Source: Chiloscyllium plagiosum
Lineage: Eukaryota
Length of the DNA: 64,000 nucleotides
Assembly (NCBI RefSeq): GCF_004010195.1
Contig: NC_057718.1
Coordinates: forward strand, 95,514,235 to 95,578,234
Direction of reading: 5' to 3'
The notes under the pieces were generated by a model that saw nothing but the letters and a program-made list of their open reading frames with translations, did no database searches and had not been told where the DNA came from. Of the stretch, positions 1-64,000 are shown in pieces; within the stretch, counting starts at the first letter, position 1, and each line of letters opens with the position of its first letter. The position numbers and the translations under genes are program-made.

Positions 1-296
1 CATAACTAGAGGGCATAGGTTTAGAGTGAGAGGGGAAAGATATAAAAGAGATCTAAGGGGCAACTTTTTCACGCAGAGGGTGGTACGTGTATGGACTGAG
101 CTGCCAGAGGAAGTAGTGGAGGCTAGTACAATTGCAACATTTAAAAGGCATCTGGGTGGGTATATGAATAGGAAGGGTTTGGAGGGATATTGGCCAGGTA
201 CTGGCAGGTGGGACTAGATTGGTTTGGGATATCTGATCGGCTTGGACGAGTTGGACAGAAGGGTCTGTTTCTGTGCTGTACATCTCTATGACTCTA
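1..296 (+). mobile_element. CR1/HER1-like LINE 3' end
   Basis: ORF2 C-terminal motif FFTQRVVRVW.ELPEEVVEA.TIATFKRHL..YM plus 3' tail ending gactctat; recurs many times in window. Confidence 0.85.
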
Positions 297-960
297 TCTG
301 TCCTAAATCTATCACCCCTCAATTTAAAGCAATGTCCGCTCGTGTTAGCCTTCACCATCCGAGGGAAACGGCTCTCACTGTCCCCCCTGTCTAACCACCT
401 GATTATCTTATACGTCTCCATTAAGTCACCTCTTGACCTTCTCCTCTCCAACAAAAACAGCCTTTCCTTATAAGACATTCCTTCAATACCAGGCAACATC
501 CTAGTAAATCTCCTCTGAACCCTTTCCAAAGTTTCCACATCCTTCCTGTAATGCGGTAACTAGAACTGCACGCAATAGACCAGGTGCGGCCTTAGTATCT
601 TGTCCAGCTGAAGCATGACCTCGTGGTTCCAAAACTCAGTCCCCCTACCAATAAACACCAACACCATATGCCGCCTTAACAACCCTATCAACCTGGGTGG
701 GCAACTATCATGGATTTATGTACCAGGACAACGCTATCTCTCTATACTGCCAAGAATTTTACCATTAGCCCAGTACTCTGCATTCCTGTTACTACTTCCG
801 AAGTGAACTACCTCACACTTGACCGCATTAAACTCCATTTGCCACTTGTCAGCCCGGCTCTGCATCTTATATATGTCTCTCTGTAACCCACAACATCCTT
901 TGGCACTATCCACATCCTTGCCTACCTTAGTATCATTCGCAAATTTAGTAACCCATCCTC
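297..960 (-). mobile_element. CR1-like LINE ORF2 3' fragment (decayed)
   Basis: Minus-strand LERVQRRFTRMLPG..MSYKERL..LERRR.RGDL.E.YKI. Confidence 0.85.
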
Positions 961-1049
961 AAGGAAGGTAAGGAGCAGGGAGCGTCTGTCCTTGTTGCAG
1001 TTGTGTTGAAGTTTCCCAGAGAGCTTCAGTGGGTAAGGGAGGACTCCCT

Positions 1050-1460
1050 ACTGGAGTCTACTCAACCTTCCCCGGTACTTTCCCTGAGATCCTTCAATTC
1101 CCAATGCGATCTCTATATTGAGAAAACAGGATGCCTACTCACAGAGCGCTTCAGAGAACATCTTTGGGACACCTGCACCAACCAACCCCAACACCCCATG
1201 GCTGAACACTTCAACTCCCCCTCCTACTCTGCTGCGGGCATGCAGATCCTGGGCCGCCTCTATCGCCACTCCCTTACCACCCGACGCCTGGAGGAAGAAC
1301 TCCTCATCTTCCGTCTCGGTACCCTCCAACCACAAGGGAAGAATGCAGATTTCTCCAGCTTCCTCATTTCCCCTGCAGCTTGGATGCTGCCTGACCTGCT
1401 ATGCTTTTCCAGCACCACGCGTTTGACTCTAATCTCCAGCATCAGCAGTACTCACTTGCG
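1050..1460 (+). mobile_element. Penelope-like element 3' fragment (GIY-YIG endonuclease C-terminus and terminal repeat)
   Basis: LYIEKTG..LTERFREHL..HPMAEHFNSPS..RRLEEE.LIFRLGTLQPQG.N is typical of the PLE GIY-YIG tail. Confidence 0.8.
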
Positions 1461-1581
1461 CTTAGAGGGATATGGGCCAGGTTCTGGCAAATGGGACTAG
1501 ATTAGGTTAGGGTATCTGGTCAGCATGGACAAGTTAGACAAGTCTGTTTCTGTGCTGTACATCTCTGACTGTACAATTTAT

Positions 1582-1920
1582 GGGCGGCACGGTGGCACAG
1601 CGCCTGAGACCCGGGTTCAATTCCCGCCTCAGGCGACTGACTGTGTGGAGTTTGCATGTTCTCCCCGTGTCTGCGTGGGTTTCCTCCGCAGTCCCTCCCA
1701 TTTATCTCTCCACCACCCCCCCGGGCTCCCAGTCTCATTCCTGATGAAGGGCTTTTGCCCGAAACATTGATTTTTCCTGCAGCTTGGATGCTGCCTGACC
1801 TGCTGTGCTTTTCCAGCACCACGCGTTTGACTCTAATCTCCAGCATCAGCAGTACTCACTTGCACTTTGAGGGATATGGGCCAGGTCCTGTAATGTAGAT
1901 TACACTGTAATGTAATCTAA
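1582..1920 (+). mobile_element. Chimeric V-SINE/HE1-like SINE with an internal PLE/CR1 segment
   Basis: SINE head gggcggcacggtggc..ggttcaattccc at 1582-1693 and tail acactgtaatgtaatctaa; middle replaced by a PLE terminal repeat plus CR1 piece. Confidence 0.7.
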
Positions 1921-3329
1921 AAAAAACTTCTGAAAGAAGTCTGAGCACATGAGCATTAAAGGCAAATCCAGTGTTACCCATCTTTGATTGCCCTTGACAA
2001 GCTGGTGAGCCACCAATTTATACTGCTGTTTTAAAAAGTCGAAGTCTCTGCTTCTTCAGCTACCTTAATACTAAGCACTTCAGTATAATTGCTTCAACAG
2101 GTTTAGATTTGAGTCATCCGTGACTTATTTTAAGGAGTACACAGATACAGATTAGATATTTTCTAATCAATCAGAGATCATATTGCTCACCACCTCTCTT
2201 AGGTGGGACTTGAACCTGGGCTCCTGGCACAGACGTAGGGACATCACCTCTGTGGCACAAGAAACCTTAACAGACAGAGACTATGATAGCGAGTTTTGAC
2301 AAGTTTTGTAGCTCGGGTTGAGGTTCTGAGTGTAAGTTTGCTTGCTGAGCTGGGAGGTTCATGTTCAGACATTTTGTCGCCCTACTAGTTAACATCATCA
2401 ATGAGCTTCTGGTGAAGCGCTCGTGTTATGTCCCACTTTCTATTTATGTGTTTAGGTTTCCTTGGGTTGATGATGAGATTTCCTGTTCTTTTTCTCAGCG
2501 GGTAGTAGATGGGGTCCAAGTCGGTGTTTTATTGATCGAGTTCCGGTTGGAATGCCATGCCTCTAAGAATTCTTGTGCGTGTCTCTGTTTGGCTTGTCCT
2601 AGGATGGATGTTTCCAGTCAAAGTGCTGTCCTTCCTCATCTGTATGTAATGATACTAGCGATAGTGGGTCATGTCTTTTTGTGGCTATTTGATGTTCATG
2701 TATCCTGGTGGCTAGTTTACTGCCTGTTTGTCCAATGTGGTGTTTGCTACAGTTCTTGCAAGGCATTTTGTAAATTACATTAATTTTGCTTGTTGTCTGT
2801 ATAGGGTCTATTAAGTTAATTAGCTGCTGTGTTTAGAATTTTGGTGAGTTTGTGGGCTACCATGATGCCAAAAGGTTTGAGTAGTCTGGCAGTCATTTCC
2901 GAGATGTCTTCAATGTAGGAGGAAAGTGGTTAGGGTTTCTGGACGTGTTTTGTCTGCTTGTTTGGGTTTGTTGCTGAGAAATCAGCAAACTGTGTTCATT
3001 GGGTGCCTGTTCTTTTTGAATACACTGTATAAGTGATTTTGCTCTGCTCTTCATAATTGTTCTGTGCTGCAGTGTCTGGTGGCTCGTTGAAATAATGTTC
3101 CAATGCAGCTTCGTTTGTGGGTGTTGGGATGATAGCTTCTGTAGTTCAGTATTTGGTCCGTGTGTGTTGTTTTCCTGTAGACGCTGGTTTGAAGTTCTCC
3201 ACTGGCTGTTAGCTCTACTGTGACATCCAGGAATGGCAATTTGTTGTTGTTTTCCTCCTGTTTTGAATTTTATGCCAGTAAGGATATTATTGATGGTCTT
3301 GAAGGTTTTCTCTAATTAGTTTCGTTTGG

Positions 3330-3622
3330 TGGGCGGCATGGTGGCACAGTGGTTAGCACCGCTGCCTCACAGTGTCAGAGACCCGGGTTCAATTCCCACC
3401 TCAGGCAACTGATTGTGTGGAGTCTGCGTGGGCTTTCTCCGGGTGCTCCGGTTTCCTCCCACAGTCCAAAGATGTGCAGATCAGGTGAATTGGCCTTGCT
3501 AAATTGCCCGTAGTGTTAGGTAAGGGGTAAATGTAGGTGGGTGGGTTACGCTTCAGCGGGTCGGTGTGGACTTGTTGGGCCGAAGGGCCTGTTCCACACT
3601 GTAATGTAATCTAATCTAATCT
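3330..3622 (+). mobile_element. V-SINE/HE1-like tRNA-derived SINE inserted in the PLE RT
   Basis: A box tggcacagtgg, B box ggttcaattccc, tail gggccgaagggcctgttccacactgta(aatct)n. Confidence 0.88.
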
Positions 3623-4195
3623 AGTGATGACAAAGGTGTCATCCACGTAGTGGACCCAAAGTTTGGATTGGATGGTTGGCAGAGTTGTTTGTTCAAGTCT
3701 CTGCATTCCTGCCTCTGCTAAGAACCCTGATGTCAGAGATTCATAGGTGTTCCACTGGTTTGTCTGTAGGTTTTGTTATTGAAAGTGAAGTGAGTGGTAA
3801 GGTATAGGTCCACTACCTTGACGATGTTGATGCTGATGAAGTTGGTGGTGTTTGATGTATGTGTCTTTGGTTCTTCTAATAGTGTCGTCAGTGTTTCTTC
3901 AGCCAGGTTGATGTTGATGAATGTGAACAGGGCTGTTATGTCAAAGGAGACCATTATTCATCCTCTTCTATCTTGGTGGCTTTGGTCTTCAGGAATTCTT
4001 GGATGGAGTGATGTGAGTCTTGTATTAAGTGTTTTCGTCTTTGGTGTAGTTCCTTGGCTAATCTGTACGTTGGTGTTCCAGGTAGTGAGAGTATGGGTCT
4101 GAGGGGACTGCTGGTATGTGAATTTTGGGTAATCCATTGAAGTGTGGCATGTTAGAAGCATATCCTGTTCACAAAAAAGGAGAAAACAACAACTA

Positions 4196-5087
4196 CAGAG
4201 GAACCTCGGTTATCTGAACAGGATGAGTGGGTAGTATTTTGTTCGGATAATTGATTATTTGGTTCATTGATTCAATACCTCTTCTATGGGCTCTGAGTTT
4301 TCTGAAGTTTCCTTTTTCCTTGCTCTGCCTGCCTTGCTCCCTCCCTCTCTCTCAGGGTTTGTTTCTGAGCAGACACACACACTTGTGTGTAAGGGTCCTG
4401 CTGCATTGCTGAAGTGCTCCCCCCCCCCCCCCCTGCAATCAATTCAATGGGATTGACACAGCGAGCACTTGCAACATCCGCTCCCCATTCAGGAGACTAG
4501 GCAGCAGCACACCCCGCATGAGCCCCACCCCTGCCACCTTGTCCATCCCCACCCACCATCTGCACCCCAGACCCCTGTCCACCTGCACTCCTACCCATCC
4601 GCTCTGCGTGCTCCTGCCACCGTGCCCTCTGCCCGCCCCCCCTTCCTTCTGGGGCAGCTGGACTAGACACCAACAAGATTGCTGGTGCCTTTGGGGGAGT
4701 GAGTCTCAAAATAGCACATATACACAGCCACACACACAACTTCTTACTGCAATTTTTTGACAGGTTCCACCTTTGCCCTGTACAGGACAATGTTGGAGAG
4801 ATTACCTGGGGAAGGGGGCTTTAGGGTACATCCCTGTGTAGAACTCCAGGGAAAGTGTGGGGAGAGAGAGAGAGGGTGGGAGGTCTGTAATTTGGATTCG
4901 GTGCCTGGGCTCCCATCGATGTCCAGGACTGATCTCAGCAACATTTCAGTAAGCTGAATTTACTTGAAATCATTGTAAACAAAAGACGCGATCAGTATTG
5001 GTAACATCTCTTTGATGTAATGTTTCTATCGGGACCTGGAGATCTTCTTTGGATAGTCCAAAATTCGGGTAAATCGAGGTTCCTCTG
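4196..5087. mobile_element. Non-autonomous Tc1/mariner-superfamily (Tigger/pogo-like) MITE
   Basis: TIRs cagaggaacctcg...cgaggttcctctg flanked by TA on both sides (4194-95, 5088-89); no transposase ORF. Confidence 0.85.
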
Positions 5088-5287
5088 TACTACCCTCTGA
5101 GAAAAAAACAGGAAATGACGTCACCAACCCAAGGAAACCTAAGCACATAAATAGAAAGTGGGCCATAACACCAGTGCTTCATCCAGAAGCTCACTGATGT
5201 TACCTAGTATGGTGATGAAACATCTGAAAATGAACCTTCCAGTTCAGCGAGCAAACCTACATCCACAAACTATGTTCGTGAGTGACG

Positions 5288-5474
5288 TGTGACGATGCTG
5301 TGGCTTTAAGAGGTGTGTTGTTTTTCTAGTTTCTTTTAAAAAGAGATTGGGAGACAGGTGCTGAGTAGTCTGTGAGATATCTGATATTTCCCTTTACAAT
5401 AAGAAAAAGATCGGGTCTAGGCTACCTTCTTAATATATTTTGAGGGGGGGTCTGGTCTGGTCTGGTCCAGAACA
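5288..5474 (+). mobile_element. Internally deleted solo-LTR-like element (same family as 55019-58123)
   Basis: TG...CA ends; both ends match the reverse complement of the ends of 55019-58123. Confidence 0.6.
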
Positions 5475-5534
5475 AACAATAACTAATTTATTCACAAGTT
5501 AGATCAACTATGGTGTACATAATGGAGATATAAA

Positions 5535-5785
5535 AATGACCTTAGAAGCAACGTTTTCATGCAGAGGGTGGTGCATGTATGGAATGAGCTGCCAGAGGAA
5601 GTGTTGGAGGTTGGTACAATTACAACATTTCAAAGGTTTTTGGATGGGTACGTGAACAGGAAAGATTTAGAGGGATATTGGTCAGCATTTGGCCCATGGG
5701 ACAAGATTAATTTAGGATATCTGGTCGATATGGGTGAGTTGGACTGAAGGATCAGTTTCTGTGCTGTGTACCTTTGATTCTAATC
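5535..5785 (+). mobile_element. CR1-like LINE 3' end
   Basis: MQRVVHVWNELPEEVLEVGTITTF plus family tail. Confidence 0.8.
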
Positions 5786-8322
5786 AGTAGTATACAGCTT
5801 TGTTTTCCACGACTCAGCCCTTGCCTCCTCAATAGCTGTGGCATTGTCTCTCCATGTTCTGTTGATTGATGACCTTTGATTTTTCTTTCAATGTCTCAAA
5901 ACACCTCACCATTTATCCTCCTCTCTTTTCCAGTGGATGAGATTGATGGCATATTCCAAACTCTCTCACCTGATTGGTTTAGTCTCATATTATAATCTCT
6001 CTATATTTCAACCTGTGGAACTCTGCAGATTTTGTCTGTTCAAGTGAACAGTTCTTGCAAAAAGAGTCCAAAGGTCATAATTCTGACTAGCATTTCCTAG
6101 TTCAACAAATTCTAAACATGTTATAAGGTTTGTAACCACATTTTTTTCCCCCCAAGGCTTGATGCATATAGTTAGACCATTAACTAACCTCAAAACATAA
6201 TGATCTGATTCTTAAACTTTAACACATGTTATAAACCACAATGTGCTGTAATTGCTGTTTCAGCATTAGGTGTGAGGCAGACCATGATTAAGTTTGTCAG
6301 ATGCCTAACTGCTTTTGTCCTTATCACAGCTTGTTTAACCACATTATTTAACCACCGCACTTGCTTTAATCACATTATTTAACAACCACATCTTGACATT
6401 TTCTGGACAGGATTACCATCATTGTTTGCAACTTGGCCTTGGCATAAAGATAACAAAGATCATAAGATGATAAGTTCACCATAGAAAGACAACTAAACCC
6501 GAACAGTCCATTGCTAATATCCTTCCAGGCTTCCATGTAAACTTGTAAAAATGTCAATCACTTTAAGAACTATTCCATGAGCATTTACGTTGAAGAATTC
6601 CAGGAAACACCAGACATATCCTTATTTGTGAAGTTCCTTCCACATTTAGAACTTGCTTTGATTTGGTTGATGGTCAGACAAACGTTCATCAAGAAATTGT
6701 ACTTGCTGGTCCTGCAGTGTAAAACTAAAATTAAGTCAATGCTGCTACTTTTCTAACAGTTTATTTTAATTGAAGCCACAAGGGTGAGATCACAGTGTAG
6801 AGCACCATTAAAAATGTTGTGTGGGATGCTGATAACGTCCCTAAATACTAAAGGCCTCCATTTTGGATCAGTAATACAAGTGGCTGTTCACTTTCAGTGG
6901 ATAAGACTGCATGTTGAACGGATTGAATTGTCCATTCTCTCATCATCTGTGGAGAGAACTCTCAGTTAACGGTTTGGGTCTAGTGGCCCTTCCTCAGAAG
7001 CTGTTCTGAGGAAAGGTTGCTGGACCTGCAATGTTAACTCTGATTTCTTGCCACACATGCTGCCAGACCAACTGAGCTTTTCCAGTAATTTCTGTTTTTG
7101 CTTCTGATTTACAGCATCAGCAGTTCTTTCAGTCCTTTGTTTCATTACAGTTCTATTGGCATTTTTCTTTCTTAAGCAATGCTTTCAATACTTGTGGAAA
7201 TATAATAGAATTTTCTTCAGTTCTATGGTTTCTAACACTTAGCTTCTGGCTTTATTGAATTGGGACTAAAATAGTGGGCACTAGCTCATGTTTTTGGTTC
7301 ATTTTTGTGATTCTGTTATTTGTGGTGAAATCACCCAAGGCTGGAATTGAACCTGGGATCCTGGCACTGTGAGGCAGCAGTGCTAACCACTGAGCCACCA
7401 TGCCAGCCTAATGTATAATACCTAATATCATCTCCCCTAATATCTCTTTATATCTCTTAACATATTCTCTGTGGTTAGAATATGTTATTTACTGTTCATG
7501 ACAACAATCAAGTTGCACTTTTTGCATCCATTTGAAGGTTCTGTGTGGATTTGCATTTGTTCATTTTAAACACCTAATATTCTAACTTGCACCACGCATG
7601 CTTTACTTTCTATTTCTCATGCGAAGATGCTATTTATTATCCTTCTGATCAATTAATACTTCCAAATGTCTTGGCAAATTTACACCCTTTGTGGCTGTAT
7701 TGGTGAGGTTTTTCACTGGTAACACAGAAGCTGTTGTTCATTAAAATGTCTGCATCCCATTTATGGTAAATGTATAGTATTAGGCATATTGAAAGTTCTT
7801 TATGAATTTACAGTAAAGAGTAATATTTGAATTGTCACACCTTAAAGCTTCCTGACAAGACCAATTTTAATGACTAACTTTGTGACTGCAGTATAGCTTC
7901 AAATGTGCAGTAGTTTGTGATGCCATTTATTCACACATTTCCATTTTTACCTGAGTTCCTTTCAGTTTCTCTCTTGCGTATATTTATAATTTCTAAAGTT
8001 TATTTCAAAGTCCACCTCTTGCTTTTTCTCCATTTATTGCGAACTATTTTCTGGTTGGTAGGGGAAAAAAAATGAGTTAAAGTGTACAATATGTGGTTTA
8101 AAACTCTCTCCATTAAAATTGGAGAAGCCTGAAACATTAACTACACTGACCATCTTCCTGCTAAGGACAGAACAACATTTGGACTAAGAATAGAATATGT
8201 TTGTTTGCTCCTTCCAGGATGTGTGTATATAAGATTTTCTCTTCTTACTGTTGAATATGTCCGCATTCCCCTCTGTGACCCAAACCCCAGCTAATAGCCA
8301 TTTTATTTGTTCTGTTTTTCAG

Positions 8323-8408
8323 CTTCTCTAACTGCTATGGTCCTTATGCGAGATATCACCTTGATTGCAGCTGGGTTTTATATTAGATACCGAACGGTTC
8401 CACCGCCA
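8323..8408 (+). CDS. CRLS1: CRLS1 cardiolipin synthase, internal coding exon (upstream exons not found in window)
   Basis: tttttcAG acceptor and GTAAGT donor; 86 bp; translates (A)SLTAMVLMRDITLIAAGFYIRYRTVPPP, matching the vertebrate CRLS1 region ..[20 protein letters not shown]. Confidence 0.93.
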
Positions 8409-9300
8409 GTAAGTACCAAAGTTTATCTCATTTTAACTTCTCCCTCTTATTCTCCCCTTTCTCTCTGATGGTCTACCATCTCTGTCATGTGCTTGGTGCC
8501 TGCCTAGCACATGCTTTGTCTGGCACCTACCCAAGCCTGCACCCTTGTGTGCCGCACTTGCCTGCTTGCGCTCGCCTGTCCTTTCCCCAGCTGCCCTTAT
8601 TCACTTGCCTGACCCACACCCACCCTCCCTTTTGCCCCCCCCCCCCTTTCATGGTGGCTTGCATTTTCAGTGCTGAGGTTTTTCATCAAATCAGAGGTGT
8701 GTCTGAAAGGCTCTGTTTTGTCATGTGCTGATTGAGTCTTTTCTTTTACTTTTTTTTCCTCTTTTTTTTTCATCCTATTTGATACATCCTTTTGGATGAA
8801 TTTATTGTTGTTTATTAGGTTTATTCTTTGGAGGCAGCTAATAAATGAAATTATGTCTTTCATACCTTATTATGAGAGAGTGGCAAAGAGGGAAAGATAA
8901 ATGAGAAATCTTTGTGACTGTGAATGATCTGAACTCTACCTTACAAATGATGTCCCAGGTGAGCATGATCACTCTGTGGCGTGTTTCAGCTGGGAGCATT
9001 TCTAGGATTTTTCCCTACACTGCAGGAGAATGGGATAATTGTACTGAGTTGACCCTAAACCTCTGCCCCAAAGTATATTTTAGCAAGTTAGCATTGATAT
9101 CAATATGAAATCACTTTGCTTTGGTCTGTCATGCTCCCATAAAGTTACATACTTTGTGACTTGTATGCAGACAAAAATGAGAAAATTTCCTCCTTGTTTC
9201 TCCCTTCCTTTACCCATATTGCATTGTGAAACCTTTTGACTTAGTTTCAGTTTGTAAAATCGGTTGTATACAACTAAATAACTGCTTTCATCTCTCGTAG

Positions 9301-9369
9301 AGGACTCTCAGCAAATATTTCAACCCGTGCTATGCCACAGCACGATTAAAACCAACATTTATCAGCAAG
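9301..9369 (+). CDS. CRLS1: CRLS1 coding exon
   Basis: ctcgtAG / GTAAGG; 69 bp; [23 protein letters not shown], near-identical to human CRLS1. Confidence 0.96.
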
Positions 9370-10889
9370 GTAAGGTGCATTTCTCAATTATTGGATCCCT
9401 TTTCCATGTAATGAGGGAAGTTTGATTCTTGCGGTTTTCTATGTACTGCGTGCAGGTCTAATTGTCACTCGTGAATGTAGCTTGTGAAGCGCTATTCCAA
9501 CTTACTTGCTTTAAGGGGTATCTTTTAAACTCCTGCATGTTTTGGAGCAGATGGAATATTTGAAAAACAGATTTGTTCTTCTAACAGCTTGCTATCACCT
9601 ACAAGTTGATAGTGAGAGTGCAGGCTGCCTGCTGGCACCAAAGGAAGTGTTTCCTAGCAAGCAGGTGAATTGTAGGGCTGGCTTATCAGTAAGGTGTTGC
9701 AGGTTGTGAGGATGGAAATTAGACAACAGTTTTCAGAGTAGGTAATCTGCAGCAGCTCATCCAATGATGCTTAAAGATAACATGCAAATCAAATTCCATT
9801 GATGCCCTAGGTTATTGAATTGCAATAATTGTGAGCTTCTGTCTGAAACCTCAGCAATGTAACTACAGTGAGCAGTCAAAATGGTGGCTGGCAGGGTTCT
9901 AGTGAAAAGAAGATTAGTTATTATAAAAACTTCTTGTGCCTTATTCCTGCTTAGCAATTATGGCTAATATTCTGACCTGAATTTTGGTGAATGAAGGAAT
10001 CTAGTGATCTGAGTGTTATTTGTTTTATATCCAAGTGGAATCTTATTAGTATTTGAGACAGGTCTTTTCAGTTGCTGATTCTGAGTTGAGCATTTGGTGG
10101 AGCTTAGGAATGAATTATTTATCTTGGATTGACAGCAAAATTTGACCCATTTACCATCCTCCCAATTCTTTGGAGTGACCAGTGTTCCTTTCCTGATGTT
10201 GTGTGTCAGGACAGTTACTTGTAAGGGAAAATAAGATCTTCGTGGAATTGTTGAAATGTTGTAACAGACCTTTAACTCTATCAGAACTATCAGACTCTAT
10301 CGGACTGCCAGTATTTTTGCTTGTTAATGATGGTGCAGTATAAAGTCAAGTGTAGCTAGTACTGTGCACAAGATGTAATAAAACAGTAACACTGCGTGGG
10401 GAAGAAAGCTAGAGTTTTCACAATTTATTGCTAGTATACTGTTTTCTTGGGAGCTTAGACATCTTACCGCAGAGAGGATTTAATGATGTTAGTCATAAGT
10501 AATTTCTCTATGTATCATAACAGCAAATAATACTCAACAGTGTTTGCATTCATTCCCAGATAGGTTAGTAGGTAGAGATTATTTTAACTTTCTTGTTTAG
10601 TATCCTCCAGTTCTGGTGTGACAATATTTCTTTGAAGATTTAAACTGATCACATTTACAGCTCATTCTATAAGATATGTAGTTATATGAAGGACATCAAA
10701 ATGTGAGAAACATTAAATCCATTCAAACATCTTGACATATTTAGACGATCATTAAATCGTGACAAACAATCAGTTAGTTAGATTGACTAATATAGATTAA
10801 GTGTTTGCTTGTGGAAGGTGAATGTTTTGATTTTACAAATCCAGATTTACCTTACCGCTTAAAAATTTCTCAAACCACGTTGCTCAAAT

Positions 10890-11825
10890 TCATGTTCCAT
10901 CCCGGCATTCAAAAATCATCCATTGCCATTTCTGACACCTCCAGCAGGATGCCACCATAAAACACATCCTCCCCACCTATGCTTAGTCAGCATTCCACCA
11001 AGGACTGTTCCTTCTGTGACATTGAGTCATTTTCTCCTTCACTCCTAACACTCCCTCACCCTTCAATGGCACCTTCCCACGCAATCGCAGAAGGTGTAAC
11101 ATTTGCCCATTCATCCCTCCCTCCCTCACTGTCCAAGGCCTCAAACGTACCTTCCAGGTGAAACAATGTATTGCCTATACTCCTTTTAATGTAATCTTTG
11201 GTATTCATTGCTCAAAATGCAGTCTGTTTCAAATTGATGAGTCCAAACAGAGATTGGCTGACTGCTTTTGGGAACACCTGTGCTTTTGTCTGTAGGAATG
11301 ACCTTGACCTTCCATTTGCTAGCCATTTCAATAAACCACTGTGCTCCTAGGCTAACATTTCTGTATTGGACCTGCAACAATGGTCCAACAAAACTCAGTG
11401 CAAGCTAGAGGAACAGCACCTCGTTTAGGCATCTTACAGCCTTTAGGTATTATTGTTGAATTCCATAATTTTAGAGAATGACCTCTATGTGCTTGATTTT
11501 TGTTACGCCCTGTGCACATGCACAAAAATGCGTGTGCACACTTGCTGCTGTAACTTTGCTTTCAGCAGAATTGACCCATTTTCTCCTTTTCACACCTTTG
11601 TTTATGCACTATCTCCCCCTTCATCACCATTAGCAGTCTCTCTGTTTTTGGCTGTGAACCACATCGCAATTGTTCCACTTGTTTCTTCTCTGTCCACAAC
11701 ATAAAACAGTTTTCCAACCCTCTCACATCTGAAGAGGAGTCATATCAGACTTAGCGTTAAATCTGTTTCTCTCTCTACAGATGCTGCTTGACCTGTAGAA
11801 TTTCTCCAGCACTTTGTGTTGTTTT
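10890..11825 (+). mobile_element. Old Penelope-like element 3' fragment
   Basis: Decayed GIY-YIG-region similarity to 1050-1460 and terminal tctgaaga...gatgctgcttgacctg motif. Confidence 0.65.
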
Positions 11826-12068
11826 TAGATTAGATTAGATTCCCTACAGTGTGGCCCAACAAGTCCACACTGACCCTCCGAAGAGTAACCCACCAGACTC
11901 ATTTCCCTCTGACTAACGCACCTAACACTATGGATATTTTAGCATGGCCAATTCACCTGACCTGCACATCTTTGGACTGTGGGAGGAAACCCACGCAGAC
12001 ACGAGAATGTGCAAACTCCACACAGACAGTCGCCCAAGGCTGGAATTGAACCTGGGACCCTGGTGCTG
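11826..12068 (-). mobile_element. V-SINE/HE1-like SINE
   Basis: Reverse complement of the SINE consensus seen at 3330; (agatt)n tail. Confidence 0.85.
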
Positions 12069-12297
12069 AGAGAGACAATTTTAGTTTTTTTTTTGCACAC
12101 AGCACATTTGAGTCCTTCAGTGTGGCTTTTACTGAATAATGTCCAGTACTGACCAGCATGTCAGCACCATGGTCTGATTGTACGACATAACTCGTAATAT
12201 AGTGAAACTGAAACAAAGAACCCCAGACTGTTGCTATATTAAATATAACATTTTATTTGGCAGTAATTTAATCCATTGACTTTCATTTATGTTGCAG

Positions 12298-12389
12298 GTT
12301 AACACAGCAGTTCAACTTGTACTCGTGGCTGCATCACTGGCAGCCCCAGTTTTTCAGTACGTGGACAGTGTGTTCCTTCACTGTTTATG
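12298..12389 (+). CDS. CRLS1: CRLS1 penultimate coding exon
   Basis: gttgcAG / GTGAGA; 92 bp; [30 protein letters not shown](W). Confidence 0.95.
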
Positions 12390-13339
12390 GTGAGATTTGC
12401 CTGAAACATTATGTAAATAAGGAATATGTGTATTTATAGACCTTTCATTGCAGTAAAATGTCCCTTAACTTCAACTAAAAGGAACTGTTTGCATAGCATG
12501 TAGGAGTTGGGGAAGATTGGAGTGGTTGTGGTTCTAGGCACCGAGTAACCTATGAGGAGAGTATTTGGAGGTGCAGAAATGCCCAGGATTGGGAATATGG
12601 TGTAGGCTGTGCCAACAGTGCCAGGTTAGGGATTTGCTTGCCCATACTCAGGAGCAAAGGAGGCAAAACACAGCAAAGGCTGCAAGATCCACGTTGAAGT
12701 GTGGTGATAATGTGGATAGATCTATAAACAAATAGAAGCATCTTGATATAATTAGAGAGTAGCAAAACAATTTGGTGAATAGAACTTACTACTGGATAGG
12801 ATTCAAGCAATTAATCCATTCTGATACCACAATTACTCTTGAAAATTGGCCTGCTCCATAAATTACAATTAGTCATCCACTTAATCAGACAATTTTGTTT
12901 TTAGGATTTCTGCTTTGATATTTAGTCCATGAGGAACTCTTTCAGGATGAGGTACTGATTTATATCTAGGTAGATATTATCTATCTTGCATGTGGTGCCG
13001 TGTTTATTAGTTAAACATTCCACCTCTTCTACTCTTGCCTATGAGTATTTTCATGCCTTTTTTCTAAATACCAAATGTCCATTTGGAATTGTTGATCTTG
13101 AATAGGCTATTTATCTTTCTGGTGATTCGTCTAAGCAACATTGGTCACTGCCACAGGAGACTTCCAAGCTTATAACCAAAGTAAATGTAGTTAAATCCTA
13201 CTATAGGCTGGTGTCAGATCATCTTGATGTCGAGTCTCCACTGCCAATTTCTGAATTACTCAATGCAGATCCTTCTGCATATGCTCTGTATTAATACAGA
13301 ATGATGTAAATAATAGGTGCAAAAATGGTGATTTTAGTG

Positions 13340-14680
13340 GACGGATGTGACATTATTGACGAAGCCAAGATTGGTTGTCCAGGTGATTTACATGACTTTG
13401 CTAAAGTCTTTGACAAGGTATCTAAGGTGAGTTAGTAAACTGGATCCAGAATTGGCGTGCAAACAGGAGTACCACAGGGAATGGAGCTGGGATTCTTGTT
13501 GTTTTTTGTGTACATTAATGACTTGGATGTAAATGTAGAAGGTATAACGAGTAAGTTTGCAGACTTCATGAGAATTAATGGTGGTGGTGGTGTTGATAAT
13601 GAAGAGGATGATTTCAGACTGCAGTCTGATATCGATCAGCTGGTAAATTGAGCAGAACAATGGTAGATGGAATTTAGCCCAGATAAGTGCAAGGTAAAGT
13701 CCTGGGAGGTTCAAGAAAGGAAGAAAATACGCAATTAACAGTACGTTCCTATGACGTACTGAGGAACAAAGGCCTTTGGTGTACAAATTTGTATGTATAA
13801 AATTATTAAAGGATTGGACACTCCGGAGGCAGGAAGCATGTTTCCGCCGATGGATGAGTCCTGAACCAGAGGACACAGTTTAAAAATAAGGGTTAAGCCA
13901 TTTAGAACAGAGTTGAGGAAAACTTCTTCATCCAGAGAGTGGTGGGTGTATGGAATGCTCTGCCCCAGAAGGCAGTGGAGACCAAGTCTCTGGATATGTT
14001 GCAGAAAGAGATGGATAGAGCTCTTAGAGATTGTGGAATCAAGGGTTATGGGGATAAGGCAGGAACAGGATACTGATTGTGGGTGATCAGCCATGATCAT
14101 AATGAATGGTGGTGCTGGCTTGAAGGGCTGAATGGCCTACTCCTGCACCTATTGTCTATAAATCCATAGATCCCTGAAATGTGTCAGCACAGATGGTCAG
14201 GGTGGTGAAGAAGGCAAATGGATGCTCACCTTCATTAGTGGGGGTGTAGAATTTAGGAGCAAGGGAGTCTTGTTGCAATTTTGTTTAGACCAAAGATGGA
14301 ATGTGTGTTCTGTTCTAGTTGCCACGCTATCAGAAGAAAGTGATTGCACTGGAGAACATGCAGAGGGCATTCATCAAGATGTTGCATGGGATGAAAAGTC
14401 TGAGGAGAGACTGGATAGGCGCAAGTGGTTTAGAGGAGATCTGAGAAAACTTTCTCAACCAGAGGTTGGTAGAAATATGGAACGTGCTGTCTGAGAGGGT
14501 GGAAGAGGCAGCTACTTTTGCAACATTTTTAAAAAGCATCTGGATGAGCACTTAAAATGCCAGGGCACAGTAGGTTATGGACTAAGTGCAGATCAATGAG
14601 GTTAGTGTAATTTGGTGTTGGTCAGCATAGACCTGGTTGGCTGAAGAGCCTGTTTCTGTACTGTATGACTTTGACTGTGT
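13340..14680 (+). mobile_element. Old CR1-like LINE RT fragment with a younger CR1 3' end nested at about 13793-14160
   Basis: GVPQG.ELG.LLF..YINDLD...SKFAD motif; inner piece ends with ggctgaatggcctactcctgcacctattgtctat tail. Confidence 0.75.
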
Positions 14681-15099
14681 AAGGTGAGGCAGAACCTTTG
14701 CTGTCCTGAACCTTCGCCGTTTATGTGGTGTCAGGATGTCCACATTTCTGAGAGGGAGGGAATCCCAGGATTTTCTATCCACTGACTGTGTTGGAGCAGT
14801 AAGATACTTCAAAGTCAGAATGATGAGTGGCTTGGAAGGGGACTTGCAGGTGGTGGTGTTCTCATGCGCCTGCTGCCCTTGTTATAGAGTTATAAAATTA
14901 TAGAGATGTACAACATGGAAACAGATCCTTTGGTCCTACTCATCCATGCTAATCAAATATCCTGAATTAATTTAGTCCCATATGCCAGCCTTTGGCCCAT
15001 ATCTCTCCAAACTCTTAATCAATGTTCTGGAAATCTGAATCACAAATATCTATACTGGTGAAACTGGTTCATTATTTTAATTTGGACTGATGACAGTTT

Positions 15100-15392
15100 G
15101 GGCGGCACAGTGGCTCAGTGGTTAGCATCATTGCCTCAAAGCGCCAGGGACCCTGGTTCGATTCCAGCCTTGGACGACTGTCTGTGTGGGTTTCCTCCGG
15201 GTGCTCTGGTTTCCTCCCACAGTCTAAAGACGTGCAGATCAGGTGAATTGGCCATGTTAAATTGGCCATAGTGTTAGCTGCATTAGTCAGAGGGAAACGG
15301 GTCTGGGTGGGTTACTTTTCGGAGGGTCGGTGTGGATTTGTTGGGCTGAAGGGCCTGTTTCCACACTGTAGGGAATCTAATCTAATCTAATC
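15100..15392 (+). mobile_element. V-SINE/HE1-like SINE within a minus-strand CR1 3' end (about 14885-15560)
   Basis: SINE head and tail; CR1 tail continues on both sides of the insert. Confidence 0.85.
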
Positions 15393-16834
15393 ATAATCAT
15401 AGAACATAGAACATAGAACATAGAACATAGAAGAATACAGCGCTTCATGTTCCCTTCAAGCTGCCTTTTAAATATTGTAATTGTACCAGCCTCCACCACT
15501 TCCTCTGGCAGCTCATTCCATACACATACCACCCTCTGCATGAAAAAGTTACCCTGTAGGTTTTTATTAAATGAGCTTGAGAAGGAAAAGGACATAGGGA
15601 AATCGGTTGTTGAAAGTATGAATATAAGCTAATAAGACTCTAAAACATGTGCATGAAGCACTGGAATTAATTTCTATAGAATGAAAAACCAGGCAGTGAT
15701 GTTTTATTCTGTTATGTCCATGTAAGAGGGTAAATGAGACTGCAGGTTAGCTTTCTACCTGAAAAGATGGTAATTCTGGACTTGGACCTCTGCCTCAGAA
15801 CCGTAATGCTTGGGGAACAGGTAGTGCTGGTTAATCCAAAAATGCCTTTTAACAAGGAGTTGCATTGCTCTGGAAGTAAGTCCAAGTGCTGCTCTGTTTT
15901 TGCAGGTAGAGGGAGACCAATAGGGCAGTCTGTCTCCAGCACAGCATACCATCACAGTAACATTCCTGCAGTTAAAGCCCAGCCTGTCACTAAAACTGAC
16001 CTGCGCAACCTTCAGATCAGCTTCAAAAATACAATCAAGCTGTCAGTGTGCTTACATTATTAAATGTTTTTTTTTTAAATAATGCATTTTCTGAAAGCTG
16101 AAAGTGACCTTTTAAAGGAAAAGAATCCAGTTGCCAGAAAGTTTGGAGTACAGTTTTCTCTTTCACTCAAGTGCTGACCTTGTCTTTATTCAATACAAAC
16201 ATTATTTAACCATCACTTCAAGGGTGACTTCTGCATGTGTCCATACATGTGCAAGTTTACAGATGCTTTGCTATAGAATTATTACTCTGTAAGTAGTGTG
16301 GTTCATTCCTTTTTATGCCATATTCCCTTGTTTTCACTGACCTGTACTAGCTCCTGGTGCAATAATGTTTCAGCTTTAAAATTCATATCCTCCTAATCAA
16401 ATCCCTCCACAGCTCTCTTCTCTCAAGCATTGTGACCACCTACAGCTTTCCGGGGATCTGTATTCCTTCTAATATAACTTCTCTTGTGTCCATCACATTA
16501 TTTCACACTTTTACTTCCCTTCAGTATCCCTCCCTAATCCCCTGCCATTCTTCAATTGTTTATTTCTCTCTTTCCTGCTTTAGGATACACCTTAAGATCC
16601 ATGTGTTTGACCAAGCTTAATGTTCTAGTGTCTCCTCTATCGACTTGTTATCACTTTTTATGTGCCTTGGGGCATTTTCAAACCATTGAAGGTGGTATAG
16701 AAATGTAGCATGTCGTTGACTCTTCCTAAACAATTGAAGAGATCTTGCATGAGTTCTAGGTTAATAATTTTGACTCTGCTGCAACGTTTAGTGACTATTG
16801 ATAATCTGACTATCGTATTACCTTGTTATTTCAG

Positions 16835-16925
16835 GTACATTACTGCATTGACAACAATGGCATCTGCGTACAGCTATTACCTCCACGGCAAAAGCACAGT
16901 GCAAGTTTTAAACCGGATGAAGTGA
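16835..16925 (+). CDS. CRLS1: CRLS1 last coding exon (to TGA)
   Basis: tatttcAG acceptor, phase consistent with previous exon; (W)YITALTTMASAYSYYLHGKSTVQVLNRMK*, matching the CRLS1 C-terminus TTAASAYSYYHYGRKTVQV. Confidence 0.95.
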
Positions 16926-17072
16926 GATAAATCTGTTCATAATTGTCCAGTGTTTTTTGAAACCGTGCAATGAGCTAAGGAAGGACTGGACCTTGATTTC
17001 TCTGCTGAAAAGGACATTGATTAAAATAATGTAGATACATGGACTTTTTTCTGACAACATTGTCAATTTAAT

Positions 17073-17078
17073 AATAAA
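17073..17078 (+). promoter_or_regulatory. Candidate proximal polyadenylation signal of CRLS1
   Basis: AATAAA about 150 nt after the stop, followed by T-rich sequence; a more distal AATAAA occurs at 20736-20741. Confidence 0.45.
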
Positions 17079-19699
17079 AGTGAAAAATTATAGATTTCTT
17101 ACATTTAGTTTTAATATTTTATTTGCACTTTAGATAATTGAGTTTCAGCCACATACTGCGCGATAATCAATTGAATGGCACCCAAATGATATAGTCTAGC
17201 ACTTAAATGCTGAGATCCATTTGTTTCCTTTTAATTATATTATGCAGTATACTTGTAAATAATGTAACAGTTACGGGTTGGGACAGCTAATGTAATGAGT
17301 AGATGCTTATGGCATATTTGTCAAAGGTCAGGAATTCTTTTATGAATGGGAGCTTTCCAGTCCGCTTTGCACAAAGGGATTTTTGTACTGTTCGTGTGGT
17401 CTTTACCTTTAAGGCTGCAGGCCAGGGTTTTCTGGTTATGTATTCACGAGACTGGCTTTCCCCATTTGTTTTAATAGTCTAGAAAATCCTTGCCTAGCAT
17501 GCTGGAAGTCCAGAAAGAGCCTAAATACTGCACATTAAGTCATAAGCTCCACTGTCGTTGAAAGAGGTTGGAGTGTTTGAGTGGACTTGCACTTGAATTT
17601 CTCAGTATACTGTAGATTTTTTTTCCTATCTGTTGCTTGCTTCCTTTTATATAAATGCCATATTTAGTTTGTTGTAGTTACTTTGTTTCATTTTGTCCTT
17701 AGTACTGTTCCCTCTATTCTGGGTGCACTTTATGTCTTAGTTATTTGGATAGTTTTGTATCTGTGGTGCTTTTTGTACTGTTGCTTCCAACTTGCTCTGA
17801 GAACTATGGCAAGTTTTCAGACTTGTTGGTGCATTGATTTGGTAAATGTCCTCGTTTTTGTGATTTGCAAAGAAACATTCCTAAAAGCAGAAGCCTGTAA
17901 GTTTTTTTTTAATGCAGTAAGTTGTTTTGCACAACTTGAAAAAGGGATTTAATAGCTTCCCAAAGGTCCTTTAAAAAATACTGGAGAAGAAAAAATACCA
18001 GTTCTTTGGGGTAAGTGACAGGTCAGCAGTTGGACAGTGCTTTCAAACTGGCAAACTGGGCAGGATGACCCCTTCTCGCTCATTCTCTACGTTAGATGGC
18101 TGCAGTGCTAAATAGACAGGAGTGAGTAGAGAACAAAGGGGTTGAGTGGCAACTCATGTTCAGGGACAAAGAAGATGGAAGTTTTGTGAGTGATCCAGAG
18201 GGCCAGTGGAAATATGGTTGGAGGTTAGGCGAACAGGATGGCTACAATCAAGAACAACTCATCAGCTTTACAGAGTACAGCCAGAGGAGATGAGATCAAA
18301 TTGTGGAGTTAAGCTGTAAATTTTTCAGTCCCATGTTAAAGGAACTTGAGGCTAGTTTGTTACAAACTCTACTTGTTTTTTAAAAAAAAATATTTATAAT
18401 AAGCATAGAATGCTGGATAAACTCAGCAGCTCTGGTAGCATCTGTGAATTAACGTTTCGTGTCCGATATGACTTCTTAAGAACCTCCTATAGAACTGAGT
18501 GACTTTCTTTGCAGCAAAGGGACCTTTTTGAATGAAATACAAGGGGTTCAGGTTTGATAAATATGTGGTCCTAACACCGAACTCATCCCCCCTGTCCTGA
18601 TGAAAGGTTCTGACCTGAAATGTTGACACCCCTTCTCCTCTGATGCTGCTTGACCTGCTGTGCTTTTTCCAGCTTCACTTTTTATTCCCCATAAATGTAA
18701 AGCTGTACTTTGTAAGTGAAAGAAAGCAGGTATGTAATAGCTGGTCGGCATAGTTTCCAGTAGCTACTGTATTCTTTTAGTGTATCAACTGGGACAGTAG
18801 CTGCATCCCTATATGTCTGTGTTTCTTTTGTGTCTCTCCTTAGAGGAGTAATGATTATTGTCAAAAACTGGCATGATCTTCCTGCTATCTGAGGAGAAGC
18901 TAATTTGCTACAGAAGGCACTCCAGTGTTTTGTTCACCACTCGCTCATAACTAATCCACTTTGAGAATTTGACATGCCAGAATTTTTAGTTGATGCAATT
19001 ATAATTTTGAAAACCTGGTTTCTTCTCTTTCGATCTTTTGGAGAATGTATAAGATCAAAATGGTGATAACGTTATTCACTGCAAATTAAATGGAGCATCT
19101 AGGCTGTCTATACTATTGATAGTGAAAGAAAGCTTTCGATGCAATAACGAAGTTTGGTTATAATATCTGCTAAGCATTTGTGACAAATGTAAGTATCCTG
19201 TGGTTTCAATCTTTGTTCACAAAGGTCATTTGTCATTTGAACATATGATATTTTCTTGTCATCACTTTCACTTAATTTTTTAGATGGCACGCGACTCCCT
19301 GTTAATAGACATTACTTATGTGTCATTGCAATTTGAAATATGAGAGTCAATGATATATAAATTGTTTAAGCCTTAGAAATGAACAAAATCAGAAAATGCC
19401 AGAAATGGGACAGGCAGCATCTGTGGAGAGAAATAAGAAGTGACAGTTCCGCTCACTGATGACCCTTCGACAGGACTGTATTGGCCAGTTGTGGCTGTTT
19501 TCTGATGTCTCAGCAACCCCTTGCTGCAAAATTGATGTTAAGTAGTATTTATATGTTACAAAGGTGGATTCGAAAGTTGTGTGAGATCAAGTGATCTTGA
19601 TTAAATTAGCGAGCTTTGAAGTGTTACTAGCTGGGAACACTGAAACCCACGTGCCGGTCTTTGTTGTTCAAGCTCTTAGTTTTTAAAAGAAATTTTTTA

Positions 19700-20030
19700 T
19701 TTGGGTGTCACTGGCCAGGCCAGCATTTGTACCCCAACCCTAATTACCCGGAGGGCAGTTAAGAGTGAACCCACATTGCTATGGGTCTGGAGTCACAATG
19801 TAGGCCAGGTAAGGATGTTAGTTTCCTTCCCTAAATGACATTAGTGAACTAGATTGGTTTTTCCAACAATTTCAGCATTGGATTCACGGTTATCATTCAA
19901 CACTTAATTCTAGATATACACTAAATTCAAATTCTCCCATCTTCCCTGGCAGGATTTGAACCTGGGTCCCCGGAAAATTAGCTGAATCTCTGGATTAACA
20001 GTTCAGCAATAATATCATTAGACCATCACC
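19700..20030 (-). mobile_element. Second tRNA-derived SINE family (further copies at about 36765-37065, 47050-47375, 49020-49320, 61020-61500)
   Basis: Shared core gggtctggagtcaca..ggtaagga..ttccttcccta..cattagtgaac in all copies; B-box-like ggttcaaatcc on minus. Confidence 0.7.
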
Positions 20031-21112
20031 CCTCTAGTTAAACCAGAGCTCTAATTTTTGAAGGAAATTATAAAATGGGTCAGTAGTTGGGGTGGAAAAT
20101 TGGACCTGTTACTTTCTAACTTTTCACAAGTTGAATAACAACTTGCCAGACGACAAGCAATACCAGTGTACTGCTCCCTTTACCTCTGGTTGTTTCTTTG
20201 TTTGGCTTCCTGCCAGAGTGATCATTTGTGGTCTCTTGTCATTCTGAAAGGAAAATTTGGACTACGCTCCTTTTTCTTTTAGTGCTGGTCAACAGTTGTT
20301 AAAAAGTCATTATTTATTTTATCCTGTACTTTTTTTTTAAAAAAAAACTTTCCACCAAGTCTGTTTTGACTCCTCTTTGTCCAGTACATTGTGGGTAAGG
20401 TAACTTGAACTGTGAACAGCTTGTGTTTTGCATTAGTGCTCAAGAGAACCACATAGAGAATTTCTTCATAAAATATAATTTGTGAGTCAAAGTTGTGAAA
20501 CGTTACGTATATACGATAGTGGCAGAGCACAAGCTGCTTGCAAAAGGCATGGAGATTTTCCACCATCTCTCCAGCAGCTCCTTGCTAACCCCCAAACCCC
20601 AATGAGAGGGCAAGGTGGAGGAATTACTGTTTCAAGAGAGCCTTATCCAGTCTGTGCATCCTGACATCATTTTACATTGTTTTTGAATTTGCAATTTTTA
20701 AAAATTTGAGACTATGCTGAATATTCTTTTTCTGAAATAAAACTCAGCGAAGTTGGAATGATCCTAGTACAGGAAGGATGAGACCCGACTGGCTTCTTTC
20801 CAATTTCACTCAACCACCACAAGCCTTTCCTCACTGCATAGTTGATTCCTTTCCAGTTTCCGCCTGCAGTACCCTTTCCAACTTTTGAGTAGGTTAGCTG
20901 AGTGGGTGTATTCTTAATGTTTCCTCTTTGTGTCTGAGGACCTTTCTTGAGGAAACCTGATTTCTTCCAACCTTTGTGTCTTGTGAGACGCGAGGAAAGC
21001 AGAAAAGGAGTGCATCATAAAATAAGTCAAAAATGGAGAGAAAGCAGGGCAGACAAAAAGAGCAAGCTGGTAACGTGATCAGAACGACCAAATGTTTGCA
21101 GCAAACTGCCTG

Positions 21113-21560
21113 GAAAGCCATACAACCCTGTCACAGCAGACGCTGCAAGATGTGTCAGAGTGTCCACAAGGATACTAATACTACACGTGGGGACACCTCC
21201 CACCATGTACGTGGCAGGTATTCACCTGACTTGGCCAATGTTGTCTATCTCATACTGTATAGGCAAGGATGCCCAGAGGCATTGTACATTGGTGAGACAG
21301 AGTAGAGGCTATAGCAATGGATGAACGGACACCGCACAACAATCAACAGACAGGAGTGTTCCCTCCCAGTTGGAGAACACTTCAGTGGTCCGGGACATTT
21401 GACCTCCGGGACCTTTGGGTGACCATCCACCAAGCCGGACTTCGGGACAGGCAACAACACAAAGTGGTCAAGCGGAGGCTGATAGCCAAGTTCGGTACCT
21501 ATGGGAATGGCCTCAACCGGGACCTTGGGTTCATGTCACACTACAGCTGACCCCACTGCT
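21113..21560 (+). mobile_element. Penelope-like element GIY-YIG fragment followed by (CA)n
   Basis: PCHSRRCKMC..NVVYLI....CPEALYIGET..HRTTI..PVGEHFSGPGH..LIAKFGT..NGLNRD. Confidence 0.85.
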
Positions 21561-21561
21561 C

Positions 21562-21597
<36 letters not shown>

Positions 21598-24206
21598 ATA
21601 AGGGAAGGGACATGAAGAATTGATTTAGATTTTGCTGTGTCCTTCGTGAATTTTTTTTCTTTGTTGTATAAAAAGCTTTTTTTTAAAGATTGTCGCTCAC
21701 TTTTATAGTTGAGGATAACCTGTTGGATTTAATTGTGTTCGTGTCTCAGTGAGGGGTCTAATAATGTAAATTTTAAATTATGGATGAGAAATCATGATTT
21801 GGCTGTCTCCTAATTCCTGATGCACCTCAAACTCAGTAAAATATAACTTGTACAATTGGGCCCTTTATATAATAGGAAAATCAACAACAGTTGCAACAAA
21901 TATAGATAATGCCAGTGTTAGCTGTGGGTCAGTACCATACTTGGCTGCAAAACTGAGAGAGGGTTACCCCTTGCCTTTTTTAAAATTATATATTGCTTGA
22001 CAGTCTTTCAGACATGGAGGATTGTGGGCGTAGAGGAGATTAAGGAGACAGGGAGTGGTGGGGCTGTGGATGGGTGGGAGCTTTAAAGTCCAGGTATTGC
22101 CTCACTCGAACACAGGAGCGAACATGGTTCACAGGTGACAGGGACATGGTGCAAATTAACATACGAACAGGAGCAGGCCATTCAGCCCCTCGAGCCTGGC
22201 TGCCATGTAATGAGATTGTGGCTGATCTGTGGTCAAACCCCCCACACATGCTGTTGGTCCATTTCCTTTAATACCTTTGTGTAAGAGCTGGATTGTGATG
22301 CTTTGAATGCTTCCAGGTTTATAGAGGGAGCAACGTAGGAGACCAGCCTGGAATACATTGAACTATTCAAGCCTAGGGATAACCAGTTCATTATTGAGGG
22401 TCTTGGCAGCCAATGAACAAAGGCAGGTGATGTCACAGAATTCGAAGTGGGCAGCCTCAGCTGTGGCAGGACTATAAAAGGTTCATGGCTCTTCTCAGGA
22501 TATAATATAAGCTTGAGGTTGCAAGCAGACTGGTTTACTCTTGGACTGTTGCCAGAGAGAGGGATGGAGCTGGAGCAGGAACCAAAAGCAATTGCTTCAA
22601 TCTCCTCAATATTACACGTAATTTATGCTGATGACGTTGTGGATAAGCTGACTGAGAATTTAGCAGTGAAGGAATCAAAATTTAGTGCTGAAGTAGACAA
22701 TTTCACCAACAGGCTGCAGGATGATGAGAAATAGGAAGCAAAGGACAGATCCTTGGAAGAAGTCATTATAGATGCTACTCTGCCTACTGTTAGTTAAGGA
22801 GGGAATCAGGAAGTCCAATCTTAGAGGATATGGTTCAGAACATAGCACCTCTTTGAAAGAAACATATAATTAATTCCATTAACCAGTCCTTTCCCCACAG
22901 ATCTGATAAATGTGCTGTATTTCCAATATTCTGTTTATGTCAGTTACTTGTAACAAAGTGGTTTTGGTGTCCAACTCTGGTTTCAATATAATGCCAAAGA
23001 ATGCTAGAGAGCAACATATGGAATGGAGGTTTAATAAGATTTATACATATTCCCACCAAAGTATGGTGACTTGATGGTATTAATTGGCCATAGTCTAAAA
23101 CATTGAAACAAATATTGGACTCTGAAATTTGAGGTGAGTTTTGGCCCATGATCTATTTTCTGTCTCCTGTCCAATTCCTAGTTATGTCTCAAAACAGACC
23201 AAATGCTCTCAGGTCTCTGCTAATCCTGATTGGGTTTTTAGTTCCATGAGATTGCTCAGACTACAATAAGATTGGAAGAAATAGAAATAGGAATAGGAGT
23301 AGGTCATTGGGCCCCTCAAGCCTGACACAGCATTCACACCCACTTTTCCTGTGTTTTTCCCATCACCCTCCATTCCCCTATTGAACAAGAATCTGTCTCA
23401 GATGACTTCTGCTTTTATATTCATCTTGGAAAAGGTTAAAGCTGTAATTAATACTTTTATATTTACACTTCTCTCCCTCTACTTGATCAGCTGCCACTGC
23501 ATCACAATACATTCTCTGACCCAAGACAGCCAAATTGATCTTTCAGTTCTGAAAATAGCACACACCATATGGCTCAATGTTTAAATACTTTTGTTTCTCC
23601 CTCGATAAATGTGGGCAGTTCTGGTGTGAATTCTGGATGAGTTTTTCCAAGATTTCAAACTTGCTGCGTTAAGAATTTTGGCATTCGGCCTGCTTCCTGC
23701 CAGAGCTTATGGGCCACCTAAAATACTTTCCAAGGCTTCTACTCCTCTCCAGGTCTTGGAAGGTCAGAGGAAACTGGCACGTGAGGAATCATCCTTTGGA
23801 GCAAACAGTATCAGCCTGTGTGAGAATGGGTGATTGGTAAATAAATGTTTCTGTCATTCACGCTTTTGGGACTCAGGCTGTATTGCCAGATTCCTGCCTT
23901 CAGAGATTGGCAGGAGTGTATCTGGTGGATAAAGGAACATTGATCTTGAGAATGGCTACAATGCTAACACCAATGAACAGACAGCCCTCTCATTTTGCTG
24001 CCAGACTAACAAAAACAAATACTTCCAAAAATACAGTTTGGACCAGCAGGGAATTACCAGGTGGAAATTTTATTCTCTTGTAGATCTGTCAACAATTGAA
24101 TGCGGTCTATAAGGTTGCAAATTCCAAAATGTATTTCTTAGTTAATATTTTCCAGTTATTAAAGATGATCAATGGGAATGAGTACACTGTGGTTTCTCTG
24201 TGGTCA

Positions 24207-24212
24207 TTTATT
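24207..24212 (-). promoter_or_regulatory. Candidate polyadenylation signal of FERMT1
   Basis: TTTATT on + (AATAAA on -) about 385 nt downstream of the FERMT1 stop, in AT-rich repeat-free sequence. Confidence 0.45.
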
Positions 24213-24597
24213 TTTCACCTTTTCAGTAGCTTTTCCCATGCAGATAAGTACATTCTAAGGTTAACATAGAAATGATTAAATCGTGACTGTTTCCTTGTTA
24301 AAGATAAATCAAATATTCAGAGCTCAATAAGTTCAATGAAATTACCCAGCCAGTGCTATATGTTAATATGCAGTATGCTTGAGTACTGTTACTGGTTGGG
24401 TGTCTTAAAACAAATTGGAACATGTGTATACATTAAAAAAAATACAATAATGCATGAATAGAATTTAATTTTCATTGTAGATAGTTAATGCTGCTTGCTG
24501 CAAATAGCTTGGTTTTATAGTTACTTTTGGGCTGTTAGCAATAACTATCTAAGATAATGATGCTCCACGGTTCAGATTCTCTGTTGTTGTTGTTACG

Positions 24598-24771
24598 TTA
24601 CTCTTGACCACCTGTAAGTCTATGGAATAGTTCTTCATCCAGGGTCTCATTTTGATCCTTGGAACGTGTGGACAGAAAAATATAGCCGCCAATGTATTCA
24701 TGAACAATCTTGCAGTCTGCATTTAGACAGGTGAGTGCTATTGCCACACTTTGATCAAATTCAATTTCAAC
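24598..24771 (-). CDS. FERMT1: FERMT1 (kindlin-1) last coding exon (exon 15 in human numbering), F3 subdomain C-terminus
   Basis: tattttcAG acceptor; 174 bp; [57 protein letters not shown]; the C-terminus and the position next to CRLS1 favour FERMT1 over FERMT2/3. Confidence 0.96.
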
Positions 24772-24939
24772 CTGAAAATAAAAATGACGGATTATTTGCA
24801 TACTTGAGATCACCCTGCAATGATGCATTTTAAGAATATAAGTAGGTTCTGTAGCTCTCCAGCAGATGGCACTGTCTCCTAGCGTTAAGAATTTTGCAAT
24901 AATTGCCATCACTGAGGAAATGTGGCTGCTCCTAGTTAT

Positions 24940-25398
24940 AGAATCATAGATTCCCTATGGTGTGAAAGTAGGCTAGTCCGCCCACACTGACCTCTTCCCT
25001 GCCTTATCCGTGTAACCCTGCATTTCCCCGGCCTATCCACCTAGATACTATGAGCAATTTAGCATATTCTGCAAAAAACATGAATGGAAACTGAGTTATG
25101 TAAAGATTGTATAACTAGGAATCTCATAGTCATTAAGTGAAAGGACACAAAAACCTACTCTTCGAAGAGTAACCCACCCGGACCCATTTCCCTCTGACTA
25201 ATGCACCTAACACAATGGGCAATTTAGCATGGCCAATTCACCTGCCTGCACACCTTTGGACTGTGGGAGGAAACCGAAACACCCAGAGGAAACCCACGCA
25301 GACAAAGTGCAAACTCTACACGGTCACCTGAGGTTGGAATCGAACCTGGGATGCTGGTGCTGTGAGGCAGCAGCGCTAACCACTGAGCCACCATGCTG
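24940..25398 (-). mobile_element. V-SINE/HE1-like SINE pieces in FERMT1 intron 14
   Basis: Reverse-complement SINE consensus blocks. Confidence 0.75.
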
Positions 25399-26137
25399 CT
25401 GCTTAAGGATCTTGGTGGCTTCTTGAACTATTCAGCTGTTTTATCAGACTGAGCCAATGCTGTTTCAAAATCATCCATGTTTTGTAGAACTTCAGAAATA
25501 TCTGTAGTGCTTAAAAGTTCTGAATTCTGTTTCTTAATGTCTACAAAAAAAAAAATTACAATCTGGGAGTGTGATTTATCCCTAAATGTCATGCTGCAGT
25601 GAGAGTTATATTTTCAAATGTAAATTAAACAGATTTGCAGAGATAGCAACTTGTGTGATGCTCTCGTTCCCTGAGCTTCAAGTACTTCCTAAAACTATCT
25701 TTTTTCAGGATGGCTCGATCAATGTTTGTTGCCCAATCCAATCTGCCCTTGCCTCCATTACTTTTTCTTTCCATTGACAGATTTAAAAATGTAATTCATG
25801 AAGAGGCAGGCAGTAAAGTATGTTGGATTTATATGGAAAACCTGTACTTTTAAAATACATCTCTGTAAAAGATCGCTCAAAAAGATGACAGAGGAGGAGG
25901 ACTGTACAAAATACTCTGTAATTTTGATCAGTTAAAACTCAAGATGTTTTTGTATAGAGTGAACAATAGAAAAAAAGAGTTCCTGTTCTCCCAAAGCTCT
26001 TGTACATACTATTCTGTCTCCAAGCAGTAGAATATCAATAACTTATTGATAGGTAGTCTTTGCACTGGTTTGTTCTGTAATAAATGGTGTCCTTTTATTT
26101 TTGAAACTGAGAGATTATAGGGTAACTTGTAACTTGC

Positions 26138-26279
26138 CTGTCTGATTTCCCAGTTGACCTTCCATTGTTTAATGTTGCTGTATCTCCATGTTATGATAGG
26201 ATCTCTCGTGGCCATATCTATTCTTATTAATCGGTTGTAGGAAACACCTAACAGTTCATCTTTCTTGGTTCCTCTGAAT
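26138..26279 (-). CDS. FERMT1: FERMT1 exon 14 (F3/PTB-like, integrin-binding QW motif); GC donor
   Basis: ttttacAG acceptor; 142 bp; FRGTKKDELLGVSYNRLIRIDMATRDPIITWRYSNIKQWKVNWEIRQ; donor is CAG|GCAAGT. Confidence 0.93.
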
Positions 26280-27679
26280 CTGTAAAAAGGTGATGTTGGG
26301 AAACAGTTGAATTTAAATAAGGGCCACAGTTTTTGTTTTAAAACTCTAAAACAAGTGACATTTTTAATAGCAGGAAGATAATAACAAACATAAAGACACC
26401 GCAGTAAACCTCTTTCTTGGCAACAGACTGTCTAGATGTTTTGTTTTAAGGCATAACCCTGTTATTTGTGGACCGAGGATACATTACAATAGTACTCTGG
26501 AAGGAGTTCAACATTTAATGAGGCCAAAATGAGTAGATTTAGATAGGGATTATTGTTTGTGTATGGAAAGAATCGCAAGGAATTCTGATTAACATCCGTC
26601 TCGCATGAGCTGAAATTTCCTTTCGCACAACATTGGAAAATCTGAAGGAATTCTTGCCAGTTTTGGCAAGTGCATGCTTGCTGCTGGACTTTGACGTCAT
26701 CAGCTTGTCAGAAGCTGATTGGGCTGAAGCAGATGTGCATCCTCGACGTTTGTTGCCTACTTCTAAATTAAATGTGGATTCAAAAATCACATTTTGTATT
26801 CTGTATAATCTGTACAAAGTACAGTTTCGTGCAAACAAATTTGATTATGTGCTCACACAGCATTGTGTTTTCCAGCTTTTTCTCTTCTAAAAGAATGCTT
26901 GCTGGAGAGTCTACATAACGTCTGGTGCAAAGTGTGACAGTAAAAAGGTAATTGCAAATACTTTGGATTACTACTTCTATTCACTGCAGACCTAACAGTT
27001 CAAATTTCTTATCAAATTAGGTCTAAGTCTGGCTTTGTAAACTGTGCTTGTGTCAACACATAAGGAATTGGGAGGTCCTAAGTTTTTAACAAGGTGATAA
27101 AAGAGTCTTTCTGAATCAATGAGAAATGAAGAGATGAATGATTTTCCTCATCTGACCTATCTTGTCATTATTTTTAAAAAGTACAATGACTTTGTTTTTG
27201 AAGCTTCATGTCAGTTCATCCTCCTGTTTCACACCAATCTTCTGCTCTGTTCCCCAACAATTACTTCTGACTGTATCTTTTAGTTTCTCCCAAGGTTTGT
27301 TCTTTGTATCATCTTCCTGTTCTTTCCGCTTATGGTTATTTTCTCTTCCTGCCTCTCCACTGTCCAACATCCTACAATTGATGTCCTCGCACTGTGTCCT
27401 CATTTTTCCATTTCAAGCGCTTCGAGGGGTCCAGGTATATCACGAGTTGTTGATTATTTTTGAGATCAGTTGCGAGAATTAAGTTTTAAAACAAAAACCA
27501 CTCAAATGTTTTCACCATAGAGATTTATCACAGATGGTTTTGGAAATATTAATATAACTATGTAGAGATTTTTGTACACTTTCATGTTTGAACACCCATA
27601 TAGTAATACAGTAGAGTTCCAGTATCTCATTCTAGGGAGGTTAGGACTCCATAATTAGTTGGTGCCCACAGTTCTTCCC

Positions 27680-27828
27680 GATGTGGAGATGCCCAGTTAT
27701 AGTCCAACAGGTTTATTTAAAATCACCAAGCTTTAGCCGTGCTGTTCCTTCGTCAGATGAAGTTCACCTTCACTCACCTGACGAAGGAGCAGTACTCTGA
27801 AAGCTTGTATGTCATGTGACTTCTGACT
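27680..27828. mobile_element. Short fold-back PLE-derived element with two opposed hammerhead-like motifs
   Basis: cacCTGACGAaggagcagtactctGAAAgcttgta on + (27775-27809) and a decayed copy on - (27724-27759); same family as 53689-53886. Confidence 0.65.
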
Positions 27829-27959
27829 ACAGCTGTTCTAGTAGTGGGTTTCCAGTCACCTCTGTTATAGTGAGGCAATAAGCAGAATCCATAGACTTTC
27901 TTCCAATCTTGTGGGTCTTTTAAAGGTCACTAAAGATAGCGGCGGACAGATACATTGAG

Positions 27960-28585
27960 TATAGGAGTTGGGATTTGGTATACGTTATTGGTCACAGTAT
28001 TGAGTCTACAAGTTGGGAGGTCATGTTGCGGCTGTACAGGGTATTGGTTCGGCCACTTTTGCAATACTGCGTGCAATTCTGGTCTCCTTCTGATCGGAAG
28101 GATGTTGTGAAACATGAAAGGGTTCAGAAAAGATTTACAAGGATGCTGCCATGGTTGGAAGATTTGAGCTATAGGGAGAGGTTCAATAGGCTGGGGCTGT
28201 TTTCCCTGGAGCGTCAGAGGCTGAGGGGTGACCTTATAGAGGTTTACAAAATCATGACGGGCATGGATAGGGTAAATAGAAAAAGTCTCTTCCCTGGGGT
28301 GGGGGAAGTCCAGAACTAGAGGGCAGAGGTTTGGGGTGAGAGGAGAAAGATGTAAAAGAGGCCTGAGGGTGATATGTGTATGGAATGAGCTGCCAGTGGA
28401 AGTGGTGGAGGCTAGTATATTTGCAATATCTAAAAGGTATCTGGATGGGTATATGAATAGGAAGGGTTTGAGGGATATGGGCAGGGTGCTGGCAGGTGGG
28501 ACTAGATTAGGTTGGGATATCTGGTCAGCATGGACAAGTTGGACCGAATGGTCTGTTTCCATGCTGTGCATCTCTGACTCTAAGA
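27960..28585 (+). mobile_element. CR1-like LINE 3' fragment
   Basis: LYRVLVRPLLQYCVQFWSP..RKDVVK.ERVQKRFTRMLP. Confidence 0.88.
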
Positions 28586-29274
28586 CTGTGTTGTGTATCT
28601 CTGCATTCGTAGAAGATGGACTATTGACAGACAAACAATTCATAAGCAGTATATGAAGGGGAACAATTAAAGTATTTGACAATGTGGAGTAAAATATATG
28701 ATTGAGGTGAATTGTCCACAGCGTACTAGAAATTTTGATAAATATGTTTAAATCCATCTCCATTGTTTTAGAAATTATTTTGCTTAATTCATTGAAAAGC
28801 TTGCATCTTTAATTCATTTACCTTCTTATTCTTAAATTGAACAATTATTGTGAAGTAGGAAAACTACGTTTGATTTAACATTTTTCCTGCATGAAAGTAA
28901 TTTAATTTGTGAACATTTAAATCAAACTTTATTTCAACTATATTTGGGTTTTGTAACTTTTTAAAAATGTTTTTGCCTCACCTACGTGTAGTTTTGTACA
29001 AATATGCAAACTTTAATAAAAGTGATATCTTCACTAATAAACAAAAGTCACTGAATCACTGGGAAGGGCCTGAATAATTCAGACTGATTAGTCACCAGTT
29101 CTGTCGGTGGTAATTGTATTTCTAGGAATACAACTTAAAAACAATTTTAGTGATTAAAGTATGTGTATAAAAATAAGAAAGCTTGCCTTTGAGTCATTTA
29201 TATTTGAGTTTTAATGTGAATGTCAGTTTGCCTTGCCAATACAAACCAATACAATATTCTTAGATGTCACTAAC

Positions 29275-29399
29275 CTGACCAAAAAATAAGAAACTCCAAA
29301 GTCTGGCAGTAACTGCCAGGCTTGGATGAACCGCATCTTGGCTTCTACCAGGGTCATCTGGGCAACATTTTGGTGCGCTTCCAGGATGCGTGTTGTCAA
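29275..29399 (-). CDS. FERMT1: FERMT1 exon 13
   Basis: tttacAG / GTTAGT; 125 bp; [41 protein letters not shown](R). Confidence 0.95.
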
Positions 29400-31969
29400 C
29401 TGTAAACCAAATATCCAAGAGAGAATTTAATGTAGTACAGCTATTGCGACAAGTACAATTACTTCAATGTGCCCAAGCTTTTTCTTTGACGCATCACATA
29501 TATATTATGTGTGTATATGTACAGATGCTCAATCCACTTGTGTATAGAAGTACAGACTTGAGTACAACCTTGGAAGAACAGTGGGCAGACTGAAGAGCAA
29601 GTCATCACTTTGTCACTCGTTAGCGCTGTTGTGGGGAAAATCACCAGCTTCGGAGTCAGAGTCGGGGTTCAACCACAGAGTTTATTGTACAAGGAAATAC
29701 CGGAGCTCCAGGGAGAGAAAGACACCAACAGCTCAATAGTCAGCTACGATTCTTCTCTCAACCTGGAGCACAAGTCAAGATACTTTTATACATTTAGTGA
29801 TATAAGAAGTCACTGATGAGGTTATTGTCTCTGAACATACTTTGTTTGTTGTAAACATTATAGAATCGTTGATAGTTTTGATGCAATCATTATCAGTTCC
29901 AGCGCAGCCTTTGTTAATTTCAGCACCGTCGTTGTCAGTTTCAATGTCTGTGCGGAAATCCATTGCTCTAGTAATGGGCAGTAATCGTTCTTCCTGAGAA
30001 GGACGAATATTGCAGCCCTGGCTATTTGCACTTTGTATTGAGCCAGTATCAAACAGGTAGCATTTCTATCAAAGGTGTTGGCTGGATCCAGACACTTTGG
30101 GCAGTATACTCTACTCATGTATATTCCATCCCCCACCCGCCTTAAACTAATCAACTAGGTTGTGAGTGCATTGTGCTAGCATTCTGGTGGCCCCAGGCAG
30201 TGTCTGTGTTTGGTCCGGCGCCCATCTTGTGTGTCCGAGTGCCTAGTGTCACCCAGTTCTATGCCATGTCCCACTTCAGTGCCTACTTCACCACCCGCAA
30301 TAATTTAACAATTTACCATGGGCAAGGAGTTGATCATAAATCTGAGCATAGGTAATAAAATTATTTAGCAAAATAAGTTACAGCAATTTGATCTTTTGAT
30401 TGTTCTCTTATTGATCCATTGCCAACTTTGCTCCTGGTAATCTATTCAACAATGCAAGAGTGAGAAAAGAGACAGGTGCACACTTCTGTACCCTTTTTTT
30501 TTAAACCAATACTATCAGAAATTAGTGTCAGGCTACAGAGAGGCTGATACCCATTCTAAATGGTTAGACCTATGTAACACCTATAGCCTCTTCATGCTGT
30601 TCCTCCATGACTTTACAACATTTCCTTTTTAAATCTGAGCATTCATTCTGACTGAGTTAAAAATTCTGTAGTGCACTAGTGGAAGTACTGAGTGCAGCCA
30701 TGGTAACAGGAAATATTAGTTGGCACAGAAGAAGCAGGAATGATCTAATGTATTCTATATATTATAATGGAATATACTGGACACTAATAAAATTCCCATG
30801 GCTAAGTTACAGATATGCCTTCTTTCGATCCTTTTTCTGCATCTTTTTCTCCCCTTGCCTATTCCTCTTCTGTCTGTTGAAGGTGCCGAGGGTGATGGGT
30901 AGTGTTTTGCAACAATCTGGTCAGGTATATTTATTAATGACTGATGAGAGAACAGAGCATTGCATATCCAAGTTTGCAGGTGACTGTTAAGGTAGGAAGC
31001 GCATTAAGTACTGTGGATCAGTGTAGCAAAGTTATAAAGAGACGTGGTCAGATTAAATGAGTTGAAAGAACTATGTAATTAGAATTCACAGTGGGCATGT
31101 GTGTGCATACTTTGAACCCAGGCTGAATGGACTATTTCAAAATGCAAAGTAGAAACAGGATTTGGGTGCACACAAGTACATAAATCATTAAACACTAGTG
31201 GACGGGAACCAAACGTAATCAAAAAGACTAAGTGAAACTTGACATTTAATCTTAAGGGGCTGAGAAACAATAAGGGAGGAGTTGCATTGTAACGGAGTCT
31301 AGCCTTAGTCATTATCTCATCTGGATTCTTGATCAAACGCGGACCCACTTTTTGGGAAGAATATAATTAATAATCTTGAAGAGGTGCAGGACAAAGACAG
31401 CACAATGTTAAAAAAATCTTAGCTTATCATTTCTTGGCTATAGAAGATTGGCAAGGGTTTGGGGGAGGAGTGGGGGAAATGAATGATCGCGTTGTTTGGA
31501 ATGTTAAAATATGATAGGGGCAGAACAAGGAGACGTAATCTTAAAATGAGAGCTAGGCCAGTCAGGAACAGAATCAATAAATACTTATTCCTCACATAAG
31601 GTGTCGCAGAAATATGGGATTCTCCTTCAAGTAGTCTGTTGGAGCTTTCAAGACAGATTTTTGTTATTATGAAATTGATGTCCTGATTGGTTAAAGTCTA
31701 ACAATGATATACTCCACACAGACGGTCACCTGACGCTGGAACTGAACCTAGGAACCTGGTGCTGTGAGGCAGCAGTGCTAACCACTGACCCACCGTGCCG
31801 CCCCATTTGCAGGCTGATTCTGAAATAAAAACTAATGTGAGCATTCAATCTTTTCATGTAGAATTTTATACATTATGGACCAAAGTATTTTCATTTCATC
31901 CCTAGTAATCTGATTTGCATGGGGGAAGAAAAAGTGAAATGTATAATTGTATCAGTCAAAAACCCATAC

Positions 31970-32191
31970 CTGTTTAGTTTTTAACTTTTTCAAGTATTTT
32001 CGTGACACCAATGATTCTGGATTCACGTCCAGGGCATTTGAGTCCTGTATCACCTGAGGCACAGAATTCACGTTCTTCATCTTCAAGAAAGATTGAATGT
32101 CATGCACCTCTGTGGGGTATGAGCTGTCAGCCATAGTCTTCCCTTTTGAAGCCAGTTTGCAAGCAGCCATCCATTTAGCATATTGTGTTTC
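31970..32191 (-). CDS. FERMT1: FERMT1 exon 12
   Basis: ctgcAG / GTATGG; 222 bp; [29 protein letters not shown]...KKLKTKQ. Confidence 0.96.
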
Positions 32192-34427
32192 CTGCAGTCA
32201 ACCATCAATGCTTGGTGTTAATATAAAACCATTTAAAATAGCTAGAAACATAAAGTCAGCTTGGCTAACAAATCTAATACGGAGCCAGGGAACCACTTGA
32301 AAAAGACCATTCAGTTTATCCATCTGACCCCTGTTTTGGGGCTATGTCCATTAGTATCTCAATCCATTTTGATGTCCCTCAAGCTGATATGTAGATGCTC
32401 CTTGATAAATGAAGAATCTGCTCCTGTTGATTTTTACAATATTTTTAGCAAGACTTCAACTGGATTCAAGGCACTAATTAGTACCATACCTAATGCATGC
32501 TAACACGAAGTAAAATAGCAAGGAAAGGTCAATGATATTGTTGATTTTTATAATTAAAAAAAAATAAGTACCCAAGTAATGTTCCTTTATGGATGATACA
32601 ATATCATTCCTTCCAATGCTGTCTAAATTTGGGCTATGTTAAATAACCCTCTTGTTTACATTTTTTTAATAGCTCATAGGGAATTGGGATTGTTCCAGTG
32701 AACTCGAAGTGGTTAAAGTAGTACCATTATTTAACAGGGCAGCGATTTGGAAATAGGAAACTATAGGTCTACGAGTTAGTTTGTTATTGGAAGTTGTTAG
32801 AAAGGACTATTGGAAATTGGAGTTTTCTGAAGCTGAATTCTTTTAGTGTTCCGTATTAAGTGTTTCCTGGTAGCATGAAACCTCATTTAGCTGTTGCAGT
32901 AATAAGTAGCCTTCTCCAAACAAATCCCTAGCATATGAAAACAAAGCAAAGGTTACACGAATCACCACTGTTGAACTGTCATTGGAGATTTATTGGGCCC
33001 AGAGCACTGGAGGGAGGGAGAGAGAAAGGAGGAGAGGAGTGAGGGAGGGAGGAACAGAAGGAGATGGAGTTCAAGAGAATGAGCCATCGTCATCTTGAGA
33101 GAAAACCAGTACCATCAAAGGCTAAGTGAAATCTGAAATGAACATCCTGCTACTCCAAATCCTAAGGTCCACTACCTTTGATTCTCCATTCTACAGATGG
33201 CTTCGGGATTGTTATGACACATGCATCTGTCTCAGGTCATATATCCTTTGTCTAATTAAATAAAGCATTGCACCTGAACTACTGCTTCGGAACATATTTT
33301 GATAAACCCTCTGAAAATTCCTTACTAATGGTCATCTGCTTATATTAGGTAACTGTGATTGTGAACCCCGCAAAAGGACAACTTGAGCTATGAACATTGT
33401 GATACAGTGAGTATCATCAGACATTTCTGAAAAAGAAAGTTGTGCCTAACCAACTTGCTTGAGATTATTGGGAAAGTAGCTAAGGAGGTAAAATACTAAC
33501 AGTATTTACTTGGACTTTAGGAAAGTTTTGATAAGTTGTTGCTAACCTGAATTGGACAGCAAATTAGTCGTGTTCCCTTGAGCAAGTAAGTGGATATGTG
33601 TGGGGAGATCAGTAACAGTAATGGTGCTCTTTGGTGGGTCTATGTTGGGAATGCTGCTCATCATTAATTGCATTAGTGACCAAAACAAATTTGTAATGGG
33701 GAGACCTATGCTGGGGATGGAACCCTAAATATGAAGTAAAGATTAAATCTAATAAAATATAATAGGAGAATGGGTCTGCATCCTGCAAAAGTCCCTTGAC
33801 ATGGATAAATGTAACATTAGACAGGGCTAACATTATGCATGCATAGATATTTTCTAATTACCCTGTTCAGTAATGTTATTACACATTTCTGGATTAAATT
33901 AGACTAAAACAACTGTACAGGCCACACAATTCGGGATATTGCTCCAATTATCCACAACCATCTTATGAGAAATTTCCTGACATAGTTTTGTTTTCTGCTG
34001 GGATAGATTATGTAATGCCTTTTCCCTAGCTGATATAAATTGCTCAAGCAGAATTAATTTGATCACTTCAAAACATTAATCACTTCAATCCTGTCTTCCC
34101 AAAGACCCACTTTGCTGACTGTCAGATGGCTAAGGGCTATTAAACTAGGGTTAAATCTAGTGACCTTACGTAAATCTTCCACAGATCATCTACGTCACCA
34201 CCCACAAAACTGAATGCAGTCCTAACTAAAATCTTATACAAGGACAAAGTGGCTTGATTAGTTTTGATCTGAGTTGTATTTTGTGTAATTCTGAGGCCCC
34301 TTTGCTATTTATGAAACTTCAATTCTATCATGCACAGTATGTGGATACGTGGTCAGAGTTGTTGTGGTGCAGTGGCAATGTCCCTATCTCTGAACAGTAT
34401 CTTTCTAGATTTGTGTCATCCCAAATC

Positions 34428-34778
34428 ATTAGAATCCCTATAGGTGTGGAAACAGGCTCCTCAAGTCCACACCGACTTTCTAAAGAGCATCCCACCCAGA
34501 CCCACTCCTGACCCTATCCCTGTAATCCTGACATTTCCCATGGCTAACCCACCAAACCTACACATCCCTGGCTACTCTGAGCAATTTAGTATTGCCAATT
34601 CACCTAACCTGCACATCTCTGGACTGTGGGAGGAAACCGGAGCACCCGGAGGAAACCCACGCAGACACGCGGAGAACGTACAAACTCCACACAGACTGTC
34701 GCCCGAGGATGGAATTGAACCTGGGTCCCTGGCGCTGTGAGGCATCAGTGCTAACCACTGAGGCACCGTGTTGCCCCT
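34428..34778 (-). mobile_element. V-SINE/HE1-like SINE, near full length
   Basis: Reverse-complement SINE consensus with A and B boxes. Confidence 0.85.
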
Positions 34779-35028
34779 TGGTGAGGTTCTTATTAAAACA
34801 AAGAGTTATATATTCAGTGAAGTATGCTAATAAGCCAAGTCATTTAATCACTCCAAATTAGAATCTTGCTTAACCAAGGCCAGCTAATTCCCTAATCCCT
34901 CTCAAAATCTGAGTGATAATTCCCTGTCGTTGCCATCGAATGCTGAGAAATGTTTTCACATGCACCAAAGCAAAACCTCGCTCATGTTAATTCCTGTGAA
35001 TGTATAAAACTTACAGTAGAAGACTTAC

Positions 35029-35135
35029 ATTGTGACATTTTATGTATACTTCATTCATGCCATCAGCCACAGGAATTAGCAACTTGATCCCAAATTTCTG
35101 TCCTGCTACGTTCACATCTGGCATAACTTCACATC
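35029..35135 (-). CDS. FERMT1: FERMT1 exon 11 (PH domain)
   Basis: aatacAG / GTAAGT; 107 bp; (G)[35 protein letters not shown]. Confidence 0.96.
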
Positions 35136-37171
35136 CTGTATTAGGCAAAGTTTCAAGGAAAATAGTTAAGTGAGACTTGAAATGTGACAGATAAATTGAA
35201 TAAAGGGTTTTCAAGTATGCTTGTGTGTGTTTTGGGAGCATGTGTATTAAAGCCTGTGGTGTTTCTTGGATTCACTCTTAACCCCAGACTAATCCCTTAC
35301 ATTCTGAGATACTGCGGCGTTACACATTTTGTAAATTACCGCTCTTATTAAAGACAAACTGGTACTGATATAGGTAACAAAGCAGCTTTCTTATTAGGGA
35401 GGTTTTTTTTTGTGTGAAATTGGTCCACCACAGATGAAAAATTGTCGGTTTTGGGTATCCCAGTAACTCCCAATGGGCAACACGTATTGCCTGCAGCAGA
35501 AAATTAACCCCAATTTCTCCAGAGGAAATTAATTTAGTTTTTGGCACGCTCTAAATGTTTTTTTTTTAAGATTCTGTGTGGGAACCACGGTGACGAGGCT
35601 TCCAAAGAGATCTGAGAAGATGGTGGATCGTGGGGGAGCAGCAATGACGATGTAAAGCATCTTTGGAAATGCTGAGGTCAGAATACTGCTATACAAATGC
35701 AATATTCTTTACTTCAGTGAAACCTGATTAGCAGACTAAGTTAGCCTTATAAACCATGCAACAATTCTCTTGGTGCTCTGCCAAATCACGACCCTCCACC
35801 CCACAATACATAGTTTTCTGGATCTCTCCCTCCATTTTTGAAGCCATCTTAAGGCAAATTTATAAGATAATTTTCAATGTTGAATATTAGAATTTTTTTC
35901 TTTCTTCTCAGAAGCTCAGTTTCATCCAAATGTTATTTGCTAATGTAGAGGAAGACAAAGTGTATATTATACAAGTCACAATTTTCTGTAACTTTTCCAA
36001 TAGATTCCTATTCTCATCTTCCGATTTAGAATTACTTGCATCCAACTTTAAAATTCAATTATTTAATAAATCAGAATCTTAGTTGATATGCAGAGAGACA
36101 TTATATTTAATATTCACATTTATGCAAAAAGTTATTTCCTTCTGCGATCTAAAGTTTAATTAAAATTGTTGATAAACAACATATTATTTGAGAGTTCCAC
36201 GAACAAATGTGATCATATTGAGGTATGTGTTTTAAATATTTTTGTCAAATTTCTAGGTACCTAATAAATGAGGCATCATAATAACGTCACTGTTGTGTAA
36301 CCTATGACATATAGCAGAACAGGGTAATATGGTGGAAGACACCTATTAGTGTCTGGCAAATCAGTGACACCTGCACTTGTGACAATTTGCAGAGGGATCC
36401 TAATACAGATATGCACTTTGTAGAACTGCGGACTGTTTCTTACATAATGGAATTTATTATTTTGTAGAAAGTCACGGTTATGTTTGAATTTGAATGCAAA
36501 AAATGTGGGAAATGGTATACAGACCTAAGGGAAGGTTGCTTTTACATCTATGCCAGCCCTCTAAGCTGGGGGGGGCGTCTAAATCGGAGTGGGAGATGGA
36601 GGGGTTAAAGGAATTTATATATGGAAAGTGGAAATATTGCCAAATGGATGGAAAACCTCCAATTGTTTCAGTTCAATGTTTAATTTGGTCTAATTGTGTT
36701 TCATTGTAGCTTTTATTAAGGAAAATAAATTACCTCGTCAATTTGATATTGAATCAGAATAAATTTTGTTTTTATTCGTTCATGGGATGTTGGTGCCACT
36801 GGCAGGGCGATCATTTATTATCCATCTGAGGGGAGTTCAGTGTCAATCACATTGGTGTGGGTCTGGAGTCACATGTCAGCCAGACCAAGGTAAGGACAGC
36901 ATCTTTCCTTCCCTGAAAGGCATTAGTGAACGAGATGGGTTTTTAATGATAATTAATACTACTTACAAGGTCTCCATTAGGCTAGCTTTTCACTCCAGAA
37001 TTTTATAAATTTCAAATTTCACTACCTGTAATGATGGGATTCCAACTACCACAATGCCACTATCATCTTGTTAAAATATTAGATTTGTAACTTAAGTTTT
37101 GGAATTTAGAACACGTTACCTGGCTTTTTAAGCGATGTTTGATCTGCAGAAACTTAAACTCTGTTTCTTAC

Positions 37172-37296
37172 CTCTCAGGTTTAATTTTTCAATTGGTTCT
37201 CCTTGAGATGCTTCCTTATTCTTGAAGTATGATAAGCAGGTATCTTTAAAAATAAAGTAGTATTGCTTGTAGGCTTTCAGCGTCAGTTTTTTGGGT
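37172..37296 (-). CDS. FERMT1: FERMT1 exon 10 (PH domain)
   Basis: atttcAG / GTAAGA; 125 bp; [41 protein letters not shown]. Confidence 0.95.
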
Positions 37297-39495
37297 CTGA
37301 AATGCGAAACATATTTTGAGGTCTACATTCAAAAAAAGTTTAAATTGCTCAGAGTCTTTCGTTCAGTTTGAAAGCAGTCAGATAGCAGGGAAACAGATCC
37401 TTCAGTCCAACTCGTCCATGCAGACCAAGTTTCCCAACTATTCCCACTTGCCTGTTTGGCCCCTATCTCTCTTAAACCTTTCCTATTCATGTAGCTATCC
37501 AAATGTTTTTTTTTAAAGCTGTAACTGTACCTGTATCTACCACTTCCTCTGGCAATTCATTCCACATACAAAACTCCCTTTCTGTGTGAAAAAGTTGCCC
37601 CTCAGATTTTCAATCTTTCTCCACTCACCTTAAATCTATGCCACCTAGTTTTGAACTCTCCCCACCCGAGGGAAGTTTACTTGCAATTAATCCTCTTTAA
37701 TACAATAATGTGGTATTTGTGGATGAAGATCTGAAACAAAAACAGAAATTTGTGGAGAAACTCAGCAGGTCCGGCAATGAAGAGAAAGTAGACTTAACTT
37801 TTAGGGTCCAGTGACCCTTCTTTAGGAGCATTCTGAAGAACTTGAAACATTAACTCTATTTCTCTCCACAGATGCTGCTGGACCTGCTGAGTTTCTCTTG
37901 CAATTTCTGTTTTTGTATTGTATCTCCTTATTTGGTGAGTTTAATTCTGAAACAAGCTTTCACATGATGGAGTGGTATATAGCCACTCCAGCATCTGTGA
38001 AACAAAACTCAGAAATCGATTCATTTCAAGTTAAATATTGCAATATATCTATTCAAATGGGTCTACCTCTTGCATGTAGGACCTCATAGTCATGGATACA
38101 TTTTCTCCTTAGATATTCAAAATATCTCTATTCTTATATGGTAGTAAATACAAATAATTTAAGAAAGACAAAGAACTGCAGATGCTGGAGATCTGAACCA
38201 AGAACAGAAATTGCTGAAGAAACTCAGCAGGTCTGGCAGCATCTGTGGGAAGAAAGCAGAGTTAAGGTTTCAAGCTCAATGCCTCTATCTGTTCTGATGA
38301 AGAGTGACTGGATTAGAAATGTTAACTCTGCTATCTTCCCAAAATAATTTTACTTCTGGAAAACAAACCCTGCCAAGAAAACCATCAGGTTGAGTTTACC
38401 GGAAACAAAGTCCACAACAAGAGAAAGCCTTGTATGCAAGACCGGTTCCAATTGATGGTACTGTCAGATGGGATCAGCTTCTGAAAATAAAAGCCAAATG
38501 GTCATACTGCCACATGAAGGAACTTCCAGCCCTCTATTTTTGGTGGGCCTGCACCACGTCTACTCAGGCTGTAGTGCAAGAGAGAAACAGAACCTCAATG
38601 CTGAGGTTGAGGCCAGGCAGACCCATTGGCAGTGGTATCACAGGACGTGGAATGCCTGTCAAGGTGAGCTCCATCCTGGAATGGCCACTAGGGTTTACCT
38701 TGTAATGTCGCAAGCAAAATATCAACGGGCAGTGGCCTTGAATTCAGTTCTTGAGCGGTTCAGACATAGAAGCTCCCAGCACAGGAAAAGGCCCTTCAGC
38801 CCATTAAGTCTGCACATTGAAGAATGAGCACCTAGCCATTCCAATCCCATTTTCCAGCACTTTGTCCATAGCCTTGTTTGCCTTGGCATCCCATGTGCAC
38901 ATCTAAATACTGGTGGGTGCCCCTACCGAATGGCCATGCCAGTAAGCTTTCTATTGTTGGCAGGAAGACGGGGGCCGGGAAAATTAAAAACATACATCGT
39001 TCTTCCAACATTAGTCACGTATGAAAGGCACTATCATTCTTTCAACCATCCCTTTGTCTCCCTGTCGTTCTCTCTCTCTCTCTCTTCCCGTCTATCCGCT
39101 CACTCCTTCCCAACCACCCAGCCCATGTCTTCACCTTTTGCTAGCTATTATCAGTCCTTAGGAAGGGTCACTAGATTCAAAATGTAGTCTCTGCTTTCTC
39201 TGTATGGATACTGCCGGACCTGCTGAATTTCTTCAGCAATTTATTTTTGGTTTAGATGTCCACCGTTCAGTTCTGTTTTATTTTAATGTATGAAAACTAC
39301 ATATTAATATAAGACCTAATAATGCTTAGTTTAAATGTTTATATCCTGAAAACAACCCTCTATAAATGTCTTAAACCACTCCTTAAAATTATTTGGAATT
39401 CATACAAAACACTGATTTTTATTGGAGATAATATACAGCTGAACTAACATTACAGAAATACAGTGACACTATAATTCAAGAATTCCTTTACTAAC

Positions 39496-39545
39496 CTGAA
39501 GATGTTTAGGTAATCTGCTAATTTTGGGATGTCCGTAATGTCCTC
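39496..39545 (-). CDS. FERMT1: FERMT1 exon 9
   Basis: cctctAG / GTTAGT; 50 bp; EDITDIPKLADYLNIF(R). Confidence 0.94.
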
Positions 39546-39869
39546 CTAGAGGAAAAAAAGAGCAAGTAATCTGTCATAATATTAATCTCAATAGCTTTTA
39601 CATTTTTGGAGAAAGAGAAAATGCTAAAAACAGAAACAGTGGTTCTGTCAAAAAGCTGAGGAGCATGGACGCTGGAAGTCTGAACGAAAAAGAGAAGCTG
39701 CTGGAAATATCTAGCAGGTCAGCTAATACCTCGAGAGAGAGAGAGAGACTCAGAGTTAAACATTTCAGGTTGATGGCCTTTCCAATCGCAAGAGTTGAAA
39801 GGTCACTGACCTGAAACATTATCTCTTGTTCATCCCTTAACAATGGCTGTATTTGATTCAACACAGAAT

Positions 39870-40870
39870 TATTTGGAACATGCATTCAATTCTGGTCTCC
39901 CAGCTATAGGAAAGATGTTGGGAAATGTGAAAGCTTTACAAGGAAGTTGCCGGCGCTGGAGGGTTTGAGCCAAAGGGAGAGGCTGAACAGGCTGGGACTA
40001 TCCTTGAAGTTTATAAAATCATGAGGGGGAATAGTGAATACAGTCATAGAGATGTACAGCATGGATACAGACCTTTCAGTCCAACTTGTCCACGCCGACC
40101 AGCTATCTTAACCTATTCTAGTTCCATTTACCAGCACTTGGCCTATATCCCTCTAAACCCTTCCTATTCATATACCCATCCAGATGCCTTTTAAATGCTG
40201 TAATTATACCAGCCTCCACCACTTCCTCTGACAACTCATTTCAGACACACACCACCCTGTGAGAAAATGTTGTCCCTTAGTTCCCTTTTAAGTCTTTCCC
40301 CTCTTACCCTAAACCTATGCCATTTAGTTCTGGTCTCCCCACCCCAGGAAAAATACCTTGTCTGTTTATTCTATCCATGCCCCTTATGATTTTATAAACT
40401 CTATAAGGTTGCCCCTCAGCTTCCGATGCTCCAGGGTAAACAGCTCCAACCTATTCAGCCTCTCTCTATAGCTCAAATCCTCCAACCCTGGCACCATCCT
40501 TGTACGTCTTTTCTGAACCCTTTCGAGTTTCACAACATCCTTCCAATAGGAAGGAGACCACAATTGCACTTTTCCCAGGGTAGGTGGGTCTAAAACTAGA
40601 GGGAGTAAGTTTAAAGTAAGAGGAGAAAGATTTAAAAGAGGCCTAAGGCCTAATGTTTTTATGCAGAGGTTGGTGTGTGTGTGGAATGAGTTGCCAGAGG
40701 AAGTGGTAGATGCAGGTACAGTTACAGTTTTTAACAGGCATTTGGATGCATAAATAAATAGGAAGGGTTTAGAGGGATATTGGTCAAATGGGACTGGATT
40801 GATTTAGGATATCTGGTCAGCATGAGCAAGTTGAACTGAAGAGTCTGTTTCAGTGCTGTACAAGTCTGCA
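39870..40870 (+). mobile_element. CR1-like 3' fragment interrupted by an opposite-strand CR1 3' fragment (about 40043-40570)
   Basis: QFWSP.YRKDV on +, QLWSPSYWKDVVKLERVQKR on -; the + copy resumes after 40570. Confidence 0.8.
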
Positions 40871-40899
40871 TCAGCTCTCCTCAGCATCCCACTCAGACT

Positions 40900-41596
40900 C
40901 AGACCCCCAGTCTATTCCTGTAAACCCATATGGCAATTCCACCTTTTCTGCACATCCCTGGAGACAATGGGCAATTTAGCATGGCCAATCCATCTAACCT
41001 TACGCATCTTTGGATTGTGGCAGGAAACTGGGGCACCGGGAGGAAATCCACACAAACGCAGGCAGACCATCGCCTGAGAATGAAATCAAACCCTGGTCCC
41101 TGGCACTGAGGGGTAGCATGTGCTAACCACTGAGCCACCATGCTGCCCCACAAATATAGATAGATTAATTTCTTTAATTGTTCAGTAAAATAACAGCTGC
41201 AATTTTCCAGGGAATTTAGCGGGGCGTGGCCGTGGGCTCTGTTGTTGGAAACACCACACATTCATTAAGTGACCGCACTTCAAAAAGCTGCCTCATTGAT
41301 TGTAAACATCTTTGGGACGTTCTAAGCTTGTGAAAAGTGCTATGTAAATGAGAGTGTCTCTTTCTTAACGTACACATTCCTGAACAGTATGGGCAATTTT
41401 TGCATTGCCAATCGACCTGACCTGACCTGCACATCTTTGGACTGTGGGAGGATACCAGAGCACCCGGAGGAAACCCACGCAGACACGGGGAGAATGTGCT
41501 AACTCCACACGGACAGTCACCCGAGGCTGGAATCGAACCCAGTTCCCTGGCACTGTGAGGCAGCAGTACTAACCACTGAGCCACCGTGCTGCCCCA
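40900..41596 (-). mobile_element. Two V-SINE/HE1-like copies (40900-41148, 41370-41596) flanking an older L2-tailed SINE remnant on + (about 41200-41368)
   Basis: SINE consensus; middle part has the tail tgtaaacatctttgggacgt..gtgaaaagtgctatgtaaatg. Confidence 0.7.
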
Positions 41597-42016
41597 ATTA
41601 CTCATCTTGGGTAAGAGCAAATGTAAGAAAAAGTCACAGTTGAAGACCACTGTAACACACTGAATAGCAGCAAGGCCCTGAGAGTCACAACGCAGCCTTG
41701 ATACCAAGGGCAACATTAGACTAGTTCTGAAGAAGGGTCACTGAACTCAAAACGTTAATTCTGCTTTCTCTCCACCGATGCTATCAGACGTTAGGTTCAA
41801 GAGTAGCAGAAGTCTGATAGAATAAGAGTATTTAAACTGACCTGCAAATGAGTGAGAAATCTTTGAGAGGAAATACACCTGGACCAAATATTAAGTTCAA
41901 CACCTTCAGATTGTGATCTCACTCCCATTCCTTCCCTTTCTTTGAGGTTTATTTGTTATTTTCTCTGTCACCCCATGTCCTCTCTCCCCACTCCAGTGGG
42001 ACTGACTGTTCTTTCC

Positions 42017-42139
42017 AGGAGAAAGTGAGGACTGCAGATCAGAGTCAAGAGTGTGGTGCTGGAAAAGCACAGCAGGGAAGGCAGCATCCGAGGAGCAGGA
42101 GAGTCGACCTTCCGGGCATAAGCCCTTCAACAGGAATGG
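42017..42139 (-). mobile_element. Short PLE terminal-repeat insertion inside an older PLE tail
   Basis: 10-bp TSD tgttctttcc (42007-16, 42140-49); degenerate hammerhead motif on minus. Confidence 0.75.
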
Positions 42140-42649
42140 TGTTCTTTCCGGTCTGGCAGTTAGACACACTGTTGTTCTGCCATTCTCACATTCCGATCAC
42201 TTAACAGGCACTATCTATACCCTTTCTCCTCAGCACTCCACACCCCACCTGTTGCATAAATGCTGCCCCCCACCACATTTCACATCTGCTCCGAAGAGTC
42301 ATCTAGACTCAAAACTTTACCTTGTTCCTTCTCTCCAAGAATTCTGCCTGACCCGCTGTGTTTTCCGGCACTTCTTGTTTTCAGTACAGATTCCAGCATC
42401 TGCAGTCATTTGCTCCGAAATACAAAACTGATTCAGGTGCCCAGATTCAAACCTAACAATCATTATCAGATAAGCTGAACTATGTTGAATGGTCATGGCT
42501 TTGCTAGAATTGACCTTGAACCATTACTCGAATTACTGTGAAGCAATGTTCAAAGCATATTAACATGATTAGAATTGGGAATAATGGTAAAAAGACAATA
42601 GCAATCTATTAATTGGTAAAGCATCATTTAGAATTGTTTAGATAAGATG

Positions 42650-45644
42650 GATTCTCAGGGGAACGTAGTACAAACAGCCAAGTTTCTGGTATTGAGACTG
42701 GCTCTAATGCAATGAGGGGTACATCGGGTTCCAAGAGGTCGATTGTGTTAGGGGACTCCCTAGTCTGGGGTACAGACAGATGTTTCTGTGGCCAGCAGCA
42801 AAAAAAACGGAATGGTGTGTTGCTTCCCTGGTGCCAGGATCAAGGATGTCTCAGAGAGGGGCCAGCAGGATGTCATTGTCCACATTGGAACCAACGATAT
42901 AGGAAGGGAAAAGGTTGAAATTCTGAAGGGAGGTTACAGAGACTTAAGCAGGAATTTAAAAAGGAGGTCCTTGAGAGTAGTAATATCTGGATTACTCCCG
43001 GTGCTATTAGCTAGTGAGGGCAGGAATAGGAGGATAGAACAGATGAATGGCTGAGGAGCTGGTGTATGGGAGAAGGATTCACATTTTTGGACCATTGGAA
43101 TCTCTTTTGGGGTAGAAGTGACCTGTACAAGAAGGACGGATTGTACCTAAATTGGAAGGGGCTTAATGTTCCAGGATACAAATACTACAGGAAGGACAGA
43201 AAAGGAGGCAAGAGAGGAGGGGGAATGGCGTTTTTGATGGGGGACAGCATTACAGCTGTGCTGAGGGAGGATATTCCTGGAAATACATCCAGGGAAGTTA
43301 TTTGGGTGGAACTGAGAAATATGAAAGTGATGATCACCTTATTGGGATTGTATTGTAGACCCCCTAATAGAGGGAAATTGAGACACAAATTTGCATGGAG
43401 ATTTCAGTTATCTGTAAGAATAATAGGGTGATTATGATAGGGGATTTTAACTTTCCAAACATAGACTAGTATTGCCATAGTGCTAAGGTTTAGATGGAGA
43501 GGAATTTGTAAAGTGTGTACAAGAAAATTTTCTGATTCAGCATGTGGATGTACCTACTCGAGAAGGTGCAAAACTTGACCTACTCTTGGGAAATAAGGCA
43601 GGGCAGGTGACTGAGGTATCTGTCGGGGAGCACTTTCGGGCCAGCGACCATAATTCTATTAGTTTTAAAATAGTGATGGAAAAAGGATAGACCAGATTTA
43701 AAAGTTGAAGTTCTAAATTGGAGAAAGGCCAATTTTGACAGTATTAGGCAAGAACTTTCAAAAGCTGATTGGGGATAGATGTTTTCAGGTAAAGGGACGG
43801 CTGGAAAATGGGAAGCCTTCAGAAATGAGATAATGAGAGTCTATAGAAAATGCATTCCAGTTAGTGTGAAAGGAAAGACTGGTAGGTGTAGGGAATGCTG
43901 GATGACTAAAGCAATTGAAGGTTTGGTGAAGAAAAAGAAGAAAACAAATGTCAGATATAGATAGATCAAGTGAATCCTTAGAAGAGTATAAAGGCAGTAG
44001 GAGTACACTGAAGAGAGGAATCAGGAGGACAAAAAAGGGACATGAGATAGCTTCAGGAAATAGGGTTAAGGAGAATCCAAAGGGTTTTTATTAAGGACAA
44101 AAGGGTAACTAGGGAGCAAATAGGGCCCCTCAAAGATCAGCAAGGTGGCCTTTGTGTGGAGCTGCAGGAGAGGGGGGAGATACTAAATGAGTATTTTGCA
44201 TCCGTGTTTCTAGTGGAAAAGGTCATGGAAGATATAGAATGGAGGGAAATAGATGGTGACATCTTGAACAGTGTCCATATTACAGAGGAGGAAGTGCTGG
44301 ATGTCTTGAAACGCAAAAAAGTGGATAAATCCCCAGGACCTGATCAGGTCACCCGAGAACTCTGTGGGAAGCTAGAGAAGTGATTACTGGGCTTCTTGCT
44401 GAGATATTTGTATCATCGTTAGTTACAGGTGGGTGCCAGAAGACTGGAGGTTGGCTAACGTGGTGCCACTGTTTTAAAAATGTGGTAAGGACAAGCCAGG
44501 GAACTATAGACCAGTGAGCCTGACCTCGGTGGTGGGCAAGTTGTTGGAGGGAATCCTGAGGAACAGGATGTACATGTATTTGGAAAGGCAAAGACTGATT
44601 CAGGATAGTCAACAAGGCTTTGTGCATGGGAAATCATATCTCAAACTTGACTGAGTTTTTTGAAGAAGTAACAAAGAGGATTGATGAGGGCAGAGCGGTA
44701 GACGTGATCTGTATGGACTGTAGTAAGGCATTCGACAAGGTTCCCCATGGGAGACTGATTAGCAAGGTTAGATCTCATTGAATGCAGGGAGAACTAGCCA
44801 TTTTGATACAGAACTGGCTCAAAGGTAGAAGACAGAGAGTAGTGGTGGAGGGTTGTTTTTCAGACTGGAGGCCTCTGACCAGTGGAGTGTCAGAAGGATT
44901 GGTGCTGGGTCCTCTACTTTTCGTCATTTATATGAATGATTTGGATGTGAGCATAAGACGTATCGTTAGTAAGTTTGCAGATGACACCAAAATTGGAGGT
45001 GTAGTGGACAGTGAAGAGGGTTACCTCAGATTACAACAGGATCTGGACCAGATGGGCCAATGGGCTGAGAAGTGGCAGATGGAGTTTAATTCAGATAAAT
45101 GCGAGGTGCCGCAGTTTGGGAAAGCAAATCTTAGCAGGACTTATACACTTNNNNNNNNNNNNNNNNNNNNNNNNNNNNNNNNNNNNNNNNNNNNNNNNNN
45201 NNNNNNNNNNNNNNNNNNNNNNNNNNNNNNNNNNNNNNNNNNNNNNNNNNNNNNNNNNNNNNNNNNNNNNNNNNNNNNNNNNNNNNNNNNNNNNNNNNNN
45301 NNNNNNNNNNNNNNNNNNNNNNNNNNNNNNNNNNNNNNNNNNNNNNNNAGAACTGGAGGGCATAGGTTTAGGGTGAGTGGGGAAAGATATAAAAGAGACC
45401 TAAGGGGCAACATTTTCAAGCAGAGGGTGGTATGTGTATGGAATGAGCTGCCAGAGGATGTGGTGGAGCCTGGTACAATTGCAACATTTAAGAGGCATCT
45501 GGTTGGTTATATGAATAGGAAGGGTTTGGAGGGATATGGGCCAGGTGCTGGGAGGTGGGACTAGATTGGGTTGGGATATCTGGTCAGCATGGACAAGTGG
45601 ACCGAAGGGTCTGTTTCCATGCTGTACATCTCTGTGACTCTATG
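42650..45644 (+). mobile_element. CR1/HER1-like LINE with ORF1 SGNH-esterase remnant, APE endonuclease and RT (frameshifted, internally deleted)
   Basis: IVLGDSLV..CCFPGARIKDV..VIVHIGTNDIG..DGLYLN (esterase); RKDRKGGKRGGG (EN); YRPVSLTSVVGK, LGPLLFVIYMNDLD..SKFADDTKIGG (RT). Confidence 0.92.
45151..45348. other. Assembly gap (198 N) inside the CR1 element
   Basis: Run of N. Confidence 1.
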
Positions 45645-47637
45645 AAGAACCTTCATAAAGGTGAAGCAGAGCATGCGTGACCTTTAGCCTGGGGCAAGAT
45701 TTAAGGTACCCCAGAATCAAAGACGTGAAACATGTCTAGGTGTATGGGTATACTTTCTAAAGCAAAACGCTTCTACTAATGTAATATTTCTCTTCAAACT
45801 TACACAGTAATTAATGGAAAATCTGCAGTTTCCATCTATTGCACAATTAAATAATAGGAAATAGACTTGTAATCATAATTGCTACACTTCAACTTGCAGT
45901 GTGGGTAAGGGGAGACTGTGAAACAGCCACTTGAAGTAAGAAAAATTAATTGGGTTAAATTATCCTTTCTGGAAAGACAATGTAACAGCAGCAGAAACTA
46001 TTGTAGACAACTGCAGTATTTGGGATTGATGGACTTGGGTTTCAAAGCAAGCAAGACATGACTTTCAAACACTGGGGTGTGGAAATATTTTCCAAGAATA
46101 AAAAGCTTAGTTTAATTATAAGTTTCTTTCAATCCTGTCTGCAGGTGATAAACAGAAAAGCTGCAAACTTTGGCCAGAAATTTAAGTTGGAGTCTCATCA
46201 CTCCGTTTTCTATCAGAAAACCACCTAAATACTGTTTTCACTTCCACAAGCATAGCATTTAATTACTCAAACATTTACTGAGGTTCATATTTTATTTCAT
46301 GCGGTTTATAACATTGAAAAGACTCATAAAATGCATTATCTATAATTCCAAAGAAGAATGTGGTTTTGAACCAAACATATTTTCAAACTTGTCACTTCTT
46401 TCAAAAATTCAGAAGATGATTGCAACTCCACAGACACAACATAATTACTTACCACGGTGCAGCTTTTAAGTTTAGGTTATATTCCAGTGAAACATTTATA
46501 AACTGGCATTCGGACATTATTGCCTGAACTATCTGCAGAAATAGCTGAAATCTTTTCTTACAATGAGTCAAATATATGGGTCTAAAGTGCACTCTTTGTT
46601 TCCGCAATTCATGGAAACATAGTTCCACCCAATCTGCAAAATCTGTTTTAATCAAATACACAGTATAACAACGCAGAATATGTTAACAGTTCAACTGAAG
46701 AGACAATGCTCCATGATGTAAATGGAATCACACAATTGTTACGGTGCAGAAGGAGGTGATTTGGATCATTGTGCCGGAGCTACACATTTCCTGCTGTTAG
46801 CCTGTAAACCTGCACACTGTCTAAATCCTTTTGGATTTTTTGATTGAGTCTCCCACTGCCCCACCCTCTAACAGTGCATTCGTAACCACTTGAAGTTGTT
46901 TCTCCTCAAAGCACTTTTTCCTATTTTTACCAATTCCCAATGTTACTAATTTGTGCCTCTAGTCCTTGATCCTTTTGCAATTAGGAAAATGTGCTCCCTA
47001 TTTATTCTGTGCAGACCTCTCTTGATTTTGAATACATAACTTTTTCTTTATTTGTTCATGGGATGTGGGACATTGCAGGTTAGGTCAATGCTTACTGCCA
47101 ATCCCCAGTTGTCCAGATGGCAGTAAAAAGTCAATCTCATTGCTGTTGGTCTGGAGTCACTTGTAGGCCAGACCAGATAATTAAGGCAGATTTTCTCCCC
47201 TAAAGGGCATTGGTAACCTGGGTTCTCACAACAACTCTTGGTGGTTACTATGTGTTTTATTCCAGATGCTTGCTGAATTCAAATTTCATAATTTGCCATG
47301 TTAAGATTTGAACCCATGTTGTCAGCTATCAGCCTGTGTTTATGAATTACTAGTCCAGTGATGTTATCACCTCATCCCTGGAATAATTCTCATAAACCTC
47401 TTCTGCACTCTCTCCAATGTCTTTATGTCCTTCCTGAAATGTGGTATCAGAACTGGACACTATACTCTTGCTAAGGCCAAACTTGTGTCTGATACAATTT
47501 CAACATAACTTCCTTGCGCTTGTATTCCATGCCTCTATTAATAAAAACGAGGGCACTGTATACTTTAGTTGCTCTCTCACACCCGGTCTGCCACCTTTAA
47601 TGCATCATGTATGGTCCCAAGTTCCTGTACTCCTGCA

Positions 47638-47883
47638 GGAGAAAGTGAGGACTGCAGATGCTGTAGATCAGAGCTGAAAATGTGTTGCTGGAAAAGCGCA
47701 GCAGGTCAGGCAGCATCCAAGGAGCAGGAGAATCGACATTTCGGGCATGAGCCCTTCTTCAGTTCCCTGAAGAACGTCTCATGCTTCAGTTCCCTGAAGA
47801 AGGGCTCATGCCCGAAACGTCGATTCTCCTGCTCCTTGGATGCTGCCTGACCTGCTGCGCTTTTCCAGCAACACATTATCAGC
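47638..47883. mobile_element. Young fold-back PLE-derived non-autonomous element
   Basis: 14-bp TSD cctgtactcctgca (47624-37, 47884-97); 90-bp inverted arms 47673-47762 / 47794-47883 with 2 mismatches. Confidence 0.9.
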
Positions 47884-47924
47884 CCTGTACTCCTGCACAC
47901 CATTTAAAATTGTACCCTCTAACT

Positions 47925-48255
47925 TCTGGTGTTACAGTAGTTAGCACTGCTGCCTCACAGTGCCAGGGACCTGGGGTTCAATTCCAACCTTGGGCGACTG
48001 TCTGTATGGAGTTTACACATTCTCCCTGTGTCTGCGTGGGTTTCCTCCCACAATCCAAAGATGTGCAGGTTAGGTGGATTGGCCAGGCTAAATTGCCCAT
48101 AGTGTTCAGGGATGTGTAGGTTAGGTGCATTAGTCAGGGATAAATGTAAAGTAATAGGGTGGGGGAATGGGTCTGGCTGGGTAACTATTCGGAGAGTTAG
48201 TTTGGACTTGTTGGGCCAAAGGGCCTGTTTCTACACTGTCGGAATTCTATGTTGT
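47925..48255 (+). mobile_element. V-SINE/HE1-like SINE
   Basis: SINE consensus. Confidence 0.8.
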
Positions 48256-49460
48256 AGCTGATATTCTGTCTTCATCTTCCCACCAAAATGTATCACATTT
48301 CTCTTCATGTCGTAGGCTGTGGACGGGTCAGTGGGATTAATGTAGTTTAGTGTTTGTTAGTCAGCATAGACATGGTGGACTGAAGGACTTGTTTCTGTGC
48401 TGTCAGACTCTTGACTTTATTACTCTATCTGCCACCCCACCAACGTGTCTATGCTAGCTTTTGCAAATATATTACAAAGCTGTGGATCATTAGTAGATGA
48501 CAGAAAAAGCAAGACTCCCTAGCATTGACCTCTGGGGAGCTCTGCTACAAACCTCCCCCTACCTATTAACCTTTAATCTCTCTTCCCTGCCACTCAGACA
48601 ATTTTGTATCACACTATTGCCACTATCTCTTTTATTCCGCGAGCTCTAACTTTGCTCACAGGTCTGTTGTGTTTCACTGGACCCAGTGCCTTCTAGCTAT
48701 CCGTGCAGACAACAGCATTGGCCTGATCAGCCCATACTGTTTCTCTTTAAACAAACTCCAGAAACCTGATTTTCCCTGAAGAAATCCATGTTGGCTCTCC
48801 CTTAATAATTTTCACTTTTCCATTTGACTTAATTTTATCCCAAATTATTATTCTTTGAGGTTACCCAACTGGTACCTTGTCAGTTTCAAAAACCAGACAG
48901 CCTATCTGCATTCTACATGCCAGTGTCCACTAATCATCTTAATAGGAGCCAAGCATGGTACATGGAATTCCCAGTATGTGACATTTACAGCAACTTAACA
49001 AACTAAAGTTTTTTTTTACATTTGTTTACATGATGTGGGTATGGCTGGGGGCAAGGCCACTATTTAGTGCCTAGTCCTGATGGCCAGAGGGCAGTTTTAA
49101 GAGTCTGGAGTCATGTGTAAAGCAGACCGGGTAAGGACAGCAGGTTCCAGTATTAGTGAATCAGACGGGCTTTTAACGACAATGAACAATTGCCAATGGC
49201 AAGCTTTTTATTCCAGATAACTGTTGCATTTGAATGTCACCGTCTGCATGTTGAGATTTGAATCCACATCCCCAGAACACAAACCTGAGGTGTGGATTAT
49301 CAGTCCCGTGGCATTAACACTGCCCTTTTATTGATAGGATCCCTTTTCATGGCAGCCCGAGGGGAAACCGGTTCCTTTAACTTGAAGAAAAACATCCACA
49401 TATCCACTAATTAGGGGCGGGAGTGATCGTTATTAATTAAACAATTTCCACACACTCAGA

Positions 49461-49581
49461 AAGGCTCTTGTGGTGCAGTGGTGGTGCCCCTACTTTTGAG
49501 GCTGGAGACCTTTGTTCAGGTTCCACCTTCTCAAGAGGCATGTAATTACATCTCTAAACAGGTTGGTTAGAAAATATCTTA
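49461..49581 (+). mobile_element. Short (about 120 bp) tRNA-derived SINE
   Basis: 11-bp TSD acacactcaga; A-box tggtgcagtgg; related copy on - at about 2155-2265. Confidence 0.7.
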
Positions 49582-50044
49582 ACACACTCAGATTGTTGGA
49601 CAGTCACCACATAGAGGTCCCTACTTTCCAGCAGGATACCAAGACTGCACTATATCAAAGCAAGGTTTAATGAATAGGTGACACTGCCCTCCCTACTTGG
49701 GCCACTGGTGATGAGCATCATCATGCCGGTCAGAGATTTATCTCTGGATATAAAGACTGTTTATAAATTATTAAGAACCTGCATTCTGGCCCTAATCAGC
49801 AGACCTCTTACAGAGTAGGCCTTATATTCGATTTTTAAAACATACTCCTATGTCATTCAGACCCCACTTCGATCACTTGTTGGCCTAGAAACAGAATATT
49901 AGAGGTAAAGGGACCATTTTTAACTTTGATTCGGAGATTTCTGAGATGAATGTATCTATTTTACTCAGTCACCTTTCTATCATTGTGCAAAAGATGACCT
50001 TAAAATGGTGGACATGGAGCTGGTATTCTATCAACATCAACGTT

Positions 50045-50362
50045 TAGATTAGATTCCCTACAGTGTGGAAACAGGCCCTTTGGCCCAACAAATCCACACC
50101 GACCCTCCGAAGAGCAACCCACCCATACCCATTCCCCTGCATTTACCCCTGACTAATGCACCTAACACTACAGGCAATTTAGCATGGCCAATTCACCTAA
50201 CCTACATGTCTTTGGATTATGGGTGGAAACCGAAGCACCTGGAGGAAACCCACGCAGACACAGGGAGAATGTGCAAACTCCACACAGACAGTTGCCTGAG
50301 GTGGGAATTGAACTTGGGTCCCTGGCGCTGTGAGGCAGCAGTGCTGACCACCGAGCCACCGT
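50045..50362 (-). mobile_element. V-SINE/HE1-like SINE
   Basis: Reverse-complement SINE consensus. Confidence 0.85.
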
Positions 50363-50712
50363 ATCTCTCCTAGAAGTAAGGATTGACCTCCTAGCCATTG
50401 TTGCTGACCATCTATCTCATTCAGGTTTTTGTTCCTCTTCATTGTGTTTTCCTACATAATCGCAGGTTCTGCTTTTTCGAAGTACTCCAGTTTCTATGAG
50501 GTAGGATAATACTGTCTGGACTTCATTGTCAAGTTAAGCAAACACACATGAACCAAACAGAGAGCAGCATGGCAACTTTAGTGATCTAGAAAATTTATAG
50601 AAGCATTATATTTTCAGTTACCTTAATTCATTCGATACTCCCAGTTTTCAGAGAGTGCATTTTGACCCCAAGATATCAGATCGTGTCTATTTTGAATAAA
50701 ATATCATAATAA

Positions 50713-51015
50713 GGGCGGCATGGTGGTTCAGTGGTTAGCACTGCTGCCTCACAGCATTAGGGACCCGGGTTCGATTCCAGCCTTGGGCGACTGTCTGTGT
50801 GGAGTTTGCACATTCTGCCCGTGTCTGCGTGGGTTTCCTCTGGGTGCTCCGGTCCAAAGATGTGCAGATCAGGTGAATTGGCCATGCTAAATTCCCTGTC
50901 GTGTTAGGTACATTAGTCAGAGGAAAATGGGTCTGGGTGGGTTACTCTTCAGAGGGTTGGTGTGGACTGGTTGGGCTGAAGGATCTGTTTCCACACTGTA
51001 GAGAATCTAATCTAA
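50713..51015 (+). mobile_element. V-SINE/HE1-like SINE
   Basis: SINE consensus; forms an inverted pair with 50045-50362. Confidence 0.85.
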
Positions 51016-51163
51016 AAAAAATAAACTACAACTGAGCAAGGTTTGTACCTATCCATCAAAAATATTTAGATGTTATGCAAGTGATTGTGAGAAGACACCT
51101 CCATTTAAAACAAAAACAGTTGAACAGGTTATTAAAATTATACAAAATAATGAGACTTCTTAC

Positions 51164-51295
51164 CAAAATTTTGTCAATTTTTCCACCTTCAAGTGTCACC
51201 TCCAGACTGGCAAGGGCAGCTTCCACCTCATCTTCATCTTGCTCATTAGTGAAGTCTTGTGGTTCCGACAATTGTGATAGCTTGCTTATATGATA
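51164..51295 (-). CDS. FERMT1: FERMT1 exon 8
   Basis: gtttcAG / GTAAGA; 132 bp; [44 protein letters not shown]. Confidence 0.96.
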
Positions 51296-51339
51296 CTGAA
51301 ACAATTTTTTAAACATTTAAGATGTGATGTTTACCAAAC

Positions 51340-51765
51340 TGATCATAGTTAAGTGTGTTTTTTTTTTGGAAAGGACTCCACTAAGGTATCTAAAGAAAGA
51401 CACACTAGCATTGTACACAATTCAGAGAAGGTTCACAAGGGTGGTACCACATAAGGAGAGACTGCTTTATGAGGAAAGGTTGAGTAGGATGGATATGTAC
51501 TCGTTGGAATTTAGAAGAATGACAGACAAACTTGTTGAAAAATGCAGAACTCTCAGGGGACTTGATAGGATAGATGTGGAAAGGTTGTTTCCCATTGAGA
51601 GACATTTTAGGATCGAGGGGCATAATCTCAGAATAAGGGACTGCACATTTAAGAGAGAGGTGAGGAGGACTTGCTTCTGTGAGGGTAGTGAATCTGTGGA
51701 ATTCTTTACAACAGAGAGCTGTCGAAGATGTGTTGTTGCATTAATCCAAGGCTGTTATCCCTTTT
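51340..51765 (+). mobile_element. Old CR1-like LINE 3' fragment
   Basis: IQRRFTRVVP..LYEERLSRMDMYSLEFRRM. Confidence 0.75.
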
Positions 51766-52184
51766 AAAAAAAAACTGTCAAAACAGTGCTCATGTGAAAT
51801 TGTATGAATGAATGAACAGGAACCTGTATCAATGAATATAGCAAGCTGGTAAAGATAACCTAGAACACAATATCTCACAATGAATAAAAGTTTCTTTCTG
51901 TATCAAGTGTGTATAAATGAAGGCTCTTTTTATAAACTTATTTTTGTCACCTCCGTTTGGCTCCTGACATCAGCCCCACCAGACAATATTGAGTGTATAG
52001 CAACGGAGATGGCATGAGGGATGAGAGGAGGTAGGGAATGAACGAGGGCTGTGAAGTGGCATGAATTTGGGTGAGAGAGTGCCTAATAGCTTTTAACAAA
52101 ACTGGGTCAAAATCTCAAGAACCTTTCTCAGCATTCTCACCTTCATGGCCATCTCTGAACTACTGCACTACCTCTGCAGGTAGC

Positions 52185-52470
52185 AGGCTCCTTCCAGCTC
52201 AGCACCATCCTCATGACCTGTCCTATCTGCCTATCTTTCTTTCCACCTATCCACTCCACCCTCCTCTCTGACCTATCACCTTCAGCCCCAACCCCATCCA
52301 CCTACTGTACTCTTTGATACCTTCTCCCCAGCCCCATGCCCTCCCATTTATCTCTCCACCCCAGAGGCTCCCTGCCTTCATTACTGTTGATGGGCTTTTG
52401 CCCGAAATGTCGATTTTCTTGCTCCTCAGATGCTGCCTGATCTGTTGTGCTTTTCCAACACCACTCTTAT
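52185..52470 (+). mobile_element. PLE 3' terminal repeat fragment
   Basis: Pyrimidine-rich tail then ctgttgatgggcttttgcccgaaatgtcg..gatgctgcctga, as at 1693-1865. Confidence 0.75.
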
Positions 52471-52999
52471 CTGGACAAAATTGAACCATGCCAACTCCAA
52501 GCATGACCAACCTACACCCCTCCCCAGAATGAAAATAATGCAGAGGTGGGGTTACTGCCAAGGAGACGGTTTTGCTCGATCAACTTGAGATTCCCCCTCA
52601 CCCTGTGGTGCAAATCTAGCCCATTAGCTCCACAGACACTGCCTGAGCGATTGAGTATTTCCAGAATCCTCTTGTATTTCTTTAATTCTTCATGGTTATT
52701 TCTGTTTTCACTGGCAGCATCATATCAAAATTCAGCCACCATGTCCTTTCAGCATTTTCTGATTATTGCTCTTCATTTTTTAATGAATTGCATCAGCAAT
52801 GAATGCATAAGGATTGAAAATCCAAGACAATTGAAGATTTTTTTTCTAATTTAGAATATGAGCTGAGAATGCCAGATGTGATCGAAGTATGTTCTGCCGG
52901 AGACCTGTATGTTATCTAGACGTCTGTCGGGACATGTTCTTCCCCCCTTGTTGAAACAGGTTTTTGTAGCAACAGTTGGCTTTAAACAATTACATTTAC

Positions 53000-53107
53000 C
53001 TGCAGTGCTGCAAATATTAACATTTCTTCCTCAGTGCAATCAATTTCCTCCAGCAGAATTGCCCACCGTGCTTGCTCATACAGCTGGTTTATCCGGACTG
53101 CATCATA
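53000..53107 (-). CDS. FERMT1: FERMT1 exon 7
   Basis: acgcAG / GTAAAT; 108 bp; [36 protein letters not shown], the kindlin-1 sequence. Confidence 0.97.
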
Positions 53108-53688
53108 CTGCGTGTAAGAGAGAGAGACGTCACTAAGGGTGTAATACAGACACCACTTTTAGTGCACAATGATATTCTGTTACAGAGGAAAGAGAAGTAC
53201 TACAGGGTTAGGTAAAGCTATGTGCCACTGCTGTATTAATCACGTCAACTCCAGCATAGACTATCTGCATGGACTATCTGCCTTATTCTGAAAAGGCAGT
53301 AATGGGATAGAGAATGGAGAATAAAATGTACAACACCCACTTCTCTTCCCAAAGCAATAAGGATAGGCTCTGCAATTAGGCCATGGGTTACTACCATACA
53401 AATACTTCACACATGCTTCTGAAATTCTTTTCTCCATTATTACAATGGTGTTATAAATCCATTTAAAATAATTAATAGCTCAACTAAAATATGGAAATTT
53501 CAGACAAATTAATTAAATTTTTGCATAACAGTGCTGCATGGAATATTTTAAGGTAATGGCATTATGGGCTTTATCCATGGAAGTTTGTGAACCTCTTCAT
53601 AAATTTGTGCTTGTAGTTTTGCAGCAAGTTTGGTGTTTTTGTTGTAATACAAAAATACCTTAGTTAGGAGAATCACTTGAATATATAT

Positions 53689-53886
53689 CTCACAACACCA
53701 GGTTATGCTGTAATCAACTTTTGCTATAAATTCTGTGCCTTACAATTGTGTCCTCCACAACCACCTGATGAAGGAGCACCGCTCCGAAAGCTCGTGTGCT
53801 TCCAATTAAACCTGTTGGACTATAACCTGGTGTTGTGTGATTTTTAACTTTGTACACCCCAGTCCAACACCGAAATCTCCAAATCC
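53689..53886 (+). mobile_element. Short PLE-derived element with partial inverted end
   Basis: 11-bp TSD tgaatatatat (53678-88, 53887-97); cacaacaccaggttat / ataacctggtgttgtg inverted repeat. Confidence 0.8.
53762..53796 (+). ncRNA. Minimal type I hammerhead ribozyme motif (PLE-associated)
   Basis: CAC-CTGATGA-A-GGAGC(acc)GCTCC-GAA-AGCT-C-GTG: helix I CAC/GTG, helix II 5 bp, palindromic helix III AGCT, predicted cut after C53793. Confidence 0.75.
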
Positions 53887-54546
53887 TGAATATATATAAA
53901 TGTTTTCCCCTTGTACTACAGACTGCATGCAGCAGTCTCTTGCTGTGGCAGCCTCATCCTGGGTGGGTGGTCTTGGCTTGACATGGTGGTCTCCAGGTTT
54001 GACAGTCTTGTCCCAGCATCAACGCCTTCTTCAGCAGCACTTTCCAGGTGTCCCAGTGGCCCAGCATGGTGATCCCGTCCAGTCCCAGTGCGGAGGTATC
54101 ATCCTGGTGTGTAGCATGGAGGTCTCGTCCTGTTGCGGAGGTCCTGTATTCCAGTCTGGAGCAGCAGTATCTCATTGGTGACAGCCTTGACCTGGAGGGG
54201 CAGTCTCCAGATTTGATTGTTTTGTCCAAGCGTGGAGGTCTTGTAGGTGTGGACGTCAGATTCAGCTGCGGCTTCCAGGTATTTCAGCGCTTGTTGTCTT
54301 AATCGACTTTCTCCGAAATGAAATTAATTTCAGGTGAACTCTGCCTTACTTTTTTCTCCTTATCTATGTCATTAATACAGGCGCTGTAGTATGACAACTT
54401 AGAAAACTTTTCACTTTTATTTTTTAAAAATACACATGACAATCTATTCTGTTCGAATAGTATGCCCCCATTTGCCTCAACTACTGTGTCTCTTCCCAGT
54501 ACTGTGGTGGGATGCTCAAAAGATTATTATGACTTGTGTGTCTTAC

Positions 54547-54649
54547 TTTTGGGTTCAGATCAAAGAAGCTGTAGTACTTGTAACGTAACAGCAGCTTATC
54601 TTCCTTCTGGATGCCTTGTTCCATCAGTGAACGTGATGAATCTAGCCAT
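54547..54649 (-). CDS. FERMT1: FERMT1 exon 6
   Basis: tctgcAG / GTAAGA; 103 bp; [34 protein letters not shown]. Confidence 0.96.
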
Positions 54650-55018
54650 CTGCAGAAATTGTGCAATGAAAGAAACTGTAAATAAATGATGAAAGATCCA
54701 GAGGTGGAATCTTTGCTGTTTGCCTTTGTATTATTTCACATTTACTGCATTAAAGCAACCCACATAGTCAACCTTTGCTCTGTTTGGCTTAACCGATTAT
54801 CTACTAAAAATCAACCATTGTACTTTACAATAAACGTACCATAAACTATTAAGCTACATTCGAAAAGTTGCAACAAGGCACATTAACCACAATATTTCAT
54901 GGAATTCCAACTTACATTTTAACAGTTTATTATTTCTGTCACATATTGTCTTCAATTCAATTCTAGTTATAATTCTAAGGGTATTTTTGAATGAAAAGTG
55001 AGTGTCATCTTTCACATC

Positions 55019-58000
55019 TGTTAGGGACCAGGCCAGACACCCTCAAAACATTTCAGGAAAGTAGCCCAGATCCTTTCTTTGCTGGTTGTTTTAAGGTATA
55101 CTGCGGATATTCCAGGAGTGATGCAGTTGGTCAAACCACATAGTTTTAAACAAAACAGAATTTATTTACAAGATTACCAAATGAAACACAAACAAGACGG
55201 CTCAAATTAATTCAGCAGGAGGATGGGAACCTAAACTGTAGTTCCAGTGTCCAGGAAGTTGAGAGTAGTGAAGTCAGAAATAAGGCATCAAAGGTCACAA
55301 GAGCACACTGGCAAGCAGGAAAGTGGTTTGAAGTGTGTCTACTTCAACGCCAGGAGCATCTGGAATAAGGTGGGTGAGCTTGCACCATGGGTTGGTAGCT
55401 GAGACTTTGATGTTGTGGCCATTTCAGAGACATGGATAGAGCAGAGACAGGAATGGTTGTTGCAGTTTCTGGGATTTAGATGTTTCCGTAAGAACAGAGA
55501 AGGTGGTAAAAGAGGGGGAGGTGTGGCATTGTTAGTCAAGGACAGTATTACGGTGGCAGGAAGAACATTTGAGAACTCATCTACTGAGGTAATATGGGCT
55601 GAGGTTAGAAACAGGAAAGGAAAGGTCACCTTGTTGGGAGTTTTCGACAGGTCTCCGAATAGTTCCAGAGATACAGAGGAAAGGATTGCAGAGATAATCC
55701 TGGATAGGAGCGAGTGTGACCAGGTAGTTATAGGGAACTTTAACTTTCCAAATATTGACTGAAAATAGTATAGTTAGAGTACTTTAGATGGATCAGTTTT
55801 TGTCGAATGCGTGCAGGAGAGTTTCCTAACACACTATGTTGAGAGGCCAACAAGGAGCAAGGGCCTGTTGGATTTGGTACTGGGTAATGAACCCGGCCAG
55901 GTGTTAGATTTGTGATGGTGACCACAATTTGGTTATGTTTACTTTACCAATGGGCAAGAGCTACAGCTGGGGGGGGGAAAGGCAATTACGATGCAATTAG
56001 ACAAGATTCAGGATGCATAGGATGGGGAAAGAAACTGCAGGGGATGGGCACAATTGAAATATGGAGCTTATTCAAGGAACAGCTACTGCGTGTCCTTGAT
56101 AAGTATGTACCTGTCAGGCAGGGAGCAAGTGGTCGAGCGGGGGAGCCATGGTTTACAAAAGAAGTCAAATCTCTTGTCAAGAGCAAGAAGGAGGCTTACG
56201 TTAGGATGAGACGTGAAGGTCTCAGGGTGCTTGAGAGTTACAAGTTAGCCAGGAAAAACCTAAAGAGAAAGCTAAGAAGAGCCAGGAGGGGACGTGAGAA
56301 GTTGTTGGTGGATAGGATCAAGGAAAACACAAAGGCTTGCTATAGGTATATCAGGAAGAAAAGAATGACAAGAGTAAGATTAGGGCCAGTCAAGGACTGT
56401 AGTGGGAAGTTGTGCATGGAATCCGACGAGATAGGAGAAGCACTAAATGAATATTTTTCGTCAGTATTCACACTGGAAAAAGACAATGTCGTCGAGGAGA
56501 ATACTGATATTCAGGCTATTAGACTAGATGGGATCGAGGTTCACAAGGAGGAGGTGTTAGCAATTCTGGAAAGTGTGAAATAGATAAATCCCCTTTAGCC
56601 AGATGGTATTTATCTTAGGATTCTCTGGGAAGCCAGGGAGGAGATTGCAGAGCCTTTGGCTTTAATCTTTATGTCATTATTGTCTACAAAAATAGTGCCA
56701 GAAGACTGGAGGATAGCAAATGTTGTTCCCTTGTTCAAGAAGGGGAGTAGAGACAACCCTGGTAATTATAGACCAGTGAGTCTTTCTTCGGTTGTGGGTA
56801 AAGTGTTGAAAAAGGTTATAAGAGATAGGATTTATAATCAACTGCAAAGGAATAAGTTGGAATAGTCAACACTGTTTTGCGAAGGGTAGGCCATGGCTCA
56901 CAAACCTTATTGAGTTCTTTGAGAAGGTGACCAAACAGGTGGATGAGGGTAAAGCGGTTTATGTGTTGTACATGGATTTCAGTAAGGTGTTTGATAAGGT
57001 TCCACACAGTAGGCTACTGCACAAAACACGAAGGCACGGGATTGAGGGTGATTTCGGGGTTTAGATCAGAAATTGGCTAGCTGAAAGAAGACAGATGGTG
57101 ATGGTTGATGGGAAACGTTCATCCTGGTGTTCAGCTACTAGTGGTGTACTGCAAGTATCTGTTTTGGAGCCACTGCTGTTTGTCATTTTTATAAATGACC
57201 TGGATGAGGGCATAGAAGGATGGGTTTGTAAATTTGCAGAAGACACGAAGGTCGATGGATTTGTGGATAGTGCTGAAGCATGTTGTAGGTTACAGAGGGA
57301 CATAGATAAGCTGCAGGGCTAGGCTGAGAGGTGGCAAATGGGGTTTAATGCGGAAAAGTGTGAAGTCATTCACTTTGGTAGGAGCAACAAGAATAAAGAG
57401 TACTGGGCTAATGGTTAGATTCTTGGTTGTGTAGCTGAGCAGAGAGATCTAGGTGTCCAGGTACATAGATCCTTGAAAGTTACCTCCCAGGTTGATAGGG
57501 TTGTTAAGAAGGCATACAGTGTGTTAGCTTTTATTGGTAGAGAGATTGATTTTCAGAGTCATGCGATCATGCTGCAGCAGTACAAAACTCTGGTAAGGCT
57601 ACACTTGGAGTATTGTGTACAGTTCTGGTCACCGCATTATACAAAGGACGTGGAAGCTTTGATAAGGGGTCAGAAGTGATTTACCAGGATGTTGCCTGAA
57701 TAGTGTAGAATTGATGGGCTTCACAGATTGGTTCCACAGGTTGGTGCAACATAGAGGACTGAAGGGCCTGTACTGCGCTGTAATGTTCTAACAGAATACC
57801 AAATAACTTAACCTTGTTCCATGTTAGCTGTTTCTTGGATCAGCAGCCTCAAACTGCCTGACTGCTCTCAGTGAATAGTCAGACTGTCAAATCAAACCAA
57901 ACCAGAGAAAAGATGAGCTGGGAGTATTAGTCACTCCCCTTTCTTTGTAGAAGTTTTTTTTTTAAATAAGTTGAAAGCCTTTTTCCTGAGACAGTATCTG

Positions 58001-58123
58001 TTAACTAAAATCAAACTGGCCCTAAAACCCTTGAAACCCAACATTCAGAACCAGTGTTGTTATAACCTCCTGAAAAAGAAATCAAGGGCAACATAATCGT
58101 GTTAAAGGAGCAGCATCATCACA
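55019..58123 (-). mobile_element. Solo LTR (TG...CA) split by a CR1 insertion
   Basis: 4-bp TSD catc (55015-18, 58124-27); AATAAA on minus near 55161; halves 55019-55197 and 57791-58123. Confidence 0.7.
55198..57790 (+). mobile_element. CR1-like LINE, near-complete but disrupted ORF2 (EN + RT)
   Basis: YFNARSI.NK..AISETW..REGGKRGGGVALLVKD..GNFNFPNID; DWRIANVVPLFKKGSRDNPGNYRPVSL; LLFVIFINDLD..KFAEDTKV; multiple stops. Confidence 0.92.
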
Positions 58124-59434
58124 CATCAGTATTCCTGTGACTAATTGAGACGAAATTTATTACAATATGTCCATATATAATGACCGAGCATTGTTAGCTG
58201 TGTTCTGGAGGGCTGCTTTAGAGAAAAATTGGACTAAGAGTTACCCATATTCCTGGCACTTGCCGATATGCCCTGACCAGATAGATTCCAGGAAACATAC
58301 ATTTTAATGTGCGCTGGGAACATTGAGCGTAGGAAAGTGTGGCTTCTCCTGGAAGGACTATTGATTAGATTTGAGTGGAAGCTGTTTGCTGGGTGCAAGA
58401 ATATTATATAGAATATGCAGTACTGAAACAATCAGTCCACGCTAGCATTAATGCTCCACTTGAATTCCACACCACCCCATTCTGACCAGTTCAACTTCAG
58501 TGACATTAACTTCTATTCCTTTTTCCCTGATACATATATCTACCCTTGTTTTGAATGCATCACTGTATTCACCTCAATCACACTGTGAAGAGATTACTAA
58601 GCACCACATTGAAAGCAGAGGTGATACCAAATGAGGAGCAATAGACGGAAGGAGGGGGTAAGGGTCACAAGCGCAGTGGCAGGGCTCGCATGTACGTATG
58701 TTAGACAAGATACAAACAGAGTTGCATTGACAAAATTAACAAGCAGTTTATGAACTTACTTGAGAATCTTCAGTGCACCTTAGAATGCTGAAAAAGTGCT
58801 ATTTGTATGTATTCAGACATACGTAAAGGCATGCATGAAATTTGGTATGGTTTGGAACAACCTTTTGCTTCTGAGACCCTCCTCCCAAGATATAAAACTT
58901 TCACAGACCCCTACATACAGGAATGTTTACTGTATAAAAAAATCAGTATAAGCCCAGCCAGCAAAGCTCACTTACTCTTAGATGAATCTCAAAAAAGCAA
59001 TATTAGATAGGGATAATATTATTATTATCGGGGTCAATCACTCACTCTTTTCTCTGGAATTCAGATCTTTTGTCTATGTTTAGAACAAGACTGTGAAGAA
59101 GTCTGGAGCCGCGTGGCTCGTGTGGAACCCAAAATGAGCATCGGTGAGCAGGCTATTGCTAAGTATTTGTTCCATGATTGCACAGCCAGTGGCACCTTCC
59201 CATCAGTCAGTAGATTAATGCGGTGATAATCAGCCAGATTGGATTTGGCTTGCTTTTCAGGGACAGGGGGTACTGGGCAATTTTTCCCATGGCTGGCTAT
59301 TTGTCAGTATTGGAGCTGTAAAGGAATAGGTTGACTCAGGGTGGAGCTGGTACTTGAGCACATGAGTTCGGTGGGGCTGCTGAGGTATTACCAGGACCCA
59401 CAACTGTGCAGTGCCTTCAGCTGTTTCTTCATAT

Positions 59435-59708
59435 CACAGAATCCCTACCAGTGCAGGTAGAAGCCTTTCAGTCCATTGAGTCAGCATCAACCCTTTGAAA
59501 AGCATCCCACTCAGTCCCACTGTAAATCCACTGATCCACCTAACCTGCACATCTTTGGATTTTGAAACTGAAGTACCTGGTGCAAACTCCACACAGACCC
59601 TTGGAGAACATGCAAACTCCACGCAGACAGTAGCCCAAGGCTGGAATTGAACTTGGATCCTTGGCACTGTGAGGCGGTAAAGTGAACCGCTGTGTCACCA
59701 TGCTGCCC
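59435..59708 (-). mobile_element. V-SINE/HE1-like SINE
   Basis: Reverse-complement SINE consensus. Confidence 0.8.
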
Positions 59709-59990
59709 TATACATCATGTGGAGCGAATGAAGATATGAATCTTTTAAACTACTTAAACATCTGATTGATGGGTTGAATGGCTGCTTTATGTGCCAGAAC
59801 TTTTCTGTAGTTAAATGGTGTATCACCTGTTAAGCTTCTAACTCAAGGGACTATAAGCCTTTGCAAGCTGACCTCATAATTTGACACCATTATCATGGCA
59901 AGAGGGTTATATATAATAAACTTGTTCCTTTGCATCACTGCAATTTAAATAGTAGGTAATTAGTAAATAAATCATGTCAAGCAATCCTAC

Positions 59991-60204
59991 CCAGCATTCA
60001 GCTCTGCTTTGTCCACTTGATTCTGTGGCCTGTACATTTTGGCCAGTGCCTCTGGTGTAAGGATTGGCCGGCTGACAGCCAGAATGTTACAGTTCCGTTC
60101 GGCGAGAGGACTATCACTGAACCATGTAATTGTAGAAGAGACAGGTGTTCCATTGACAGGGTCGTATATGGGAGTCATCGTCTTGCTGTATAGACCAGGA
60201 CTTG
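59991..60204 (-). CDS. FERMT1: FERMT1 exon 5 (upstream exons lie beyond the window end)
   Basis: gcacAG / GTAGGA; 214 bp; [46 protein letters not shown]...DKAELNA(G). Confidence 0.96.
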
Positions 60205-61703
60205 CTGTGCAACGAGACAAGTGACAAAATGTTTATATCATTGACACTGAAGCACTCTGATATTTATTAGAAGTGAGCAAATACAAAATGAAGCAATAAC
60301 CTTTGTGCTGATGTTTGGTGTCTTCACAGGATAGAGGTCTAAATCTGGTTCGTTACTTTAATTTGGACCGATGACAGATGTGCATTGCAGGAAGTTATAA
60401 AGACTGGCTACACCATAATTAACTAACTACAAAGCAGAAACGACATAATATGTAAATATTTCACTCGGTTATTGTGTTAATGGTATCATAAAGGCAAGAT
60501 GTCCTCTGAATGCTTTTTCTTGTAAAGTTGGTAAACATCCATTTTAGAATTTCACTATAAATAGTAAACACCCTTCAATATTGGTGGAGGGGATTTCCAC
60601 CCACAGTCCCAATATATGTGCAGCAAAACTTGAGAAATTGCCTTGCTCTTCCTATTATAACATACAATAAAATGCAAGAAATCTGAAGACAAATCTTAAG
60701 AACACAATAGATTACAACAAACAAACAGTATTGGTGCTGTTCCACATTAACAATTGTTATGATCATTAAAACAAACATTACCATCGTGTTCTTAATATAA
60801 TTAGTCAGTAACCATGGCAATACCAAGCGCATGTACACAACATTTACTTTTGCAGTCACGCCTCAATCATGCTCTGGCAAAGTAGAAACTAGGTTTTATG
60901 GAAATTCTAGACTTAGTCATTGAATTTAAATGCCACCAGCTGCTGTGGTCAGATTTGAACCCATGCCCCTTGAGCACTGGCCTGTGCCTCTGAATTATTA
61001 GTTTGACTTTTCCTTTATCATTGTGAGAGATATTGGCATTGCTGGGCAAGGTTGGCATTGTTTGCCCATCTCCAGTTGCTCTTGAGCTGTCTCTCGGCCA
61101 TTCCAGAGAACAATTTTTAAAAAAGTCAGAAACATTCCCGAGGACCTGGAGTCACATCAGGTAAGGGTGGTGGATTCCCTTCTCTGAAGGGCATTACGGA
61201 ATCAAATGCTTTTCAAGACAAGCCAATGATAGTTCCGCCATGAAACGGATCCCAGATTTATTAATTGACTTTAAATTCCACCAGTGTCCTCATTAGTTTT
61301 AAGGATTTCCTTCTCTAAAAATGAGTGAACCAGATGGATATTTACAACAATAGACAATGGTTCCTTTGTCACCATGAGATATGTTTTAATTTCGGATTTC
61401 ATTGACTCAAATTTCACCATTTGTTGTAGTGGGATTCAAATCCATGTCCCTAGTAGGCTCTGGATTACTACTCCCATGATATTACAACTAAATTGACACC
61501 TCCCCTTACCAAGTTATCATGCTGTTCCTGTGTGCTTCCAGTGGCTAAAGTGGCTAAAGTAAATATCTGACAGAGCTCTTCATTCTGACAGCAGGGCGAA
61601 TAAAGCATGGTCCAGGGTGAGAAGGAATTGTACTTAATCAAACACCTCCAATTTGAGGTTTTCAAGTATATCACATTGAGTTATCTGACTGGAGTGTAGA
61701 TCT

Positions 61704-62102
61704 TTGAGGAGAAAGTGAGGACTGCAGATGCTGGAGATCAGAGCTGAAAATGTGTTGCTGGAAAAACGCAGCAGGTCAGGCAGCATCCAAGGAACAGGAC
61801 TTGGAAGTCAGTTTGACTTCCAAACTGACAATAAGTAACATAATAGAATCATTTAAAGTTTATTGGTGACCTGATGATCAATTTTTTTTTCTATCAGTTG
61901 GAGATTTTGCTTTTCCCTTAAGTAATCTGCAGAAACAGGTCAAACAAGTCACTTTGAAATAGCACCTACGAACTAGCCAAGAATGTAAATGTGTGACACC
62001 AAGGAACATTCCTGAAGAAGGGCTTATGCCCGAAACGTCGATTCTCCTGCTCCTTGGATGCTGCCTGACCTGCTGCGCTTTTCCAGCAACACATTTTCAG
62101 CC
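61704..62102. mobile_element. Fold-back PLE-derived element carrying captured flanking DNA
   Basis: 15-bp TSD ctggagtgtagatct (61689-703, 62103-117); same arms as 47638-47883; hammerhead motif at 62008-62043. Confidence 0.88.
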
Positions 62103-62595
62103 CTGGAGTGTAGATCTATCAGACTGTGATGTGAAAAGGCAGAAATCTGTTGAATTCCTACTCTTAAGAATCCCCATTTTAAATATTTTTAAATTAATTG
62201 CACCCAACTTATCTTTCAAGAATGGTTTTCTACAGCAGTTGCCAATCAATATCTCAGTGACTTGTTTGACCTGTTTCTGCAGATTACTTAAGGGAAAAGC
62301 AAAATCTCCAACTGATAGAAAAAAAAACATTGATCATCAGGTAACCAATAAACTTTAAATGATTCTATTATGGTACTTATTGTCAGTTTGGAAGTCAAAG
62401 AAAGAATAATGAGGTCCAGGGCAATACTTAGACTTGACTCTTGTAGAGACCTAAGCCAACAATGCAGAGGTAAGAGGAAAGTGCATTAAAGAGGTTGAAA
62501 TAAAGACAAAATTCTGCAGAGTCTGGAAATCTGATTCAAAAATATCTACACTGGTGAAACTGGTTCATTACTTTAATTTGGACTGATGACAGTTA

Positions 62596-62891
62596 GGGCA
62601 GCACGGTGGCTCAATGGTTAGCACTGCTGCCTCACAGTGCCAGGGACCCAGGTTCGATTCCGATCTCGGACGACTGTCTGTGTGGAGTTTTCACATTCTC
62701 CCCTTGTCTGTATGGGTTTCCTCTGGGTGCTCCAGTTTCCTCCCACAATCCAAAGATGTGCAGGTTAGGTGGATTGGCCATGCTAAATTGCCCCTAATGT
62801 TAGGTGCATTTGTCAAGGGTAAATGTTGGGTCAGTGTGGACTTGTTGGGCCAAAGGTCCTGTCTCCACACTGTAGGGAATCTAATCTAATC
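62596..62891 (+). mobile_element. V-SINE/HE1-like SINE
   Basis: SINE consensus; absent from the paralogous site near 60377-60424. Confidence 0.85.
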
Positions 62892-63524
62892 ATTATGGTG
62901 TAGCCATAATGCACATCTAAGTACAAAGTAGAAACAACATAACATGAAAACATTTCACTCTGTCATTGTGTTACTGGTGTCAGAAAGCCATTGGCAAGAT
63001 GTCCTCTAAATGCTATTTCTTGTAAAGTTGATAAAAATTCATTTTAGATCTTCAGTCCAATTTTACTGCAAATAGTGAACAGAAAAAATTATCCGTCAAT
63101 GGTGGTTGGCAGTGGGGGGCGGATTTCCACCCATAGTTCCAATACTTGCAGCATGTAAAACTCGATAAAATTCATAGCTTTTCCCATGTAACATACAATA
63201 AAAGAAATCCAAAGACAAGTCTTAAAAACACAACAGCTTGCTGCTGCTAGATTTATTCTATTGGTGTTCCTTCTCCTGGATGGGGGGAAATAGCAAGGAA
63301 TTTTGCTGAATTTGCCTTTGCTCAGGGTGTGTTTCTAGGATGCTGCTACATTGATGAGTAGTAGTTAAGATATATATTATTTTAAATATGTTGATAGAGT
63401 TAAAGTTATGCCAATTTTTATTTTAATTTATATTTTAACTCTGGTGTAAGAATAAGTGATTTTTGCTTAAAGTCTAGGAATTGAATCACATCATAAGATC
63501 TTATACTTGCCTCTAAATAAGATA

Positions 63525-64000
63525 AAGAACAAAGGAAATTACAGCACAGAACAGGCCCTTCGGCCCTCCCTGCAACGATCTGATCCTCTGTCTAAACCTG
63601 TCACCTATTTTCTAAGGATCTGTATCCCTTGCTCCCTGCTCATTCATATATCTGTCTAGATACATCTTAAATGATGCTATCATACCCGCCTCTACCGGCA
63701 AAGCGTTCCAGTCACCCACCATCCTCTGTGTAAAGAAATTTACACGCATATTTTCTGATTCAGTATGTGGATGTACCTACTAAGGAAGGTGCAAAACTTG
63801 ACCTACTCTTGGGAAATAAGGCATGGCAGGTGACTGAAGTGTCAGTGGAGGAGCACTTTGGGGCCAGTGACCATAATTCTATTTGTTTTTAAATAGTGAT
63901 GGAAAAGGATAGACCAGATCTAAAAGTTGAAGTTCTAAATTGGAGAAAGGTCAATTTTGACGGTATTAGGCAAGAACTTTTGAAAACTGATTGGATGCAG
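63525..64000. mobile_element. CR1 3' tail on - (63525-63750) abutting a CR1 ORF2 fragment on + (63751-end)
   Basis: The + part is nearly identical to about 43527-43778. Confidence 0.8.

Follow-up and report, generated by a model that had tools for sequence, protein, structure and literature searches.

Small self-cutting RNA motifs are scattered across a 64,000-nucleotide stretch of Chiloscyllium plagiosum DNA (the window); judged by sequence comparison they are real, and they are the known terminal signature of Penelope-like elements (PLEs). The best explanation, to which we give a probability of roughly three in four, is that they are minimal type I hammerheads in the pseudo-LTR of Neptune-/Poseidon-type PLEs, and that most of the copies are dead products of full elements, truncated on the 5' side. 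The window comes from a shark and contains most of FERMT1 on its minus strand; repeat copies past 24.6 kb are intronic in this gene and the rest lie beside it (Table 1). Pattern scans gave no matches in viral contigs and none in metagenome contigs, as expected since the DNA is from a shark, and no RNA run with 51100-55000 was found among the 24 sequencing runs listed. A strand bias against the FERMT1 sense strand was considered and rejected (12 plus versus 7 minus pieces; intact copies 4 versus 1, p=0.375).

Table 1 Terminal-repeat copies, PLE coding remnants and host gene in the window
Positions	Strand	Feature	Basis
976..1398	+	GIY-YIG endonuclease end of Neptune-type PLE ORF, remnant	P0001/P0002 in tblastn, identity 50-63%, E at most 1e-26
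1368..1449	+	family A repeat body joined directly to ORF end, hammerhead missing	profile E 5e-18; sequence
1712..1853	+	end of family A 3' UTR, hammerhead 1741-1768 (intact core, 4-bp helix II, 2-bp helix I), tailed repeat	profile, copy scoring
2290..4168	-	broken 5'-truncated Poseidon-type PLE (RT and endonuclease remnants), SINE-interrupted	tblastn with P0170-P0173, best E 1e-75
5093..5266	+	family D end, inverted, tail-less; decayed hammerhead 5194-5224	84% identity to 2495-2331, opposite strand
6943..7125	.	head-to-head family B stubs, both decayed; cores 6997(-) and 7006(+), 8 nt apart	profile
10840..11830	+	5'-truncated Neptune-type PLE, family B: endonuclease remnant 10840-11443, 3' UTR, decayed hammerhead 11729, repeat body	tblastn, profile
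18401..18483	-	decayed family B stub	profile E 5e-12
18591..18688	+	hammerhead-bearing stub (18597-18624; intact core, helix II of 4-5 bp that opens with A-U, 4-bp helix I)	descriptor, profile, copy scoring
19408..19479	-	decayed family B stub	profile E 3e-9
24601..60208	-	FERMT1 (kindlin-1), host gene	11 coding exons matched
27696..27811	.	head-to-head family C pair: 27756(-) is decayed; 27778-27806(+) has an intact core, a 4-bp helix II that opens with G-U, AGCT and a 2-bp helix I	copy scoring
37722..37912	.	head-to-head family B pair, decayed	profile
38152..38350	.	two family B copies head to head, minus at 38174-38288 and plus at 38287-38340; flanked by 9-bp repeat (borderline)	profile, copy scoring
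39149..39269	+	decayed family B copy	profile
39667..39829	.	head-to-head pair, both truncated within motif; plus piece E 0.17 only	profile
41721..41792	+	family B stub, GAAA decayed to AAAA	profile, copy scoring
42024..42141	-	family A stub with tail; core CTGTTGA and GGAA	profile, copy scoring
42293..42406	+	decayed family B copy	profile
47624..47897	.	young family A insertion, 14-bp target-site duplication	flank, repeat comparison
52200..52470	+	family A 3' UTR, decayed hammerhead 52384 (CTGTTGA), repeat body	profile
52627..52673	+	short repeat-body fragment without hammerhead	profile E 5e-4
53678..53897	.	family C insertion, 11-bp target-site duplication	descriptor, flank comparison, copy scoring
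61689..62117	.	young family A insertion, 15-bp target-site duplication	flank, repeat comparison

A strict descriptor of the motif (helix II of at least 3 bp plus a palindrome, G-U allowed) matches the window six times, against a mean of 0.32 and a maximum of 3 in 200 local dinucleotide shuffles, none of which reaches 6. The loosest descriptor gives 10 matches against 0.82, again with 0 of 200 shuffles reaching 10. CTGANGA by itself is weak, since its 59 occurrences fall inside the shuffle range (39 +/- 7, maximum 65). Repeats amplify any motif they carry, so the shuffle test overstates independence, and an Rfam search of the window at E<=10 gave 11 matches, none to a hammerhead family; both points would suit a chance hairpin in an abundant repeat, unrelated to hammerheads. 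Such an origin is nevertheless scarcely credible, because the core is common to three non-homologous repeat types (A/B, C and D) with different stems, and its layout is that of the published consensus, with family A close to the Acropora Neptune motif (PMC4209133 Fig. S3).

The preliminary description of this DNA had placed CTGANGA, an extra A, helix II and GAAA..UH at 1741, 18597, 27778, 47794, 47762(-), 53765 and 62012; these are present with the stems it quoted, except that helix I is 0-2 bp at 1741, 47794, 47762(-), 62012 and 27778. Decayed versions were likewise found at 41727, 42133(-), 52384, 5194-5224(+) and 2401-2368(-), but 38294, which had been counted as intact, keeps its core boxes and has lost helix II (0 bp). 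All core boxes (CUGANGA, GAAA, UH) are kept in 8 of 18 scored copies, the core plus a helix II of at least 4 bp in 7, and a true palindrome besides in 4 (two decayed rows, 19472m and 27756m, were anchored about 1 base off and failed the core test either way). The single copy with core, helix II, palindrome and a 3-bp helix I is 53765. Among the eight intact-core copies, helix I has at least 3 bp in three, 2 bp in three and 0-1 bp in two. The earlier density of one motif per ~6 kb drops to one per 9 kb for the seven copies with core and helix II; terminal-repeat pieces number about 30, or one per 2 kb. The extra base after CTGANGA is A in 8/8 intact-core copies, as had been stated, and T in the decayed family D copy 2401(-). 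Across the 18 copies, the G10.1-C11.1 pair is G-C in 12, A-U in 2, G-U in 2 and unpaired in 2. The palindrome, claimed for every listed copy, is Watson-Crick in half of the intact-core set (47794, 62012, 53765 and 27778, with ACGT or AGCT). The other four have ACAT (1741) or ATGT (18597, 38294, 47762(-)), the two forms into which ACGT would be expected to turn by CpG decay.

These copies had been taken for unrelated families. One profile, however, detects 23 copies of a Neptune-type terminal repeat at E<1e-3 (best E 0.65 in the reversed window), and 1741, 18597, 38294, 41727, 42133(-), 47762(-), 47794, 52384 and 62012 have a common downstream body under it. These nine sites of a single superfamily include six of the seven lead positions of the preliminary description; only family C (53765/27778) and family D (5194/2401) are separate from the A/B superfamily. 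Three of the four lineages (A, B and D) are linked within the window to PLE coding or 3' UTR remnants, and for family C no ORF link was found there. ORF or UTR runs collinearly into the hammerhead at 10840-11830, 52200-52470 and 4168-2290(-), and an ORF is joined to the repeat body at 976-1449. Further, 52200-52265 matches the read-through tail of PLE protein P0002 (73%, E 9e-5), 22 nt upstream of 1741 match the 52384 copy exactly, and the 3' repeat of the 2290-4168(-) element carries a ~40-nt tail besides its decayed hammerhead (2401-2368). The identification as PLE minimal hammerheads is borne out by these links to RT/GIY-YIG remnants. The stretch 2290-5266 was also considered as a near-full element with two direct repeats and rejected, as the element lacks its 5' part and its second repeat has the opposite orientation. 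The CX2-5CXXC linker between RT and endonuclease, present in Neptune and absent in Poseidon (PMC8557442), is found in P0001-P0005, relatives of the A/B-linked ORFs, and is absent in P0170-P0173, relatives of D; on this marker the A/B-linked ORFs would be Neptune and those of D Poseidon. The endonuclease assignment is made through relatives with RVT_1 and weak GIY-YIG matches, the window's own endonuclease fragment giving no match in Pfam.

Helix covariation, a further earlier claim, is seen between subfamilies of one homologous repeat but not within a subfamily. An alignment of 16 family A/B rows was used, two of them visibly misaligned, with family C rows left out because they were misplaced in a first alignment. 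Two-sided, compensatory changes number 16 against 7.7 +/- 2.4, a count reached in 0/500 shuffles of a kind that ignores relatedness, and the hammerhead structure outscores all slid controls. The number of pairs with a two-sided change is not significant (5 versus 3.9 expected, 146/500 shuffles). The first helix I pair covaries C-G/U-A between subfamilies. Genomic copies give no significant sign of extra core conservation (12/150 core mismatches versus 75/666 in the body, p=0.30) in a small test that used a majority consensus and included the misaligned rows.

An inverted adjacent copy, a one-sided tail and a target-site duplication occur together at 47624-47897, 53678-53897 and 61689-62117. 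In the first, an inverted copy with a ~34-nt tail (core 47762-47735, minus) is followed by a 27-bp duplicated junction and a tail-less direct copy (hammerhead 47794-47821). In the second, an 18-nt inverted piece precedes a direct copy with a ~45-nt tail. The hammerhead of this direct copy (53765-53793) is the best in the window, with a 5-bp helix II, AGCT, a 3-bp helix I and a cut predicted after 53793. The third consists of a tailed inverted copy without a hammerhead (61706-61799), an inverted 142 bp of nearby host DNA (61812-61953), a 52-nt filler and a tail-less direct copy with hammerhead 62012-62039. Duplications of this length (15, 14 and 11 bp, in 3/15 insertions tested) compare with a null maximum of 9 bp, seen in 3/300; none above 6 bp is present at 11/15. 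Close neighbours are head-to-head in 10/12, which 0/20,000 strand shuffles reach, although two of the ten (18401/18591 and 42024/42293, different subfamilies) may be chance neighbours. A tandem search of the window found only the 27-bp duplication at 47757-47811, and copies are never tandem dimers.

A route to these structures can be proposed. In PLEs of these types the hammerhead sits in the pseudo-LTR, just behind the RT-GIY-YIG ORF. The element protein would nick both target strands and cDNA would be primed at two internal start sites separated by the length of one tail, both steps being taken from work on the Anolis element PAc (PMC11167929). Synthesis of either cDNA would often end within a few bases of the hammerhead core, on its upstream side, and the two would then be joined head to head. 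The template would be uncleaved RNA, because most copies retain the part upstream of the cut site. Selection on the ribozyme in source elements would lead to the compensatory changes between subfamilies, and there the ribozyme would probably process tandem transcripts slowly, helped by dimer formation or by protein. No function is indicated for the inserted stubs, and most copies are decayed.

In 6/9 same-family pairs the inversion junction lies at most ~30 nt from the core of both copies (core spacing 8, 21 and 31 nt at 6997/7006, 27756/27778 and 47762/47794), by the core's front edge rather than the cut site, and 62012 and 42133(-) match UTR-bearing copies upstream over only ~5 nt, by eye. 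Such sharp boundaries would suit true non-autonomous families, SINE- or retrozyme-like, whose 100-130 nt masters start at the hammerhead, are self-transcribed and borrow the PLE protein. Repeat sequences alone are enough for trans mobilisation in Adineta (PMC3846280), and retrozymes are derived from PLE repeats by Li et al. 2026 (bioRxiv 10.64898/2026.07.22.740005). We regard such masters as unlikely, since the same lineages hold copies with 3' UTR or ORF upstream (1741, 52384, 11729, 2401) and the window has no tandem array of repeat units, so the copies fall outside the definition of a retrozyme. The centres of the two youngest paired insertions, moreover, differ while their 3' ends are identical. 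One lineage's copies range from bare stubs to pieces with 3' UTR or coding sequence, and this range, together with the shared 3' ends and different centres, fits 5'-truncated products of full elements. Of the earlier proposal of several ribozyme-bearing PLE derivatives, the PLE minimal hammerheads hold; separate non-autonomous families are its less likely part. Against truncation it can be said that the source elements are known here only by fragments, and that a sharp 5' boundary near the core also fits a short non-autonomous master.

A more tentative idea, rather unlikely at present, is that in these sharks the hammerhead region is where the copied RNA starts, or a site of RT stopping or template switching, with cleavage dispensable. 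The 5' repeat of a transcript, or a short transcript that begins just ahead of helix I, would then be copied alone into large numbers of 100-130 nt head-to-head stubs, and some could be non-autonomous masters even with a dead core. This is hinted at by the front-edge junctions, by the fact that only 3/23 Neptune-type copies (1368, 52627, 61799) start after the cut site, and by the core change CTGTTGA common to the unlinked family A copies 42133 and 52384 (n=2, which could be chance).

Truncated products of full elements remain our preferred reading. Cleavage as a dimer in place is unlikely from the arrangement of the copies, because 5,971 bp separate even the closest intact copies on one strand, and close pairs are inverted and fold into long hairpins. 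Co-option of some copies as active ribozymes that process FERMT1 or an antisense transcript is very improbable, even for 53765, where every feature is present and the computed fold contains helices I and II. Of the five copies within FERMT1 that keep core plus helix II, four lie antisense to it, the orientation expected if self-cutting were avoided, but this bias is not significant (p=0.375) and an antisense copy could not cut the pre-mRNA. Folding z-scores of four motifs (-0.2 to -1.6) are not significant either, no tandem partner lies in the window, and a monomer of this class showed no cleavage in vitro (PMC4209133). Young copies would be intact simply through youth, as with 47794 and 62012 (98% identity).

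Dispersed, covarying minimal hammerheads from truncated PLEs have been known across animals since 2014, when pseudo-LTRs of metazoan PLEs were described as carrying them (Cervera and de la Pena 2014, PMC4209133), so the value of the present case as a discovery is small. Some practical value remains: tail, inversion and target duplication are very clean in the young shark insertions, and a genome-wide 5'-end map of shark insertions could address the role of the PLE hammerhead and where the template RNA starts. A full-text literature search, with most subscription papers outside its scope, listed no paper titled for hammerheads in shark PLEs; among the species consulted in PMC4209133 there is no cartilaginous fish, and a text search of its supplement gave no shark, Callorhinchus or skate. 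Shared with the motifs described there are CUGANGA, one extra base, a G-C pair opening helix II, GAAA, palindromic 15.2-16.2, UH and, less uniformly here, a short helix I. Truncated PLEs account for the copies there too, which are mostly solo, with more than one covarying family in a genome and opposite-strand pairs 100-700 bp apart. According to the same paper, coelacanth and Xenopus have thousands of copies, the palindrome forms helix III only in the dimer, and self-cleavage is weak, as a dimer or with an extended helix III. Helix II has 4-5 bp in shark families A-C versus 7-8 bp in Schistosoma, and family A resembles D. virilis in having a helix I of just 2 bp.

Metazoan non-LTR retrozymes (Cervera and de la Pena 2020, PMC7229834; Li et al. 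2026) are likewise non-coding, hammerhead-bearing and related to PLE repeats, and are present in the one chondrichthyan genome sampled by Li et al. They are, however, same-strand tandem repeats with at least two complete hammerheads, of which the shark window has none; abundant circular RNA is a further mark of retrozymes. In PAc, a Poseidon element of Anolis (Frangieh et al. 2024, PMC11167929), the tail is explained by two internal RT start sites, and both strands are cut and extended. Its hammerhead is described as protein-assisted and dispensable for insertion in vitro, with no RNA reads ending at the cut site. The PAc ORF starts inside the hammerhead, whereas an ATG-initiated frame in the shark repeat body, considered as an ORF start, matched none of 152 PLE proteins (best E 1.9), and family B copies have it interrupted. 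Finally, endonuclease-bearing PLEs (Arkhipova et al. 2013, PMC3846280; Craig et al. 2021, PMC8557442) share with the shark copies an inverted 5'-truncated copy placed head-to-head, a 30-40 bp tail at one end, target duplications, solo repeats and unrelated DNA captured between repeats, an architecture also seen in PMC8557442 Fig. 2 and PMC4209133 Fig. S4A. The shark insertions differ in their longer target duplications (11-15 bp versus 8-10 bp) and in that both halves are often only the last 100-130 nt.

Each position singled out in the preliminary description carries CTGANGA or a decayed version of it, with the quoted stems present. Within these 64 kb, the scope of all measurements given here, a descriptor made up of the core, an optional extra base, a helix II of at least 3 bp, GAAA, the palindrome and UH matches six sites (18597, 27778, 47794, 53765 and 62012 on the plus strand and 47762 on the minus strand). 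The shuffled expectation is a mean of 0.32, and none of 200 local dinucleotide shuffles reached six; because repeat copies count as independent in this test, it establishes a motif above background and not six origins. All core boxes are kept in 8 of the 18 copies scored, each anchored on the core, and helix II is also kept in seven of these; the motif at 38294 retains the core boxes but has lost helix II. The 4-nt palindrome, described earlier as recurrent, is Watson-Crick in four of the seven, and only 53765 has a 3-bp helix I in addition; the tetramer is ACAT at 1741 and ATGT at 18597, 38294 and 47762. Rfam gave 11 weak matches in the window with no hammerhead among them, so the expectation that standard annotation would miss these motifs holds for that part. 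The core change CTGTTGA is common to two unlinked family A copies, 42133(-) and 52384(+), and may mark a source element whose core was inactive; the core at 19473(-) reads CTGTCGA.

The families had been thought unrelated, a view contradicted by a terminal-repeat profile built from 13 copies. This one profile recovers 1741, 18597, 38294, 41727, 42133, 47762, 47794, 52384 and 62012, which have in common a body of ~90 nt downstream of the motif. It matches 23 places at E<1e-3, plus three weaker ones, and the best E in the reversed window is 0.65. Repeat pieces number about 30, or one per 2 kb, and seven look intact. Family A copies have within the repeat body (62058-62104, for example) a frame that starts with ATG and stays open through the end of the tail; in family B it does not stay open. 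A search with this frame gave no protein match.

Repeat families and clear target-site duplications in the window
Feature	Positions	Character
Subfamily A		helix II 4 bp, GGGC/GCCC
Subfamily B		helix II 5 bp; helix I GTT/AAC
Single copy	18597	intermediate between subfamilies A and B
Family C	53765, 27778, 27756 and an 18-nt piece	separate
Family D	2401, 5194	separate
Target-site duplication	47624/47884	14 bp
Target-site duplication	61689/62103	15 bp
Target-site duplication	53678/53887	11 bp

Covariation was assessed on 16 A/B copies aligned by sequence alone. Pairing cells reach 77.8% against 72.2 +/- 1.7 in shuffles (0/500), two-sided changes number 16 against 7.7 +/- 2.4 (0/500), and the covariation score is 0.344 with slid controls at <=0.157; the number of pairs carrying a two-sided change (5 vs 3.9) is not significant. 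The visible covariation reported earlier is thus present, but the changes lie between subfamilies (C-G/U-A at II.4 and I.1, G-C/A-U at II.1 and II.2). None falls in helix II of subfamily A, where all four pairs are invariant in 6/6 copies, which argues that selection acted on the source elements. Family C contributes A-U at II.3 and an inner palindrome G-C. Among inserted copies, the core deviates from consensus at 12/150 non-CpG sites and the body at 75/666 (p=0.30), and extra core conservation was not detected in this small test.

The identification of these motifs as minimal hammerheads of PLEs is borne out by repeats joined to RT/GIY-YIG remnants for A, B and D. Positions 976-1398 match the GIY-YIG end of the shark RT-endonuclease proteins P0001 and P0002 (50-63%) and lead into the repeat body of a family A copy. 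A further stretch, 52200-52265, matches the read-through tail of P0002; the decayed motif at 52384 follows 120 nt downstream, and 22 nt of the sequence upstream of 52384 are present exactly in the 1741 copy. For family B, an endonuclease remnant (10840-11443) is followed by a UTR and then the motif at 11729. On the minus strand, a broken RT-endonuclease remnant (4168-2500) terminates in a family D repeat and matches its relatives P0170-P0173 in single-frame pieces, mostly at 60-86% identity. A CX2-5CXXC linker, named for Neptune in the accessible part of PMC8557442, is present in relatives of the A/B ORFs and absent in those of the D ORF; A and B are therefore classed as Neptune-type and D as Poseidon-type, from the linker pattern rather than a tree. 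For family C the window offers no coding link, and the putative assignment of this family to PLEs rests on motif and insertion anatomy. Repeat body and following bases are duplicated, at 1368-1490 and 1774-1890, and the duplicates are 404 bp apart. A LINE end and a SINE piece separate them, and the first is fused directly to the end of the ORF, lacking both UTR and hammerhead. Another Neptune-type endonuclease remnant, 21021-21547 (+), stops at a (CA)13 repeat (21567-21593), with neither terminal repeat nor hammerhead after it.

Judged from its sequence, the DNA is that of a shark. One exon, translated to 46 residues, matches fermitin family homolog 1 of cartilaginous fishes at 85-98%, and the retroelement fragments have their closest relatives among predicted proteins of Chiloscyllium and Stegostoma. 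FERMT1 (kindlin-1) occupies 24601-60208 on the minus strand, with 11 coding exons for residues 176-676 (tblastn) and its earlier exons past the window end. Numerous copies of one SINE, which we take to be of the shark HE1 type, occur at 3331-3620, 15100-15380, 62596-62880 and other places. CR1-like LINE ends are also numerous; there is an RT match at 44782-45150, an endonuclease match at 55403-55759, and an assembly gap of 198 N (~45150-45347) within a LINE fragment.

Ten of 12 neighbouring pieces <=250 bp apart are head-to-head, minus then plus, a number reached in 0/20,000 strand shuffles, and eight of these ten pairs have the same subfamily or family on both sides. A ninth same-family pair is the family D element, whose junction is interrupted by a 900-bp insert. 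This segment (4194-5092), single-copy in the window, has terminal inverted repeats of ~25-30 nt with TA on its flanks and presumably represents a Tc1/mariner-type non-autonomous DNA transposon. Target-site duplications, tested at 15 insertions against a null maximum of 9 bp (3/300), are clear in three, 9 bp in one and <=6 bp in 11. One copy extends 3' of its partner by ~34 nt in both young family A insertions, ~45 nt in C and ~40 nt in D. The two young insertions have repeats 97-98% identical and identical 3' ends, with unlike centres: the insertion that begins at 47624 has a 27-bp duplication there, and that at 61689-62117 has an inverted host segment of 142 bp and a filler of 52 nt. The unlike centres argue that the palindrome arises at insertion and is not inherited from a palindromic master. 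The host segment, 61812-61953, is an inverted, 97% identical copy of intron 62256-62399, ~140-280 bp downstream of the target site; the filler has no second copy in the window. Intron capture and filler look like template switching during integration.

For PAc, the Poseidon element of Anolis, the accessible part of PMC11167929 describes nicking and extension of both target strands, two internal reverse-transcription start sites bounding the tail, and normal insertion by hammerhead mutants from uncleaved RNA. On the best model the shark insertions formed likewise: both target strands would be nicked and extended, reverse transcription would begin at two internal sites with the tail as the stretch between them, and the template would be uncleaved RNA. 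Such a model explains the duplication, the inversion and the tail on one side only, and it agrees with the rarity of starts downstream of the cut site (3/23 Neptune-type copies) and with the junctions <=~30 nt from both cores in 6/9 same-family pairs. The frequent end of copying at the motif's front edge could reflect RNA that starts there, reverse transcription that stops or switches template, or short masters, each a possible source.

Ribozyme activity at the present genomic sites appears unlikely. Between intact copies on one strand the shortest distance is 5,971 bp, and those two have incompatible palindromes (ACGT and AGCT); within a single family it is 14.2 kb. Pairs that do lie close together are inverted, and 47638-47886 is predicted to form, on either strand, one hairpin of ~-200 kcal/mol in which both motifs are buried. 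Of the five intact copies in introns, four are antisense to FERMT1, a bias that is not significant. In the accessible part of PMC4209133 (Cervera and de la Pena 2014), a monomer motif of this class was uncleaved in vitro and dimers cleaved weakly, and in that of Li et al. 2026 (bioRxiv 10.64898/2026.07.22.740005), 8/9 Xenopus dimers were uncleaved.

The preliminary finding is real and rightly recognised, and its kind is already known: PMC4209133, as far as accessible, has the extra base, G-C pair, palindrome, solo copies, opposite-strand pairs and covarying families. No shark example was found in the accessible parts of its text and supplement, and a literature search found no title on hammerheads in shark PLEs; supplements of Li et al. 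2026, whose accessible part includes one chondrichthyan among genomes sampled for tandem retrozymes, may bear on shark families. Retrozymes are tandem units, whereas the window holds none, so the copies do not classify as retrozymes; they may possibly be distinct non-autonomous families. The inverted copy with a one-sided tail is the architecture described in PMC3846280 and PMC8557442 (Fig. 2), and Fig. S4A of PMC4209133 describes a truncated PLE whose second motif lies on the opposite strand. The Acropora Neptune motif in Fig. S3 of the same source closely resembles family A.
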